Source: Candidatus Latescibacterota bacterium (lineage in GTDB: Bacteria; Latescibacterota; UBA2968; UBA8231). Taken from it: DNA of 64,000 bases. The DNA lies in NCBI GenBank assembly GCA_965223905.1, contig CBDCXV010000011.1, forward strand, positions 1,504,001 through 1,568,000, given 5' to 3'. Shown piece after piece: positions 1 through 64,000 of the stretch. Made by a program: the position numbers and the translations under genes. The notes beneath the pieces were generated by a model. It did no database searches. It saw only the letters and a list, made by a program, of their open reading frames with translations, and was not told the origin of the DNA. Each line of letters begins with the position of its first letter. The stretch's first letter is position 1.

Positions 1-1
1 T

Positions 2-1318
2 GTCGACGGATTTACTGTTGACATGGAGAACCACTTCAGGGATCCCGGTTACATCATCGACGCCGCAAATTCGGTACGGGACTGCCCTGCCCCCGACCGG
101 TCCGAGGCCAATGAAAGTGCCTGGGTCGAAGTTGTTCGCCTCCTCGACAAAGGACTGGGTACCGAGGGCACGGCGCGAAAGCGGGCGGCGGTCAGGCTGG
201 CCGTTCTGTCGCGTTGGCAGTGGTTGACGTCGGACGAGCGGCAGCGGCTTGCACGCGCGCTCTGGGACTTTGGCTTGGATTGCGATGGTCTGCCGAGGGA
301 TGCGGACCTGCACCCGTGGGTGTTTCTGAAACTGCCGGAGCCGGAGCCTGGGCTGGCGGAAAATCGGCTTCGCGCCGCGTGGGTAAAATCCGCGAACTGG
401 GAGGACGAGAGTAGGGAGTCGCTGGAGAAGGTCCTTGCCGGCGCGGGGACTGCCCTGAGCAACCTGCCAGCACGCGGACACGAGATCACGCTCACTAATG
501 CCGAGGTCGATTCACTCCTGGCAGCGGTTGATCGCTGGGCAGCGATGGGACCCTCGACGATTCTTCCATGGAACCGCCCCCATATGTTGCAGGAGTGGCG
601 CAGCACCTTGAGGAACGTCGCGGCGTTGTTACTGGAGTTGGAAGTGAGCCCCACGACGGCACAGACATTGCTCGACACCGTGCGGAAGCTGGGCACTGAA
701 AAAACGCCAGCATACGAGTTGGTGCCTGGCATTGTGAAGTCCGATCATGGCCTGGCCACCTCCGCCTCCGCCCTGCTGCGGGTCGGGCTCGGGGGTTCGA
801 CGCCTGAACAAAGTGAACAAGCAGCGAGCGCGTGGGGAGGTCTGTATTGGTGGCTTCGGGCTTCGGCCTTGGAAGATTCCGGTCTACCACGGGCACCTGA
901 CCACTTGGTATTTGAGATGGGCGAAATCATCGCGGCCCCCAGGTGGTTTGTTCTCTCCCAGGCTCTTGAGATTGCGGCATGGGTGTTCGAAGAGGGAATC
1001 GAGGAACACCGCGAGTTGCTGCGGCCACCCGTCCTTTCCGGTCTCGACTTTCTCCGGCGGGCCCTTGTCTTTCGGGAGATTTCACCGAATCCCTTGGTCG
1101 AACAACCCCAGGTTAACGAAGATGATGTCGACGTGCCTTTGCTTCGTTGGCGCTGTGTCCGACTGGCAAAGGCCATGGACTCTGCCGGATTCGGAGGCGA
1201 GACGGCTGTCGCAGGTTGGCTGAAGAACGCGGAGATGGATCCATTGCCGGAGGTGCGCCTCACGGTGGCAGACTGGGGCGACGGCCGGGTTTCGAAAAAC
1301 GCTCCGGATTCAGAGTGA
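2..1318 (+). CDS. C-terminal part of a large defence-associated protein, resembling the C-terminus of Dsr1-type SIR2 proteins (5' end outside window)
   Basis: Frame is open from the window edge (gtc gac gga ttt act gtt gac ATG at 23). Helical protein ending WLKNAEMDPLPEVR, a motif I recall from Dsr1-like sirtuins. The SIR2 domain is not visible here. Confidence 0.5.
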   Translation, partial: VDGFTVDMENHFRDPGYIIDAANSVRDCPAPDRSEANESAWVEVVRLLDKGLGTEGTARKRAAVRLAVLSRWQWLTSDERQRLARALWDFGLDCDGLPRDADLHPWVFLKLPEPEPGLAENRLRAAWVKSANWEDESRESLEKVLAGAGTALSNLPARGHEITLTNAEVDSLLAAVDRWAAMGPSTILPWNRPHMLQEWRSTLRNVAALLLELEVSPTTAQTLLDTVRKLGTEKTPAYELVPGIVKSDHGLATSASALLRVGLGGSTPEQSEQAASAWGGLYWWLRASALEDSGLPRAPDHLVFEMGEIIAAPRWFVLSQALEIAAWVFEEGIEEHRELLRPPVLSGLDFLRRALVFREISPNPLVEQPQVNEDDVDVPLLRWRCVRLAKAMDSAGFGGETAVAGWLKNAEMDPLPEVRLTVADWGDGRVSKNAPDSE

Positions 1319-1389
1319 GTAAACGAGTCGACGGGACTGGGATTGGACTGCCGGTTTCACGGACAGCTTCCTTTATCGAGAACCCCTTG

Positions 1390-1834
1390 GCTCGGGCTGT
1401 ATGCCTTCATGGACAACGCCTGAAATTGGTTCGTGGTTAAACAGGTCCCTGTGCTGAGGGCAGAGAAGTACGACCCCCGATTCGGCGCTACCACCGCCCG
1501 CGCCCTCTGCAAGGACGTCCTCCGACTCACCTACACCGCCAACGACATGGCCCCCTTGGCCCACGACCTCGGGTACGCCCGCCCGCCCTTCTGGTGGGTG
1601 GAGAAGGAACGCGCCACCTCCCCCCACGCCCCGACGCCCTCTACTTCTTCCTCCACGGCTTCACCCGGGAAGACGCGGACTACGTGCTCGCCACCTTCCC
1701 GATCATCCACTGCTAAGACGAGGCCGCCTTCGGACGCACCCCACCCGCTCGCTGATTCTGGCTACATGAACGCCCTTGCAGCCGGCGATACGGAGACGTT
1801 GGTAGCCGTGAAAACCGGAAAGGTGCGAGGATAA
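1390..1834 (+). pseudogene. Degraded C-terminal remnant of an Eco57I-like/type IIG restriction-modification N6-methylase
   Basis: Fragments in several frames: KQVPVL, VLRLTYTANDMAPLAHDLGYARPPFWW, DALYFFLHGFTREDADYVLATFPII, YMNALAAGDTETLVAV. Frameshifts, an internal stop, no N-terminus. Confidence 0.7.
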
Positions 1835-1912
1835 CATTTGGGGTTGACAGGGTCTTGCTGATCAGACACCATATGGAATGCCAAGCGATCCAAATACTGA
1901 TGGAGTTGGTGA

Positions 1913-2188
1913 ATGGATATTGGATTTGTATGGGATAAAGGCAAGTACCAAGAAGTTCAAGACAAACACCAAGTCCGGTTTTATGAGGCAGTATCCGCAT
2001 TTGATGATTCGAGGGGGTGCGAAATCGCTGATCCAGCAGGCCATGAAGATCGATGGATGTGGATTGGGGCAACTTTCAGCGGTCGCGTATTAGCTCTCGT
2101 TTACTCGGAAGAGAATTTACCGCTCTATCGGTTTATCACGGCATTTGATGCAAAAGGCAGATTCCTCGATGAGTACAAAAGAATTTGA
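1913..2188 (+). CDS. brnT: BrnT-family toxin (RelE-fold ribonuclease)
   Basis: 91 aa: FVWDKGKYQEVQDKHQVRFYEAVSAFDD...HEDRWMWIG...VLALVYSE...YRFITAF. GGAG upstream. 3' end overlaps the next ORF. Confidence 0.75.
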   Translation: MDIGFVWDKGKYQEVQDKHQVRFYEAVSAFDDSRGCEIADPAGHEDRWMWIGATFSGRVLALVYSEENLPLYRFITAFDAKGRFLDEYKRI

Positions 2189-3602
2189 CTACCAGGCTTT
2201 CATGAATAGCTCTCCCGGCCTTGGTGAAATCCATCGTGGGCCTAAGGCGCGGGACCAACGACGAACAGCCTCCGAAGGGCGGATTTCTCAGTGTGAGGAA
2301 TTGAAAGGGGTTTTCCAGATAATCCAGGAAATTACCAAAATCTCCGCCACCGGTGACTACATCTACCGAGGAGAACCTAAGCACTATAGCAAGGTGTCGT
2401 CGAGTCTCTATCGCGAATGGTCGGAGATTGATAAAGATATCAATGTGGTAGCTGTCCAAAATGAAATTCTGAAAGAAGCAAAGAGATTTGTTTACGATAA
2501 TGATGAACTGGAAATCCTGACCCAACTCCAACACTACGGAGGAGCAACCAACCTGATAGACTTTACTACCGACTACCTTGTAGCCATGTTCTTTGCCTGC
2601 GATGGCTCCGATCTCCTAAACCAAAATGGTAGAATCATTTTGCTTGAGAAAAGCAGCGAGATCAACAAACAGCTTGAAATCCCTCGCAATCCCAGGAATC
2701 GTGTCATGGCTCAGAAAAGTATTTTTGTTCGGCCACATCGCGGATTTATTGAACCAGATCATGTCGTTAATATTCCGAAAGCTCTTAAAACCCCCATCCT
2801 AAACTACTTGTGGAAATGCCACGACCTATCTACTGCTGCCATATACAACGATCTTCACGGCTTTATCAAATTCCAGAAGATTCATCATCGTTCGCATTCC
2901 AAGTATTTCTCTGGGCTTCTATGTCAAAAAAAAGAGGCTTATCGCAAAGCCATTGAACATTATACGGAGGCAATTAAACTGAATCCTAGGTTAATTGATG
3001 CTTATTGTAATCGCGGAGCTGCCTATAGCAACGAAGGCGTGTACCACCTTGCCATTGAGGACTACAACAAAGCCATAGAACTGGACCCGGACGACGTAGA
3101 AATCTATTTCAATCGTGGCCTTGCTCAGACGGGCAACGGCGCTTTCGACCTTGCTATTGAGGACTACAACAAAGCCGCAGAACTAGACCCGAATGACGTG
3201 GAAATATATGTTAGTCGCGGTCTGGCTCAGATAGGCAAAGGTGCATATGATCTTGCTGTTGAAGACTACAACAAAGCCATAGAACTGAACCCAGACGATT
3301 CCAGGATCTATTTCAATCGAGGCAACGCTCACCTAAAGCAAGGTGAGTATGATCACGCTGTCCAAGACTACAACAAAGCCATAGAACTGAACCCTAATGA
3401 CGCCAAAGCTTATTTTAACCGCGGAGTAATTTGGCTGTCCAGGAAAAATTGGCCACGGGCCCAATCAGACCTGACTGCTGCCAAGAACCTTGGCATTGAT
3501 ATTCTCTCGGCATTTCGTAACGACTACCAAAACGTCGAGGGATTTCAGCAACAATTAGGAGTTCGGCTGCCTGAAGATATCGTGGCAATGCTGACGTCAT
3601 AG
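2169..3602 (+). CDS. FRG-domain + TPR-repeat protein with a BrnA-antitoxin-like N-terminal segment
   Basis: FRG motifs YIYRGE, LQHYGGATNLIDFT, AMFFAC, NRVMAQKSIF. About 6 TPRs (AIEDYNKAIELDP). ATG 2169 overlaps brnT. Confidence 0.85.
   Translation: MSTKEFDYQAFMNSSPGLGEIHRGPKARDQRRTASEGRISQCEELKGVFQIIQEITKISATGDYIYRGEPKHYSKVSSSLYREWSEIDKDINVVAVQNEILKEAKRFVYDNDELEILTQLQHYGGATNLIDFTTDYLVAMFFACDGSDLLNQNGRIILLEKSSEINKQLEIPRNPRNRVMAQKSIFVRPHRGFIEPDHVVNIPKALKTPILNYLWKCHDLSTAAIYNDLHGFIKFQKIHHRSHSKYFSGLLCQKKEAYRKAIEHYTEAIKLNPRLIDAYCNRGAAYSNEGVYHLAIEDYNKAIELDPDDVEIYFNRGLAQTGNGAFDLAIEDYNKAAELDPNDVEIYVSRGLAQIGKGAYDLAVEDYNKAIELNPDDSRIYFNRGNAHLKQGEYDHAVQDYNKAIELNPNDAKAYFNRGVIWLSRKNWPRAQSDLTAAKNLGIDILSAFRNDYQNVEGFQQQLGVRLPEDIVAMLTS
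3057..3430 (+). repeat. 102-bp tandem coding repeats (TPR units)
   Basis: GACTACAACAAAGCC..AGAACT recurs at ~3060, 3162, 3264 and 3366 (34-codon period). Confidence 0.85.
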
Positions 3603-3797
3603 CAAGTCGCTGCCGCACCGAGAGGCGGCGTCTTCAGTTCCCACCCCCACAGACATCCGTTGCCCTCTTTTGCAGGGACCTTGAAATTCCCGCTTACCTC
3701 GGATGGGCTACACCCATTTTTTTCTCTACAGGGCGTGGGATCAGGCATCGGGGCACCCACCGACATTTCCTTCCGAAAGGACACCCCCGCTCCCAAC

Positions 3798-4445
3798 TCA
3801 GAAAACCAGCCGGGTATAATCCTCCCACTGGTGGAAGCCCAGGGTCGTAAGGTGTGCCGTCGAGGAGTGCTCCGGGTCTTCCAGTCCCCCGTTGTAGTTG
3901 TAGCGGCAGACCGCGAAGGACCACTCCGCCCCCGGGCTCGGGGCTGAATCGAGGCCGAACGCCTTCCAGGGAATGCGGATCTCCACCGCCCACCTGTCCT
4001 CGAGCCGCCAGACCCGCCGCAGCGTCCCGCTGGCCGGTGCGATCACCTCCTCCCAAGTAACCTCCCCCGCAGTGAAGCGGTCCCGGTCGGGAATGTGGAG
4101 GTCCATCAGGAAGCCGTTTGGAGTGATGTGGATCTCCCAATAGTCGCTGCGCTCCCCACCCGGCTTGACGAAGAACTCGGCGACGTCTCCGAGGGTCCAC
4201 ATCCGCTGGTTGTCCGCGGTCGCCTGCGAGAAGATGTCGCTGTCGGTGAAGCAGGTGTAAAAGCTCAGGCCGTCTTCGGCGGCACCGACGCAGGCGCTTC
4301 CCCTTTCGGCCGGAAAGACCTCCGGCCCATCCCAGTACCGGCGCAGCGGAAGAAGTGCCGATTCCCGGTATTTCTCGGGCTGCTCGACGCCGAAGTCTTC
4401 GACGTCCCCGGAAACCCGGGGACAGCGGATCGAAGGGGTTGCCAT
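3798..4445 (-). CDS. Carbohydrate-binding family 9-like (DOMON-type) protein
   Basis: MWTLGDVAEFFVKP, YWEIHITPNG, WAVEIRIPWKAF, WSFAVCRYNY. Start chosen at MATPSIR. Confidence 0.7.
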   Translation of the reverse strand: MATPSIRCPRVSGDVEDFGVEQPEKYRESALLPLRRYWDGPEVFPAERGSACVGAAEDGLSFYTCFTDSDIFSQATADNQRMWTLGDVAEFFVKPGGERSDYWEIHITPNGFLMDLHIPDRDRFTAGEVTWEEVIAPASGTLRRVWRLEDRWAVEIRIPWKAFGLDSAPSPGAEWSFAVCRYNYNGGLEDPEHSSTAHLTTLGFHQWEDYTRLVF

Positions 4446-5024
4446 TTCCAGAGCTCCTTTGACGGAAGGCAGGGGGAGATCCTCCCCGCGCGCGGCGATA
4501 CGGGTCCCCTCCTGAAATAGTTGAGGCACTGTTCCGGTCCAGGAACGATGGCTGCCTGGGCCGCGTTTGAGCGGCTCGGAAAATTCCGCACTCTCGATGG
4601 TTCCTGGACCGATCACGCCGAATAAATGGAACCAGATACCGGCAATTAACATGGTCTCCATCTGCTTCCCCCTCGCTTGACGGCCGCCTTGCCCGGGCGG
4701 CAGTTTGGTTTCCGGTCTCGCTTCCGACCCTTTCTGATTACATGAAAAAGTGATAAAACCGGAAGAAACCCCACCAGTATTCCACACCGACGGGCGAATC
4801 CGGCTCGGGAAGAAGCCGGGGACCGGGACCGTCATCGTCCGCCTCCCCTTCGTGGCCTCGGTGGATGGTGCCGTACCCAGGCAGTGCTGCCCGGCACGAT
4901 TTCATTCCCGGATTCGGGTTGTTGCATCCCGGCATCCGGCTCCTTTACCTGAGTTCGCTCGAGCAGGACACCGTACCGGTCCGCAACCTCCGCGGACCTG
5001 ACCCGAAGACTTCGAGGTGACGAC

Positions 5025-6224
5025 ATGAAGATCAAGAGCATCCGCGCCGTGCAGGCCCGTTTCCCCGAACCTTTCGCTGCCGGCCCCGGCCAGAAGCAGT
5101 ACAACACGGCGCCCCGTCCCTCATGGATGGAGAGCGGCCCGGTCGCCAACCCGATGACCCGGTACCCGCGCTACGCCGCCTACCGGCCATCCTGGACCCC
5201 GACCTGGAGCGGCTTCGGCTGCCTGGTCGAAGCCGAGGACGGCAGCTGGGGGTTCGCGACGGCCAGCCACGGGCGCCCGGTGGCGGCGATCATCGACGAC
5301 TACCTCGGACCCCGGCTCGAGGGGGAATCCTGCCTGGCCACGGAGAAGTGCTACGACATGATGGTGCGCATGGGGGCGCCCCACGGCGCCGCCGGCCTGC
5401 ACTCCTACGCGGTCAGCGCCGTCGACCTCGCCCTGTGGGACCTCAAGGGAAAGCTGCTGCAGCGTCCGGTGTACGAGCTCATCGGCGGCCCCGCCCGCGA
5501 CGAGCTGTTCTGCTACTCGACCGGCGGCGACACCGACTGGTACATGGAGCTCGGCTTCCGCGCGACCAAGCTGCCCTGTCCGTACGGCCCGGCCGACGGC
5601 CTCGAGGGGCTGAGGAAGAACGTCGAGCTGGTGGCCGGCACCCGCGAGCTGGTCGGCGACGAGGTCGAGTTGATGCTCGACTGCTGGATGGCGTTCGATC
5701 TCGAGTACGCCGTCCGCCTCGGGGAGGAACTGCGGCCCTGCAAGCTCAAGTGGATGGAGGAGGTGCTGCGTTCCGAGGAGCTCGACGCCCACGCCGAGCT
5801 GCGCCGGCGGCTGCCCTGGCAGACCCTGGCGACGGGAGAGCACTGGTACACGACGGCCCCGTTCCAGCAGGCGGCGAGCCGCTTCCTCGTCGACATCCTG
5901 CAGCCGGACATCAACTGGGTGGGCGGCCTCACCGCGCTCGTCAAGATCTGCGCCATCGCCGAGGCGGCCGGCATCTCCGTCATCCCGCACGGAGGCGGCA
6001 ACACCCCCTACGGCCAGCACGCCTGCTACGCGCTGCCGGCCATCCCCTGGACCGAGTGCTTCGTCGGCTCCGCTCCCGGCGTTCCTCCCGAGCAGGCGGC
6101 CCGGATACCGGGGGCAGCGATCCCGAAGGAAGGGCGGATGAAGCCGTCCGGCGCCCCCGGCTTCGGAGTCGAGCTCACCCTCGACCAGCTGTCTCCGTTC
6201 GACTACGGGTCTTCAGGGGGATAG
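5025..6224 (+). CDS. Mandelate racemase/muconate lactonising (enolase) family dehydratase, L-rhamnonate dehydratase-like
   Basis: SAVDLALWDLKGK, MLDCWMA, KWMEE, TGEHWYT, LQPDINWVGG, IPHGG. GAGG RBS. Confidence 0.88.
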   Translation: MKIKSIRAVQARFPEPFAAGPGQKQYNTAPRPSWMESGPVANPMTRYPRYAAYRPSWTPTWSGFGCLVEAEDGSWGFATASHGRPVAAIIDDYLGPRLEGESCLATEKCYDMMVRMGAPHGAAGLHSYAVSAVDLALWDLKGKLLQRPVYELIGGPARDELFCYSTGGDTDWYMELGFRATKLPCPYGPADGLEGLRKNVELVAGTRELVGDEVELMLDCWMAFDLEYAVRLGEELRPCKLKWMEEVLRSEELDAHAELRRRLPWQTLATGEHWYTTAPFQQAASRFLVDILQPDINWVGGLTALVKICAIAEAAGISVIPHGGGNTPYGQHACYALPAIPWTECFVGSAPGVPPEQAARIPGAAIPKEGRMKPSGAPGFGVELTLDQLSPFDYGSSGG

Positions 6225-6270
6225 TCCCTTCGGCTTCCCCTTCCGCCTGAGTTTCCCCACCGAACCGAAG

Positions 6271-7215
6271 TCAGGAACCCGACGTCGCCGAGAGGATGCG
6301 CTTGTCCTTGCGGTCGCTGGCCTCGTAGAAGAGGCGGAAGCGGCCGTCGGGCAGCTCGGTGACGCAGGGCTCGGAAACCATGTGGCGGTCCAGCGGCGCG
6401 CCGAGGTCGAGGCAGGGCTCAGGTTCCTTGCGCCATTCCAGACCGTCCGTCGAAGTAGCCGTGAAGACGCCGCCGTTGATCCCCTTGCTCCAGGCGGCGT
6501 AGTACATCCGGTAACTGCCGTCACCGAGGCGGACGACCTCGGGCGAGTATACTGCGACGTTTTCGCGTTCCGTCTCCTGAGCGATGCGGGCACCCGGTTC
6601 GAACTCCCACTGCAGCCCGTCGCTCGACAGGGCGCTGAGGATCTTCTTCCCGGCCTCCGGATCGGGGCTCCGCGGATGGGGATACCGGTGGAAGTAGAGA
6701 CGGCGCCGGCCGTCTTCGAGGTAGAGGCAGCGTGGGGTGCCGTAGGACCATTCGCCGTCGCCGATGCGCACGCCTTCTTCCAACTCCCAGGACAGGCCGT
6801 CTGCTGAAACGGCGCTGAGGATGACCGTCGGCGCCTCGCCGCTGCGTGCTTCGTAGTACATCCGCCAGCGGCCGTCGGGCAGCGGCACCACGTCGGGGCA
6901 GAGGGTGCGCGTGGTGGCGTGGGGGCTGCTGAGGTCGACGCGGATCCCTTCCTCTTTGGTCCAGCGCTCGGCGTCGTCGGAACGGGCGCTGAGGATGTAG
7001 CCGACCGCATCGGGATCGGGATGAGCCGGTCCGAGGCCGGTGTAGTAGATGCGATAGCCGCCGGCCGGCAGCCGGACGACGTTGGGGGTCAGGATGCTGC
7101 CGGAGTCCAGAGGGCTGTCGAGATCGAGGGCGATCCAGGGATCCTTGGTCCAGTCGGTTCCGGGGTCGCGCTTGTGGTAGTGGACGGCGGTCAGGGGATC
7201 GAAGGGACGGGCCAT
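6271..7215 (-). CDS. Five-bladed beta-propeller glycoside-hydrolase-like protein
   Basis: Repeated blades P.VV.LPDG.WRMYY...ILSA.S.DGL.W..EEG.RI. Confidence 0.75.
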   Translation of the reverse strand: MARPFDPLTAVHYHKRDPGTDWTKDPWIALDLDSPLDSGSILTPNVVRLPAGGYRIYYTGLGPAHPDPDAVGYILSARSDDAERWTKEEGIRVDLSSPHATTRTLCPDVVPLPDGRWRMYYEARSGEAPTVILSAVSADGLSWELEEGVRIGDGEWSYGTPRCLYLEDGRRRLYFHRYPHPRSPDPEAGKKILSALSSDGLQWEFEPGARIAQETERENVAVYSPEVVRLGDGSYRMYYAAWSKGINGGVFTATSTDGLEWRKEPEPCLDLGAPLDRHMVSEPCVTELPDGRFRLFYEASDRKDKRILSATSGS

Positions 7216-7279
7216 GGCAGGGTGACTCCGGTGAAGGGAAGGAACGATATCGTCCAGCGGTCTCGGAGGCCAGGCGTCG

Positions 7280-9007
7280 CTAGCGGCTCTGCGAACCGCT
7301 GGGAGCTTCGCCGCTCCCGCGGGACCCTCGAAGACCCCTCAGCTCCGCGATCTTCCCCTCCGCCCCCTGGCGGATGAAGAGCAGCTTGTTGGCGGGGACC
7401 GAGGCGACCGTTTGCCCGCTTCCGTCCGGCCACCCGACCTCGACGGAATCGACCTCCTCCAGGGAACCGAGCCCGAAATGGGCGCGGATGTCGCTGGCCG
7501 ACAGGTAGCTCCCGGAGCTGTCTACGACCCGCACCTGGGTGCGGCCCCCCGCCCGCACCCGGACCTCGGCGCCGGCGCCGTCGCGGTTGGACTTCGTCCC
7601 CTCGACCTCGACCACGAGGCAGTTCCCCTCCTCCCGGTCGTTGCGCAGCAGGGTGGGGGTGTCGTTGAGGTTGACCACCAGGACGTCGACGTCGCCGTCG
7701 TCGTCGTAGTCGCCGAAGCCGGCGCCGCGGCTGACCTTCTCGACCTTCAGCCCGGGGCCGGCGGCGGCGCTGACGTCGGCGAACCCACCGCCCCCGTCGT
7801 TGCGGAAGACCTGGTTCTGCTGGCGGTAGCTGGTGCCGGTCGGGGCGTCGTCCACCTCGGGGAAGACGTGCCCGTTGGCGACGAACAGGTCGAGGTCGCC
7901 GTCGTTGTCGAGGTCGGCGAACTGGGTGCCCCAGCCGAGCCGGGTCAGGGTCACTGCCTCGAGGTCGGCCTGCACCGTGAAATCGGAGAAGCGGCCGCCC
8001 CCCTCGTTCCGGTAAAGGGTGTTGCTCTCGCGGAAGAAGTTGGTGACGTAGAGGTCGGGATCGCCGTCGCCGTCGAAATCGCCGCTGTCGACCCCCATGC
8101 CCGCCTCCTCGTCGCCGTCGCCGCTGTAGGCGACCCCGGAAACCAGGCCGGATTCGGCGAACGTCGCGTCGCCGCGGTTGCGGAAGAGCAGGTTCGGTGT
8201 CTGGTCGTTGGCGACGTAGAGGTCGACGAGGCCGTCGCCGTCGAAATCCCCCGGGAGCACGCCGAGCCCGAAATAGATTGCCGAAGCCCCGACCCCGGAG
8301 CTCCCGGTGACGTCTGCGAAACGACCGCCGCCGTCGTTGCGGTAGAGGACGTCGGCGGCCCCCTCCATGCCGAGGGGCCCGCAGTAGGTCTTGATCCCGC
8401 CGACGTAGTCGCAGTCGACGCGCGGATTGTCGCGCAGGTCGAAGCGGACGTAGTTGGCGACGTAGAGATCGAGATCGCCGTCGTTGTCGTAGTCGAAGAA
8501 GGCAGCCCCCGCGCTGTACCCGTCTCCGGCCACCCCGGCGGCCTCCGCTACATCGGCGAAGCTGCCGTCGCCGCGGTTCCCGTACAGCAGGTTGGCGCCG
8601 TAGTTGGTGACGTAGAGATCGCGGTCGCCGTCGTTGTCGATATCCCCGACCGCGCACCCGGCGCCCCACCCGGCGTCGTCGACCCCGGAGGCCGCGGCGA
8701 CGTCGGAGAAGGTGCCGTCGCCGTTGTTGCGGTAGAGGGAGTTCCCCGGACCGGAGCGCTCCTGGTAGGTCTCGAAGGTCGAGCCGTTGACGAGGTAGAG
8801 GTCGAGGTCGCCGTCGCCGTCGCTGTCGAAGAACCCGGCGCCGCTGCCGTGCGCCTCGAGGATGTACCTCTTCTCCATCCCTCCGAAGACGTTGAGCGCG
8901 GTGACGCCGGCGGCTTCCGCCTGATCGCTGAAACGGATCTGCGGCGCGCAGACCGAGGGAGCTGCCAGAATGGCCAGCAGGTGCGCGCCCGCCAGGACGA
9001 GCCGCAC
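7280..9007 (-). CDS. CRTAC1 family protein (FG-GAP/VCBS repeats + ASPIC/UnbV domain), secreted
   Basis: Multiple D.D.DGD.DLYV.N Ca-binding repeats. C-terminal SNRDGAGAEV...SYLSASDIRAHFGLG. Start uncertain (GTG 9007 or ATG 9139). Confidence 0.88.
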   Translation of the reverse strand: MRLVLAGAHLLAILAAPSVCAPQIRFSDQAEAAGVTALNVFGGMEKRYILEAHGSGAGFFDSDGDGDLDLYLVNGSTFETYQERSGPGNSLYRNNGDGTFSDVAAASGVDDAGWGAGCAVGDIDNDGDRDLYVTNYGANLLYGNRGDGSFADVAEAAGVAGDGYSAGAAFFDYDNDGDLDLYVANYVRFDLRDNPRVDCDYVGGIKTYCGPLGMEGAADVLYRNDGGGRFADVTGSSGVGASAIYFGLGVLPGDFDGDGLVDLYVANDQTPNLLFRNRGDATFAESGLVSGVAYSGDGDEEAGMGVDSGDFDGDGDPDLYVTNFFRESNTLYRNEGGGRFSDFTVQADLEAVTLTRLGWGTQFADLDNDGDLDLFVANGHVFPEVDDAPTGTSYRQQNQVFRNDGGGGFADVSAAAGPGLKVEKVSRGAGFGDYDDDGDVDVLVVNLNDTPTLLRNDREEGNCLVVEVEGTKSNRDGAGAEVRVRAGGRTQVRVVDSSGSYLSASDIRAHFGLGSLEEVDSVEVGWPDGSGQTVASVPANKLLFIRQGAEGKIAELRGLRGSRGSGEAPSGSQSR

Positions 9008-9196
9008 GGGAGCCGGTCGATTCGAAGGCCCTTCAGGGGTTGTAATGGCATCGCCGCAGGAGCCCCTGCGCACGCCAGGGCCGGACCCGGGATTCAACAA
9101 GCGGAAGTTGCCCGCACCAGGTTTTTCATCCGTTCTCATATGTACCGTAATTCTAAACGATCGAGCTGTTCGTCACCCGAAACGATACTCAGTGAG

Positions 9197-10087
9197 ATGA
9201 GCGACGCGAACCCCGGAAGCGAAACCGGCGGCGGTTCTCCGTTCCCGGTCCTGACCCCTGCACAGCGGATGTACCTCGAGGTCAACGGGTACGTCGTTCT
9301 GAAGGAGTTCATATCCGGCGAGCGGGTGCGGGAGCTGCTCGACACCATCCGCCGGATGGAGGCGGAGTACCGCGCGACCGGCGCCCTCCCTGGCTCCGAC
9401 TGCCACCTGTCGGCAACGAGCGAGGAGTACTTCCGCATCGACAACCTGCCCCACCTGGCTCCCTGCTTCTTCGACTACGTCACCGATCCCCGGATCGTCG
9501 CCGCGGCCGAGGAGATCACCGGCGGCACGGTGCGCCTCGAGCAGTCGGACGCCCACGTGCGCAGGCCGGGCGCCGCCAACGAGAGCTACGGGTTCCACCG
9601 CAGCATCAGCAACGGCTACGGCCACGTCAGCGAGTCCGGACTCTACCACTACTCGTTCGTCAAGGCGCTGACCAACCTCACCGACCTGGGGCCGGACGAC
9701 GGCGGCACCGCGGTGATCGCCGGCACCCACAAGGTCCCGCCCGAAGTCGGCAGGGAGGAAATGATAACCGCGGCCATGGAAGACCCGCGCCTCATCCACC
9801 AGGTCGAGGCTCCAACCGGCTCCACCTTGCTGTTCTTCGAGTCGCTCATGCACTCCCACGGGATCATGCGCTCCGGCCGCGAGCGCGTGCTCGTGATCGG
9901 CGGCTACACCCCGACGATGTTCCAGACCTGGCGCGGGTACGAGCCGAGCGCCGATTTTGTCGCCACCCTGCCGGACGAGCACCGCGCCCTGCTCACCGGG
10001 GAAGCGCGCTACGGTGTGCAGCGAAAGGGCCGCGACCTCGGAACCCCGGCGCGGACCACGCCTGCAAACGGAGAAACCGGATCTTGA
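9197..10087 (+). CDS. PhyH-family Fe(II)/2OG dioxygenase with non-canonical H-R-S metal motif
   Basis: EVNGYVVLKEF, DGGTAVIAGTHK, GSTLLFFESLMH. Motif FHRS in place of HxD. ATG alternatively at 9140. Confidence 0.85.
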   Translation: MSDANPGSETGGGSPFPVLTPAQRMYLEVNGYVVLKEFISGERVRELLDTIRRMEAEYRATGALPGSDCHLSATSEEYFRIDNLPHLAPCFFDYVTDPRIVAAAEEITGGTVRLEQSDAHVRRPGAANESYGFHRSISNGYGHVSESGLYHYSFVKALTNLTDLGPDDGGTAVIAGTHKVPPEVGREEMITAAMEDPRLIHQVEAPTGSTLLFFESLMHSHGIMRSGRERVLVIGGYTPTMFQTWRGYEPSADFVATLPDEHRALLTGEARYGVQRKGRDLGTPARTTPANGETGS

Positions 10088-10869
10088 CCACCTCATTCGC
10101 AGACCACCTCGAAGCCCGCTTCGAGAAGGAAGGGTACGTCCGTCTCGGACGGCTGCTTTCCGACGACGAGCTGTCGGCCCTGTGCCGGCGCAGCGACGAC
10201 CTGATGCTCGGCAACGTCGTCATCGACGGGATCGTCTTTCAGCTCGACCCGGAAAGCCGGCGCTACCGGAACCTGCCGGGGGGAACCGCCGGTCCCTCCC
10301 AGCCCACCCTCGGCTACCGGCGCATCGACGAGCTTCACCTCGACCCGCTGTTCCTCGCCTACATGCAGCACCCCCTCTTCCGCGACCTGACCCGCCGCCG
10401 CATCGGCGAGAACGTCTCCGTGTTCCGCTCGATGTTCATGAACAAACCGGCCAGCAGGGGGACCGAGCTGCCCTGGCACCAAGACGTCGGCAAGGGCTGG
10501 GGGATCGATTCCGACCCCACCACCACGGTCTGGACCGCCCTCGACGACGCCACCACGGCTTCGGGCTGCATGCAGATCGTGCCGGGCAGCCACAAGCTGG
10601 GGATCCTCAACGAGGGGCACTTCACTTCCGAGGAGGACCAGGCCGCCCACTGCAGCCCCGGCAAGTTCATCGATCTCGAGGTCGAGGCGGGGGAGGCGGT
10701 GCTGATCCACAACTGGATGCTGCATCGATCCGGGATCAACAGGACCGGCAGGCCGCGGCGCGCCTTCAGCATCGCCTACATGGACGCCGCCACGAGAAGC
10801 CTCGACGGCGGTCGGAGCTTTCCGGTCATCTTCGGGGAAGGGGCCCTGGCCCCGCAGCAGGCTGCCTGA
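10084..10869 (+). CDS. PhyH-family Fe(II)/2OG dioxygenase
   Basis: PWHQD, WTALDDAT..SGCMQIVPGSHK, MLHRSG.N...RRAF. TTG start overlaps the upstream stop. Confidence 0.9.
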   Translation: MTTSFADHLEARFEKEGYVRLGRLLSDDELSALCRRSDDLMLGNVVIDGIVFQLDPESRRYRNLPGGTAGPSQPTLGYRRIDELHLDPLFLAYMQHPLFRDLTRRRIGENVSVFRSMFMNKPASRGTELPWHQDVGKGWGIDSDPTTTVWTALDDATTASGCMQIVPGSHKLGILNEGHFTSEEDQAAHCSPGKFIDLEVEAGEAVLIHNWMLHRSGINRTGRPRRAFSIAYMDAATRSLDGGRSFPVIFGEGALAPQQAA

Positions 10870-11101
10870 TTCCCCCGGGCGCGGCGTCCTTCCAAGACGA
10901 ACCACCTTCCTTTCGCCGAGGCGTCCGTCTCTCAAGCCTCCTGAGCGGGCCGTCCAGGGGGGTTGTTCTGCGAGCCGGGGAAACCCGGGAACCGGGAACC
11001 GATGGGACCACCGCACAGATTTTCCGGGTTGGATTGAACCGGGGATTTCTCCATCGAGATGAAGCGGCCGCCGAATTCCCGCGGAGTTGCGCGTGCGGGC
11101 G

Positions 11102-12331
11102 CTATCCCAGGCGGCCCCTCTCCCAGGAAGCGAACCAGTTCTCCACCGTCATCCCCGCGGGCACTTCCTCGAACAGGTAGCGGGTCTCGCGGCCCTGGAA
11201 GCCGGGAAGGACGGTCTCCTCCTCCCCCTGCATGACCTCGTCGACCGGCTCGAACCGCTGCCACAGCAGGCTCGCCTCCTCCGGTGTGAAGCGCTCCCCC
11301 AGCGGCAGGCCCCACTGCAGGGTCATCGGGTGGACCATCTGCATGCGGGTCTTCTCGGTTTCGGTGAGTTCCTCCGGATCCCGGCAGCGCTGGTTGTAGA
11401 TGTGGCGCGCCGTCTTGCTCAGGCAGATCGTCGACTTGACGATCCCCTTGTCGCCGCGGCCGGGATGGAGCTCGTCGAGGGCGCCGCGGAAGGCCGCCTC
11501 GTCCCGGGCCATGGCGGCGCGGAAAGCCGCCTCCGCCGAGTCGATGTACTCCCGGGAGCGCCGGTGCCAGCGGGTGCAGGTCTCCTGCGCCGCCGGCGAC
11601 AGGTACTCCATCCAGCGGATGTCGTCCCACTGCGTCAGGCGGGCGAATCCCCCGTGGACGGTGCGCCGCATCTTCGTCGTGTAGTTGCTGCCCCAGTGCA
11701 GGATCGGCAGGATGTAGGCGACGCCGTCCCCGGCGTTCAGGTGGGTCTGAACCCCGCCGGGAACCGGGGCTCTCGGGTTGGCCGCCATCGACGCGTTCTC
11801 CTCCCCGGTGTTCGGGCGCACGTGGGTGCCCGGGACGACCCAGAGCACGTCGTCGTCGTAGAGGGGAATGTTCCACTGCACGTAGCGCGGGCCGTTCTCG
11901 AGGATGTCGTCCGCATAGGCCATCAGCGGGGCGTTCAGCGGCGGGTAGAAGTCGCGGTGCCAGGCAGCCGGCCCGCGGTCGGAGACCGGGTTGCACATCA
12001 TCATCATTTCGGTGTTGGGGGCGTCCTCTTCGGCCAGCAGGTGGCTGCTCACGCCCTGGGTGTTCTCGTGCAGCCACAGCTCGATGGCCGGGGCGGTCTC
12101 CCGGTCGTGCTCCGCACCCATGCCGTTGATGTGCAGGCGGGGCTGGTTCCCGGTCTCCCAGACGCCCCCGGGGGGATCGTCGGGGCCTGCCTGGCGGGCC
12201 CAGACCTCCCGCTGGCGCTCGACCAGGAGCTCGTGGCACCGCCGCATTCTTTCGAGATCCCCCGGCGCGATCACCTGTCGCAGGATGACGAACCCCTGCT
12301 CGAGGAACTCATCCCTGTCTGCTTTTATCAT
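11102..12331 (-). CDS. PhyH-like dioxygenase with C-terminal helical extension (409 aa)
   Basis: EQGFVILRQV, WHRD, YVQWNIPLYDDDVLWVVPGTH, ILHWGSNY. ATGA overlap with upstream gene. Confidence 0.85.
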   Translation of the reverse strand: MIKADRDEFLEQGFVILRQVIAPGDLERMRRCHELLVERQREVWARQAGPDDPPGGVWETGNQPRLHINGMGAEHDRETAPAIELWLHENTQGVSSHLLAEEDAPNTEMMMMCNPVSDRGPAAWHRDFYPPLNAPLMAYADDILENGPRYVQWNIPLYDDDVLWVVPGTHVRPNTGEENASMAANPRAPVPGGVQTHLNAGDGVAYILPILHWGSNYTTKMRRTVHGGFARLTQWDDIRWMEYLSPAAQETCTRWHRRSREYIDSAEAAFRAAMARDEAAFRGALDELHPGRGDKGIVKSTICLSKTARHIYNQRCRDPEELTETEKTRMQMVHPMTLQWGLPLGERFTPEEASLLWQRFEPVDEVMQGEEETVLPGFQGRETRYLFEEVPAGMTVENWFASWERGRLG

Positions 12332-13194
12332 GACTCCCCCATCGCGAGCATCCGCCTCGCCGAGGCGATGACCTGCTTCGCTGTTTCTTCCGGCTCCTGC
12401 TTTTCCAGCTCGGCGTCGAAAGGCTCCACCGTCACCGGACCGTCGTAGCCGATCGCCTCGAGGCAGCGCACGAAACCCGCCGCGTCGATGATCCCGGTGG
12501 CGCAGGGCAGCCGCCGCTCGAGGTCCATCTGCTGATCGCGGCCGCGGCCTTCGACGCCGTCGTTGATGTGCACGAGGACGGTCTTCCGGTTGTCGAGAAG
12601 CCGGGTCAGCTCCTCCTCGGTGCCGCCGCTGGTGTACCAGTGGTAGCTGTCGAGCAGCACGCCGACGTACTGCTCCCGCGCCGGCGCGATCGCCGCCGCC
12701 AGGTCGAGCATCTGCGGCAGGGTGTGGACGAACTCGTACTTCATCTCGTCCCGCAGCGTCTTCGGTCCGATGAACTCGAGACCGAAACGGATGCCGTGGT
12801 CGGCCATCAGCCGCGCCATCGGCGCCAGGCGCTCGACGTGGAGCTGGAAGTTCGCCGCGTACTCGAGGTCGTCGCTGCAGGGCCGCGCCCCCGACACCCC
12901 GCGGTCGCAGCCGAGGCGCCGGGCGATGGGCAGCCACCTGCTCAGCTCATCCATCCGCTGCTCGTAGACCGCCCGCTCTCCGGCGTAGTCCCAGGGCGCG
13001 CCGAAGCTGCCGAACTCCAGGCCGGCCGAGGCCATCGCCTCCTCGATCTGCTCCAGGGAGAGGGTTTCCCTGCCCTCGCCGATGCGGCTCAGCGGCAGAT
13101 CGATTCCGCCGTACCCGTGGCGGGCCGCCAGCGGGGTCAGGTCTCCCAGGGGCAGGTCGATACCGACTGCGTCGGGCTGCAGGTTGATGTACAT
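12328..13194 (-). CDS. Sugar phosphate isomerase/epimerase (xylose-isomerase-like TIM barrel)
   Basis: GLEFIG, LLDSYHWY, VHIND, RRLP..TG.ID, GYDGPVTVEPF. Confidence 0.88.
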   Translation of the reverse strand: MYINLQPDAVGIDLPLGDLTPLAARHGYGGIDLPLSRIGEGRETLSLEQIEEAMASAGLEFGSFGAPWDYAGERAVYEQRMDELSRWLPIARRLGCDRGVSGARPCSDDLEYAANFQLHVERLAPMARLMADHGIRFGLEFIGPKTLRDEMKYEFVHTLPQMLDLAAAIAPAREQYVGVLLDSYHWYTSGGTEEELTRLLDNRKTVLVHINDGVEGRGRDQQMDLERRLPCATGIIDAAGFVRCLEAIGYDGPVTVEPFDAELEKQEPEETAKQVIASARRMLAMGES

Positions 13195-13391
13195 GTCCGC
13201 TTCCTTTCGATCTTCCGGGGCGTCTGCTACCTGGGGCGCGCCGGTCTCTTGCGGCTACGCATCAAGCGGAAGCAGCGGCCGGGCCGCGGCCCCGAGCCGG
13301 AAATCTGCTGCATTCCCCCTTCCGCGTCGATTGGGGGCGATTGCTCCTGTCCAGCGCGGCCGCAAGCCTTCGGGGCCGGGCGCTTCGGCAC

Positions 13392-14420
13392 TTAGAACAG
13401 GTCCTCGAAGGCCACCGGCGGCGACCCGGAGCCGGCTTTGATGAAGGAGATCAGGTCGAGGAGCTGTTGCACCGTGTAGCGGCTTGCGTAGGTATCCGGC
13501 ATGGCGGAACGGGAGGTCTGCTGCTCGCTGAGGACCCTGTCCTTGCGGATGTTCCGGCGCACTGGCGGAAAGCGGGTTACGTCGAAAAGCTTGACGCGGG
13601 TTTCAGTCTCCCCGAGACGAAGGACCTCGAGCGTGTCCCCCGCGGTCGTCACCAGCTCGATGACGCGGCCGTCCGGGATTGCGAAGAGGTTCGGGGTCAG
13701 GATCTCCCGCAGCAGCATCCGCGGCGGTGCCGAGGCCAGCAGTCCGAGCTCGGGACCTACCGCCGACCCCCTGCCGCCGATGGCGTGGCAGTGGGCGCAG
13801 CCGTGATCGTCGCCGGAGTCGAAGAAGAGGGAGCGCCCCCTGCCGGAGTCCCCGACGAGGCCGGAGGTTCCGCTGGGGACCGGAGCCGGTTCGGTGGTTC
13901 TTCTCACCCGGCGGACGTTCGCCGCGGAGTATCGTCCGCCCCCGAACACCGGGTCGGGGTCCCCGGGGGCGAGGTCCGCCAGCGTCTGGATGAACGAGAC
14001 GATGGAGGCGATCTCATCCTCGCTCATCCGGTCCCCCCAGCTGCCCATGGTCGAGTTGGGGATGCCGTCCCTGATAACCCGGCCGAGGTAGTCGGCGGGC
14101 AGCTTCCTGCCGCGCAGGCGCGGCCCCCGGCCGGCCCGACCCCCCTTGCCGTGGCAGTACCCGACCGAGCAGTTGCGGGCGAACAGCACCTGACCCTGGA
14201 AGAGGACGGAATCGTCGGCAGCCCCGGAACGCGCTGCGAGTTCGGAACCCCCTTCGACCTTTGAAGGCTCTTCCAGCTTGGAACGCCCTTCGGCCGTTCC
14301 GGGTGGATCCGCATGGTTCGAGGCCGCCTCCCCGGACACGGGTACGGCGGCGAGACATCCGCTGCAGACCAGAAGAACGGCGAGCAACCGACGGCAGTGC
14401 ACGGTCACGGCTCGGTCCAT
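13392..14420 (-). CDS. Secreted dihaem c-type cytochrome (CX4CH + CXXCH putative haem-binding domain)
   Basis: Signal peptide. CSVGYCHG...GIPNSTM. CAHCHAIGGRGSAVGPEL...SAMP...LLDLISFI. Directly downstream of the PQQ enzyme. Confidence 0.82.
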   Translation of the reverse strand: MDRAVTVHCRRLLAVLLVCSGCLAAVPVSGEAASNHADPPGTAEGRSKLEEPSKVEGGSELAARSGAADDSVLFQGQVLFARNCSVGYCHGKGGRAGRGPRLRGRKLPADYLGRVIRDGIPNSTMGSWGDRMSEDEIASIVSFIQTLADLAPGDPDPVFGGGRYSAANVRRVRRTTEPAPVPSGTSGLVGDSGRGRSLFFDSGDDHGCAHCHAIGGRGSAVGPELGLLASAPPRMLLREILTPNLFAIPDGRVIELVTTAGDTLEVLRLGETETRVKLFDVTRFPPVRRNIRKDRVLSEQQTSRSAMPDTYASRYTVQQLLDLISFIKAGSGSPPVAFEDLF

Positions 14421-14646
14421 CCCCGGATCGGCACCGCCTTTCCCGTGATTAGGCGACCTGCCGCGTCGCTCTGAACAGCTTCCTGAAAGTTGCGGCCGGC
14501 TTTCCGCAGACTTGGCCCCTGGGCTGGCCGGCCCCCCCGCTTCTCCGCCCTCGCGCGCCCCGATCTTCGCCCGGCCCCCTTCAAGACGGCTTCCACCACG
14601 AGTTGCCGGAATCGGCGGAACTGGCGCCGCCCCGGTCGGCAGCCAC

Positions 14647-16326
14647 CTACTTCAGGGAAAACACGAAGAGCGCCCCGCCCCCGGGAAAGTCCTCCATCTC
14701 CGGCCAGATCTGCGGCAGCAGGCCGCCGACCGCGGAGCCCCAGCCGGAGGGCACGGCGATGTACTGGGTCCCGTCCACGGCGTAGGTGATCGGCGAGCCG
14801 CGGTGGCCCGACCCGGTATTGAAGCTCCACAGCACCTCGCCGCTCTCGGCGTCGAAGGCGAGGAACCGCCCCTCCGGGTCGCCGGTGAACACCAGGTTGC
14901 CCCCGGTGGCAAGCGAGGAGGCCAGCAGCGCGTACTTCGACCGGTAGGTCCACTTCTTCTCCCCCGTGACCGGGTCGTAGGCGTCGAAGTGGCTGTACGG
15001 TTCACCGTCCGGCGGCGGGCGCAGCTCAAACTCGGCGGCGATCCACTCGTCGCCCATCTCCACCTCCTGCTTCTCGGCGGTCACCTCCTGGCAGAACTCG
15101 AGGCCGGTCTGGTACAACAGCCCGGTCTTCGGGCTGTAGGCGGCGTGGTTCCAGCTCCTCCCCCCGCATATGGAGGGGCAGAGGAAGACAGGTACGTTCG
15201 GCGGCGGCTCGTTCCTTCCCAGCAGCTCGCCCTTCGCCCCGACCCCGGTGATCCAGGTGATGTTGTCCGCGTGCGGCCAGGCGCCGATGAACTCGCCGTT
15301 GGTGCGATCGAGGACGTAGGTGTAGCCCCCCTTGTTCGGGTTGATCAGCAGCTTGCGCATCTCCCCCTCCACCGGCAGGTCGATGAGGATCTGCTCGTAC
15401 GCGGCGTCCCAGTCCCAGACGTCGTAGGGGATCTCCTGGAAGTGCCACTTCCGCTCCCCGGTATCCGGGTCGAGGGCGATCATGCAGTTGGTGTAGAGGT
15501 TCAGGCCGCGGCGGTCCTCGCCGTAGAAGTCCGAGGAGGGGTTGCCGATGCCCCAGTAGAGCAGGTCGAGCTCCGGGTCGTAGGAGCCGGTCAGCCAGGT
15601 CGAGCCGCCGCCCAGCTTCCAGCTTTCCCCGAGCCAGGTTTCGTTCCCCTCCTCCCCTTCGCCGGGGATCGTGTAGAAGCGCCAGGCATGCCTGCCGGTC
15701 TCGGCGTCGTAGGCGTTGATGTACCCCCGGTGCGCGGAATCCCCCGCGGTCACCCCGACCACCACCTTGTCCTTCACCACCAGCGGCGCCCCTGTGATGT
15801 TGCAGCCGCACTCCTGCCAGTCCTCGATGTTGACGTCCCACACCAGCTCGCCGGTCTCGGCGTCGAGTGCTACCAGGTGGTTGTCTATGGTGCCCATGAA
15901 GACCAGCCCGTTGCCGAGGGCGACGCCGCGGTTCCAGGGGCCGTAGAGGAGGCCGAAGTCCTCCGGTTTGGGATGGTAGTAGTGCCACAGCTCTACGCCG
16001 GTGACCGCGTCGATGGCGAACACCCGGTTCCAGGAGGAGGTGATGTACATGACCCCGTCGGCCACCAGCGGGGTGCAGGAGAAGCCGCCGTCGACGACCC
16101 CGGTCTGGAACACCCAGGCCGCGGACAGGTCGGCGACGTTGTCGCGGTTGACCTGGTCGAGGGGAGAGTAGCGCCAGGCGTTGTAGGTGCCGCCGTAGGT
16201 GAGCCAGTTCTCCGGCTCGCCGGCGGCGTTTGCGAGGCGTTGGGTGTCGATTTCACCAGCCTGCGCCGGCGCGGTTGCGAGCAGCGCGAGGGCGGCGAGG
16301 GCCGCGGCGAGTTTTCCCGTTTTCAT
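14647..16326 (-). CDS. PQQ-dependent dehydrogenase (methanol/ethanol quinoprotein superfamily)
   Basis: Signal peptide. WLTYGG..RYSPLDQVNRDNV, NRGVA, ITGAPL, YWGIGNP, VWDWDA, AFDAESGEVLWSF, YAVDGTQYIAV. Confidence 0.92.
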   Translation of the reverse strand: MKTGKLAAALAALALLATAPAQAGEIDTQRLANAAGEPENWLTYGGTYNAWRYSPLDQVNRDNVADLSAAWVFQTGVVDGGFSCTPLVADGVMYITSSWNRVFAIDAVTGVELWHYYHPKPEDFGLLYGPWNRGVALGNGLVFMGTIDNHLVALDAETGELVWDVNIEDWQECGCNITGAPLVVKDKVVVGVTAGDSAHRGYINAYDAETGRHAWRFYTIPGEGEEGNETWLGESWKLGGGSTWLTGSYDPELDLLYWGIGNPSSDFYGEDRRGLNLYTNCMIALDPDTGERKWHFQEIPYDVWDWDAAYEQILIDLPVEGEMRKLLINPNKGGYTYVLDRTNGEFIGAWPHADNITWITGVGAKGELLGRNEPPPNVPVFLCPSICGGRSWNHAAYSPKTGLLYQTGLEFCQEVTAEKQEVEMGDEWIAAEFELRPPPDGEPYSHFDAYDPVTGEKKWTYRSKYALLASSLATGGNLVFTGDPEGRFLAFDAESGEVLWSFNTGSGHRGSPITYAVDGTQYIAVPSGWGSAVGGLLPQIWPEMEDFPGGGALFVFSLK

Positions 16327-16435
16327 GGCCTTGCTCCGTTTTCAGGTGATTGGCGGAACGGTCTCGACAAAAGCTGTTCGAGCGGGCCCTAACTAATCCC
16401 GTACCGGATGGCGGCGCAATCGGGGCGCGGTGCTT

Positions 16436-16905
16436 CCCCGGCGATTTCTCACGGCCCCGGCCGCTCACGGTTTCCTGTTGCCGGCCTCCCCTTGGAATGC
16501 AACTCCTCGGGGGCGGAACCGCCACTGTTGGCGGGAGGCATTCGTGGCTGCCCTGTTTCCTGGAATTTCCGGGCCTCTGCGCAGCCCTTCACCGGTTACC
16601 GACCTTGCCCGCGAAAGGGAGCCTCCGGGCCTCAGATGCCGACCCTCAGCAGTTGCCGGACTTCCCTGCGAAAGCGACCCCTCCCCGGGCGAAGGGGCGG
16701 ATTCGAGGGCTACCATGCCCCGGCGATTTTTTCTGGCCTCTGCCGCAGACCCTCCGCGGTTGCCGGCCTCCCCCGCAGAAGGCGAGGCTCCCCGCCGGTG
16801 CGGCCGACTGTCGACCGCGCATTCAGGATGGCTCTTCCCCCAGGCGATACCCCGCTTCCCCTTGCCACAAGCGGCCCCTCACAGGGAGGCGCTACCAGTG
16901 TTGAC
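16436..16905. repeat. Degenerate intergenic tandem repeat (about 4-5 imperfect units)
   Basis: CCCCGGCGATTT...GTTGCCGGCCTCCCC at 16436 and 16718. CCGGGCCTC...GCGAAAG at ~16569 and ~16625. CCCCAGGCGAT at ~16838. Confidence 0.55.
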
Positions 16906-16994
16906 GGAGCCCGGACGCCCCCCTAAGCTACCGGCCGCAAGGTGATGAAAATGCCCCGCCCCAGGCGCGGCGAACCCATTCCGGAGGACTCGAA

Positions 16995-17753
16995 ATGGCA
17001 GTGGAACGAGACAGTGCAGCAGACGACGTGCAGCCCGGTCCGGTAACTGAAGCCCGGCGCCGCGGCCGCGGCCCCCTGATCTGGCTGGCCGGGGACCCGG
17101 AGGACCTGAAGGAGTGGATGCCCCTCGGCATCGCCGGCATCGTCACCAACACGGTTGTGCTCAACCAGATGGTCAAGAAGTACGGCCCGGTGATCGACGT
17201 CGTGAAGGCCTACCTCGACATCACCGACAAGCCGCTGGTGGTCGAAATCGACGGCCATAGCGTCGAGGAGCTGCTCGACGTCGGCGGCGTCTTCACCGCG
17301 ATGTCGGACCAGGTCATCCTCAAGATCCCCTGCACCGTGAACGGCCTCAAGGCGTTCGCCGCCTTCCGCGACGAAGGGGTGGAAACCTACTGCACCACCT
17401 GCTTCTCGCTGACCCAGGCCGCGGCCGTCGCCCAGGCCGGCGTCAACCACATCCTGCCGTTCTGCGATCCCGTGAAAGCGGTCGGAGGGGATCCCACCAA
17501 GCTCATCCGCGAGTGCGTGCGGATGTTCGGCGGCTGGGAGCAGCGCCCCTTCATCCAGGCCGCCCTGATCCGCTCGGTGGATACCGCGTACGCCGCCTTC
17601 CGCGACGGCTGCGACGAGCTCGTCACCATGTGGACGGTCTACCGCGACATGATGGAGCATCCGCTCACCGATCAGTGGAACAAGACCTTCATGGACGAGT
17701 GGGTCGACATGCACGAGAACGGCATGCTCGAGGGGCTGCCTGTGCGCCTGTAG
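16995..17753 (+). CDS. Transaldolase/fructose-6-phosphate aldolase family protein
   Basis: GIVTNT, Schiff-base VILKIPCT.NGLKA, TTCFSLTQAAAVAQAG, HPLTDQ. GGAGG RBS. Confidence 0.85.
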   Translation: MAVERDSAADDVQPGPVTEARRRGRGPLIWLAGDPEDLKEWMPLGIAGIVTNTVVLNQMVKKYGPVIDVVKAYLDITDKPLVVEIDGHSVEELLDVGGVFTAMSDQVILKIPCTVNGLKAFAAFRDEGVETYCTTCFSLTQAAAVAQAGVNHILPFCDPVKAVGGDPTKLIRECVRMFGGWEQRPFIQAALIRSVDTAYAAFRDGCDELVTMWTVYRDMMEHPLTDQWNKTFMDEWVDMHENGMLEGLPVRL

Positions 17754-17786
17754 CCGGATCCTGCACCGGGATAGCAGGGAGTTCCC

Positions 17787-18971
17787 ATGGAATGGCGCGA
17801 TATCGCCAGGCGCATCGAGGCGGGTGAGGACGGGAAGACCGAATTCAAACGCGGCCTCGCTGAGCTTTCCGCAATCGGCCGGGCGGTCTGCGCCTTCGCC
17901 AACGCCGAAGGCGGGCTGATCGTCCTCGGGGTCGACGACCGCGGTGCTATCGTCGGGGTGAGAGAGGACCCGGATTCAGCGCAGGAACGGCTGACCGGCT
18001 TTCTCCACTCGGGATGCAGCGCCCCGGTTCCCGGACGCTGCGGGCGGCACCACCATGCGAACGGATGGGTGCATTGGATCGAGGTCCCCCGCCAGCGGGG
18101 GTTCGAGCCGCTTCACCATCGGGGGCGCGTCTGGATCAGGCGCGGACGCAGCAGCGTCGAGCCGTCGCCGACCGAGCTCCAGGAGTTGTACAACACCTTC
18201 GGCTTCGTTCTGACGGAAGAGCAGGTCATTCCCTCGGCGAGCATCGAGGACATCGACGCCGGAGCCTTCCGTTCCTTCCTGGGCGCCCAGGGCCTGGACA
18301 CCGAAGAACAACCGCAGCCGGCCATCGCCGACGATCTGCGCAACCGGCGCATTCTCGCCGAGTTCGACGGGGCCTTGCGCCCTACGCTCTACGGATTGAT
18401 GGCCTTCGGCAAGGAACCGCAGGCCCACCCCCAGACCGCGAGTTTCTTCGTCCAGTGCACCGCCTATATCGCCGAGGACCGGGCTTCGGAGGTCATTCTC
18501 GCGGGAGAGGGAAAGGGCCGTCTCGACGAGCAGATACGCCGGGCCGCCGGATGGGTTCGGGGGCTGGGATGGACCGAGCGCTACCACGGCCTCGAACGAG
18601 AGGACAGGCCGCTGGTCCCCGAAAAGGCGTTGCGCGAGGCAATCGTCAACGCCGTCGTCCACCGCGATTACGCGATTACCGGATCGAAGGTCCTGCTCGA
18701 GGTATTCCGGAACCGCATCGACGTGACCAGCCCGGGCACCCTCCCGAACCACATGAGGGTCGAGAACGTCCGCTCGGGCGGAAACCCCAGGTCGCGAAAC
18801 GAGCTGATGGCGAACGCCGTCCTCGTCGCCCGCCTGATGGAGCAACGGGGACGGGGATGGCCGGTGATGCGGCAAGCGATGCGGGAGTTCAACGGCACCG
18901 AGCCGGAGCTCGTGCAGGACGAGGGCGGGAAGTTCGTGCGGGTTACGTTCCGTTTACGGGCGGAAAGGTAG
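17787..18971 (+). CDS. Schlafen/AlbA_2 DNA-binding domain + HATPase_c_4 (RecG C-terminal-like) protein
   Basis: GEDGKTEFKR, CAFANAEGGLIVLGVDDRG, ALREAIVNAVVHRDY, SPGTLP, SRNELMA, EQRGRG. Confidence 0.9.
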   Translation: MEWRDIARRIEAGEDGKTEFKRGLAELSAIGRAVCAFANAEGGLIVLGVDDRGAIVGVREDPDSAQERLTGFLHSGCSAPVPGRCGRHHHANGWVHWIEVPRQRGFEPLHHRGRVWIRRGRSSVEPSPTELQELYNTFGFVLTEEQVIPSASIEDIDAGAFRSFLGAQGLDTEEQPQPAIADDLRNRRILAEFDGALRPTLYGLMAFGKEPQAHPQTASFFVQCTAYIAEDRASEVILAGEGKGRLDEQIRRAAGWVRGLGWTERYHGLEREDRPLVPEKALREAIVNAVVHRDYAITGSKVLLEVFRNRIDVTSPGTLPNHMRVENVRSGGNPRSRNELMANAVLVARLMEQRGRGWPVMRQAMREFNGTEPELVQDEGGKFVRVTFRLRAER

Positions 18972-18982
18972 GGGTGCCAGCC

Positions 18983-21133
18983 GTGGTTGAACTGCGGCCC
19001 TACCAGAGTGATCTGCTGCAGAAGGTCCAGGCCGCTCTGGCCACCGACGAAAAAGCGCGGGTGATGATGCAATTGCCCACCGGCGGCGGCAAGACCATCA
19101 TCGCCGGGGAACTGCTGCACTCCTGGCTCACAGGCGGGCGCAAGGCGGTTTGGCTGACCCATCGCAAGGAACTTTCCGAGCAGACATGCGGGATGCTGAC
19201 CGAGGCCCGGATTCCGGCAATGACCGACGTGAAATGGACGCCCGGAACCGATGCCCCGGCTATGAGTCATGGCGCCGTCATCCTGATGGCTCAGACAGTG
19301 GGCAGGCGAACCTCCAGGAGGGAAGTTTGGAACAGGTATAACGCCAACGACCTGATGGTGATTGACGAAGCCCACCACGCTGCGGCGGAAGGTTGGGAGC
19401 GGGCAATGCAGCAATGGCCGGGCCGCATTGTAGGTATGACTGCCACACCATGGCGGTTGTCGAAAAAAGAGGGATTCGACCACCTGTTTAGCGGGTTGTG
19501 CTGCGGACCTCAGGTCGCTGAATTGCAGGGAGACGATTGGCTGTGCGGTTCCCAGACCCTGTTGCCTCCCTTGGAGCGAAGGATCATCGGCGGCGAGTTG
19601 GACCGCACCGGAGATTTCACTGAAGCGGGAATTGAACGGACAAATCACCACAGTGTGATGACCGCGGGCGTGTGGGAATTCTGGAAAAAGCATGCCGGCG
19701 GCCGGCCAACCATCGCCTACGCCGTTTCAGTGGACCACGCTCATAACCTGACCGCCGTATTCAACAAAGACGGCATCTCCTCGGCCTCGATTCTCGGCGA
19801 TACCAACAGCGAAGACAGAAACAAAGCGATAGCCGGTTTCAGGGATGGTACGATCAAAGTGCTGGTCACGTCATCGTCGCAACCGAGGGGTTTGACCTGC
19901 CCGATGCATCCTGCATCGTAATTGCCCGCCCTACGATGAGCCTTGCCCTGTACTTGCAGATGGTAGGCCGGGGATTGCGCCCGAAAGATGACACCTGTCT
20001 GATCCTGGATTTGGCTGCCAATTCAGTAACCCACGGATTGCCCGAGGATTACCGGGAATGGTCTTTGAAGCCGCGTGCAGAGGATTCGCCTGGTGAGGCA
20101 CCGGTGGTCTGGTGTCCGGAATGCGAAAGCGTATCCCCTGCTGCCAGTCATTGTTGCCCGAACTGCGGATACGCTTTCGGTAAAGACTGCGGACGTTGCG
20201 GCAAATGGCGGGCATGGAAACGATGGGAATTTGAAAACCACTGCGGGGACGCCCACGAGTTGGTGTGCGACCTGTGCCACATTGATGCCCATATACAGGC
20301 GCATTTACCCGTTATCCCACCACTTGACGAGTTGGTTGGCCTTGAGGACATGGAGGACGGCCCTATGAATCCCCCTGACGACGACCTTGCCATCCGGCTG
20401 TCTGCTCTGCTGAAAGAGCTGTTGGAAGCTGAGCGGCTTAGCGTTACTGGTGCCAACAAGGATCGTCGACTCGAACTGCTTGAGAAGATTGAGCGGCGGG
20501 AAGCGGAATTGACAGATGATGACGAATTGGATGCACTGTTCGGAACATATATAGCTGACCTGCCAGAAACGAAGAGACCGAAGAGCCGAGTACAGGAACG
20601 CCGCATTTTCAACCGTTGGGAAGAGACCCTCAAGTCGGAACTGACGGACTGGAAAAAAAGACTCACAAACCTGGAGAGTCAGCCGATTGACAAGCAGGCA
20701 ATATTCACCACCGCATGCCAAAAAACCATGCACCTGTTGCGGCGTGAAGCACATGCCGCCGGCCTACTGCCACCAGAAGGAAGATCAGAACCATCAGACC
20801 AGGATGGGGACAGTAGAAAATGGAGGGACAATAACTCCTCAGCCTCCAAGGCCTACTGGGCCTAAAGGGAATGAGGCCCTGAAAGATTATCTGATACCAG
20901 TTATCCGACTGATGAGAGATGGAAAACGCTACGCCGAGGCTTGCAGGTTAGTAGCTGCAAATCTGAAAGTCACCACGAACACCGTTCGCGATCGAACAAC
21001 GCGGGGTTTGGGAATCAATACTCAAAATTTTAATGAGTATGTCGAGAATGGTCGGATTATTAGGTTATTGAAAAATATATATCCCCAGCATATTGAATTA
21101 ATAAAGTCTGAATTGGAGCCTTTGTATTGTTGA
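18983..21133 (+). pseudogene. SF2 DEAD/DEAH helicase (RadD/YejH-like) with Zn ribbons, frameshifted
   Basis: LRPYQ, PTGGGKT, DEAHH, TATPWR. A 1-nt deletion at ~19868 splits VLV(N)VIVATEGFDLP...YLQMVGRGLR. The second piece ends at 20865. A further piece in another frame (~20805-21133) is either a second frameshift or a separate small ORF. Confidence 0.8.
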
Positions 21134-21138
21134 AAAGC

Positions 21139-22038
21139 ATGTTCAGAATTCGCCCAGACGACGCTGAGAGAAGGGCCCAGGCCTTCGGCGGCAGCCGCCT
21201 CGAGGAGATCCTGGAGGCGATGGACCGGGACGGCCTCGTCGTGCTCGAGGAGGTGGTGAACCCTGAGCACGTGGAAAGGCTGGCGGTGCGGATGCGGGCG
21301 GACATGGACGAGGTGAGGGGGCGGCGCCCGATCGGCGAGGAGTCGTCGAACGAGAGCCTGCCTCCGCCGTTGAACCACCCCTGGCTGTTTCGCGACGTCT
21401 GCTTCAACGAGTTCGCGATTCAGGTCACCCACGCCGTGCTCGGGGACGGGCTCTACTGGAACTTCTACAGCTCCAACACCGTGCATCCCCGCGAAACCCG
21501 GAAGCAGAACATCCATCAGGACGCCAGGCCCCTGTTCGTCGGGGAGACCGACAAGCCGCTGCCCCCGCACAACCTCGTTATCAACATCCCCCTGACCGAC
21601 TTCACCGAGGCCAACGGCGCCACCGAGGTCTGGCTCGGCTCGCACAGGGAAACGCGCCGGCTCGAGGTCGGCGGGGGCGAGTACGAAGAGATGCTCGCCG
21701 AGCACCGGAAGCGGGACCTGATCGTACAGGCCACCGCGAAGAAAGGCTCGCTGATCATCCGCGACATGCGCCTCTACCACGGCGGCATGCCCAACCGCAC
21801 CGGCGAGCTGCGGCAGATGATCGCCATGGTCTACAACCGCTACTTCTACCGCGTGCTCTGCTGGATGCCGTTCGCCAGGGGCATGGCAGATTTCTTCCGG
21901 CACCCGGTCCTGCAAGCGCTGTGCACCTTCTTCGATGCGGAAGAGCTGGGCACGGACTACGTCTACGAGCGGCAGAAGAAGGGGCTCCCCGAGCTGTCGC
22001 AGGTGCCGGGAGTCGTCTGCGGCGGGACCCGGGCCTGA
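21139..22038 (+). CDS. PhyH-family Fe(II)/2OG dioxygenase
   Basis: DGLVVLEEV, IHQD, NIPLTDFTEANGATEVWLGSH, RDMRLYHGGMPN. Confidence 0.9.
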   Translation: MFRIRPDDAERRAQAFGGSRLEEILEAMDRDGLVVLEEVVNPEHVERLAVRMRADMDEVRGRRPIGEESSNESLPPPLNHPWLFRDVCFNEFAIQVTHAVLGDGLYWNFYSSNTVHPRETRKQNIHQDARPLFVGETDKPLPPHNLVINIPLTDFTEANGATEVWLGSHRETRRLEVGGGEYEEMLAEHRKRDLIVQATAKKGSLIIRDMRLYHGGMPNRTGELRQMIAMVYNRYFYRVLCWMPFARGMADFFRHPVLQALCTFFDAEELGTDYVYERQKKGLPELSQVPGVVCGGTRA

Positions 22039-22216
22039 AGCGAGCGACCGTTCCGAAGGAGCAAGCGAGGCCATTGCTACAGGGTTCAATTGCGTCACCT
22101 TCATATCCATTTCCGGGTACGTAAACGGCGCCGACACCATGCGAAGTCGGGCGACATTTTGCGCACCGAACCGAGATACGATACGATACTTCGAGTTTGA
22201 ATCAGGAGTACCGGCT

Positions 22217-23422
22217 ATGGTCATCGAGCAAATTCACATCCAGAACTTCAAGGCGCTCAAAAACGTCGAGCTGAGGAACCTGCCCTCGCTGGCGGTTTTC
22301 GTCGGTCGGAACGGGACAGGGAAAACCACCTTGTTTCGCGTATTCTCGTTTTTGAAAAACTGTTTGGCGAACAACGTGCGTGTCGCCTTGCAAAACGAAG
22401 GCGGTTTCAACGGATTCAAGGAAGTGATTACCCGAGACACCGACACGTTAGATAGCATTGTCATCGAACTCAAGATTCGTATGTCAATAGCCGAAAGAGA
22501 GCGCTTGGTGACCTATCGCTTGGAAATCGGCCTGGAAGAGGGAGGCCCGATGGTTCGCCGCGAAATACTGCGCTACAAGCGTGCTTCTTATGGAGCGCCA
22601 TTTCACTTCATCGATTTTACCGGTGGCAAAGGCGCTGCGGTCAACAACGAAGAGGATTTCAGTAAACCCGACAAGGAGCTGACCAGGGAACAACAGGCGG
22701 TTGATCCGGACGTGCTGGCCATCAGCAGTCTCGGACAACTGGAGCGCTTCAAGGCCGCAAGGGCATTTCGGGATCTGATAGAGAACTGGCATATTTCGGA
22801 TTTCCATATCAACGACGCGCGCGGCAGGAAAAGCCTCGAGCCGGGCTTTCATCTTTCCAGTTCCGGAGACAATCTGCCTTCGGTGGCCCATCATCTCAAG
22901 GAAAGTTATCCCAATATTTTTGCAGAAGTACTGGAAAAGATGCGCCAGAGAGTCCCCGGCATCTCTCGTATCGAAGCCAAAACCGCGGAGGATGGAAGCT
23001 TGCTGATTCGCTACGCCGACGGGGCTTTCAAGGATCCCTTTCTCGATTTCAACGTTTCAGACGGCACCATAAAGATGTTCGCCTATCTCCTGCTGCTACA
23101 TGACCCTGAGCCTCACAAAATCCTCTGTGTCGAGCAACCAGAAAACCAATTGTACCCAAGGCTGATGAATATCCTTGCAGAAGAATTTGAGGAATATGCT
23201 CGCAGAGGAGGTCAGGTGTTTGTCTCCACACATTCACCACAATTTCTCAACGCCATACCGGTGGAGAGCCTGTTCTTCATTGGAAAACATGAAGGCGTGT
23301 CGAAAATCCTGCCTTTTTCCTCGGACCCGCTAGTCAGCGAACAGCTTATGGCGGGGGACAAGGCGGGTTACCTGTGGGAACAAGGAATGCTGAAGGGGTT
23401 CGCTGAAAGAGCCGCACAATGA
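22217..23422 (+). CDS. ABC-type AAA ATPase (AAA_21/AbiEii-like) with Walker B E-to-Q change
   Basis: IQNFKAL, GRNGTGKT, VSDGT, LCVEQPENQLYP, STHSP. AGGAG RBS. Confidence 0.88.
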   Translation: MVIEQIHIQNFKALKNVELRNLPSLAVFVGRNGTGKTTLFRVFSFLKNCLANNVRVALQNEGGFNGFKEVITRDTDTLDSIVIELKIRMSIAERERLVTYRLEIGLEEGGPMVRREILRYKRASYGAPFHFIDFTGGKGAAVNNEEDFSKPDKELTREQQAVDPDVLAISSLGQLERFKAARAFRDLIENWHISDFHINDARGRKSLEPGFHLSSSGDNLPSVAHHLKESYPNIFAEVLEKMRQRVPGISRIEAKTAEDGSLLIRYADGAFKDPFLDFNVSDGTIKMFAYLLLLHDPEPHKILCVEQPENQLYPRLMNILAEEFEEYARRGGQVFVSTHSPQFLNAIPVESLFFIGKHEGVSKILPFSSDPLVSEQLMAGDKAGYLWEQGMLKGFAERAAQ

Positions 23423-23968
23423 TCGTTCTCCTTACTGAGGAACCCTCCATGGAAGAATACTTGGAAATAATCGTTTCGGAGTTGTGGCCCAATTCCATTC
23501 CCGGGGTGGACTAGTTGGTTCTGTCCTTTCAGGGAAAAAGAGACCTCGAACAGTCAATTCCCAAAAAAATGAAGGGATGGGAACTATGGATGTCCGAACT
23601 TTATTATCTTGAGGGACAATGATGGCGGTGATTGTTTCGCGATCAAGCAAAAATTATGTGCTATAGCGGAACAATCTGATAAACCTTTTCACGTGGGAAT
23701 TGTATGCCAGCAGTTGGAGAGCTGGCTGCTTGGCGACCTGCAGGCCATCAAGCAAGCCTATCCGAAGGCGCCCATTAAAGACAAGGCGAAGTTCCGGGAC
23801 CCTGACCGGTTGACGAACGCCTCGCAGGAATTGGCGAACTTGATCAATGTCCGGGCAAAGATCGAACGGGCAAAGAACATCGGCAGGCATCTCAATTTTA
23901 AGGAAAACCGCTCCCGCAGCTTTCACGTATTTATAAACACCTTTACACAATTGGTCCACTCTGCTTGA
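23419..23968 (+). pseudogene. DUF4276 (TOPRIM-like) partner of the ATPase, disrupted
   Basis: ATGA coupling. MIVLLTEEPSM, FQGKRDLEQSIP, LRDNDGGDC, QLESWLLGD, SRSFHVF. In-frame TAG at 23512-23514 and a +1 frameshift at ~23578. Confidence 0.82.
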
Positions 23969-24058
23969 CAACCTGATAGCGCTCAATTCTTCGTTTCCGG
24001 TCCCGGCAAACCCTGCCAGCCAAGCAAAGGGGAAGTCAACAACTATTCATCCTCATGT

Positions 24059-25651
24059 CTAAGCCGACAGCCGGTCGAGGATATTGCGCGTGATGCGGTC
24101 CACCGCGGGATCGCCCCCCTTCAGCCCCATGCACCAGTCGGTGCACCCGGTCGTCACCACGGTTCCCCCGCGGCTGAAGGCGCCCAGGACCGCGGCCCCC
24201 TCAGTCAGCCGCCGCCCGCCGCCGGGGCCGTAAATCGCTTCCGAGGCCATGGCGATCGAGTCGTCGGCGTCGCTGAGGGAAGCCGGCGCGGTGGCGAGGA
24301 TCTCGAAGCTGTCCGGGGTGCCGTCGCGGCAGGTCGGGACCGGCAGGCCGCCGGCCAGCTCGAACTCGCAGCCGTCGCACTCGTAGCTGACGATCCGGTC
24401 CTTCTCCCCGAGCAGGTCCCCCTGTTTGAGCCCGGTCCCGGCGAACAGCCAGTGGCCGGGGCGGTGGACGGTGTAGGCCCCGGTCTGGGGGGTTCCTGAA
24501 AAGAAGCCGTGGTACCCGCCGTAGGCGAAGCTGACCCCGGTGAGCCGGTTCTCGGGGCGGCCGATGAGGCGATGGCACCAGAGGGTCGACAGGGTGGCGT
24601 GGTCCCCGGAGGCGAAGTGCGGATCCCTTTCGATCTCCTCCTTCCAGCAGACCAGGGCGCGGCCTTCCTCCTCGCTGCGCACCTGCCACCAGCTGACGTT
24701 GCCGCTGAAGAAGGCGGCGTTGCCGCCGGCGCCGACGAACCCCTCCAGGCTGTCCCGCATCGGCGCCGACCAGTACTCGTCGTGCCCGACCGACAGCACC
24801 AGCCGGTACTCTTCCAGCAGCTCGGGTGTGCTCTCGAGGTCGCCGTTCACCGCGTAGTCGATGGCGTACCCGGCCGCCTCGGCCCAGGCGACGAAGTGCC
24901 GCTCCCAGCGATGCCAGCAGCTCAGCCAGGTCGAAAAGCCGTCGAGTACAAAAAGCTCGTCCTCCAGGTTCTCCACCGTCGACAGGAAGCCGACGTCGAG
25001 GATGTGCCAGCGCTCTCCGGGGCGCTCGACGTGCACCCTGGCCCAGGGGGAAACCGGAACCCCTCCCGCGGCCAGCGATTCGGCCAGGGCCTCCGAAACG
25101 ATCCCCCGGTCGAGGTCCGCGGCGAACTCCACGCTCACCGGGAACAGGAACCGTTCCTTGCCGGGAAACCCGGCGAAAGGCCGCTCGAAGGAGAGCCTGC
25201 GCGCAGGCCCCTGCGGGCCGTTGTAGAAGGTGGAGCCGCCAAAGGAGTTGTAGGCGGCTTCCGTGTTGGTCGGCCGCTGCAGCAGGATCGCGGCGTCGCG
25301 CCCGGGATGGGCGGAGCGCACGACAAAGGCCGCCTCCCCGCCCACCCCGAAGCCGGCCTCGTCCTCTCCCCGCAGCAGGGCGCTGTAGTACCCGGACGGC
25401 CAGTCATCGGCTACCGGAACGGCGAACGACACCGGCCAGCCGCAGCCCCTCTCCGAGGCGTCCGCGGGCACGGGATGCTCCCTGCCGGGAAGGCCCCAGC
25501 GCCTCCAGACCACCTCCCGGGTCGCCCCGATACGGGCGATCTCCACGCCGTAGAAAGGCAGATCGGTGGAGACGCAGAAGCCGATCTCGCCCCCCTGCGG
25601 CACGCTGAGCCGGTCGGTGTAGGCGTGGATGAAGGGGTCCTGTGCGGTCAT
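24059..25651 (-). CDS. N,N-dimethylformamidase beta-subunit family protein
   Basis: AYTDRLSV, GCGW, NTEAAYNSFGG, LSFERP, LSVGHDEYWS, FFSGN, YECDG, GTVVTTGCTDW. Confidence 0.85.
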   Translation of the reverse strand: MTAQDPFIHAYTDRLSVPQGGEIGFCVSTDLPFYGVEIARIGATREVVWRRWGLPGREHPVPADASERGCGWPVSFAVPVADDWPSGYYSALLRGEDEAGFGVGGEAAFVVRSAHPGRDAAILLQRPTNTEAAYNSFGGSTFYNGPQGPARRLSFERPFAGFPGKERFLFPVSVEFAADLDRGIVSEALAESLAAGGVPVSPWARVHVERPGERWHILDVGFLSTVENLEDELFVLDGFSTWLSCWHRWERHFVAWAEAAGYAIDYAVNGDLESTPELLEEYRLVLSVGHDEYWSAPMRDSLEGFVGAGGNAAFFSGNVSWWQVRSEEEGRALVCWKEEIERDPHFASGDHATLSTLWCHRLIGRPENRLTGVSFAYGGYHGFFSGTPQTGAYTVHRPGHWLFAGTGLKQGDLLGEKDRIVSYECDGCEFELAGGLPVPTCRDGTPDSFEILATAPASLSDADDSIAMASEAIYGPGGGRRLTEGAAVLGAFSRGGTVVTTGCTDWCMGLKGGDPAVDRITRNILDRLSA

Positions 25652-26466
25652 GACGCGTCCCCTCCCTGGCGCGACAACCCGAGGTCCCGCACCCCCTGCA
25701 CGACCGCGGCGGCCCCCTCGCTGATGTGGCTGGTCGTATCGCCGAGGGCGAACCACTGCACCCCTTTGGCGAACCAGTCGCGGACGGTGCCGGGGTCGAA
25801 GCCGATGGAGGTGCGGACCAGCAGGCCGGAGGCGGAGGCCTTGGCGATCACGGTGTCGATCATCGCCGCGACCTCGGGGTCGTTGCGGTTTCCGTGCTTG
25901 CCAACCGACGCCGACAGGTCGCCCGGGCCGAGCACGATGCCGTGGACCCCGGGAGTCGCCAGGATGCCATCGAGATTGCGCACCGCCTCGACGTGCTCGA
26001 TCTGGAGAATGCAGAGCACCTGATCCCCGGCGGCGGCGACGTAGTCGCCCGCCGAATCGAAGTACATCATGTTGCGGACCGGGCCCCAGCCGCGCACCCC
26101 CTCGGGCGGATAGCGGAAGGCCCGCACCGCGGCCGCGGCCTCTTCGGCGGTGCAGACCATCGGCACGATAATCCCGGCCGGCGCCAGGTCGATGACGCGC
26201 TTGATGAGGACGGCGTCGTTCCAGCCGACGCGGACCAGGGCCGGCACCTGGGCGGCGCGCGCCGCCAGCAGGTGGGCGAGCACGGAGGGCAGGTCGAGGT
26301 GGGCGTGTTCGGTCTCGATCCAGAGGAAGTCGCTGCCGGCCTCGGCGGCGGCCTCGGAAGCGAGCGGATCGGTCAGCGTGATCTCGGTGCCGACCACCGG
26401 CCGGCCCTCGGCCACCGCCTCTCTGAAGCGCTCGACATGGTTGACGGATTTGCTTTGCTGTTCCAC
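25648..26466 (-). CDS. HpcH/HpaI class II pyruvate aldolase family
   Basis: WIETEH, LVRV, IIVPMV, RYPPEGVRG, QIEH, LGPGDLS. Start inferred at GTG 26466. Confidence 0.88.
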   Translation of the reverse strand: MEQQSKSVNHVERFREAVAEGRPVVGTEITLTDPLASEAAAEAGSDFLWIETEHAHLDLPSVLAHLLAARAAQVPALVRVGWNDAVLIKRVIDLAPAGIIVPMVCTAEEAAAAVRAFRYPPEGVRGWGPVRNMMYFDSAGDYVAAAGDQVLCILQIEHVEAVRNLDGILATPGVHGIVLGPGDLSASVGKHGNRNDPEVAAMIDTVIAKASASGLLVRTSIGFDPGTVRDWFAKGVQWFALGDTTSHISEGAAAVVQGVRDLGLSRQGGDAS

Positions 26467-26584
26467 AGGCACCTCGGCATTTCGGGCCGCCGGTCCGCCC
26501 TCCGGCGCTCCGGGGGCAGCCACGCTCGCGGCGGCCTCAGGGGGTTCTATGCTATCGCAGACGGGATTGCCACGGGGCCAACCC

Positions 26585-27697
26585 TCAACCCGCCAGCGGG
26601 TGAACGCGGTCCTGCAGCGGGATGGAAAGCCGCACACCTCCGGCGAGGTGGGAGGCATACACCCCCTGGACCATTTCGACGGTGTAGCGGACCGACCGGA
26701 TGCTCGACAGGGGCTCGCGGTCCCCGGCGATGGCCGCCATCAGATCGCGGGCCAGAATCCTGTTGCCGGCGTGCAGGAAGTTCTTCCCCTGCACCTCGGC
26801 GAAATGCGCCTCCTCGTGCCAGCCGGGAATCGTCAAACGCTCCCAGCCGAACCCGAGGTCCGGCAGCACCCGCGGCGCCGGATAGAGGAACACCTCCCCC
26901 GGCTGGCGCAGCTCGAGGCGGGCGCGCTCGCACTCGAGCGCCACCCCGAAGAGGTCGCCGATGCCGCGCTCGGGAGCGGCGAGGCCCGCGGTCGAGTCCC
27001 AGAAGCCGCGGGCGCCGTCGTCGAAGCCGAACATCGCCGAGATCGAGTCCCCGGCCATGAGACCGACCGAACCGTTGCGGGCGTCGCCGGCGGCCGCGTC
27101 CCGGTCCCCGACGGCCACGTGCCCGCTGACCCAGCGCGGCGGGCCGGCGAAGGCGATCATCAGGTCGAACATGTGGGTGCCGTGCAGAAGCAGCTCCTCG
27201 CCGCCGCCGCGGCTGTCGTCCTTGGGTCGGCCCCAGAGGCGCAGCAGGCGGCCGTGCTCCCCGGCGGCGACCTCGCGGATCGCCCGCTGCACCGGCGCCA
27301 TGGCCCGCCACTGGTGGGCGACCCCGACCTTGAGGTTGTCCGGCTCGACCGCGGCGAGGATGGCGTCGATTTCGGCGAGACTTCCCGCTGCCGGTTTCTC
27401 CAGGTAGATGTGGCAGCCCGCCCCGGCGGCCGCCTCGACCATCGGCACGCGCTCCCCGACCCACCCGGGGGCGATGACGCAGATGTCGGGCTTTTCGGCC
27501 TCCAGCATCCTGCGGTAGTCGGTGTAGAGCCGCGACACCCCGATCTTCTCCCCCGCGGCGGCCAATCCCTCGGGGTCGTGGTCCGCGGCGGCGACGACGC
27601 GCGCCTCCTCGAGACCGCGGAAGGCGAGGTCGAGGCCGTGGGCGAAGCCGCCGCGGCCGGTCGAGCCGATGACGGCGACGCGGTACCGGTCAGGCAA
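26585..27697 (-). CDS. Gfo/Idh/MocA oxidoreductase
   Basis: VAVIGSTGRGG, HIYLEKP, HQWR, HGTHMFD. TTG start overlaps the upstream stop. Confidence 0.88.
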   Translation of the reverse strand: MPDRYRVAVIGSTGRGGFAHGLDLAFRGLEEARVVAAADHDPEGLAAAGEKIGVSRLYTDYRRMLEAEKPDICVIAPGWVGERVPMVEAAAGAGCHIYLEKPAAGSLAEIDAILAAVEPDNLKVGVAHQWRAMAPVQRAIREVAAGEHGRLLRLWGRPKDDSRGGGEELLLHGTHMFDLMIAFAGPPRWVSGHVAVGDRDAAAGDARNGSVGLMAGDSISAMFGFDDGARGFWDSTAGLAAPERGIGDLFGVALECERARLELRQPGEVFLYPAPRVLPDLGFGWERLTIPGWHEEAHFAEVQGKNFLHAGNRILARDLMAAIAGDREPLSSIRSVRYTVEMVQGVYASHLAGGVRLSIPLQDRVHPLAG

Positions 27698-28790
27698 GGC
27701 CGCGCCTTCCCAGCACGAGGCTGCGGTCGTCGAGCGGCAGGTCGACGCGGACATGGCCGCGGCGGTGGGACTCCCTCAGGGCTATGGCGATCTCGAGGGC
27801 TTCGCGGCCGAACTCGCCGGGGCAGGTGCGCTCCTCCCCTTCCTCGATGGAGCGGCACACCCCCTCGATGGCGTCGACCATGGAGCTGCGCGGGTACCAC
27901 GGATTGGGGAACTGCCGCTGCAGGGAAGTGCCGGTATCCGGGTCCGTCGTCCACAGCTCGAACTGCGCGTGGGCGTTGCGCGACAGGATGCGGCCTCGCT
28001 CCCCGATGAACTCGACCGTCCACTGGTACCCGCTGTGCTGCTCGCAGCGCGAGTTCAGCAGGGCCCGCACCCCGTTCTCGTAGACGACGTACCCCGAGCC
28101 CGGAAGGTCGCCGCTCCCGGCCGCCTCGGCATCGCTGTCCATGTGGCCGAAGACCCAGCTCGCCGGGGCCCCGGCGAACAGGCGCAGCAGCGCCAGGGTG
28201 TGGCTGCCGATGTTGGAGAGCGAGGAGGTGCAGTGGCAGACCATCGAGCGCAGCTCGCCGATGGCGCCGGCGGCGATCGCCTCGCGGGCGCTCGTGTACC
28301 AGCCGTACCAGTTGAGGTGGCAGGCGATCGCCAGGATGACCCCGTTGTCGCGGCAGGCGGCGATCATGGCGTCCGCCTCGGCCAGGGTCCGGCACATCGG
28401 CTTGGTGGCGAAGATCCCCTTCACCCCCGCTTCCGCGAGGCCGATCACCACCTCGGCCCGCTCCTCCGGACCGGTGGTCACGGCGACGAGATCCGGTTTC
28501 TCCCGGGCCGCCATCTCGCGGTAGTCGCGGTACAGGGCCTCGACGTTCCAGCGCCGCCGGAAGTCGTCGAGCTTGCCCTCGTCGACGTCGGCCGCGGCGA
28601 CCAGCTCGGCGTTGCGCGCCTCGATGATGGCCGGCGCGTGCGCCCACGGCCACGGGTAGTGGGGCATGCCGATGTGCTCGTCGTCGATGGTGCTGCCCAT
28701 GCGGCCGCAGCCGACCACCGCGGCGCGGTGGATCCTTCGGGGACGGGTCCGCTCTACCTCTCGGAACGCTTCACCGCGAACAGGTGCCAC
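27690..28790 (-). CDS. Gfo/Idh/MocA oxidoreductase
   Basis: AAVVGCGRMG, IFATKPM (T in place of E of EKP), GAIGEL, GSHTL. Start uncertain. Confidence 0.87.
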   Translation of the reverse strand: MAPVRGEAFREVERTRPRRIHRAAVVGCGRMGSTIDDEHIGMPHYPWPWAHAPAIIEARNAELVAAADVDEGKLDDFRRRWNVEALYRDYREMAAREKPDLVAVTTGPEERAEVVIGLAEAGVKGIFATKPMCRTLAEADAMIAACRDNGVILAIACHLNWYGWYTSAREAIAAGAIGELRSMVCHCTSSLSNIGSHTLALLRLFAGAPASWVFGHMDSDAEAAGSGDLPGSGYVVYENGVRALLNSRCEQHSGYQWTVEFIGERGRILSRNAHAQFELWTTDPDTGTSLQRQFPNPWYPRSSMVDAIEGVCRSIEEGEERTCPGEFGREALEIAIALRESHRRGHVRVDLPLDDRSLVLGRRGLA

Positions 28791-28965
28791 GTTTCGTGCC
28801 TCTCGCTTTCGTTTGGGGGACGGGAGTTGGATATTTCCGGCGGCTGCCGGCGACGGAAGATACCGGGCAGCAGGGGCTGCGACAATGCGCCGCGGCGGCG
28901 CTTTCCCGGACAGCTTCTGCCCCCCGAAACCGCCCCAATTTTCACTCCTCAGACAAGGACGAATC

Positions 28966-29706
28966 GTGAACGACTTCGAACAGGCTGTCCACGAGATCGA
29001 GATCTACGGCTTCACGGTGCTGGAAACGGTGCTCGACCCGACGGAAGTGGAACAGATGCGCGAGGCCCTGATCCGCTGCGAGCAGGAGGTCGGCACCGAG
29101 CAAACCCACCGGGGATCGGCGCGGCACGTCTCCAACCTGCCGGTGCTCGACCCGGTCTTCTTCCGCTGCATCGACCACCCGCGCACCCTGCCGCTGCTCG
29201 AGCACTTCCTCGGAGACAACCTGATCCTCGGCAGCCTCAACTCCCGCATCGTGCGCCCCGGCGACGGCTACCAGGAGTTCCACAGCGACATCCCGGTGGG
29301 GATGCTGAACATGGCCTCGCCGGTGATGATGAACACGGTCTGGATGCTCGACGACTTCAGCCCGGAGAACGGCGGCACCCGGGTGGTGCCGGGGTCGCAC
29401 AAGAGCGGGCTCGGGGTCCCTCCCGAGGGGTTCGAGGTCGCCCACGTCGTGCAGCCGCCGGCGCCTGCGGGGAGCGTGCTGGTGTTCAACGGCCAGTGCT
29501 GGCACGCCGGCGGCGCCAACAACAGCAGCGCCAACCGCCACGCCCTCTTCGGGCACTACCGCAAGCACATGCTGGTGTTCCAGCTCGACCCGCACGACGG
29601 GTTTCCCGCGGAGTGGTACGGGCGGCTCAACCAGCGCCAGAAGGAGCTCCTGCGCATGCAGCGCGGGCTCGGGGCCCTGCACGCCTCCGACAGCCACTTC
29701 CGCTGA
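28966..29706 (+). CDS. PhyH-family Fe(II)/2OG dioxygenase
   Basis: FHSD, VWMLDDFSPENGGTRVVPGSH, CWHAGGAN. Confidence 0.9.
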   Translation: MNDFEQAVHEIEIYGFTVLETVLDPTEVEQMREALIRCEQEVGTEQTHRGSARHVSNLPVLDPVFFRCIDHPRTLPLLEHFLGDNLILGSLNSRIVRPGDGYQEFHSDIPVGMLNMASPVMMNTVWMLDDFSPENGGTRVVPGSHKSGLGVPPEGFEVAHVVQPPAPAGSVLVFNGQCWHAGGANNSSANRHALFGHYRKHMLVFQLDPHDGFPAEWYGRLNQRQKELLRMQRGLGALHASDSHFR

Positions 29707-29718
29707 GCCGGCCCGGGG

Positions 29719-30486
29719 TCACCCCTGCTGCGGGATCGCGGCCAGCAACTGCGTCCAGGCCTTGCCGAGATCCATGACGTCGCCGCCGCAGATGACGAGG
29801 TCGCAGCCGGCCTCCATCGCCGCCTCGAGCAGCGGCCCGGGAAGGGTGAAGATGCCGCTGAGCTTGCCCGCGGCCCTGGCCTTCTCGATGCAGGAGAGCA
29901 CCATCCCGCGCAGCCGCGGGTCGGTCATCTGCCCGGTGACCCCGAGGTTGACGGAGAGGTCCCCCGGCCCGAGGAAGATGCCGCTCAGCCCCTCGACGGC
30001 GAGGATCTCGTCGGCGTTCCCGACCGCGGCCTCGGTCTCGATCTGGGTGAAGAGGAAGGTGCGCTCGTTGGCGCGCGCCATCGCCCTCACCGGATCCTCG
30101 AGCCCGAAGTCCATGCCCGGGGTGCGGGTGTTGTAGCCGCGCGCCCCCACCGGGGAGTACTTGCCGTACTCGACCACCCTGCGGGCGTACCCGGCGTCGT
30201 CCACCATCGGCACGACGAGGATGCGCGCGCCCGACTCCAGGGCGCGCAGCACGTTGTTGCGCTCCCCGTCCGGCAGGCGCACCAGCGGGGCGACGCCTCC
30301 GGCCTCGGCCGCGGTGCACATCGCCTCGACGCGCTCGAACCCGGCGGGGCCGTGCTCCATCTCGATCCAGACCGCCTCCCAGCCGATGCGCGCCGCCAGC
30401 CTGACGAGAAGCGGCGAGCCGCTGTTGACGGTGACGCCGCGCACCCGCCGCGGCTTTCCCGCGGCGTCGAGAAACAGGTTGTCCAT
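29719..30486 (-). CDS. HpcH/HpaI aldolase family
   Basis: WIEMEH, LVRL, VVPMV, YSPVGARG, QIET, LGPGDLS. Confidence 0.88.
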   Translation of the reverse strand: MDNLFLDAAGKPRRVRGVTVNSGSPLLVRLAARIGWEAVWIEMEHGPAGFERVEAMCTAAEAGGVAPLVRLPDGERNNVLRALESGARILVVPMVDDAGYARRVVEYGKYSPVGARGYNTRTPGMDFGLEDPVRAMARANERTFLFTQIETEAAVGNADEILAVEGLSGIFLGPGDLSVNLGVTGQMTDPRLRGMVLSCIEKARAAGKLSGIFTLPGPLLEAAMEAGCDLVICGGDVMDLGKAWTQLLAAIPQQG

Positions 30487-30669
30487 TGCTTGCTCTCCTC
30501 GGCCCGGGAGCCCTTCCTGCAGGAGGCTCCCGCAGCCCGGGTGGTAGTTGAAACAGGTCCTTCCGCTTGCAGATGCGCTTCAGAGTATGGGAGCCGGTGG
30601 CAAAAGTCCATCCGCCGCGGCCTTGCGTTCCGGGCGGCGGGGAGGCTTTATCAGCAGCCTGCCAGCCCG

Positions 30670-30916
30670 TGAACGCTCCCTCCCCGATTCCCCTGCGATT
30701 CGACCCGGCCGCGCGCCCGGCACCTTCTGGGTGCAGGACCCGCGCGCCCTTCACCGCGGCACCCCCAACACCTCGGACAGGCCGCGGCCGGAACTGGTGA
30801 TCTGCTACTCCCTCTCCTGGTTCCGCATCAGCCGGCCGGTCGAGATCCACCGAGAAAGTTTCGAGCAGCTCGACGCACGCGGGAAGGAGCTTTTCAGCCG
30901 CGCCGAGGTGCTGTAG
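30670..30916 (+). pseudogene. C-terminal fragment of a PhyH-family dioxygenase
   Basis: PGTFWVQDPRALHRGTPNTSDRPRPELVICYSLSWF matches the C-terminal His/Arg region of the 21139 protein type. No HxD half upstream. Confidence 0.65.
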
Positions 30917-31013
30917 TCCGGCAGGGATCGCCGCGGGCGTGGCCCTGGTTTCGCGAACTTCATCCCCTGAATCCGGCCGCCCCGTTCCTTCCGGGCCTGC
31001 CCCCGAAGACGCG

Positions 31014-32018
31014 CTAACCCTCTTCGGCAAGCACGCCGTCGAACCACTCGAGCACGCGCAGGGTGCGCTCGGTGCTCAGGTCGCCGTGCTTGCCGTCGTA
31101 CTCCTCGTAGATGTGCGGCACCTGCGCTTCTTCGAGGCGCTCGTGCAGGATGCGGTGCCCGAGGTGGAAGTGGTACTCGTCGCGGAATCCGCAATCGGTG
31201 AACAGGTGCATGCTGCGGAAGGCCGCGGCGTACCTCTCGTACGCCCGTACCGGGTCGAAGTGCAGCCACTTCCGCCACACCTCCTCGTCGAGGTCGCCGT
31301 TGGGAAAGCGGATCGGCAGGTCGCCGCAGTAGGGGGGGTTGTCCGGGTTGGGGGAATAGGCCGCGGCGAGGCCGTAGCAGATCCAGGAGTTGTAGTTGTC
31401 CCGGATCGGCCCGTTGAACCCCTTGGGCCAGGAGGAGTTCACCAGGTCGACGAGCCAGGGGACATGGGTGACCTCGAAGTAGATGTCGGCGCTACGGACC
31501 GCGGCCGCGGCGAAGATCTCGGGGAAGCCGCCGCCTACGTGGAAGGCCCCGATGCCGCCGCTCGAGACCCCGGTCACCAGGCGGTGGCTGCGCTCCGGCA
31601 CGGTGCGGTAATGGGCGTCGACGTAGCCGACCACGTCGTCGGCCACGTAGCTGGCGTAGTTGCCGTTGATCCCCGAATCGACCCACTGGCTGCAGCCCCA
31701 GCGGTTGTGGCCGTCCGGGGCGACGAGGATCATCTCCCGGCAGCTCTCCCCCTGCATCCGCTCGTCCGCGGCGTGCAGGAAGGAGCGCCAGCCCGGCCCC
31801 GAGGAGAGGGAGAAGTCGTTGGCCCAGGACCACGCGGTGCCGCCGAAGCCGTGCAGGATGTAGGCGACCGGGTAGCGCCGCGACTCCGACTCGCCGTAGG
31901 AACGCGGCAGCAGCACGGCGAGGTTGCGGACCGCGGGATCCCCCAGCCTGTTGTCTTCGAGATGGCGCCCGTGAATGGTGTCGATCTGCAGTCGTTGCGC
32001 CCGTTCCTCCGGTGTCAT
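31014..32018 (-). CDS. Putative esterase (alpha/beta hydrolase)
   Basis: RYPVAYILHGFGG, nucleophile GVSSGG, DCGFRDEY, YEEYDGKH. Confidence 0.88.
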   Translation of the reverse strand: MTPEERAQRLQIDTIHGRHLEDNRLGDPAVRNLAVLLPRSYGESESRRYPVAYILHGFGGTAWSWANDFSLSSGPGWRSFLHAADERMQGESCREMILVAPDGHNRWGCSQWVDSGINGNYASYVADDVVGYVDAHYRTVPERSHRLVTGVSSGGIGAFHVGGGFPEIFAAAAVRSADIYFEVTHVPWLVDLVNSSWPKGFNGPIRDNYNSWICYGLAAAYSPNPDNPPYCGDLPIRFPNGDLDEEVWRKWLHFDPVRAYERYAAAFRSMHLFTDCGFRDEYHFHLGHRILHERLEEAQVPHIYEEYDGKHGDLSTERTLRVLEWFDGVLAEEG

Positions 32019-32103
32019 CGGCAGCTCCCTGGTTGCTGTTTTGAGCTACATTAAACCCGCATTGCCCTGCGAAAACAAGCGACATGCCGGCGAGAGGATC
32101 GTC

Positions 32104-32883
32104 ATGACCCCATTCGAACAAGCGGTTGCCGAAATCGAGATCTACGGATTCACCCTGGTAGCGGATGTCCTCGATCCCGGCCAGATCGAGGCCTTGAAAG
32201 GCGCCCTCGTCCGCTGCGCCGGGGAGGTCGGAGTGCACGGGTACGAAAACCGCAACGCCACCTCCGTGCTGGTCGCCAACCTGCCGGCGCGGGACCCGGT
32301 CTTTTTCCAGGTCATCGACCATCCCGCCATCCTTCCGATCCTCGAGCACTTTCTCGACAGGACCCTCATCCTCGGCAGCCTCAGCTCGCGCATCGTCCGG
32401 CCGGGCGACGGCGAGCAGGATTTCCACAGCGACATACCGGCTCACATGCTCAACCCGGTCTCCCCGGTCATGATGAACACCGTGTGGATGCTCGACGATT
32501 TCAGCCCCGAGATCGGCGGCACCCGCATCGTGCCCGGCTCGCACAGAAGCGGCCTCGCCGGCCCGCCGCAGGGGATGGAGGTCAGGCACGTGTTTCAACC
32601 CGAGGCCGCGGCGGGAAGCGTGCTGATCTTCAACGGCCAGTGCTGGCACGCCGGCGGCGCCAACAGCACCGGCCGCAATCGCCACGCCCTGTTCGCCCAC
32701 TACCGCAAGTCGATGCTGATGTTCCAGCTCGACCCCCACGATGGTTTTCCGGCGGCATGGCACGACAGACTGAACCGGCGCCAGAAGGAGCTGCTGCGCA
32801 TGCAGTCCGGCCTCAACGAAAGCCACGCCTCGGACGAGCACCTCGCCCGGTTGCTCCCCAGGAAGGATCGCGAGGCGGGATGA
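32104..32883 (+). CDS. PhyH-family dioxygenase, close paralog of 28966-29706
   Basis: Identical blocks EIEIYGFT, FHSDIP, SPVMMNTVWMLDDFSPE, FNGQCWHAGGAN, FQLDPHDGFPA. Confidence 0.9.
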   Translation: MTPFEQAVAEIEIYGFTLVADVLDPGQIEALKGALVRCAGEVGVHGYENRNATSVLVANLPARDPVFFQVIDHPAILPILEHFLDRTLILGSLSSRIVRPGDGEQDFHSDIPAHMLNPVSPVMMNTVWMLDDFSPEIGGTRIVPGSHRSGLAGPPQGMEVRHVFQPEAAAGSVLIFNGQCWHAGGANSTGRNRHALFAHYRKSMLMFQLDPHDGFPAAWHDRLNRRQKELLRMQSGLNESHASDEHLARLLPRKDREAG

Positions 32884-32921
32884 ACTTCCCGGGGCTCGAA
32901 AAAGCCTCGGAAGGTTAAGAG

Positions 32922-33653
32922 ATGAGTCGGTTTCTGATTGTCCTGATAATGGCAGGCGTAGCTGAAGCGCACAGCGGGAACCGCGTGTATCCCTTCTACG
33001 AGCTTACGGATGAAATGCTGGAGAAGATCGACTTGCACGATGGATTGATCGACGAATGGTATGAGATCGGTGAACCGAGCATGACCCTGCTGGATTTCAA
33101 GACCAACGGCGACATTATTCCACTCAATCCGTCCAATCTCGACTTTCGCATCTGGCTAGCTTGGCATGATGAGCCGAATCGTATCTATGTGGCTTTCATC
33201 ATCAGTGACGATGAATACAAGAACACCCATGATTGGTCCAGCGAAACAGCGACTATGAGATGGCTTGATTTTAATGACAGCATCACCCTCTACCTTGACG
33301 CCGATCACAGCGGTGGCAGGGGATTAGTAGATATTGCAGGTGATGTAGCCGATGAGGAAAGAATGCGTATTTTCGGACATACGCAGATGTATAATGTAAT
33401 TGCTCAAACGGTAAGCGGCCCAACCATGGCCGCGGGTAGTATAATCAGGGAAAGAGAGCCCCGGCATAATCTACCCCCCTATTGGGGATATTCTCCTACC
33501 CCCTGGCATCCAGAAGCCATTGATGATGACGATGCGCATCTGAGGCTTCATGATTATATGGCCGACCTCTTCATCGATGGGCTGCTGGTTCCCGCTCAGG
33601 AAACAGCCGTCGAGTCCGTCACCTGGAGACGCATCAAGGCGTCTTTGGAGTAA
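32922..33653 (+). CDS. Secreted DOMON/CBM9-like protein with C-terminal TAVE..TW..IK motif
   Basis: Signal peptide (AEA/H). IDLHDGLIDEW, DFRIWLAWHD, DSITLYLDADHSGG. Ends TAVESVTWRRIKASLE. Lower GC. Confidence 0.7.
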   Translation: MSRFLIVLIMAGVAEAHSGNRVYPFYELTDEMLEKIDLHDGLIDEWYEIGEPSMTLLDFKTNGDIIPLNPSNLDFRIWLAWHDEPNRIYVAFIISDDEYKNTHDWSSETATMRWLDFNDSITLYLDADHSGGRGLVDIAGDVADEERMRIFGHTQMYNVIAQTVSGPTMAAGSIIREREPRHNLPPYWGYSPTPWHPEAIDDDDAHLRLHDYMADLFIDGLLVPAQETAVESVTWRRIKASLE

Positions 33654-33683
33654 GACCCTCATCGTCTTTCTGTTCCTGCTCGG

Positions 33684-35307
33684 GTAACCGTTCAGTTCCC
33701 CTGGCAGGTTGGGGCGGGGGCGGAATGGTAGCAGGTTGACTATTAACGAATGGGGGAGTGGGTTGAAGGCAGCAGCGAGGGCGCCGGCTGCTTAGACACG
33801 GCGGCGTCACAGGCCATCCTGAGATAGTCGAGGACGTTGCGCTGCTGCTGGCGCAGGGTATCGCGCACCGTGAGCAGGCGCTCTACGAAACGGCTGCCTT
33901 CGGCACTGTGGGTGCCGAAGCTGGTGTGACGCCACAACACGCCATGGCGAAGGGCTCGTTCGGCGTCGTTGTTGGTCGGCTCGACGCCGGGCCGGCGTGC
34001 GAAGGTCCACAGGGCCGGCCCGAGGTCGAGGAGATTGGCGCAGGTGGCCGCCGTCTTGGCGTCGGCGAACTGCTGCCCATAGCACAAATGAAACCGAAAG
34101 CGCAGACACAAATCGTCGATATAGTCCTGGAAGCGGGCGCGGGACAGGGTACCGTCGCGGACTTGATGCCACCAGGTAAACAGCTGCTCGCTGCGGTCCA
34201 ACAGGTGTTGACCGACGCGCTCGGCCTCTCCGCCCCGGGCCACGAACTCCTCGAAGGCGCGCCGCAGGTGAGCCCAGCAGACTTGCCGGCGTCGCAGCGG
34301 CAGATGCGCGTAGGCCGAATAGCGATCGCAGCCGACCACCGCCCGGTTATCCGCACCCAGCATCTCATCGACCCCGTCGCGGTTACGTCTTTTGCGGATG
34401 GAGAACACGGTGACGCCGTCCGTCACCGCGGTCCACAACCAGGCCTTGGCGCGGCGCTGGCGCCAGCCGGTCTCGTCGACGTTGACGATGCCCTGTCGGC
34501 GAACGAAGGCGCGCGCCTCCTCGACCGCACCCGCCAGGGCCGTGGCCACTTCCTGTTCCAGCCGGCTGACGGTACCCAGCGACACCTCCAGGCCGAAGGC
34601 GTCGGACAACAGCGCCCGGATGTTGCGCTTGCTCAGCCGGTAGGCCCCGGCCAACAGGCCGACCCAGGCTTGCACGCTGGGACCGAAGGTGTGCCGCGAT
34701 ACGCCCTCGGGCCAACCGGCTTCGGTCAGGCGGTCGCAGTGACCGCAGCGCAGGGTGTGCAACTGATACTCGATGACCTCGGCCCGCACCGGCGGGATGA
34801 CGACTGCCTGGTGACGCTGCGGATGGGGATCGTCTCCCGTCAACAGGTGCCCGCATCCGTGGCACGTACTCGGCTTGACCGGGATCAGTTCGTCCACCTG
34901 CTCCACCGATACCCACGAGCGGCCGTGTCCTTCGTGCCCGGGCTGTCCGCCCGGCGAGCGCCCCGAGGATCGGCGTCGGGAGGCGTCGGTGCGAGGCGAG
35001 GAGGAAGCGCCCGATTCCGACGAGGCGGCCCGGGCACCGCGGCGGGACCGCCCCTTGCGGCGGGCCAATTCCCGCTCCAGCTCGGCGATCCGCGCCGTCT
35101 GTTGTTCCACGATTTGCTCGAGCTGGACAATGCGCTGACGCAAGTCGCCTTCGGAAATCGCACTCTCAGGGGGTCTCTTCATGGGGTCGCCGTATCCAGG
35201 GAAATCTGCAACACACAACCGATTCCCGAAGATACCGACGAACCCCAAAACCCGCGTAGGTATTTCTTTATATGCTCAAACTACTGCAGGGGGGACTGAA
35301 CGGTTAC
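33684..35307 (-). mobile_element. IS66-family insertion sequence, single-ORF (ISBst12-like), 1624 bp
   Basis: Terminal inverted repeats GTAACCGTTCAGT(T/C)CCC at 33684 and ending 35307. Perfect 8-bp target duplication CTGCTCGG at 33676-33683 and 35308-35315. Confidence 0.95.
33743..35182 (-). CDS. IS66 family transposase
   Basis: Coiled coil, PGGQPGHEG, Zn finger CHGCG/CGHC, VDETGW, CDRYSAY, CWAHLRR, PTNNDAERALR. Confidence 0.95.
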   Translation of the reverse strand: MKRPPESAISEGDLRQRIVQLEQIVEQQTARIAELERELARRKGRSRRGARAASSESGASSSPRTDASRRRSSGRSPGGQPGHEGHGRSWVSVEQVDELIPVKPSTCHGCGHLLTGDDPHPQRHQAVVIPPVRAEVIEYQLHTLRCGHCDRLTEAGWPEGVSRHTFGPSVQAWVGLLAGAYRLSKRNIRALLSDAFGLEVSLGTVSRLEQEVATALAGAVEEARAFVRRQGIVNVDETGWRQRRAKAWLWTAVTDGVTVFSIRKRRNRDGVDEMLGADNRAVVGCDRYSAYAHLPLRRRQVCWAHLRRAFEEFVARGGEAERVGQHLLDRSEQLFTWWHQVRDGTLSRARFQDYIDDLCLRFRFHLCYGQQFADAKTAATCANLLDLGPALWTFARRPGVEPTNNDAERALRHGVLWRHTSFGTHSAEGSRFVERLLTVRDTLRQQQRNVLDYLRMACDAAVSKQPAPSLLPSTHSPIR

Positions 35308-35464
35308 CTGCTCGGCCAAGCCAGCGCGCACGGTCCAAGGGGAGTTCAGCCTCTGGATGCGGCAGCTTGCCGGACGGAGAGAGCCCGGTGATCGTTCGCG
35401 AGGTACTGCAGTCCTTGAGCTACAACGAGAATTCACGAGACCGACCCGATAACGGAGGATCGAC

Positions 35465-36436
35465 ATGAACTCTGACAAGGTGCGCTGGGGAATCATCAGC
35501 ACCGCCCGCATCGCCGCAACCGCTTTCGTTCCCGCGGTGCGCCAGACCCGGCGGGGGGAGGTAACCGCGGTCGCCAGCCGCAGCCGCGACAAGGGGGAAT
35601 CGTTCGCCAGGGAGCACGGGATTCCGCAGGTCTTCGACGACTACGCCAGCCTGCTGGCCAGCGACGGGATCGACGCCGTGTACAACCCCCTCCCCAACAC
35701 AATGCACCGCGAGTGGACGGAGGCGGCCGCGGCCGCCGGCAAGCACGTCTTCTGCGAAAAACCGCTGGCGACCACCGCGGCCGACGCCGAGGCGATGGTG
35801 GCCGCCTGTGAAGAGGCGGGGGTGGTCTTCTTCGAGGCCTTCGTCTTCCTCTACCACCCGCAGACCCTGAAGCTGCGCCGGCTCATCGACGAGGGGGCCA
35901 TCGGCGAGCTGCTGCAGCTGCACGCCCACATGAGCTTCCCCATCCAGCGGCCGACCGACAACATCCGCATGAACCGCGCCCTCGGAGGCGGCAGCCTCTA
36001 CGACGGCGGCTCCTACCCGATCACCTTCTCCCGCTTCGCCTTCGGTGACGAACCGGCCGGCCTCCAGTCGAAGTGCCTGATCGACCCGGAGTACCACGTC
36101 GACACCCGCGCGACCCTGATCCTGGAATTCTCAGGAGACCGGACCGCTTCCATTCAGGGCGGGTTCGACGCCTTCGGGGGACAAGGGGCGGTGCTGTTCG
36201 GCAGGGAAGCGGCGATCGAGATCCCCAGACCCTACCATCCCCAGGAACAGTCGAGCTTCGTAATTCGATCGGGGGGGAGCGAAGAGGTGGTCTCCTTCGA
36301 CACCGGGGTGGCGCCGTTCACGCCTGCCATCGAGCACTTCCAAGATTGCGTGCTCGACGGGGCGGAGCCGCTGGTTTCGGCGGCCAATGCGGTGGGGACG
36401 CTGCGGGTGATCGAGTTCGTGCTGGCTGGAGTCTGA
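35465..36436 (+). CDS. Gfo/Idh/MocA oxidoreductase
   Basis: RWGIISTARIA, YNPLPNTMH, KHVFCEKP, GGGSLYDGGSY. GGAGG RBS. Confidence 0.92.
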   Translation: MNSDKVRWGIISTARIAATAFVPAVRQTRRGEVTAVASRSRDKGESFAREHGIPQVFDDYASLLASDGIDAVYNPLPNTMHREWTEAAAAAGKHVFCEKPLATTAADAEAMVAACEEAGVVFFEAFVFLYHPQTLKLRRLIDEGAIGELLQLHAHMSFPIQRPTDNIRMNRALGGGSLYDGGSYPITFSRFAFGDEPAGLQSKCLIDPEYHVDTRATLILEFSGDRTASIQGGFDAFGGQGAVLFGREAAIEIPRPYHPQEQSSFVIRSGGSEEVVSFDTGVAPFTPAIEHFQDCVLDGAEPLVSAANAVGTLRVIEFVLAGV

Positions 36437-36525
36437 GAGCCGGCAGAGGCGTTAGGCCAACTGGGCAGGACCCCGGGTAGCGCAGCTTTCGATGAGCTAC
36501 TTTAACGGGCTGTACGATATTTTTT

Positions 36526-36795
36526 ATGCTTATGAAATTCGAGTTCGACCCTGAGAAAAACCGTGCCAATTTTGATAAACACGGCATCGATTTCGTCGCA
36601 GCCCAGACCTTATGGGAGGACCCTGCGTTGCTCCAGATTCCCGCGCGAACCACCGACGAACCACGCGACATGGTGATCGGCCGCATTGCGGGCAAGCACT
36701 GGTCTGGCGTGATAACAAAACGGGACGATGCAATCAGGATTATTTCTGTGCGGCGGGCACGCCGAGAGGAGGTCAGGCTCTATGAAGGCTCGTGA
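36526..36795 (+). CDS. brnT: BrnT-family toxin
   Basis: FEFDPEKNRANFDKHGIDFVAAQTLWED...EPRDMVIG...IRIISVRRARREEVRLYE. Confidence 0.92.
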   Translation: MLMKFEFDPEKNRANFDKHGIDFVAAQTLWEDPALLQIPARTTDEPRDMVIGRIAGKHWSGVITKRDDAIRIISVRRARREEVRLYEGS

Positions 36796-38188
36796 GTTCG
36801 ACGAGAAATTTGCAGAGGGGACAGACCTGATGCATGTCTTGGATATTTCTCAAGCCAAACGAATCAACCAAGTCCGGAAGCACGACAATACCGAGATGCG
36901 TATAGATCGTCTCGAAATCCGGAATTTCCGGTGCTTCGAGCACCGGGCGTTTGAATTCGACCCCCGATTCACCTTGTTGATCGGCGCAAACGCGACTGGC
37001 AAGACCGCTGTCCTCGAGGCCCTGGCCGTTGCCTTGGGGGCCGTATTGACCCCGGTTCCTGACGCAGCAAGCAGAGGGATCGGACGCCGAGACGTTCGTC
37101 GGATATATCGATTCGCAGGGGAGACCGGACACTTCGAGGATCAGTATCCGGCCCGCATCGAGGCAGGCGGATCGTTCGGTGGAAGGGAGCTGGTTTGGGT
37201 GCGCGAGTTGAAGTCTGCGAAATCCCGAACTACACGCGGGGAGACACGAGAAATCAGGCGAGCAATGAGTGACCTGATTCGTCAAAGCATCGACAACGAC
37301 CATACCGTTTACCCCTGCATCGGCTACTACGGCACCGACAGGTTCGGACTCGGGCAACGGCGAACAGCCAAAGGGGTCGATCCCTCTGGGCGCAACTCGC
37401 GCTACATCGGTTACCAGGGTTGCCTGACCCCGACCTCGTCCCCACGGTACCTGACCGCGTGGATCAAGCGCCTCGCCCTCATCGAGGCCCAACGGGGGGA
37501 ACCCCTGAAAACGCTTCGCGCCGTATACGAGGCCATCGCCGCTTGCGTCGAGAACGCCCTCGCCGCGGAGTTCGATTTCGAAGAGGACGACATCGTCGTC
37601 GAGTTCGGCAACGACACCCGCGCTCCCTTTCAAACCTTGAGCGACGGACAACGTAGCATGGGGGCCATCGCTGCGGACATCGCGATGCGCTGCTCCCAAC
37701 TCAATCCGCACCTGAACGACCGCGCTTCCGCAGAGACGCCCGGCATTGTATTGATCGACGAGCTCGATCTGCACCTTCACCCACGCTGGCAACGTGGAGT
37801 CATTGAAGACCTGGGCAAGACTTTTCCCCGGCTTCAGTTCATCGCCACCAGCCATTCGCCGTTCATCATCCAGTCCGTAAGCGAAGGCGGCGTGATCAAC
37901 CTGGATCAGGGGGATGACCTCCCGGAGACGCCGGAGTTGCAGAGCATCGAGGACGTCGCGGAAAACATCATGGGCATTGAACAGCCGCAACAAAGCCAGC
38001 GTTTTCAGAAAATGGTGGAGGCCGCCGAGGAGTATTTTCAACTCATTGAAAGTGCCTCGGCAGCGAACGACTCGGAAAAGGTCAAGAGCCTTCGAGAGCG
38101 GCTCGACGAACTCGAAGAACCCTTTGCAAACAACCCGGCCTACGTCGCTTTCCTGCGCTTGCAGCGGACGGGGAAGAATCTCCAATAA
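36782..38188 (+). CDS. ptuA: PtuA-like ABC/AAA ATPase (Septu type) preceded in frame by a 38-aa BrnA antitoxin N-terminus
   Basis: MKAREFDEKFAEGTDLMHVLDISQAKRINQ (BrnA-like, overlaps brnT), then MRIDRLEIRNFRCF (ATG 36896), GANATGKT, LSDGQR, VLIDELDLHLHPRWQR, TSHSP. Confidence 0.85.
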   Translation: MKAREFDEKFAEGTDLMHVLDISQAKRINQVRKHDNTEMRIDRLEIRNFRCFEHRAFEFDPRFTLLIGANATGKTAVLEALAVALGAVLTPVPDAASRGIGRRDVRRIYRFAGETGHFEDQYPARIEAGGSFGGRELVWVRELKSAKSRTTRGETREIRRAMSDLIRQSIDNDHTVYPCIGYYGTDRFGLGQRRTAKGVDPSGRNSRYIGYQGCLTPTSSPRYLTAWIKRLALIEAQRGEPLKTLRAVYEAIAACVENALAAEFDFEEDDIVVEFGNDTRAPFQTLSDGQRSMGAIAADIAMRCSQLNPHLNDRASAETPGIVLIDELDLHLHPRWQRGVIEDLGKTFPRLQFIATSHSPFIIQSVSEGGVINLDQGDDLPETPELQSIEDVAENIMGIEQPQQSQRFQKMVEAAEEYFQLIESASAANDSEKVKSLRERLDELEEPFANNPAYVAFLRLQRTGKNLQ

Positions 38189-38200
38189 TCCGAAACCTGG

Positions 38201-38839
38201 ATGGACCGACTCATGCGGCGTGTTGATCGAGGATCGTGGCCCCTGGACGATCAAAACAACCCCAAGAGATTTCAGCCGTACAACAAGGCCAAGGCGGATC
38301 TGCTTGAGAGACTCGGTCGATACTGTAGCTATTGCGAACGCCGGGGAGACCTCCACATAGATCATGTCGTCCCCAAAAGCCATCGGCCTGACTTGGAGGA
38401 AAAGTGGACCAATATGCTGCTCGGCTGTAGTAACTGCAACGGTACCAAAAGCGATAACAACCGTTCGCGACAAGGTTACCTCTGGCCGGACAAAGACAAC
38501 ACGGAAGCCGCCTTCTCATACTTGCCCGACGGAATTGTTCGAGTGCGAAACAACCTTCCAGGACCGATCCAAAGAAAAGCGCAGAGGTTGTTTGATCTAG
38601 TCGGGCTTGGCAAGAGCCGGACAAAGGATCCTCGTGCGAAAGATTTGAGACGGCGAGACCGTCGCGAGGCTTGGCGAACTGCGGAGATAGCACGGCAGAA
38701 TGCCAAAAATGGGGCCAGTGTTGACATGGTGATCACGTTGGCAAAGGCGACCGGATTCTTTTCGGTATGGATGGCGGTATTTGCAAACGAACCTCAGATA
38801 TGCAGTCTACTGCGGAACAGCTTCCCAGGAACGCGATAA
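38201..38839 (+). CDS. ptuB: HNH endonuclease, PtuB-like
   Basis: GRYCSYCE, IDHVVPK, NMLLGCSNCNGTK, TGFFSVWM, FPGT. 12 bp after the ATPase. Confidence 0.85.
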   Translation: MDRLMRRVDRGSWPLDDQNNPKRFQPYNKAKADLLERLGRYCSYCERRGDLHIDHVVPKSHRPDLEEKWTNMLLGCSNCNGTKSDNNRSRQGYLWPDKDNTEAAFSYLPDGIVRVRNNLPGPIQRKAQRLFDLVGLGKSRTKDPRAKDLRRRDRREAWRTAEIARQNAKNGASVDMVITLAKATGFFSVWMAVFANEPQICSLLRNSFPGTR

Positions 38840-38879
38840 ACCCCCGTGGCGTCAGGCCAGCCTCATCCCCGGACTGACT

Positions 38880-38933
38880 TAGCCCAAGGCTTTTCAGCTG
38901 CATCGGCACGGATTCATCGAGCAGCAGTCTCAT
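38880..38933 (-). pseudogene. N-terminal stub of a DUF5615 PIN-like toxin
   Basis: MRLLLDESVPMQLK overlaps the DUF433 3' end, then similarity is lost. Confidence 0.65.
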
Positions 38934-39174
38934 AAGCCATTTTTTCGAGGACTTCTCTCGCCATATCGATCGCCCTTATTACCTGCTCGCGGCTTACCGA
39001 CGGAAAATCGGTCAGGAATTCATCCAGATCATGCCCGCCTGGCAAATAGTCAAACAGGTTTTTCAATGGCACCCGGGTCCCATCGAAAATGGGAGTGCCG
39101 CTCACAAAGCCATCTTTGCTGTGAAATGGGCCGTTCTCGATTGTGAGTACCGGATTTCCGGTTGTTTGTGCCAT
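38914..39174 (-). CDS. DUF433 family antitoxin
   Basis: VSGTPIFDGTRVPLKNLFDYL..G..LDEFLTDFPSVSREQV. GGAGG RBS. Confidence 0.9.
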   Translation of the reverse strand: MAQTTGNPVLTIENGPFHSKDGFVSGTPIFDGTRVPLKNLFDYLPGGHDLDEFLTDFPSVSREQVIRAIDMAREVLEKMAYETAAR

Positions 39175-39316
39175 GGTGTTCCTCCCAGTGTTTATACCGA
39201 TCGGATGTAGGTAAAGGCGTCGGCGCTGGGCAGGCATTGGCGCAGGTGATCGGCGACGGTGCGCTTTCGGGTTGTCGAGTATGTGTGTGTCGTCCGTCAT
39301 GGCTCCATTGTAGGGG

Positions 39317-39703
39317 TCAGACCAGTTGGATCGGACCCGGGTAGCGCCCGACGACTTCATCCACCGTCAACAGCATCATCCCTTCGATCTGCGCCTGGGC
39401 GACCAGCAGCCGGTCGAACGGGTCCTTGTGGATCGGCGGCAGCGTATCCACCGCCACCGCATGGGCGCCGGTTACCACGAGTTCCGTGTAGTTGTGCTCC
39501 AGCAATCCTCGGCGCAGAACGCGCGGGTCGACCCTGAAGTCTTCCCGTCCCAAGCCTTTCTTGATAGCAACCTCCCAGAGCGATGCGGCGCTGTAAACCA
39601 ACTCCGACTCCGGATCTTCGATCAAACTGCGCGCCTCCGCAGGCAACCGGTCCGGCTCACCCGCGGCCCAGAGCAGGACATGGGTGTCGAGAAGGAGATT
39701 CAC
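39317..39703 (-). CDS. vapC: VapC PIN-domain toxin
   Basis: LLDTHVLLW, SAASLWEVAIK, HKDPFDRLLVAQA, LLTVD. Confidence 0.93.
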   Translation of the reverse strand: MNLLLDTHVLLWAAGEPDRLPAEARSLIEDPESELVYSAASLWEVAIKKGLGREDFRVDPRVLRRGLLEHNYTELVVTGAHAVAVDTLPPIHKDPFDRLLVAQAQIEGMMLLTVDEVVGRYPGPIQLV

Positions 39704-39945
39704 GCGCCGCCTTCGAACAACGCCTCGATCTCGGCGGAGCCCATCCGGTCGAAGTCGGGCGGTACCGAGATCTTCCCTTGCAGAAACCCCGTCCGGCTCG
39801 CGGTTGCGGGCTCCGGGGCATCCACCGCCACGACTTTGACCAAGGGCTTGCCTGCCCGCGCAATAACGAACGGCTCGCCTTGGACAGCTTTCTCAACAAG
39901 CCGCGAAAGGTGGGTCTTGGCTTCGTGCATATTGACTGTACGCAT
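39700..39945 (-). CDS. Phd/YefM family antitoxin
   Basis: VNMHEAKTHLSRLVEKA..GE.FVIARAGKPLVKV. GTGA overlap with vapC. Confidence 0.93.
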   Translation of the reverse strand: MRTVNMHEAKTHLSRLVEKAVQGEPFVIARAGKPLVKVVAVDAPEPATASRTGFLQGKISVPPDFDRMGSAEIEALFEGGA

Positions 39946-39957
39946 GGCCTTCTCCTA

Positions 39958-39982
39958 GGACTTAGTCCATAAAACTTAGTTC
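39958..39982. promoter_or_regulatory. Probable Phd-VapC autoregulatory operator (two ACTTAGT boxes)
   Basis: Near-palindrome GGACTTAGTCC (39958-39968) and AAACTTAGTTC (39972-39982), directly upstream of the antitoxin RBS. Confidence 0.55.
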
Positions 39983-40048
39983 ATTTCTGTCGTACTGCAA
40001 GGGACAGTCGGGAAACGCACTTCGCGGTACTCGGACCGGTGCCAGGAG

Positions 40049-43000
40049 CTATTCCTTTGCGATGTAGACGAACGTGGCGTGATTGCCGTGGGCGACGACC
40101 TTCCGCGTCTTGACCGTGTCGTTAATGGAAAGCACCTGCTTGGGTGGATTCCCATCGAAAGGGAAGTCCGCATTCGGGCGGCATCTCCAATATCCCAAGC
40201 CCTGATCCAACTTCAGGGTCCAGATGTCGCCCCCCTCCCATTCCAGTCGAAGCTCGCGGAAGTGAGGCGCATCGCCCGTCTCGAACTTGAACGGCCCCTT
40301 CCAACCCAGCCGGCCTCGGCCCGTGTCGATTGCCTGCTCGAAAAACGACTGTCGAGCCGCGTCATCTTGCCATTTGTCACCGATCGACCGTCCGTCCCGA
40401 CTCTGGCGCCGATCACGCCGCATATCCCTGGTGAATAGCCGCAATGCCGTCTGAGAGTCCGCCCATCCTTCTCGCACCAAGCGAAGCAACAACTCGCGTA
40501 GTAACAGCCCTGCCCAAGGCGTGGCGAGATATCGATCGCAATAGCTCACGCGAGTCAACAGATCCTTACTGAATTGCTCCTTCAGCGGACTGCAATGATT
40601 GTGAATATGGGTCCAGAATCGAGAACCAAATCCTTCGATTCGTCCATCAAATTCTTTTTCAATGGGTAGTATCGCTACGGTACCGCCAGGCTGCGGGCGA
40701 AGTTTGTCAATTGGTACAACGTCGGTTTGAAGCTGTGGCAACGGGCTTTCAAACTGTGCGTAGACGGTCTGACCCCCCTCTGAGGGCAGACTCCATGCGA
40801 CGTTCAGCGCCGAGGCACCCTCGCTCGACGTTGCCCATGCGACGTGTGTGTGGATTCCTCCAGCGGCGGCAACCATAGCACCGTTTGAGGAATCGGTGGT
40901 TGCCGCTGGCGTGATGTGCACTTCAATGTGGCCACGCCCCGCGGCAACCAGAGCAGCCAGTGAGTGGCAGCTTCCCTCATCGAGTTCTTTCATGGTGGCC
41001 GGAGCCACGAGCAATCGAACCAGCCGTTCGTCATTGGCCCATCGCAAGACATCTCGGTAAAGAGGGAAGTCCTCTACATCCCAGGAATCAGGGTCGCCGC
41101 CCACCCACAATCGAACCTCTTCCACACCGGGCTCCCCTGCGACTTCCGCAAGGTGGCGAACCAATGGGCGGGTCAAAGCACGGGAGTCAGGTCCGAGGAA
41201 GCGGTCGCCTTCCTTGAGATCAAGACCATCAAGGCGCTCAGCGGTCAGAAATTCGCGGGCTTTGTGTCGATCGAGCTTGGCCGAGTCGTACTGAGTGTCG
41301 AAGCTGAGAAGGCATCCGTGGCAAGCCATGTCGCATTTTTTCGGACAGTCAAGAACTTTAAGGGCCTCGCGCAGTACCGGGACGACGTGATCACGCAACG
41401 CCCCCACATAGCCATTGCCGCCCGTCGCAGCATCATAGAGAAATATCGATCGTTGAGTCGTTCCATCAGTGGACTTGCTCGGGCGTTCCGTTACGCCGAC
41501 TTCCTCTTCCTCAATGCCAAGCCGGTGACAAAAGGAGCGCCGCAAGGCGATGCCGAGAGACAGGGCGGTTGTGGCATCGTTCAAGCCGGATAACTGCAAC
41601 TCAAAGACATCCGTGATGCGGCTGCCACCCAGTGAAAGGCCGCGTTGGATGGCAAACCCGGTGCCGTCGCATTGGCTGCTACCGTCCGGATCCTTTCCGC
41701 CACGCAGGCGCGAGTGTCCGTCCTGAAACGCTTCCGGTGGGCCGGTCTCCGATGCCAGACCACTTTCGGACGCGGCACGGCCGCAACGCAGGCAGACCGC
41801 GTACCCGTGATGCCCAGCTCCCCTGCTGCCATGAAACAGATGACCGGAGTCGGTGTAGCGGAAGCGCCCCATGTCCGAGTTTGCCAGCGGCACCCACTCC
41901 GGGGTTGGACAACTGATCCAGGGCGGTTCCACCGGGATATAGGTCGGAGCGACGACGTTGTTGTGCGGCGAATGGCGGATATCGACCGCGAATCCCGCCG
42001 GTTCGAGGTACTTCTGGGACCTCACCGCACCGTCGCACTGCGGACACTTGTCGGGCGGGAAATGGGAATCTCCGGTGTTACCGCATTCATGACACCGCCA
42101 GACGTGGCGAAGTGACTGCACCTCGTTGACGCTCTCTACATCTGGCGGGATGTGCCAGTTGAGGGTCACGCCGCCGGACTCGTACACCCGCCCGTCCATG
42201 ACGACTTCCGCGCCTGGGGCATACTCTCGAATTGCCATTTCCATCTGGCGAGAGGGGTACCCCAGCCTCTTTCCGAATGCCTCTTCCCGATCCTCCCGGT
42301 TTGTCTGCCTTCGTTTCAACTCCTCTATCGTGAGAGGCACGAAACTGACGATACCGATTGGGAATCCGTAGCCCGGCAGGAATTGCCGATTCGCAAGTTC
42401 TCGCAGCAGGTATTCGTCCTCCAATCGGCGGAGCTGGTGCTCTATTGCGAGGACCGCCGGGGGGCGTGATTGCCCTGGCTCATCCTCGAACTGGGCGGCG
42501 TCCTTACGCAGTGCGTCAACTTCGCGCCCCCACGCCGCCAATGCTTGGTCCAGGGCGGTCGCGGCGGCGTTCAACAATTGTATCGTCTCATTAGTCGCCA
42601 ACCCGGTGCCCTGAATGAGCCCTCCCAAACCCTGTACAAGGCGTTCTTCCGTCTCTGCCTCGGCACGGCACCATTCGGCAAATTGGCGTCCGGGGCTTGA
42701 CCCCGACGCCTCGTCAGGCTGGAAAAACCAGCCCGTCTTGAGCCGACGGACATCCCGGCCTTCCAGGAAGGCTCCCAGGCAAAGCGAATTGACGTGCCTC
42801 TGCACCAAGCGCTCACTGTCGAGGGCAACTCGGGGAATACCAGTTTTTGACCTGAAGGGCCATAGCGGATTGGCGAACACCTGTTCCCCGTGGGGGGTGC
42901 TCGGGCAGAGCGTGACCGCGAACGATACACCCTCGCCCCGGCGCCCTGCCCGGCCGGCACGCTGCAGGTAGTTGGTAGAGCTCGGAGGCGTGTTGTTCAT

Positions 43001-46000
43001 GACCACCGCCGAGAGTCCGCCGATGTCGACGCCCATCTCCATGGTGGTCGAACAACTGAGCACGTTCAGATCGCCGGCCTTGAAGCGCTCCTCAAGGCCC
43101 CGCAAACGCTGTCCATCGAGCTGAGCGGAGTGTTCGGCAGCTTCGAAGTACTGGGTGTTGGCAACGATTCGATCGTTGAGGTTGGACCAGACACCGAGCT
43201 CGCGCACCTGCTGTACTCGAGGGTCGGTTTCCAGCCATTCAGCGATTTCCTCACGGCTGGCCTCGCGTCCGGACGAATCGCGCCAATACGGCCTGGGTAC
43301 GCGGGGCAGCTCAAACTGACGACACTTCGCCGGTTCTCCGCGCTCTGGCTGGTAAGGCGACAGCCCATTTAACGTTGCGTCCAGCACTCGCGCGGTATAA
43401 GGACACATCTCGCCGGACGAGAGCTCGCTCAATACCGCGGTGTCGCGAAGCTTAAGCAGATAGCCATCCCCGACCTGTTGAAAGTGTGGGCGCAATGCCG
43501 TCCAAGCATGTTCGATCACTTCGTTGATCCTGTCTTTGCTCGACGGTGAGTCGTCCAGGCCAGCCGCTTGTTGAAGTAGACGGGGGATTCGGGAGGGTCT
43601 GACTCCTGTACGCAGCGACGGCCAGCGTCGTTGCAACCGCGTTAACACGCCATCGAATCCCGGGCCTTGAACGTAGCGTTTCCGAACCGGTATCCCCATC
43701 CAATGCAGATATCCATCCTCCACATCAACAGCGCTGACATCGCGCATGAAGAAATCGAAAACCATTTTCAGGAATACGGACCAATCCTCAGCTTGAAGCA
43801 GCCAACCGGCCGGCGGTGTCTTGCCTTCCAGAGCGGGGTAACGAAGCGAGATCATTCCCATCGTCTCGGCGGAGTTCATGCGCTTCGGTCGGCGAAAGAA
43901 TTCGCGGTAAAGGCAGAAACTGGCAAACTCTTCCAGGGTGCCATGGATGTAAGTTGTTCCCCGAAAGTACTTGTGCATCCGGCGCAAGCTGGCGTCGTCC
44001 ATCAGACGATAGATCGCGTCGTGCCACGGCAGCGTTCCGAGCCCGCTCGTTGCACGCTTCTGTTTGAGTTCGTCCTCCAGACGTTCGCGAAGGGACCTAA
44101 GCTCTAGCTTGTCTGGAAGACTTGCTATCTGCCGTTCAAGCTCACTGGTGTCCACGGTCTCCCTTTCGGCCGCCAGCGCGTGATAGAGGACGCTGCGAAC
44201 CCGGTTCCGCTCCGCCTCCTGCTGAAGCCTCACCGCCAGGCGCGCGGAACCTTGTCGCGAGTCGCTGAAGCCCAGGAGCCTCCTGCCCTGGCTCGGAAGA
44301 CCTGCCCCCGGACGCATCGGCGGCGTGTGCTCCAAGGCCGTAGGAACGATGGTCGATAGCGCAAAGGGTGCACCGATGCGCAACTCCCGGAATGGTCGAC
44401 GTCGATTGTCTTTGCCGCCGCAGCGGGGACAGGTTATCGGACCTGTATCAAGCGGCGACAGGCGGACCGGGATTCCGCCGCTATCCTTGGAGAGAGTTTG
44501 ATCTTGGCTCAGACGCCACTCTTCAATCTGCTCCTCGTCGAAGCCATGCCCGCAGATTAGCCTGCGAATGACCGACGGAGCAGGCGGCTCGGCTTCGTCA
44601 TCTTCATCGGGGTCGATTTCGAGCTGAAACTCGTCAATGTCCGCCTCCTCAACGTAGGGCATCAGCTTCTGCTCTCCTGTCTCACCCGAGAACGTCTCCT
44701 CGGCAGACAGATAGTCCTGTCCACACTCCCCGCACACTACCAACTCGAATACGGGATAGCCGCAGTGTTCGCATTTGGTGTGGCGCTGGGGGAACAGGCC
44801 ACCGAAGGCCCAACCATCTCCGAGAACCGAGTCGCGACCATTGCATGAGGGATTGACACACGCCCACAGGCCGCGCTGCGCCCGGTGAAAGAGATGGACG
44901 CGCAAGGGCAAGAACACCTCGTCATTTCGCCTGGCCGATGAAGCCATTTCAAGAAGTGCGGTCACTTTCTTGAAGCCGAGACCAGATTCCTCCTGTAAGG
45001 CTTTGAGCAGGATGGGTTCCTTGGCCAAACGGGCGCGAATTGACCTCGAAGCAGGATGGTGACAAAGAGCGTCGTACAACTGATCGGCATTCAGACCGTC
45101 AAGACTCGTCGCCATCTGCCTTGGATCAGCCGGTGGCAACGGCGGAACGAATCGCTCTCCGGTCACGACATGGACGCGATCCGCAGGTACACCGGATAGG
45201 TCCGCAAGAAAACGCTGCAAGTCGTTCTTGGCGTCAGCATCCCCAATCGTCGCCGAGGTGGCGATGAAGCGCACACTCCCGGAGTCCACTTCAAAGCGGT
45301 GCAGGACACGCCGGAGCAGCAATGCCATCTCGGCGGCTTGCGAGCCGATGTAGGTATGGGCCTCGTCTAGCACGATCCAGCGCAGCTTGCCGCGGGACTG
45401 CTCAAGTATTGGACGATCCTCGGTGCGTACCAGCATGTATTCCAACATCGTCGAGTTAGTGACGAGTATCGGTGCTGCCCCCCCACGGAGAATCTGCCTC
45501 GAAATCTGCTCTGCTCCTGCCCGCATTTGTTCGTGGGCCTGTGCCTTCTCAGGCGTCTCCCCGTTGTAGAGACAGAAGCGTATGTCGTTGCCGAAACCAT
45601 TGCACCAAGCCCGAAGCCGGTCGCGCTGACTGTTGATGAGCGCATTCAAGGGGTAGAGGAACAGCGCCCGTACGCCGGTAAGGCCGCCGGCTTGGGTGCG
45701 TTCCCGGGCCAAGTCTTCGAGAATCGGAACCAGAAAGCACTCAGTCTTCCCGGAGCCCGTACCGCTCGCAACCAACACTGAACGGGGAACGTCTTCGAGA
45801 AGAAGATTCCAGCAGTCGAGTTGATGTTGGAAGGGTTTGCGGTTGCGGGGAAATGCATACTCCCTGTAATCCCGCGACGGTTTGTCCATCGCCGACACTA
45901 CTTCTTGCCGGAGCAAGCCGCTTCGGACCAGCCCCTTCATGTCGACTTCGGCCAGCTTCCAACCAAACGCGGCTTCCAGTACGGGATCGGCCAGCAAGGC

Positions 46001-46147
46001 GCCGGGTTTGCCCGGCTCTCGTGCGTACAAACTCTCCAGATACTTGCGCAGCGCTGGGGAGCGCAGGCCCAGTTGCGAAAGGATGGCTCTGCCTGAGCGA
46101 GTGGAGAGATCCTGGATCAGATTCGAGATGCTGACGGTTTCGGTCAT
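40049..46147 (-). CDS. druE: 2032-aa DEAD/DEAH helicase with DUF1998 Zn domain, DruE-like (Druantia type III)
   Basis: GTGSGKTECF, LYPLNALINSQRDRL, DEAH, SAT, TTMEMGVDIG, YLQRAGRAGRR, DAATGGNGY, CPKKCDMACHGCL. C-terminal DRY...PHFREL...LDQGLGYW. ATGA-coupled to the upstream gene. Confidence 0.85.
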   Translation of the reverse strand: MTETVSISNLIQDLSTRSGRAILSQLGLRSPALRKYLESLYAREPGKPGALLADPVLEAAFGWKLAEVDMKGLVRSGLLRQEVVSAMDKPSRDYREYAFPRNRKPFQHQLDCWNLLLEDVPRSVLVASGTGSGKTECFLVPILEDLARERTQAGGLTGVRALFLYPLNALINSQRDRLRAWCNGFGNDIRFCLYNGETPEKAQAHEQMRAGAEQISRQILRGGAAPILVTNSTMLEYMLVRTEDRPILEQSRGKLRWIVLDEAHTYIGSQAAEMALLLRRVLHRFEVDSGSVRFIATSATIGDADAKNDLQRFLADLSGVPADRVHVVTGERFVPPLPPADPRQMATSLDGLNADQLYDALCHHPASRSIRARLAKEPILLKALQEESGLGFKKVTALLEMASSARRNDEVFLPLRVHLFHRAQRGLWACVNPSCNGRDSVLGDGWAFGGLFPQRHTKCEHCGYPVFELVVCGECGQDYLSAEETFSGETGEQKLMPYVEEADIDEFQLEIDPDEDDEAEPPAPSVIRRLICGHGFDEEQIEEWRLSQDQTLSKDSGGIPVRLSPLDTGPITCPRCGGKDNRRRPFRELRIGAPFALSTIVPTALEHTPPMRPGAGLPSQGRRLLGFSDSRQGSARLAVRLQQEAERNRVRSVLYHALAAERETVDTSELERQIASLPDKLELRSLRERLEDELKQKRATSGLGTLPWHDAIYRLMDDASLRRMHKYFRGTTYIHGTLEEFASFCLYREFFRRPKRMNSAETMGMISLRYPALEGKTPPAGWLLQAEDWSVFLKMVFDFFMRDVSAVDVEDGYLHWMGIPVRKRYVQGPGFDGVLTRLQRRWPSLRTGVRPSRIPRLLQQAAGLDDSPSSKDRINEVIEHAWTALRPHFQQVGDGYLLKLRDTAVLSELSSGEMCPYTARVLDATLNGLSPYQPERGEPAKCRQFELPRVPRPYWRDSSGREASREEIAEWLETDPRVQQVRELGVWSNLNDRIVANTQYFEAAEHSAQLDGQRLRGLEERFKAGDLNVLSCSTTMEMGVDIGGLSAVVMNNTPPSSTNYLQRAGRAGRRGEGVSFAVTLCPSTPHGEQVFANPLWPFRSKTGIPRVALDSERLVQRHVNSLCLGAFLEGRDVRRLKTGWFFQPDEASGSSPGRQFAEWCRAEAETEERLVQGLGGLIQGTGLATNETIQLLNAAATALDQALAAWGREVDALRKDAAQFEDEPGQSRPPAVLAIEHQLRRLEDEYLLRELANRQFLPGYGFPIGIVSFVPLTIEELKRRQTNREDREEAFGKRLGYPSRQMEMAIREYAPGAEVVMDGRVYESGGVTLNWHIPPDVESVNEVQSLRHVWRCHECGNTGDSHFPPDKCPQCDGAVRSQKYLEPAGFAVDIRHSPHNNVVAPTYIPVEPPWISCPTPEWVPLANSDMGRFRYTDSGHLFHGSRGAGHHGYAVCLRCGRAASESGLASETGPPEAFQDGHSRLRGGKDPDGSSQCDGTGFAIQRGLSLGGSRITDVFELQLSGLNDATTALSLGIALRRSFCHRLGIEEEEVGVTERPSKSTDGTTQRSIFLYDAATGGNGYVGALRDHVVPVLREALKVLDCPKKCDMACHGCLLSFDTQYDSAKLDRHKAREFLTAERLDGLDLKEGDRFLGPDSRALTRPLVRHLAEVAGEPGVEEVRLWVGGDPDSWDVEDFPLYRDVLRWANDERLVRLLVAPATMKELDEGSCHSLAALVAAGRGHIEVHITPAATTDSSNGAMVAAAGGIHTHVAWATSSEGASALNVAWSLPSEGGQTVYAQFESPLPQLQTDVVPIDKLRPQPGGTVAILPIEKEFDGRIEGFGSRFWTHIHNHCSPLKEQFSKDLLTRVSYCDRYLATPWAGLLLRELLLRLVREGWADSQTALRLFTRDMRRDRRQSRDGRSIGDKWQDDAARQSFFEQAIDTGRGRLGWKGPFKFETGDAPHFRELRLEWEGGDIWTLKLDQGLGYWRCRPNADFPFDGNPPKQVLSINDTVKTRKVVAHGNHATFVYIAKE

Positions 46148-49100
46148 TTGTTGGCTTTGTCCTGCATGAGTGCAAGCTGGAACCAGGTGGCCTCATACGC
46201 TAAATCAAACCACTCCGGGTCGTGCGCGCGGATACGTTTGACGAGGAATGTCGTGCGGTCGGTCGGTTTGGAGTGAAAACAGCACCATGCGGCGACAACC
46301 GGTGTGTCAAAGACAGGTTGGCGTTTGCGGGGTTCGTCTTCGTGTTGCCAGATGGCTAGTTCGTCGAGCAACTTGCCCTGCTCCAGTTCATCCACCCACT
46401 CGCGGCGTCCGTCTCCCGTCGGCCAGTCGTCCATGCTAAATCGCAGGTTAAGTTGCTCCTGGGTCTTGTCGTCTCGCCTCCTCCGGGCTTCCTCGATGAT
46501 CGGATCGGGGACTCTGCTACCCATCAATCGAAAGCCGATGTCACATTCCACGGTGTACAGCCCCCGAAGCCGATCGGTACCCTCCGAGAGAATGGAGTCT
46601 ACATGGTCGCGTGCGATCTGCTCACCGTCTGGTGTGTCGGTAAGTTGAACGCGGAGTCGCTCAAACGCCTGCCTTGCTTCGGTCCACCAGACCTCACGCT
46701 GAATCAGGAGCCAACTGAACGGCAGTTCGTCTTCCAGCCGCCAGAGCAACTGTCGAGGAGCACTTTCGAGCCGGAACATGCAACGAACCAGAAGATTCGG
46801 CTTCTTCACCAGAACCTTGAAAAGATCGAGCGACGTGGCTGGAAGACCCTCAGCGCGCAGCAGCATATTAGTCAAAAAGGACCACTCTTCTTCATCTCGG
46901 GGTTCATCCGCTACGTCCAACATGGCGTCCATCGTTGCGGCGATGGCTTGTATCCGCGAATTCCTATCTCGCAGGCTCAGGGCTTCGCATAGACGGGGGG
47001 CCTCCGCGTCACTTGTTGACAGACTAACTGACTCGCTTGGCCTGCCGCCAATGACAACGGGGCGGATACGCACCCGGTCGTCGTGGCGGGCTACCACTAA
47101 CCAGGGTTCATTGTTGTTTAAATCTTGCGGAAATATGGCACCGGGTGGGGTACCAGTCGGACTTACGACATCGAGAGACACAGGATCGGATTCTGGCCGA
47201 GCGATCGGCAAAACTTCAAAGGTCACCGTTTTTTCGTCATCCAGCACCGACGACACGTTGACCCAAGCCATGTCGGGGTCGTATTCGAGCACGGCTGCGA
47301 AACGGCGTATTTGAAGGGCATCGTGTTCATTCTGGAACTCATCCACAATGCGCAAGACGACGCTTGAGGCGCTGGACGACGATGCGGCGAGCAACAGCTG
47401 AATCATGGGGCGTAGGTCAATCAACGGTAGCTCATGGATCACGCCGATTTTTCGCAGAGGGCGACGGAAGTTAGCGATGCGCAAGTCCAGATCCGGTGCC
47501 TTGAGCCTACCCTCGATCCAGAACTCTCGTGTGTTGTCCGGCGACAGCGCGGTCGCCCGCACTCCGTACAGATCATCGACGGCATGTTCCCGGTCCAAAG
47601 GCTTGCCGTCTCGCAGGAAGCGCCCGCCGAGACCGGGGAAGGGCGCCTGCACGGCCAATTCCGAGGCCCCCTGCCAATGCAAGCGCAGTTGCACACGGGA
47701 AACTGGGTGGGCAGGATCCCGGGCGGCCACATGGACCCAAACCTCGTCTCCTTCAATTCGCGGGGTCACAACGACTTCCTGGCTGTGACCAAAAACCTTG
47801 ACGGCTTCCGCCCCGTTCAACACCAAATGCCCCTCGCTCATGTCCGAACCGGGAGCGAGGGACAGTCGGAATTGTTCGGGAAGGATTCCAACGCGGCCAT
47901 GATACCGAAGCTCTTCGCCGCGCATGTGCCGGATTTCCCATAATCCAGAAACACTGGGACCTTGTGCCCAATTTTCTCCTGTTTGCCTCCAACTGATCTC
48001 GTTTGCCGGCACGGCGCGCGAGGCTTGCTCGGCCTTGGCGATGCGCAAAGTTGGCGTACCGCGAAACAAGGGCCAGGCAGACTCGAAATCGTAGCAGCGC
48101 TAACCCACCAGCCGGTAGTCTTCCTCGACCGCCTGCCCCGAAGACGGCCTCACCACGCATCGACCGCTGCCCGTTTCAATCGTGGTCGGTTCGGTGATCC
48201 GCCAAAAAGCCCGGTCCAGGATAGGAAAACCTTCGGGCCCGGCGTTCCTGTCGACCACCGTACACTCATCGGGAACCAGTACCACAATCTCTGGTGTTCG
48301 GTTGCTGGCACTGCCCTCGCCAATGAAGGGACATTCATCGGAGTCGCCCCGGAACACCCACGGCAGCTCTCCCATGGCGGCGCCCCGGTAGGGAACCACT
48401 CCTTCGCCAACTACATCCCTGGAGAGGAACTGAAGGCGAACCTCGGCGGCCGCTTCGGCGTCCCAGATTTCGGCCTTAGACTGCGCGTCTCGTGGCACAA
48501 AGAGGAATTTGTCTGACTGGGCTGCGTACAAGCCGACATCGCGCACTCGATCGCCGTGCACACGTACCAGCAGCCTGGGTGGCAGATCACCCACCGACAC
48601 GTTCAGGTGATGTGCGAGGTGTTCCGCAGAAATAGATGCGGGAAGTCGGACCCGAGCGCCAAGCCGCCACCCAACACCGGTTCGACGCAGAAACCGTTCG
48701 ACGCGGAAGTCATCGACCTGGGTCGCCGTGTCCCGCGCCGCTTCGCGAAGCAGGCCGGTCAGAAGATCCCGAGCCCGCTCATTCTCGAGAGCAAGAGGGA
48801 TTGTATTACGCCAATCCGGTCGCGCCTGATCGAGGGTGCTGATCGGATCTTCGCCTTGAGCGTCGCCCTGAAGATCAAGCACCGCCTCGATCAGGTCGGC
48901 TGCCAAGCGGAACACATAGTCCCTGCGCAGCGTCGGCGGGCGCAGCAGGTGCTGCTGATCCCGGGCAAGATCGATAGTGTCGTCAACGAACTTCCGATAC
49001 TCAGCGGTGTGTTTAAGGACAGCGCGCAGGTATTGCGCAACCCTGCTGTCCGCGTCGCGGAGGAGGCCCAACGGCAGGCCGCCCTGACAGGCAAACGTTC

Positions 49101-49470
49101 CGAGATAGCGTACCGAGCGTACCGAGGTCGGCAATCGCACGAGATCGACCCGCCACCAGCGCAAAGCTGAGCGTACAGGCTCGTAGAGATCCGGATAGTG
49201 GACCCAGCCCCAACCAATGGACTCCAACAGCGGTTCCCATGCCCAATGGCCGCCGTCGTATTCGCGCTGCCACCATTCCGCCGAGTAGAGAACAAATGCC
49301 TGAACCGGCAAGTTGGCGGTGCTGCTGTCGTAGGGAGTAGTGTGCGAAAGCGCCTCGGCCAGGGAATCGAATTCTTCAGCGGTGCACCGATAGGCGTAGA
49401 GCGCCCGGCCATCCGGGTGCTCCAACCCCCGGCGGGGCAAGAATTCGTCGATCCAAATGGTTGGGTTCAT
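46144..49470 (-). pseudogene. druH: STY4851/ECs_5259-type (DruH-like) protein, ~1108 codons, interrupted by one in-frame TAG at 48100-48102
   Basis: N-terminus RRGLEHPDGRALYAYRCT..EF, FVLYSAEWWQREYDGGHWAW, YLGTFACQGGLP. The 456-aa and 641-aa ORFs share one frame (...DYRLVG*RCYDFESAWPLFRGTP...). Confidence 0.75.
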
Positions 49471-49545
49471 GAGGGTCTCTTCCTGCGCGTTCCATCCCGG
49501 CTGCGGGAAAGTGTCCGCTATCCCGTTGGCCCGCCCCGGGGGGGC

Positions 49546-49749
49546 TCACCCCTGCCTGCGCCCGGCCTGGAGCTCCTGAGGGGCAATTAGATTCTTGCAG
49601 GTGCCCGCATACCGGGTGAGCTCCGCCATGCGCATGCGGCGGTTGAAATTCAGGACTGCTTGGACAATGGCTTCGCGGCCGGTCTTCGCTTTCGTGAACC
49701 GGATGGCGTCCTCGAGCTCGTCGTCGGGAATGTCGACAGTAGTTTTCAT
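49546..49749 (-). CDS. Orphan VapB-type (RHH) antitoxin
   Basis: MKTTVDIPDDELEDAIRFTKAKTGREAIVQAV..FNRR.RMAEL. No PIN toxin follows. Confidence 0.8.
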   Translation of the reverse strand: MKTTVDIPDDELEDAIRFTKAKTGREAIVQAVLNFNRRMRMAELTRYAGTCKNLIAPQELQAGRRQG

Positions 49750-49756
49750 TGCTGAT

Positions 49757-50494
49757 TCATATCCACGCTTGGGGACGCTGCCTCAGGACGCACTCCCCAG
49801 GCCCGCCGAAGTAGCATCGGCTCGTCGTGAAGAATGGCTCCAACCGGCCGTCCTCATCCGGCGTCAGTACCGAGCGCATCCAGGCATTCCGCCTGCCCGG
49901 ATCATCCAGACCGTCAATATGTCCCGACTCTTCCTGAAGATCGTTCCACCACTTTTCCCGCGCCGACCTGAGCCGCTCCACGTTGAGGTTTAGAATCTCG
50001 ATGGTTCGGGTCACCCGGTCAGGGGCAAAGCCGGCAGTAAGGCAGGCATTTTCGTCCGCCTCAATCAGCCCATTGTCCAGCACCCTCACCAGCGAGGGAA
50101 TCGCCGGTAATGCTCGCGGGTCGACGAAGTTCTCTTCGTTCTGATTCCCTTTTGCCTGCCCACAGCTCGTTTCCACGCGCCTGGTATCCTCATCCAGTCC
50201 AGTCCCACCCAAGCAGCAGGCGACCATGTTGACTATGTCGAGGGCCTTCATTTCGCCAGATTTTTCATCGCTTTGCGGGACCACGTGCTCAACTTGACGA
50301 CGCCCTTCTTTGATCTCGATCTCGCAGTAGGCGCAGAGTCCGTGCTGGTTCTGGGTCAGTGCTTCCCTGAGTTCACGGTACGCCGCTCCCGAATTGTGAG
50401 AACGGAATCCGACCCAATTCGGGATGTCGCCGACGCAATCGAGGTATTCGGAAAGGCCGGAAGTTGGCGCGCTCAACTCGCGGATGACCTTCAT
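49757..50494 (-). CDS. HNH endonuclease (TIGR02646/retron- and Septu-associated PtuB type)
   Basis: QHGLCAYCE, VEHVVPQ, NMVACC.G, SCGQAKG, TIEILNLN. Confidence 0.85.
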   Translation of the reverse strand: MKVIRELSAPTSGLSEYLDCVGDIPNWVGFRSHNSGAAYRELREALTQNQHGLCAYCEIEIKEGRRQVEHVVPQSDEKSGEMKALDIVNMVACCLGGTGLDEDTRRVETSCGQAKGNQNEENFVDPRALPAIPSLVRVLDNGLIEADENACLTAGFAPDRVTRTIEILNLNVERLRSAREKWWNDLQEESGHIDGLDDPGRRNAWMRSVLTPDEDGRLEPFFTTSRCYFGGPGECVLRQRPQAWI

Positions 50495-50509
50495 TCGCGA
50501 CTTGACCGT

Positions 50510-51782
50510 CTACTTGAACAGCTTGCGCCGCTTGATTTCGAGGTTGGCGCGATTAAGAGCCGGATCGAGGGGGGACATTCCCTCCAGCTTGGCTCGCAGA
50601 GCCAAGGCTTCTTCGGATTCCCCCTTTCCTTCCCTGATATGGCACCGGTATTCATCCAAGGCTTCTGTGAAAGCATTCCTGGGAGGACGTTCTCCTACAC
50701 GCATCACCACCGAAAGAACGTCCCCCGCCTCGGCCCCATAGGTCGCCCCCACGCGGTGCCCCGGCGACAATGCGGCCCCCATCCGGGTACAGTTCCACAA
50801 TGCTCTTCGGCTCGACCGTGGTCAGCACCTGAGGACTGTGAGTCGAGACGATAAACTGCGCATTCGGGAACGTCCGCCGCAGGTCGTCGAGGATGCGTTG
50901 CTGCCACCCCGGATGCAGGTGCAGTTCCACCTCGTCGATCAGGACCACGGCCTCTGATGCAAGCGGGTCCTTCAGGTGCGGGTTACCCTGCGCCATCCGT
51001 CGCGCCAAGTCGGCCGCCAGCGCCAGCACGATGCGATAGCCCCCGCTCAGCTGGTCGAGGGAGAGCTTCTCTACCTGTTCTTGCCCTGATTTCCGGGACA
51101 CCACGAAACGGGGCGGATTCAACTCGGTGCGCGGATCGGACACTTCCGGCAGCATGGACGAGATCGCCTGGCGAACTGCGTCCAACTCCTTTAGCTGAAA
51201 ATTGAAGTCGCGCCGCTCCTTCTGTTGCCGCAGTTCCTCGTCTTCCTTGGAATAGAACCAGGTGAAGAGCCCCTCGAAATCCGTGCGAGCGGAAAGCGCC
51301 CCCTCCAGGGCGGCTAACCGGGGTACCCTGTGCTGAGAATTGCTCGGGGACAGTACTGATTGCGGCACACCTGCGACTGTGCGATCGGTACCATAAAAGG
51401 CGAAAATGGGCAAATCATTCTGATCCGCATGGCTGATATCGACTAGCGCCTCCTCCACGGCGCCCTGAAGAGCCAACCTCTCTTTCTCTTCTCGATCCGC
51501 ATCTTTTCTATTTCCCTTCCACTCCGAAACGGTTCCCTCCACTGGGGCAAGCAAGACCCGCGGATCTCCCTTACTCTCGCGCCGATCCTCCTCGCAAAAA
51601 TCAATGCCCGGTTCACAAGGGAACGATCGGAACATGTCCCGCAACCCCACCGCGATCGCACTCAAAACACTCGTCTTGCCGTACCCATTATCGCCGTGAA
51701 GCACGGTCAGCGACGGGTCGAGCTGCAGCTCGAGTTTCTCAAGCGCCCGATAGTTTTCAACCTTCACGGATTTCAATTTCAC
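50510..51782 (-). pseudogene. PtuA-like AAA ATPase with a late frameshift (~50750-50762)
   Basis: VENYRAL, GDNGYGKT, LSGGYR, VLIDEVELHLHPGWQQ, STHSPQVL. The typical C-terminus ATYGAEAGDVLSVVM...EIKRRK lies in a different frame ending at 50510. Confidence 0.82.
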
Positions 51783-51973
51783 AGGCGCACCTCCTTTGTC
51801 TTGAATCTCGCCAGGGACGACCCACTCCCCCTGTCGGCCCGTACCTTATGGAACGATGCCCGTCTTCGAGTACCGGTAAACCTCCAGGACTTCCGCAACG
51901 GACTCGCCCCTTCCATCATTTTTACAGCAGGACCGCAACCCGTGTTCCGGTCATCGAACCCCGGATGCCATGA

Positions 51974-52004
51974 ATTATAAAGGACCATTCAGAGACCTGG
52001 TCAA
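51974..52004 (-). promoter_or_regulatory. Possible sigma70 promoter for the leftward defence operon
   Basis: Minus strand TTGACC-19 bp-TATAAT. The spacer is long. Confidence 0.4.
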
Positions 52005-52097
52005 CCAGTCAGGCTATTGTTCATCGAGGTCATGCCATCGACCAGGATACCCAGGAACGCCACACCGGTCAGGGTGCCCGCCAGTAGCCAGCACCTC

Positions 52098-54368
52098 ATG
52101 ATTCCCGCCCTGCTCATAACCGCCCTCCTGCTCGCGATTCCCGCCCACGCCCAGCGGCTCGGCGAGATCCGGGGGGCCGTCCTCGACCGGGCCACACAGC
52201 ATCCGCTGCCCGGGGCCACGGTGGCGGTCCTCGATTCCGAGCGGGGAACGGTGGCCGACGCCGAGGGCCGCTTCGCCCTGCCGCGCATGCCCGCGGGGGT
52301 GCATCGCCTGCGCGTATCGATGATCGGGTACGCCGCCATGGTGCGGACCGACGTGGTCGTGCGCCCGCGCCGGGTCACCGATGTCGAGATCGAGCTCGAC
52401 GCCGAGGTGGTCGACCTGGGGGAGGAGACCGTGGTCGTCGCCGACTACTTCTCCGATGCGGCCGGGGAGGCGGTCGGCGGGGTGAGCTTCAGCTACGAGG
52501 AGGTGCGGCGCTCGCCGGGATCGGCCGGCGACATAAGCCGCCTCCTGCAGGCCATGCCCGCGGTCAACATGAACACCGACGAGCGCAACGATCTCATCGT
52601 GCGCGGCGGCAGCCCCACGGAGAACCTCGTTCTCGTCGACCACGTCGAGATCCCCAACATCAACCACTTCCCTACCCAGGGGGCGTCGGGCGGCCCGATC
52701 GGCCTGCTGAACACCGATCTCATCGAGGACGTCGCCTTCTACGCCGGCGGCTTCTCCGCGGCTTACGGGGAACGCATGTCGTCGGTGACGGTCGTCGACT
52801 TGCGCGAGGGCAGCCGCGAGAAGCTCGAGGGGGAGCTGCAGCTCGGCATGGCGGGAGCCGGCCTGCTTCTCGAAGGCCCCTTGCCGGGAGGCCGCGGGTC
52901 CTGGATCGCCTCGGGGCGGCGCAGCTATCTCGATCTCATCGTCGATGCCATCGGCACCGGAGCCGTGCCGCGCTACAGCGACCTGCAGGGCAAGCTGAGC
53001 TGGGACCTGTCTCCCCGGCACCGGGTCTCCCTGCTCGGCATCGCCGGCTTCGACGCCATCGACTTCGCTCCCGGGGATACCGATGCCGACGAGGATTTCG
53101 TCGTCAACGAGACCGACCAGTACGTCGCCGGGGCCGGCTGGCGCTGGCTGTGGAGCCGCCGCGGCTTTGCCCGCACTTCCCTCGCCTTCACCTACGCCGA
53201 CTTCGGCACCGACGTCCTCGACGGACAGACGCGCGACCTGCTGTTCGCCAACTCCTCGCAGGAGCGCCGGATCGCGCTGCGCAGCGACGTCACCTGGTCG
53301 CCGCATGCGGGGGGAGAGCTGCGCTGCGGGATCACCGGCAGCCGCGAGCTCAGCGATTTCTCCCTCTTTTCGGCGTCGCGGACCAACCGCGTCGGCGAGG
53401 TGGCCGGGGAGCTGCGCGTCGGCGAGGAGGTGAGCTCGAACAAGCTGGGGGCCTACCTCGGGTACGAGCGCCCCGTCGCGAAGGGCGTAACCGCGGAAGC
53501 GGGAGTGCGCTGGTCCTACTTCGACTACACCGGAAAAAGCGGCTTTTCGCCGCGGCTGTCCCTGCGCTGGCAGCTCGGTCCGCTCACCTCGCTGAGCGCC
53601 GCCTGGGGGCTCTACCGCCAGGACCTGCCTTCCTCGCTGCTGGTTCAGCACCCTGACAACCGCGACCTGGAGAACCCCCGCGCCGCCCACTACGTCCTCG
53701 GGCTGCGACGGCGCCTGACCGAGAACACCCTGCTAACCCTCGAGGGGTACCTCAAGCGCTACCGGGATTTGCCTTTCGACCCGGACGATCCCACGGCGTC
53801 GGTGGTCGACGCCTTCGCCGATTTCGGCACCCCGGCTCCCGGACGGCTGGCCGGCGGCGGCGAAGCCGAGTCCCGGGGCCTGGAGTGGATGGTCCAGAAG
53901 AAGCTCGCCCGCCGCCTGTACGGCACCGCGAGCTACGCCTGGGCCCGTTCCCGCTACACCGACCTAAGCGGACGGGAGCGCGACCGCTCCTTCGACAACC
54001 GCCACCTGGTATCCCTCATCGTCGGCTACCGGCAGGGGGAAACCCGGGAGTACAGCCTGCGCTGGCGGTTCGCCGGAGGCCGGCCCTACACCCCCTTCGA
54101 CGAGGAGGCTTCGGCGCGCGAGGGAACCGGAATCGTGCAGCGCGACCGCATCAACGAGCTGCGCCTGCCCCCCTACCACCGCCTCGACCTGCGCCTCGAC
54201 CATCGCCGGCACTTCGGGCGCTTCAACCTGGTGTCGTTCTTCACCCTGCTGAACGCTTACAACCGCGCCAACCTCTTTCACTATTTCTGGGACACCGGGG
54301 ACAACCGGCCCGGCCGCATCAATCAGTGGAGCCGGATCCCGGTCGGCGGCTTCGAGCTCGAGTTCTGA
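52098..54368 (+). CDS. TonB-dependent receptor with N-terminal carboxypeptidase-regulatory-like domain
   Basis: Signal peptide. IRGAVLD..PLPGATV, IVRGGSPTEN, GGFSAAYGERMSSV, SPRLSL, YHRLDLR. C-terminal Phe. Confidence 0.92.
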   Translation: MIPALLITALLLAIPAHAQRLGEIRGAVLDRATQHPLPGATVAVLDSERGTVADAEGRFALPRMPAGVHRLRVSMIGYAAMVRTDVVVRPRRVTDVEIELDAEVVDLGEETVVVADYFSDAAGEAVGGVSFSYEEVRRSPGSAGDISRLLQAMPAVNMNTDERNDLIVRGGSPTENLVLVDHVEIPNINHFPTQGASGGPIGLLNTDLIEDVAFYAGGFSAAYGERMSSVTVVDLREGSREKLEGELQLGMAGAGLLLEGPLPGGRGSWIASGRRSYLDLIVDAIGTGAVPRYSDLQGKLSWDLSPRHRVSLLGIAGFDAIDFAPGDTDADEDFVVNETDQYVAGAGWRWLWSRRGFARTSLAFTYADFGTDVLDGQTRDLLFANSSQERRIALRSDVTWSPHAGGELRCGITGSRELSDFSLFSASRTNRVGEVAGELRVGEEVSSNKLGAYLGYERPVAKGVTAEAGVRWSYFDYTGKSGFSPRLSLRWQLGPLTSLSAAWGLYRQDLPSSLLVQHPDNRDLENPRAAHYVLGLRRRLTENTLLTLEGYLKRYRDLPFDPDDPTASVVDAFADFGTPAPGRLAGGGEAESRGLEWMVQKKLARRLYGTASYAWARSRYTDLSGRERDRSFDNRHLVSLIVGYRQGETREYSLRWRFAGGRPYTPFDEEASAREGTGIVQRDRINELRLPPYHRLDLRLDHRRHFGRFNLVSFFTLLNAYNRANLFHYFWDTGDNRPGRINQWSRIPVGGFELEF

Positions 54369-54399
54369 GCGCCGTCGAGGTCCCCTGAGGCCCGTACCT

Positions 54400-55569
54400 T
54401 CAGCGCTTCAGGGCCTGCCTGACGGCGAACAGCAGGCAGAGCGGCGCCAGCGCCACCACCCCCATGGCCGGACGCAGGCCCACGGCCTCGGCCACCGCCC
54501 CGATCACCGCGGGCCCGGCGACTCCGCCGACGTGAGCGGCCCCGTTCAGCAGCGCGTACATCGAGGGGGTGGCGCCGGGAAAGCGGTCCCCGGCGCAGGC
54601 GACCGCGGTCGGGTAGCTGACGGTGATGGCGAGCCCGAGCACGGTCAGCCAGAAGACGGTGAAGGAAGTCCCCACCGGCAGGGCGGCGAGCAGGATGCTG
54701 GCGGCGCTGAGCAGGCAGCAGGCGGTCAGCACCGCGGGGACGCCGACCCGCGCCACGAGGCGGGCGCATGCCAGTCTGCCCGCGGCCATGGTCGTTCCCA
54801 GCAGCACCAGGCTGAGCACGCCGAGGGAGTGGCTGCTGCCCGCGGCCTTCTCGATGAAGTAGGGGAACCAGGTCGACGGTCCGATCTCGGTGACCGCGGA
54901 AAACAGGATGGCGACCCCTATCCAGGCGAAAGCCGGCTGCCGGACCAGGGAGCGCAGGTCGAGCCGGCCCGGCGCGTCCGCTTCCGGCCTGGGGAACCGC
55001 ACCACGAGGGCCGCGGCGCCGAAGACCAGCACCATGACGGCGAAGGCCCGGAAGACCCCGCGCCACTCCGACCCGAGCGCGAACAGCCCCAGGACCAGTG
55101 CCGAGATCAGCACCATGCCGACGTAGAAGAAGGCGTGGAAGACATTCATCGCCCCGGTCCGGTTCGCGGGATGCAGCGAACAGAGCAGGGCGTTCAGCGG
55201 GGCCGCGGGCATGCCGCGTCCGAGGCCGGCCAGGAAGATGGCGGCGAACGCCTGCGGCCGGGTCTCCGCGGCCGAGACAAGCAGGTACCCCGCCGCCTGG
55301 ATCAGGGCGGAGGCGGCCAGCATGCGGCGGTACCCGAGCCGCTCGGCGAGCCAGCCGGAGAACAGGGTGACCGTCCCCAGGCCCCAGAAAGGGAGCCCGA
55401 GGAAGAGGCCCATCTGCGTCTCCGAGGTGATGCCGAGCTCCGCGGAGATGGCGCCGAGACAGGCCGCCGGACCGACGACGATGGCGGCGCCGGTCGCCAT
55501 CGTGTACCAGCAGAACAGCTCGATGCCGCGGCGGGACTGTCCGTCGGTGGGCAAGGCGGCTGTCAGCAA
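54400..55569 (-). CDS. MFS transporter
   Basis: About 12 hydrophobic segments, motif A-like GWLAERLGYRR. Start uncertain. Confidence 0.85.
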   Translation of the reverse strand: MLTAALPTDGQSRRGIELFCWYTMATGAAIVVGPAACLGAISAELGITSETQMGLFLGLPFWGLGTVTLFSGWLAERLGYRRMLAASALIQAAGYLLVSAAETRPQAFAAIFLAGLGRGMPAAPLNALLCSLHPANRTGAMNVFHAFFYVGMVLISALVLGLFALGSEWRGVFRAFAVMVLVFGAAALVVRFPRPEADAPGRLDLRSLVRQPAFAWIGVAILFSAVTEIGPSTWFPYFIEKAAGSSHSLGVLSLVLLGTTMAAGRLACARLVARVGVPAVLTACCLLSAASILLAALPVGTSFTVFWLTVLGLAITVSYPTAVACAGDRFPGATPSMYALLNGAAHVGGVAGPAVIGAVAEAVGLRPAMGVVALAPLCLLFAVRQALKR

Positions 55570-55843
55570 CCCGGGCCGGGGCGGCGCTGGATCCCCCGAC
55601 GCAGAGGGCTGGTGGGAATTCCGTGTTTCATTCGGTCAGGGACGGTTGCCGCGGCCTCCCGGCAAACTCGAAGGGTTCGCGACCGCCAGGGTCGGCCGCA
55701 GCCCGGATGGACGGTTGCAGCAGGCTGCCAGTACTTTCTCTGCCGCAGGCCCCCGGCAAAAATGTTCCAAGTTATTTCTCTGCCCGCCGCGGCGATGCGC
55801 TGCCGGCGGGACGCGACCACCCTCATCGATTCGGAGTTGCCTC

Positions 55844-57028
55844 GTGAAAGTCGACCGTCAGGAACTGCTCGATTACGGTTTCATCATCCTTCGCAACGTC
55901 GTCCCCGCCGCCGAGCTCGACGGCCTGCGGGAGCAGTTCGAAGCCCTGGTCGAGCGCCAGAAGGCGCTCTGGGCCGCCGAGAACACCGACACCTGGGAGT
56001 CGGGGGCGCAGCCGCGGCTCGGCCACTACGAGCGCCTGATCGACCCGGCGACCGCGGCCACGGTCGAGCTCTGGCAGCGCGAAAACACTCTCGGGGTCGC
56101 CCGCCAGCTCCTGAGCGTGCCGGAGCGGGCGGCGGTCTCCGGCATGATGCTGATGTGCAGCCCCCGGCGGGACCACGGCCCCGCGGCCTGGCACCGCGAC
56201 ATCCACCCCCTCGACATGGCGCCGATGGCGGTGCTGCAGCGGGACCTCATGGAGAACGGCCCCAGGTACCTGCAGTGGAACATCCCGCTCTACGACGACG
56301 TCGTCTTCTGGGCGGTGCCGGGAAGCCACCGGCGCCTCAACACCGCCGAGGAGAACCGCCAGCTCGAGAAGAATCCGCGCGTGCCCCTGCCCGGGGGCGT
56401 GCCGATCGAGCTGGCCGCCGGCGACGGAGTCGTCTACGTCAACTTCCTCCTGCATTGGGGCAGCAACTACAGCACCACCCTGCGCCGCACCGCCCACGGC
56501 GGCCACAGCATCTTCCCCTACTACTCCGACACCGGTTTCATGCAACAGCTCTCCCCGGAAGGCCGCGCCGCCTTCGAGTCCTGGGACCGGTGCAGCGCCA
56601 GGGCCCAGGACCTGACCGAGCAGGCCCTGCGGGCGGTGCTGAACGGCGACGCCGCGTCCTTCCGCGAGGCGGTCGAAGGTCTGCAGCCGGGAGCGGGGGA
56701 AAAGGGGAAGCTGGTGCTGGCCATCTACCTGTCGAAAGCCGCCTACCACGTGCACGTCCACAAGCAGCCTGCGGACTCCGGTCTGCCGAGGTGGGCCGCC
56801 GACGGCGAGCACCCGATCACCATCAACTGGGGCCCGCGGTTCGCCGAGCGCTTCACCGCCCCGGAAGCCGGGGAGATCTGGCGCAGGTTCGGCCCTCTCG
56901 ACCGCGGCCTGCGCGCCGACGAGAAGCAGTTCGCGCCGGGGTACCAGAACCGCGAGCCGATGTACCACTATTTCGAGGACATGCCGCCGTTCAGGGTCGG
57001 CGACTTCGTCGCCAGCTGGGCGGCCTAG
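55844..57028 (+). CDS. PhyH-like dioxygenase, paralog of 11102-12331
   Basis: GFIILRNV, GPAAWHRD, ENGPRYLQWNIPLYDD, LHWGSNY, ERFT..EA. Confidence 0.85.
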   Translation: MKVDRQELLDYGFIILRNVVPAAELDGLREQFEALVERQKALWAAENTDTWESGAQPRLGHYERLIDPATAATVELWQRENTLGVARQLLSVPERAAVSGMMLMCSPRRDHGPAAWHRDIHPLDMAPMAVLQRDLMENGPRYLQWNIPLYDDVVFWAVPGSHRRLNTAEENRQLEKNPRVPLPGGVPIELAAGDGVVYVNFLLHWGSNYSTTLRRTAHGGHSIFPYYSDTGFMQQLSPEGRAAFESWDRCSARAQDLTEQALRAVLNGDAASFREAVEGLQPGAGEKGKLVLAIYLSKAAYHVHVHKQPADSGLPRWAADGEHPITINWGPRFAERFTAPEAGEIWRRFGPLDRGLRADEKQFAPGYQNREPMYHYFEDMPPFRVGDFVASWAA

Positions 57029-57039
57029 CAGCTCCGCTC

Positions 57040-58482
57040 CTACCTCAGGTCGTAAACCGGCTGGTCGGCGTAGTCGAGGTACTCGCACGTCCAGCGAACG
57101 GCGTAGATGTTGGCCTCGAACATCTCGAACTCGAGACGGCAGGATTTCCCCATGTCGACGAGGTCCTGCGAGGTCTTGTCCTTCCACCGCACCGGCGCGT
57201 GCAGCTCGTCCCCCTGAAGGGGAACACAGTCGTCGAAAGTGAAGCCTTCGAGGGGGTTGAAGTGCAGGTCCGAGGCCTGCACCCTGACGCGGCCATACGG
57301 CGCCTTGAAGTTGATGTTGAGATCTCCCCTGGCCGGTCTCATCCCCTTCATGCCGAATCGACCCGTGCCGATGCTGCGCAGGAAGACGAACCCGTCCTTG
57401 CGCAGGATGTGATGCTGCCACCCACTCGGACCCGGCTCGTAGTCCGCAGGCGGTCGGAGCATGTGCGACGGGGTCCATTTCCGCACCGCGAGGCGCAGCC
57501 GCTCCTCTTCGTCGCAGCCGATGATGAAGTAGTCGAACCAGCCGCCGCCGGGCTCGCCGTGCTCGAACCCCCCGAACAGCGACCGCCGGTGAGTGCGGTT
57601 CCAGAACAGGCCGTTCGTGCTGTATGCCAGCTCGTCGTAGAGATAGCCCGTCCACTTGCCGCCGCCGCAGCGCTCCCCCATGGCGGAGCGGAAGATGTGC
57701 AGGCACCCAACGAAATAGCCGTCGAAATCCTCCGGCGTCCCGCAGCCGTTGGTCACGCCGTACGGCCACACCCGCAACCCGTAGAACTGGGTTCCCGGCG
57801 GGTCGAGGCTGTCGGGCTGCATCATCGTGTACACGTCGGTCCAGTTCTTCAGGTCGGAAGAGCTCGTCACCGCGACCCGGCGGTCGGGGCAGTACGGCCG
57901 GATGACCATGTGCCACTGCTTCGTGATCGGACTGTAGAAGGGCGTCCTCGTGCCGTCGCTGCCCCCGGCACGGGTGAAGTAGGCGTAGTCGGGGTTGTCG
58001 AAGTGATCCCAGTGCACCCCGTCCGCCGACCACCCCATGATCATGTTGTGCCAGGGCTTGATGTCGTGCAGGGAGCGCACGTTGAACCCGGCCTTGTAGC
58101 GGCGCTCCGGAATGTCCCACGGATCGTAGCGCACTTCCTTGGCGCCATGCTCGAATGCCGCGTTCGGATATTCCTCGTAGGGCCTCTTCTCCCTGGGCAG
58201 GTTTGCGCGGCGCCACTCGAAACCGTCGTCGCTCTCGGCGAGGCAGAAGAACTCCTGCGGATTGCGGCCTGGCTCGGAGCGGTCCTCCGGGTCCGGCGGA
58301 CTGGCGTACCACATGCGCCACCTGGTCGGCCATTGATCCCCGGGCATTTCCACGGTTCGCATGTTCTTGCCGAATTCGCCGGTGATCAGCGGCCCTTCCG
58401 GCCGGGGGCTGCCGAAACAGCGCTCCACATCTTGGATGTCGTCGATCATCCAATCGTCGAAGAAGAGGAAGCAACGGATCAT
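57040..58482 (-). CDS. Beta-propeller glycoside-hydrolase-like hypothetical protein
   Basis: FFDDWMI, WRMWY, AESDDGFEW, SADGVHW, SSDLKNW, ELAYSTNGLFWNR, LRKDGF, QGDEL..VRWK. Confidence 0.7.
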   Translation of the reverse strand: MIRCFLFFDDWMIDDIQDVERCFGSPRPEGPLITGEFGKNMRTVEMPGDQWPTRWRMWYASPPDPEDRSEPGRNPQEFFCLAESDDGFEWRRANLPREKRPYEEYPNAAFEHGAKEVRYDPWDIPERRYKAGFNVRSLHDIKPWHNMIMGWSADGVHWDHFDNPDYAYFTRAGGSDGTRTPFYSPITKQWHMVIRPYCPDRRVAVTSSSDLKNWTDVYTMMQPDSLDPPGTQFYGLRVWPYGVTNGCGTPEDFDGYFVGCLHIFRSAMGERCGGGKWTGYLYDELAYSTNGLFWNRTHRRSLFGGFEHGEPGGGWFDYFIIGCDEEERLRLAVRKWTPSHMLRPPADYEPGPSGWQHHILRKDGFVFLRSIGTGRFGMKGMRPARGDLNINFKAPYGRVRVQASDLHFNPLEGFTFDDCVPLQGDELHAPVRWKDKTSQDLVDMGKSCRLEFEMFEANIYAVRWTCEYLDYADQPVYDLR

Positions 58483-58555
58483 CGGGTCTCCATTCTCTGC
58501 GCAGCGCGGGGGCTCGGCGCCTGAAAGGTCACGCCGGCTGCCCCCCGCGGTCGGT

Positions 58556-60751
58556 TTATTCCAGGCTGGAGCTGGAAAGGAATTGTCCGAGGTAGTCGAT
58601 TGCGAGCCCGGTCGCCGTCCTCTCACTCCCCGTCCATCGCAGGGTGAGCCCCCCATCGAGCCGGCCGAAGATCCGCTCCGCCTCCCAGGTCGAGATCGGC
58701 GTGCGGAAGGCGCCGCATGGATCTATCGCGAGAGCGGATCGCGGAGACCAGGACTTCAGCGCCGCGGGACAGTCGGCCACCGCCGGCAGATTGCGCACCA
58801 GCACCTGGTGATGCCACGTCGCCCGCGGCTCCTCGAGCAGGAGCCGGTAGCTGGCCAGCGGCGCGTGGAGGATCAACCCCTGCACCCGTTCCGACGCGAA
58901 GGGGCTCGCGTAGAGAGCCCAGAGGGCAGCGACGCCCGAACCGGCAAGGACTACGGGAAGCCCGGCGAGCTGGTCGAGCGTCTCCGCAACTTCGAGCACG
59001 CACAGCAGATCGTGGACGCGTTGTCCCAGGAGCGGACGCCCGAGCATGCGCGCCGTCCACGAGTGCTCGCACTCGGTCGCCATCGGCCCCTCGTAAGCCG
59101 GGTCGTTGAAGCCGAGGATCGTCGCGTCGAAGGAGCCGCCCTTCTTCATCGCGGCGAAGTGAGGGGCGGTGGAGGTACCCCACCAGCCGTGGGCCTCGCC
59201 GCGGGTCAGGCCCACGCCGCGGGGATCGAAGGCGAGCACGTGACAGCCGGCTCCTCGCAGTTGCTCGATCATGCCCGCGGGTCCCGACTCCGCCTGCATG
59301 CCGTCTTCGTGACAGTAGAGGACGAGCGCTCCCTTGCTGCCGGCACCGGGTTGACTGAAGCCTGGATCGAAAAGCACGGCCGGTACGGTGATCCCCGGCT
59401 CGGCCTCGACGCGAAGGCAGGTGACTCCCTCCTCTTGCCGCCGCGCTTCGAACCGCGGCGGTGCCGAGAGGGGCGGAAGGGCGAGCGTCCGGCGCAGCTC
59501 ATCGGCGTCGACTCTCTTTTCGCGGAGCGCCTCCATCGAAGGAACCAACTGTTCCGAGGCGACGTACCAGTTCTTGCCGCTGCCCTCTGCGGCAAGCTGT
59601 CCCGAGCGCGTCGCCCACAACGCTTCTTCGGGCTCTGGTTCCGCCGCGGGATCCCGGTCCGGTATCGGCAGCCCGAACCAGCGGCAGAACCAGTCGCTCG
59701 TCGCCCGCCGGATCTCGTCACTCAGGCCGTGCTTCCCGGGGCCCTCGAACAAATCGACCTTCCCGGCGTCGCCAGTCAGGGCGTAGATCCCCTTCAGGGC
59801 CGCCACCGTGTCGCGCGCCCCCTTGAGGGGGAAGTAATCTTCCTTAGCCGCGGCGATGAGAACCGGTTTCGGCGCCAGCATGGCCAGGAAATCGGCATAC
59901 TCGAGACCGAGCTTGAGCAGGTTGTACGGGTACTGCTCGCTGTCGCCCGGATCGCGCGAGAGCAGGCGCTCGCGCACGCTGGTGACGAAGCAGATCGGCA
60001 CCGCGGCGGCGATGCGATCCTCCACGGTCGCCGCGAACGTCGTCTGCGTTCCTCCGCCCGAACACCCGGTGAGCCCGATCCTGGCCTCGTCGACCTCGGG
60101 CCGGGAGGTGAGATAGTCGATGCTGCGCACGCAGTCCCAGGTGTACTGGCCCGACGAGCTCGTCCCCGCCAGTACGGCGGCGCGGTCGAGGACGTCGTGC
60201 TCGGGGTAGGTGAGCGTGCGATTGCGGACCCGGTCCCACATCAGGCGCTCTCCCTGGCCGAACGGATCGAAGCACAACACCACCATGCCGCGGCGAGCCA
60301 TGTCGATGGCCGCCAACTGATATCCGGAATAGGCCTTGGCGATTCCGGAGTGGCCGCAGGCGAGGGCGATCCCCGGCGCCTGTCCGTCGAGGGCTTCGGG
60401 GAGGTAGAGATTGGCGGTTATCCGCAGCCCGGGAACGCTTTCGAAGATGACGTTCTCGACGCGGTAGCCGTCGCGGTCGAAACACTTCGTCGTGCGGGGC
60501 GCCAGGTCGCATTTTTCCGGAAACGGCCCGAACATCTCCCGGAACAGACGGCGCAGGCGTTCCCGCTCCCTTTGCCAGGAGTCGACGGTCAGATTGTCGA
60601 ATAGGTGCCGGCGCTTTTCGAGCGCACCGTCGTAGAGCGACAGGTGAAACTCGAACAGCATTTCCCGCGACAGCCCATCCACGAGCCAGGGATAGGGAGT
60701 CTTCCAGCCGGGATAGTCCGACAGTGCTGTACTGGGCAGATCGGTTTTCAT
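58556..60751 (-). CDS. Acetylxylan esterase-like tandem alpha/beta hydrolase
   Basis: YRVENVIFES.PG, CGHS, FDPFGQGER, GLTGCSGGGTQT, DYFP, GKH. Second degenerate hydrolase domain. Confidence 0.85.
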   Translation of the reverse strand: MKTDLPSTALSDYPGWKTPYPWLVDGLSREMLFEFHLSLYDGALEKRRHLFDNLTVDSWQRERERLRRLFREMFGPFPEKCDLAPRTTKCFDRDGYRVENVIFESVPGLRITANLYLPEALDGQAPGIALACGHSGIAKAYSGYQLAAIDMARRGMVVLCFDPFGQGERLMWDRVRNRTLTYPEHDVLDRAAVLAGTSSSGQYTWDCVRSIDYLTSRPEVDEARIGLTGCSGGGTQTTFAATVEDRIAAAVPICFVTSVRERLLSRDPGDSEQYPYNLLKLGLEYADFLAMLAPKPVLIAAAKEDYFPLKGARDTVAALKGIYALTGDAGKVDLFEGPGKHGLSDEIRRATSDWFCRWFGLPIPDRDPAAEPEPEEALWATRSGQLAAEGSGKNWYVASEQLVPSMEALREKRVDADELRRTLALPPLSAPPRFEARRQEEGVTCLRVEAEPGITVPAVLFDPGFSQPGAGSKGALVLYCHEDGMQAESGPAGMIEQLRGAGCHVLAFDPRGVGLTRGEAHGWWGTSTAPHFAAMKKGGSFDATILGFNDPAYEGPMATECEHSWTARMLGRPLLGQRVHDLLCVLEVAETLDQLAGLPVVLAGSGVAALWALYASPFASERVQGLILHAPLASYRLLLEEPRATWHHQVLVRNLPAVADCPAALKSWSPRSALAIDPCGAFRTPISTWEAERIFGRLDGGLTLRWTGSERTATGLAIDYLGQFLSSSSLE

Positions 60752-60824
60752 AGGGGCGGTCCTGACGAACTACGGCTTCTTTGGCCGCTGGTGGGTTGCT
60801 TTCGAGTCCATGCTTTCGGTCAGG

Positions 60825-61607
60825 CTATTGACCCAGTTTCTCCTCCCACTCCAGCAGCCCCTTCACCATCCCCCCGATGCGCGGCCTGTCGCTGTAGCGG
60901 TAGCTGTCGTGCAGTTCCGAGGCGTCCTGCCCGTGCGGCCGCAGGGCCTCGTAGTGGGTCTCCGTCTCCGGCCTGGCGGCGAACTTCAGGGCGATGTAGC
61001 GCCTGACGCTCTGCTTTCCGAACACGGCGTGGTAGAGGTAGTGGTCGAAGAAGACCGCGTCCCCCGGGTCGACCTCGAGAGCGTTACAGGAGAGCTCGTC
61101 CCCGTCGACGCCGAAGGCCGCCTTCGCCGTTCCCTGATGTTGCGACTGCAGGCGCAGCAGCTCGCGGTGGAAGGGGGCGTGGTGGGACCCGGGGATGACC
61201 CGCAGGGCCCCGGTCTCCCGGCGCATCGGCTGCAGGTAGATCATGATCTTGAGGCGCCGGTAGTCGAGGTCGATCTGGCCGGCGCGGTCGCAGTGCCACG
61301 GGTGGTCGTTGGTCTCGTTGAAGCTGCCGCACACCCCCTCGGAGTTCCCCCAGACGAACCCCTCGCCCAGAAGCTGCCCGACCGGCCCGTAGATGCGGTC
61401 GTCCTCGGGCAGACGCGCCAGCCCGGTTCCCATCTCGACGAAATTTGACGCCGACTGGTGGCTGGGTCCGGCGCGCTTGCCGGTGTTCGCGGCCAGCAGC
61501 TCGTCCGTCTCCCGGGCGATCTCCGCCATCTCCTCCGGGGAGAACAGCTGCCGCAGACAGAGGAAGCCGAAGGTTTCGAAGAAATCGATCTGCTGCCGGG
61601 TCAGCAT
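60825..61607 (-). CDS. PhyH-family Fe(II)/2OG dioxygenase
   Basis: MLTRQQIDFFETFGFL, WHCD, GALRVIPGSH, PGDAVFFDHYLYHA, RRYI. Confidence 0.9.
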   Translation of the reverse strand: MLTRQQIDFFETFGFLCLRQLFSPEEMAEIARETDELLAANTGKRAGPSHQSASNFVEMGTGLARLPEDDRIYGPVGQLLGEGFVWGNSEGVCGSFNETNDHPWHCDRAGQIDLDYRRLKIMIYLQPMRRETGALRVIPGSHHAPFHRELLRLQSQHQGTAKAAFGVDGDELSCNALEVDPGDAVFFDHYLYHAVFGKQSVRRYIALKFAARPETETHYEALRPHGQDASELHDSYRYSDRPRIGGMVKGLLEWEEKLGQ

Positions 61608-61795
61608 GGCGCAAGCTCCGTGGTTGTCGCGCTTGTTGCGGATGCGCAGGTTTCGACGCCTTTGCCTCAGGGGATGGAAGACTTCCCCGGGGCGAAATCT
61701 TTTCCGGGGAACTTCGCGATTCCCCTCAGAGGCCTGAGGGCCCGCAGGGCTTTCGGGCGGCAACAAACGCCGAAAGAAAACGGAGGTCAAGAGAG

Positions 61796-63379
61796 ATGAG
61801 CGAACAGCACGAGGTCCTGTTCGAGACCGACGGACGCCACTCGAGCGTCTACCTGTACGAGCCGGCGATGGGGATCCGCCAGTACGTCGAGCCGATCGAC
61901 GAGGTCCTCGATCTCGGCATCGACACCATCAGCTACGTCGTCGGCGACTGCGCCGTCCTCCTCTACGCCACCGAGGCCGGCGAGCGCTGGGGGCACAACG
62001 CCGAGCTCGCCGACCACGAGGTCTGGTACCGCGCCGCGCAGAACTTCGAGGCCTTCCTCGCCGCCGGACACGACCCGCTGATGGTGGTCTGCGAGCATGC
62101 CCGGGCGCGCGGCTTCCGCTTCCTGCCGCACCTGCTCCTCAACATGCACCACACCCCGTACGACCGCGTCAGCAACTGCCGCGTCTCCGACTTCGAGAGG
62201 GCGCATCCCGAATGGCAGGTGGGGGAGGAACCGGACTTTCCCGAGGCGGAGTTCGATATCCCCAAGCGCCTCTCCTTCGCGGTTCCCGAGGTGCGCGAGA
62301 ACCGCATGGCCATCGTGCAGGAGCTGCTGGCCCGGTACCCCGCGGACGGCATCGAGATCAACTTCCACGCCTACGCCCCCTTCATCTCCCGCCGCGAAGT
62401 CCCCGAGCACACCGACACGCTGACGGAATGGGTGCGCGAGATCAGGGCGACCTGCGACCGGGAAGCGGCGCGGCAGGGCCTCCGCAAACGCCTCGTCGTC
62501 AGGGCGGCCGCCAGTCTGTCGGGCAACCTGGCGATGGGGCACGACCTAGCCGCCTGGGTGGGAGAGGGGCTGATCGACACCCTCATCGCCATGCCGGTGG
62601 GCGGGGACTATTCCAGCGAGACCTCGCGGCTGCGGGAGCTCGCCGAGCTCACCGGGGGCACGGAGGTCAAGCTCATTGCCGGTCTCGACAGCATCGGCCC
62701 GGAGCAGGGCCCGCTCGTTCACAGCGCCGCGGTCGCCAATGTCTACGCCGCCGGCGCCCGGGGCATCCTCTACCACCGCTACTACCCGGCTCCCCATCGC
62801 TACCCCTACACCGCCGAGGATTTCGCCCGCCTGCGTTACCTGGCCTACCCCGACCTCTTCGCCCACAAGGACAAGACCTTCTACGTCGGTCCGGGCGCCG
62901 ACCGCCCCGAGGCGGTCACCTACGGCCTCGGCGAGCAGCTGCCGCACCCCCTCGCCCCCGGCGAGTCCAGGACCGTGACCCTCGACGTGGCCGACGACGT
63001 CGCCGCAAAACAGGAAGCCGGAGAACTCTGGCGCTGCGAGCTGCAGGTGATGATGCACGAGATGCTGCAAGATGACGAGGTGCGCCTGTTCTGGAACGGC
63101 GGCGAGATCGACGGCGGCGAGATACGCAAGGCCGACTACGTCTTCCAGATGCGCCCCGGGGCGGGCACGCGGGGGTACCGCCTGCACGTCGACCTGAGCA
63201 GGGGGAGGGTGCCGGAGCAGGGGACCAACGAGCTGCGCGTCGAGCTGGTTACCAAGGACGAGCGCCTCGTCGACCCGGTCTCCGTGCACGACGTCTTCCT
63301 GGTGGTCGAGTACCTCAAACACCGGCACGCCCTCAGGGACGACGAGCAGTACGGATTGCAGACGACCTTCACGCCATGA
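61796..63379 (+). CDS. Glycoside-hydrolase-like (GHL10-type) TIM barrel protein with C-terminal beta domain
   Basis: GHDPL.VVCEHAR, NMHH, RAHPEW, LSFAVPEVRE, RYPADGIEINF. GGAGG RBS. Confidence 0.7.
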   Translation: MSEQHEVLFETDGRHSSVYLYEPAMGIRQYVEPIDEVLDLGIDTISYVVGDCAVLLYATEAGERWGHNAELADHEVWYRAAQNFEAFLAAGHDPLMVVCEHARARGFRFLPHLLLNMHHTPYDRVSNCRVSDFERAHPEWQVGEEPDFPEAEFDIPKRLSFAVPEVRENRMAIVQELLARYPADGIEINFHAYAPFISRREVPEHTDTLTEWVREIRATCDREAARQGLRKRLVVRAAASLSGNLAMGHDLAAWVGEGLIDTLIAMPVGGDYSSETSRLRELAELTGGTEVKLIAGLDSIGPEQGPLVHSAAVANVYAAGARGILYHRYYPAPHRYPYTAEDFARLRYLAYPDLFAHKDKTFYVGPGADRPEAVTYGLGEQLPHPLAPGESRTVTLDVADDVAAKQEAGELWRCELQVMMHEMLQDDEVRLFWNGGEIDGGEIRKADYVFQMRPGAGTRGYRLHVDLSRGRVPEQGTNELRVELVTKDERLVDPVSVHDVFLVVEYLKHRHALRDDEQYGLQTTFTP

Positions 63380-63395
63380 GTTGATTCCGGCGGTA

Positions 63396-63741
63396 ATGCT
63401 CGGCGAAAATTCAGCGGGGCCTCAGCTACCAGCCCAATTCCGTGTTCTTCTCCGCCTACACCTACCTGTCGCTGGCCGCCTATTTCGAGGACCTCGAGCT
63501 CAACGGTTTCGCCCAATGGATGAAGATCCAGTACCACGAGGAGCTGATGCACGCGGAAAAGATCTACGCCTTCGTCAACGACCGCGACGGCCGCGTGCGC
63601 CTGCAGGCCCTGGCGGCGGCGCAGATCGAGTGGGACTCGCCGCTCGACGCCTTCAAGTTCGCCCTCGCCGGGCGCGACCACGCCACCCACTTGGGGCGCG
63701 AGGTCCAAATCCAGTGCCTCGAAGTTTCGGAAGTTTCTTGA
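63396..63741 (+). pseudogene. ftnA: Ferritin (FtnA-type) pseudogene
   Basis: SAYTYLSLAAYFE...GFAQWM..QYHEELMHAEKIY..VNDR.GRV. Frameshifts near the start, helix C deleted before DHAT, C-terminus lost. Confidence 0.8.
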
Positions 63742-63918
63742 AGGTTTCTGGCTATCCGGCTGAGCTACAGGTGCCTGCTGCCGGCGATTCTTGCGCCGGA
63801 CGCCTCCCGGCCGGGGGCCCCAATCGGTGGCCGGATTGGCGCGCCCGTAGGGATTGAAACCCCCGACCTGCCGGTTCGATGCGGCACCAGGAGCAGACGT
63901 CTTTATTCGTGCTTTTCC

Positions 63919-63947
63919 TTGACACGGGACGTCTGGACGTCTATGGT
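63919..63947 (+). promoter_or_regulatory. Sigma70-type promoter overlapping repeated GACGTC sites
   Basis: TTGACA-17 bp-TATGGT, followed by GGAGG RBS and GTG at 63972. Confidence 0.65.
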
Positions 63948-63971
63948 TGATCTGGCAAAAGGAGGAAATCC

Positions 63972-64000
63972 GTGAGATATGCACCGGGAAAGGTTCGCGA
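63972..64000 (+). CDS. Start of a gene running off the window (MRYAPGKVR...)
   Basis: AAGGAGG RBS with correct spacing and a promoter upstream. Only 9 full codons are visible. Confidence 0.5.

Follow-up and report, generated by a model that had tools for sequence, protein, structure and literature searches.

What serves as the antitoxin of a BrnT toxin when the next gene encodes a defence protein instead of BrnA? The question is raised by two loci in a window of 64,000 nucleotides from Candidatus Latescibacterota bacterium. At both loci a complete brnT gene overlaps a long ORF (Table 1), as a sequence-only reading of the window had noticed. BrnT2 matches PF04365 over the entire model (positions 1-77 of 77, E 7.4e-25, 87.5 bits with a cut-off of 34.5), and BrnT1 matches positions 1-73 (E 2.5e-14, 53.8 bits). 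The ATG of the second ORF overlaps the end of brnT by 20 nt at locus 1 and by 14 nt at locus 2. Each ORF begins with antitoxin-like sequence and then continues without a stop into an FRG-TPR protein or PtuA, where the ribbon-helix-helix (RHH) domain would be expected. The same reading took the two toxins to be dissimilar and the two fusions to be independent. BrnT1 and BrnT2 indeed have no BLASTP similarity (E 12). They belong to different BrnT subfamilies, each with its own canonical relatives, indicating that the two fusion events were independent.

Table 1. Coordinates of the features of the two fused BrnT loci in the window
Feature	Position	Strand	Evidence
brnT1, divergent-subfamily BrnT-family RNase toxin, 91 aa	1913..2188	+	PF04365
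BrnA-derived N-terminus of the FRG-TPR protein, aa 1-42	2169..2294	+	Subfamily HMM, BLASTP
Whole fused ORF, 477 aa: BrnA-N, FRG domain and TPR array	2169..3602	+	Stop-free ORF
FRG domain	2355..2609	+	PF08867 E 2.9e-14, aa 71-155 counting the ORF from 2145
TPR repeat array (limits approximate)	2901..3494	+	TPR_1 E 6.9e-53, five or six repeats
brnT2, BrnT toxin, 89 aa	36526..36795	+	PF04365
BrnA-derived N-terminus of the PtuA protein, aa 1-36	36782..36889	+	NF047399, BrnA identity
Whole fused ORF, 468 aa: BrnA-N, two linker residues and full-length PtuA	36782..38188	+	Stop-free ORF
PtuA ATPase proper, from internal ATG	36896..38188	+	PDLC00278, starts of unfused homologues
PtuB HNH nuclease, Septu partner	38201..38839	+	PDLC00315 E 6.4e-70; PF01844 E 2.8e-8

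The likeness to BrnA claimed for both N-termini is detected by a public model at locus 2 only. Residues 1-34 of the fused PtuA match positions 1-34 of 70 of NCBIfam NF047399 (BrnA_antitoxin_add; E 1.3e-7), and over residues 1-36 the protein shares 78% identity with a canonical BrnA of 74 aa (L095). The locus-1 N-terminus matches none of the public HMMs, BrnA models included, and comparison of its profile with a different BrnA type gives no match either. It does match an HMM built from 33 canonical antitoxins of the BrnT1 subfamily and searched against 102,920 six-frame pieces of the genome (E 3.6e-6 genome-wide, positions 4-44 of 111, the part preceding the RHH). The segment is 50% identical over 44 aa to one of the canonical antitoxins (BLASTP, E 5e-9), and it can be aligned with 19 canonical or minimal forms (alignment A3).

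The RHH domain is found at the C-terminus in the BrnA family (Makarova 2009, PMC2701414). In canonical BrnT/BrnA pairs (COG2929/DUF497 with COG5304/COG3514), as in the fusions, the toxin belongs to PF04365, its gene comes first, the antitoxin start overlaps it, and the second protein is BrnA-homologous over its first 36-64 residues. The fusions differ in lacking the DNA-binding and dimerising RHH domain and in having a defence protein of 270-1470 aa instead. At both window loci a BrnA-like N-terminus directly follows brnT with an overlapping start, and the match ends before the C-terminal RHH, at model position 34 of 70 (locus 2) or 44 of 111 (locus 1). An AF2 model of canonical BrnA has helices at residues 11-17 and 29-40, an extended stretch at 41-48, and then the RHH helices. 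The fused forms diverge precisely where canonical forms enter the RHH strand. The break lies at or just before this strand wherever a canonical relative is comparable, i.e., at both window loci and in a DrmD-like fusion (L116). No RHH remnant is found in the window or the genome. Judged by these comparisons, both segments are genuine BrnA front ends whose RHH domain is replaced by a defence protein. Minimal 63-aa forms having the segment without RHH also exist next to intact toxins (L149 and L151). In the monomer model of the locus-1 protein, the BrnA segment has pLDDT of 37-45 and the TPR array above 90.

The fused partners are recognisable defence proteins. With its FRG domain (PF08867) and its match to PADLOC candidate system PDC-S15 (PDLC04933, E 1.3e-21), the locus-1 ORF is a PDC-S15-type candidate defence protein. 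Toxins that precede other FRG-TPR or TPR fusions share 65-79% identity with BrnT1, whose gene is itself preceded by a restriction-modification-like gene. At locus 2, residues 39-466 match positions 1-433 of 436 of PDLC00278 (E 1.4e-132). This full-length PtuA is followed after 12 nt by PtuB, making up the Septu gene pair, while its score against the NCBIfam retron-Ec78 PtuA equivalog, 198 bits, is below the 500-bit cut-off. Note that model position 1 falls on residue 39, an internal ATG used as the start codon by unfused relatives. Untagged PtuA may therefore also be made. Contigs from two other studies span the locus-2 junction, so the fusion is not an artefact of one assembly.

The architecture recurs in the same genome and elsewhere, and is conserved. 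Five of the seven BrnT genes of this genome have it, with PtuA, FRG-TPR, two DrmD-like helicases, and a TmtA-like (Tiamat-like) protein as cargoes. Outside this genome, UzuA, PbeA, a 796-aa unknown protein, TPR-only proteins (100-300 aa), and TIR_2 proteins carry the BrnA front ends, so that the cargo kinds total at least eight. In a global census, non-RHH cargo is seen in 23 of the 57 classifiable clusters that bear the BrnA segment. Among relatives, the fused form is found at only 1 of 29 BrnT loci (best locus per genome). The cargoes are kept complete from about the first residue on, with matches beginning at position 1 of the PtuA model, position 3 of DrmD, and positions 11-14 of TmtA, UzuA, and PbeA. 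The DrmD-like fusion did not turn up in any of 131 other class genomes, nor the PtuA fusion in any of 60 relatives, implying that some fusions are young.

In the loci compared, an upstream BrnT occurs strictly where the BrnA extension is present. brnT lies upstream of four of five long-N FRG-TPR genes vs. none of 75 short-N genes, and of all three fused UzuA genes vs. none of five unfused. No BrnT is found at any of six unfused DrmD-like loci or at the single unfused PtuA locus. Both toxin and extension are under purifying selection: w (dN/dS) is 0.10-0.22 for the toxin in 15 of 15 pairs and 0.12-0.39 for the extension in the 12 of 15 pairs where it is computable, with dS saturated in several pairs. 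Among the toxins placed in a tree, all 11 that have non-RHH partners group in a single clade (support 98/93). No other cognate antitoxin for either toxin is found in this genome, which is 93.6% complete, leaving the fused protein as the only antitoxin candidate found for each.

These observations suggest, with somewhat better than even confidence, that the retained segment binds and neutralises the toxin, that the defence protein is itself the antitoxin, and that BrnT is freed upon its loss, i.e., guard or back-up abortive infection. The genes would form an operon of two (locus 1) or three (locus 2), in which a complete defence protein has taken the place of the RHH domain. The two-helix segment that precedes the RHH in BrnA is retained as the N-terminus of this protein, and we infer that it is the toxin-binding, neutralising element. 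BrnT would be co-produced with PtuA or FRG-TPR and docked onto it, the latter acting as antitoxin. When the defence protein is degraded, sequestered, or remodelled on activation, or when its synthesis is halted, BrnT would be freed, cut RNA, and stop growth. The module would thus guard the defence protein, giving it a back-up route to abortive infection, and as a side effect loss of the defence gene would be penalised. TPR, FRG-TPR, and TIR cargoes may be the sensing half of a sensor-antitoxin. Due to the absence of RHH, the pair would no longer be able to repress its own promoter; the self-repression described for the BrnTA operon (review PMC5086665) cannot operate likewise in the fusions.

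Other explanations have to be weighed against such release. The architecture may serve addiction only, which we regard as unlikely. Here a stable toxin is tied to a costly defence gene whose deletion or silencing kills the cell, with no phage-triggered release and no immune role beyond gene retention. The sequence-only reading had set the intact fused modules against broken defence genes nearby, and this stands for DruH (split in two ORFs), a second PtuA (truncated), and the restriction-modification-like gene upstream of brnT1 (frameshifted) but not for DruE, which is intact. Survival of the fused modules next to these genes agrees with addiction, although the broken neighbours in the sample are few. 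Another locus (L009) has lost its toxin by deletion and has a broken cargo as well, an order that addiction permits. The presence of the architecture at most BrnT genes of one genome and the highly diverse cargoes also fit a generic stabiliser. However, if a point mutation knocked out the cargo beyond the segment, the toxin would stay bound, so addiction guards only against loss of the whole gene, and the short TPR-only cargoes resemble sensors rather than costly genes in need of protection.

Constrained accident is quite improbable as a general explanation. It holds that brnA became joined to whichever gene lay downstream when defence islands underwent deletion or recombination, with no gain or loss for the cargo. 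Only in-frame products that keep the neutralising segment would survive, because BrnT must stay neutralised. The uniqueness of the DrmD-like fusion among 132 genomes of the class, the lack of the PtuA fusion in relatives, the start codon retained in PtuA, and the absence of RHH remnants are consistent with this. So is recombination at the segment: L234 and L235 have a different segment allele from L233 while toxin and cargo are about 94% alike, implying that recombination there is frequent. Yet every cargo is complete from about its first residue, and the long-N FRG-TPR forms examined have no Met where short forms begin, i.e., no internal start. The canonical relatives of the DrmD fusion do not adjoin a DrmD-like gene, so simple deletion does not explain it. 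For the young fusions found in this genome alone, accident could apply. The FRG-TPR/TPR/TIR lineage is old, forms one supported clade across phyla, and has w below 0.4, so accident is unlikely there. A further alternative, to which we give still less credence, is that BrnT is not a free toxin but a stable RNA-binding or RNase subunit of a defence complex, which it would join through the BrnA segment and outside which it would be inactive. This agrees with the finding that BrnT occurs strictly together with the extension, with the purifying selection acting on both, and with a change in the W-D-E-x-K motif, where BrnT1 has Lys in place of the Glu found in all five relatives compared. By our own mapping this position would correspond to Glu7 of Brucella BrnT, one of five residues reported as important for RNase activity (review PMC5086665), and it is Ala in a solved relative. 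Similarly, the BrnT-like genes upstream of CoCoNuT do not keep all toxicity residues (Bell et al. 2024, PMC11090510). On the other hand, the same toxin subfamilies are mostly found in ordinary brnTA pairs, and the cargoes (ATPase, helicases, TPR, and TIR) are mechanistically unrelated, which argues against one shared enzymatic partnership.

Neutralisation of BrnT by its defence partner would have parallels. In PrrC with EcoprrI and in PARIS AriA-AriB, binding to a defence component keeps an effector silent until phage interference releases it. Retron Ec78 likewise sequesters Septu PtuAB (PMC12819146). These three systems resemble the proposed one in that the effector is inactive through binding a defence component, while in none is the defence protein known to carry a fused antitoxin fragment. 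Another likeness is found in PanA/Panacea multidomain antitoxins, which combine a neutraliser with an accessory domain: a small element (Phd-C, PAD1) neutralises and a separate globular domain is proposed to be sensory (Ernits et al. 2023, PMC10440598). As described there, one accessory domain serves many toxins, whereas here the neutraliser of one toxin family is carried by many complete, otherwise free-standing defence proteins. It is reported that a BrnT-like RNase gene lies directly upstream of, and co-directional with, RtcR-associated CoCoNuT, an arrangement that the authors took to fit programmed cell death (Bell et al. 2024, PMC11090510). The cargoes are different, and the passages of that paper compared here do not mention an antitoxin segment on the downstream protein. 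Gerdes 2025 (PMC11980606) describes BECR-fold toxins in multidomain or defence contexts, including a PtuA-like ATPase linked to a RelE-type RNase. The BrnT fusions described in its text join the toxin to a whole antitoxin, with RHH kept in 31 of 33. In ptuXYZ of the same paper, the YoeB-like domain ends the third gene and the ATPase is described without an antitoxin fragment. No published description of a fusion between a BrnA front end and a defence protein was found in the literature searched.

The fused loci represent a design that recurs and is conserved, and the restraint on the toxin is probably the defence protein itself. Toxin-antitoxin biology would then be tied to defence systems by a fused peptide, not just by co-location in islands. 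If the segment tethers BrnT, there is a simple evolutionary route from a classical toxin-antitoxin pair to the suicide arm of otherwise non-abortive defence systems. More tentatively, the BrnA front end may be a portable docking tag that arms many unrelated immune proteins with one ribonuclease, freed when a phage destroys, sequesters, or triggers the immune protein, and so constitutes a general modular guard layer. The tagged immune proteins would be Septu, Uzume, Tiamat-like proteins, DrmD-like helicases, Pbe, TIR, and TPR sensors. For annotation, the long gene that follows a seemingly orphan BrnT may encode the antitoxin, unrecognised, at its N-terminus. A natural series is provided by PtuA, UzuA, TPR, TIR, and helicases, all of which carry the tag of 36-42 aa and have untagged relatives lacking BrnT.

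Canonical BrnTA is described as a toxin-first gene pair whose antitoxin, BrnA, carries a C-terminal ribbon-helix-helix (RHH) DNA-binding domain (Makarova 2009, PMC2701414), and a review describes a 2:2 BrnT-BrnA tetramer that acts as the repressor of its own promoter (PMC5086665). At two loci in the window, an intact BrnT gene overlaps a long frame that opens with the pre-RHH N-terminal part of BrnA (the segment) and reads without a stop into another protein (the cargo), as the sequence-only reading had proposed. The overlap is 20 nt at locus 1, where the FRG-TPR frame starts 20 bases before the brnT1 stop, and 14 nt at locus 2, where the frame encodes PtuA. BrnT1 and BrnT2 have no BLASTP similarity (E 12), which bears out the independence of the two loci.

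Features of the two loci and of related loci (window coordinates unless another locus is named)
Feature	Position	Strand	Cargo from residue	Match
Restriction-modification-like gene, C-terminal part	1433-1834	+		
brnT1, 91-aa BrnT-family protein	1913-2188	+		PF04365, E 2.5e-14, 53.8 bits (cut-off 34.5)
FRG-TPR fusion, 477 codons	2169-3602	+		FRG PF08867, E 2.9e-14; PADLOC PDC-S15, E 1.3e-21
brnT2, 89-aa BrnT	36526-36795	+		E 7.4e-25
PtuA fusion, 468 codons	36782-38188	+	39	PDLC00278, E 1.4e-132
PtuB	38201-38839	+		PDLC00315, E 6.4e-70
DUF433 gene	38917-39360	-		
VapC PIN-domain gene	39320-39703	-		
Druantia type III locus	40052-49470	-		DruE (2032 aa), PDLC00037
DruH, first ORF	48103-49470	-		
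DruH, second ORF	46147-48069	-		
Second PtuA-like ATPase, 376 aa	50655-51782	-		
DrmD-like SNF2 helicase fusion, 1055 aa			41	PDLC02623, E 4.6e-116
Tiamat (TmtA)-like fusion with helicase, 1511 aa			42	
DrmD-like helicase fusion, 1088 aa			69	E 2.1e-172
L114, genes 3' of a BrnA-N::DrmD-like gene	1398-5983	-		
L009, FRG locus with remnant BrnT	about 2900-3360			

The N-terminus of the locus-2 fusion is directly recognised as BrnA by sequence homology. Its residues 1-34 match positions 1-34 of the 70 positions of NCBIfam NF047399 (BrnA_antitoxin_add; E 1.3e-7). Canonical 74-aa BrnA proteins, found beside close BrnT2 relatives in two related genomes (L095 and L104), are 75-78% identical to residues 1-36 and run on into the RHH domain where the window PtuA fusion diverges. 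Residues 39-466 match the PtuA model over almost its whole length, beginning at position 1, and PtuA's own ATG is retained at residue 39. Locus 2 is a complete Septu pair in which PtuA has 38 extra N-terminal residues. The fusion junction is bridged by contigs of two other studies, one covering 36846-37150 with zero differences to the window and the other 36772-38506 with 224 differences, its indels being paired and compensating; therefore, the fusion is not an artefact of one assembly.

Several other genes follow locus 2. Directly downstream of PtuB, the overlapping VapC PIN-domain and DUF433 genes are probably another toxin-antitoxin pair. In the Druantia type III locus DruE is intact and DruH is split into two ORFs. 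The second PtuA-like ATPase has no BrnA-like N-terminus, and it is C-terminally truncated since its model match covers only positions 1-334 of 421.

The sequence-only reading had proposed a check of both N-termini against HMMs of BrnA families. Such a model recognised locus 2, but at locus 1 Pfam and NCBIfam HMMs gave no match, and BrnA can be recognised there only with the right comparator. A comparator of another BrnA type (E-Y-D-F-S), which gave nothing with hhalign and hmmsearch, was the wrong one. Six BrnT1-type toxins, used to scan metagenomes, yielded 57 loci, of which 50 remained after seven with partial toxin matches were left out. In at least 33 of these 50, the toxin is followed by an antitoxin of 102-128 aa (counted from the ATG), which opens with the same motif-rich stretch of about 42 residues as the window FRG-TPR protein and has the RHH domain after it. 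When an HMM of 33 such canonical antitoxins was searched against 102,920 six-frame pieces of the whole genome, it found the window FRG-TPR ORF over HMM positions 4-44 (E 3.6e-6); the sole higher-ranked match was an ordinary BrnA, hit through its RHH. By this homology, the locus-1 N-terminus is BrnA as well.

The locus-1 cargo consists of an FRG domain and five or six TPR repeats, and the frame matches the PADLOC candidate system PDC-S15. The whole module looks horizontally acquired because its G+C content is 40-48%, against 59-73% in the flanks. The gene 5' of brnT1, which corresponds to the C-terminal portion of a restriction-modification-like protein, appears frameshifted, as it lies in three frames in the window and its homologue reads as a single intact frame in L008, L009, and L022, where it also precedes the BrnT-FRG-TPR module.

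In the AlphaFold2 model of one canonical BrnA (pLDDT 73), short helices at residues 11-17 and 29-40 are followed by an extended stretch at 41-48, which is the RHH strand, and then by the RHH helices. Both pre-RHH helices are present in the fused forms, and the break falls at the RHH strand. The model of the window FRG-TPR protein has pLDDT of 37-45 at residues 1-40 and above 90 in the TPR array, values that fit, and weakly suggest, a tail outside the cargo fold. No RHH remnants were found downstream of the fusions, elsewhere in the window, or in the genome. Promoter and terminator scans of both loci gave counts at chance level.

The same arrangement recurs in the genome. There are seven BrnT matches, and five of them, including the two window loci, are overlapped and followed by a long ORF whose N-terminus resembles an antitoxin. 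The other three cargoes are two DrmD-like helicases and a TmtA-like protein. Compared with canonical antitoxins, the N-terminus of the 1088-aa helicase is 80% identical over 64 aa (E 5e-32), that of the 1055-aa helicase 39% over 36 aa (E 1e-4), and that of the TmtA-like protein 43% over 30 aa (E 6e-5). Among relatives, only one of 29 BrnT loci (best per genome) is fused, so the share seen in this genome, five of seven, is unusual. At L114, a 518-aa TmtA-like sacsin ATPase piece, a transposase-like ORF, and a 554-aa ORF look like a Tiamat-like gene split by an insertion sequence.

Fusions also occur in other genomes. In addition to FRG-TPR cases, UzuA (PDLC03973, E 7.2e-49) carries a BrnA front end of the locus-2 type. 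PbeA (E 7e-197), with PbeC downstream, is fused to a front end that shares 56% identity with an HTH-type antitoxin over 55 aa, and a 796-aa protein without a named family, followed by an OLD/GajA-like ATPase, has a front end that shares 73% identity with a 72-aa antitoxin over 52 aa. When the locus-1 segment profile was searched against 1.84 billion representative proteins (E <= 0.001), 101 clusters were obtained. Of these, 34 are canonical and have an RHH, in 23 the segment precedes 60 or more other residues, 42 were too short for classification, and 2 were spurious. The cargoes of the 23 non-RHH clusters are TPR-only in ten, FRG or FRG-TPR in five, TIR_2 in two (P0153 and P0132, E 1.4e-24 and 7.4e-10), and without a family in six. 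The observation is confirmed and generalised.

BrnT travels with the extension. The FRG-TPR family has forms with and without it, and the full extension is found in 20 of 62 clusters from the protein search (the window's own included). In a sample of 80 loci from species-representative genomes, BrnT lies directly upstream in four of five FRG loci with the extension vs. none of the 75 others, one of which had no upstream DNA. At the fifth extended locus, L009, all that is left of BrnT is its final dozen codons, and the FRG frame is cut at 127 residues; toxin and cargo have decayed together. Fused UzuA has BrnT directly upstream in all three genomes, and no BrnT was found within 1.5 kb of five unfused UzuA, six unfused DrmD-like, and one close unfused PtuA loci.

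A phylogeny of 49 BrnT1-type toxins places 11 that have non-RHH partners in a single clade (support 98/93), an old lineage that sits within the RHH-partnered toxins and covers Latescibacterota and Entotheonella records. Their partners are seven FRG-TPR proteins, one TPR-only protein, one duplicated form, and a pair of minimal forms of 63 aa; another TPR case falls outside the clade. Among six fused loci, dN/dS is 0.10-0.22 for the toxin in all 15 pairs, 0.12-0.39 for the extension in the 12 of 15 with usable dS, and 0.10-0.18 for the FRG domain in 11 of 15, all rough values because dS is often saturated. In UzuA fusions, the BrnA segment of L233 is a different allele from that of L234 and L235 (dN 0.41-0.43, against about 0.05-0.06 for toxin and cargo); the segment has been swapped by recombination and the fusion itself kept. 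The PtuA and 1088-aa DrmD-like fusions are young. The PtuA fusion was not found among 60 relatives, although other assemblies contain four diverged fused PtuA homologues with 72-86% identity. The 1088-aa DrmD-like fusion was found in none of 131 other genomes of the class, where both halves occur separately. A simple deletion was rejected as its origin, as canonical relatives in three genomes have no DrmD-like gene next to them.

From the established anatomy, homology, common break point, BrnT linkage, and selection, we infer that binding and neutralisation of BrnT may reside in the retained segment of BrnA. This role is suggested by 63-aa proteins that consist of the segment without RHH and adjoin intact toxins, and by the fact that no other cognate antitoxin for BrnT1 or BrnT2 was found in the 93.6%-complete genome. 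If the segment neutralises, BrnT would be co-produced with PtuA or FRG-TPR and would dock on it, loss of the RHH would remove self-repression, and BrnT would be freed upon destruction, sequestration, or remodelling of the defence protein, or when its production stops. The fusion as a guard or back-up abortive arm ranks first and is, by a modest balance, the probable reading. The interpretation first offered is partly supported. Two caveats apply: PtuA retains a start codon of its own at residue 39, and BrnT1 carries Lys at a motif site, possibly equivalent to a residue important for RNase activity, at which five compared relatives carry Glu.

Pure addiction of the cell to the defence gene ranks next and is rather unlikely. 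Fusion as a constrained accident, retained because BrnT must stay neutralised, is credible mainly for young fusions and as a general account improbable. Ranked last, and the most doubtful, is that BrnT is a non-toxic subunit.

Searches of the literature, text passages of the closest papers included, found no earlier account of BrnA front ends attached to defence proteins. The nearest concept is that of the Panacea antitoxins, small neutralising elements joined to an accessory Panacea domain, as described by Ernits et al. 2023 (PMC10440598). Bell et al. 2024 (PMC11090510) report CoCoNuT systems that have BrnT-like genes immediately 5' of them, in passages that name no antitoxin segment. Gerdes 2025 (PMC11980606) describes a separate PtuA-like/YoeB-like operon, as well as single-chain BrnT-BrnA fusions in which the DNA-binding domain is kept. 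L092 appears to be such a single-chain fusion, since its 176-aa frame holding the BrnT match ends RHH-like. Further rearrangement at the fusion junction is seen in L126, where the front-end motif occurs twice in one ORF, and in P0127, where a BrnT fragment continues directly into the segment followed by a TPR array.
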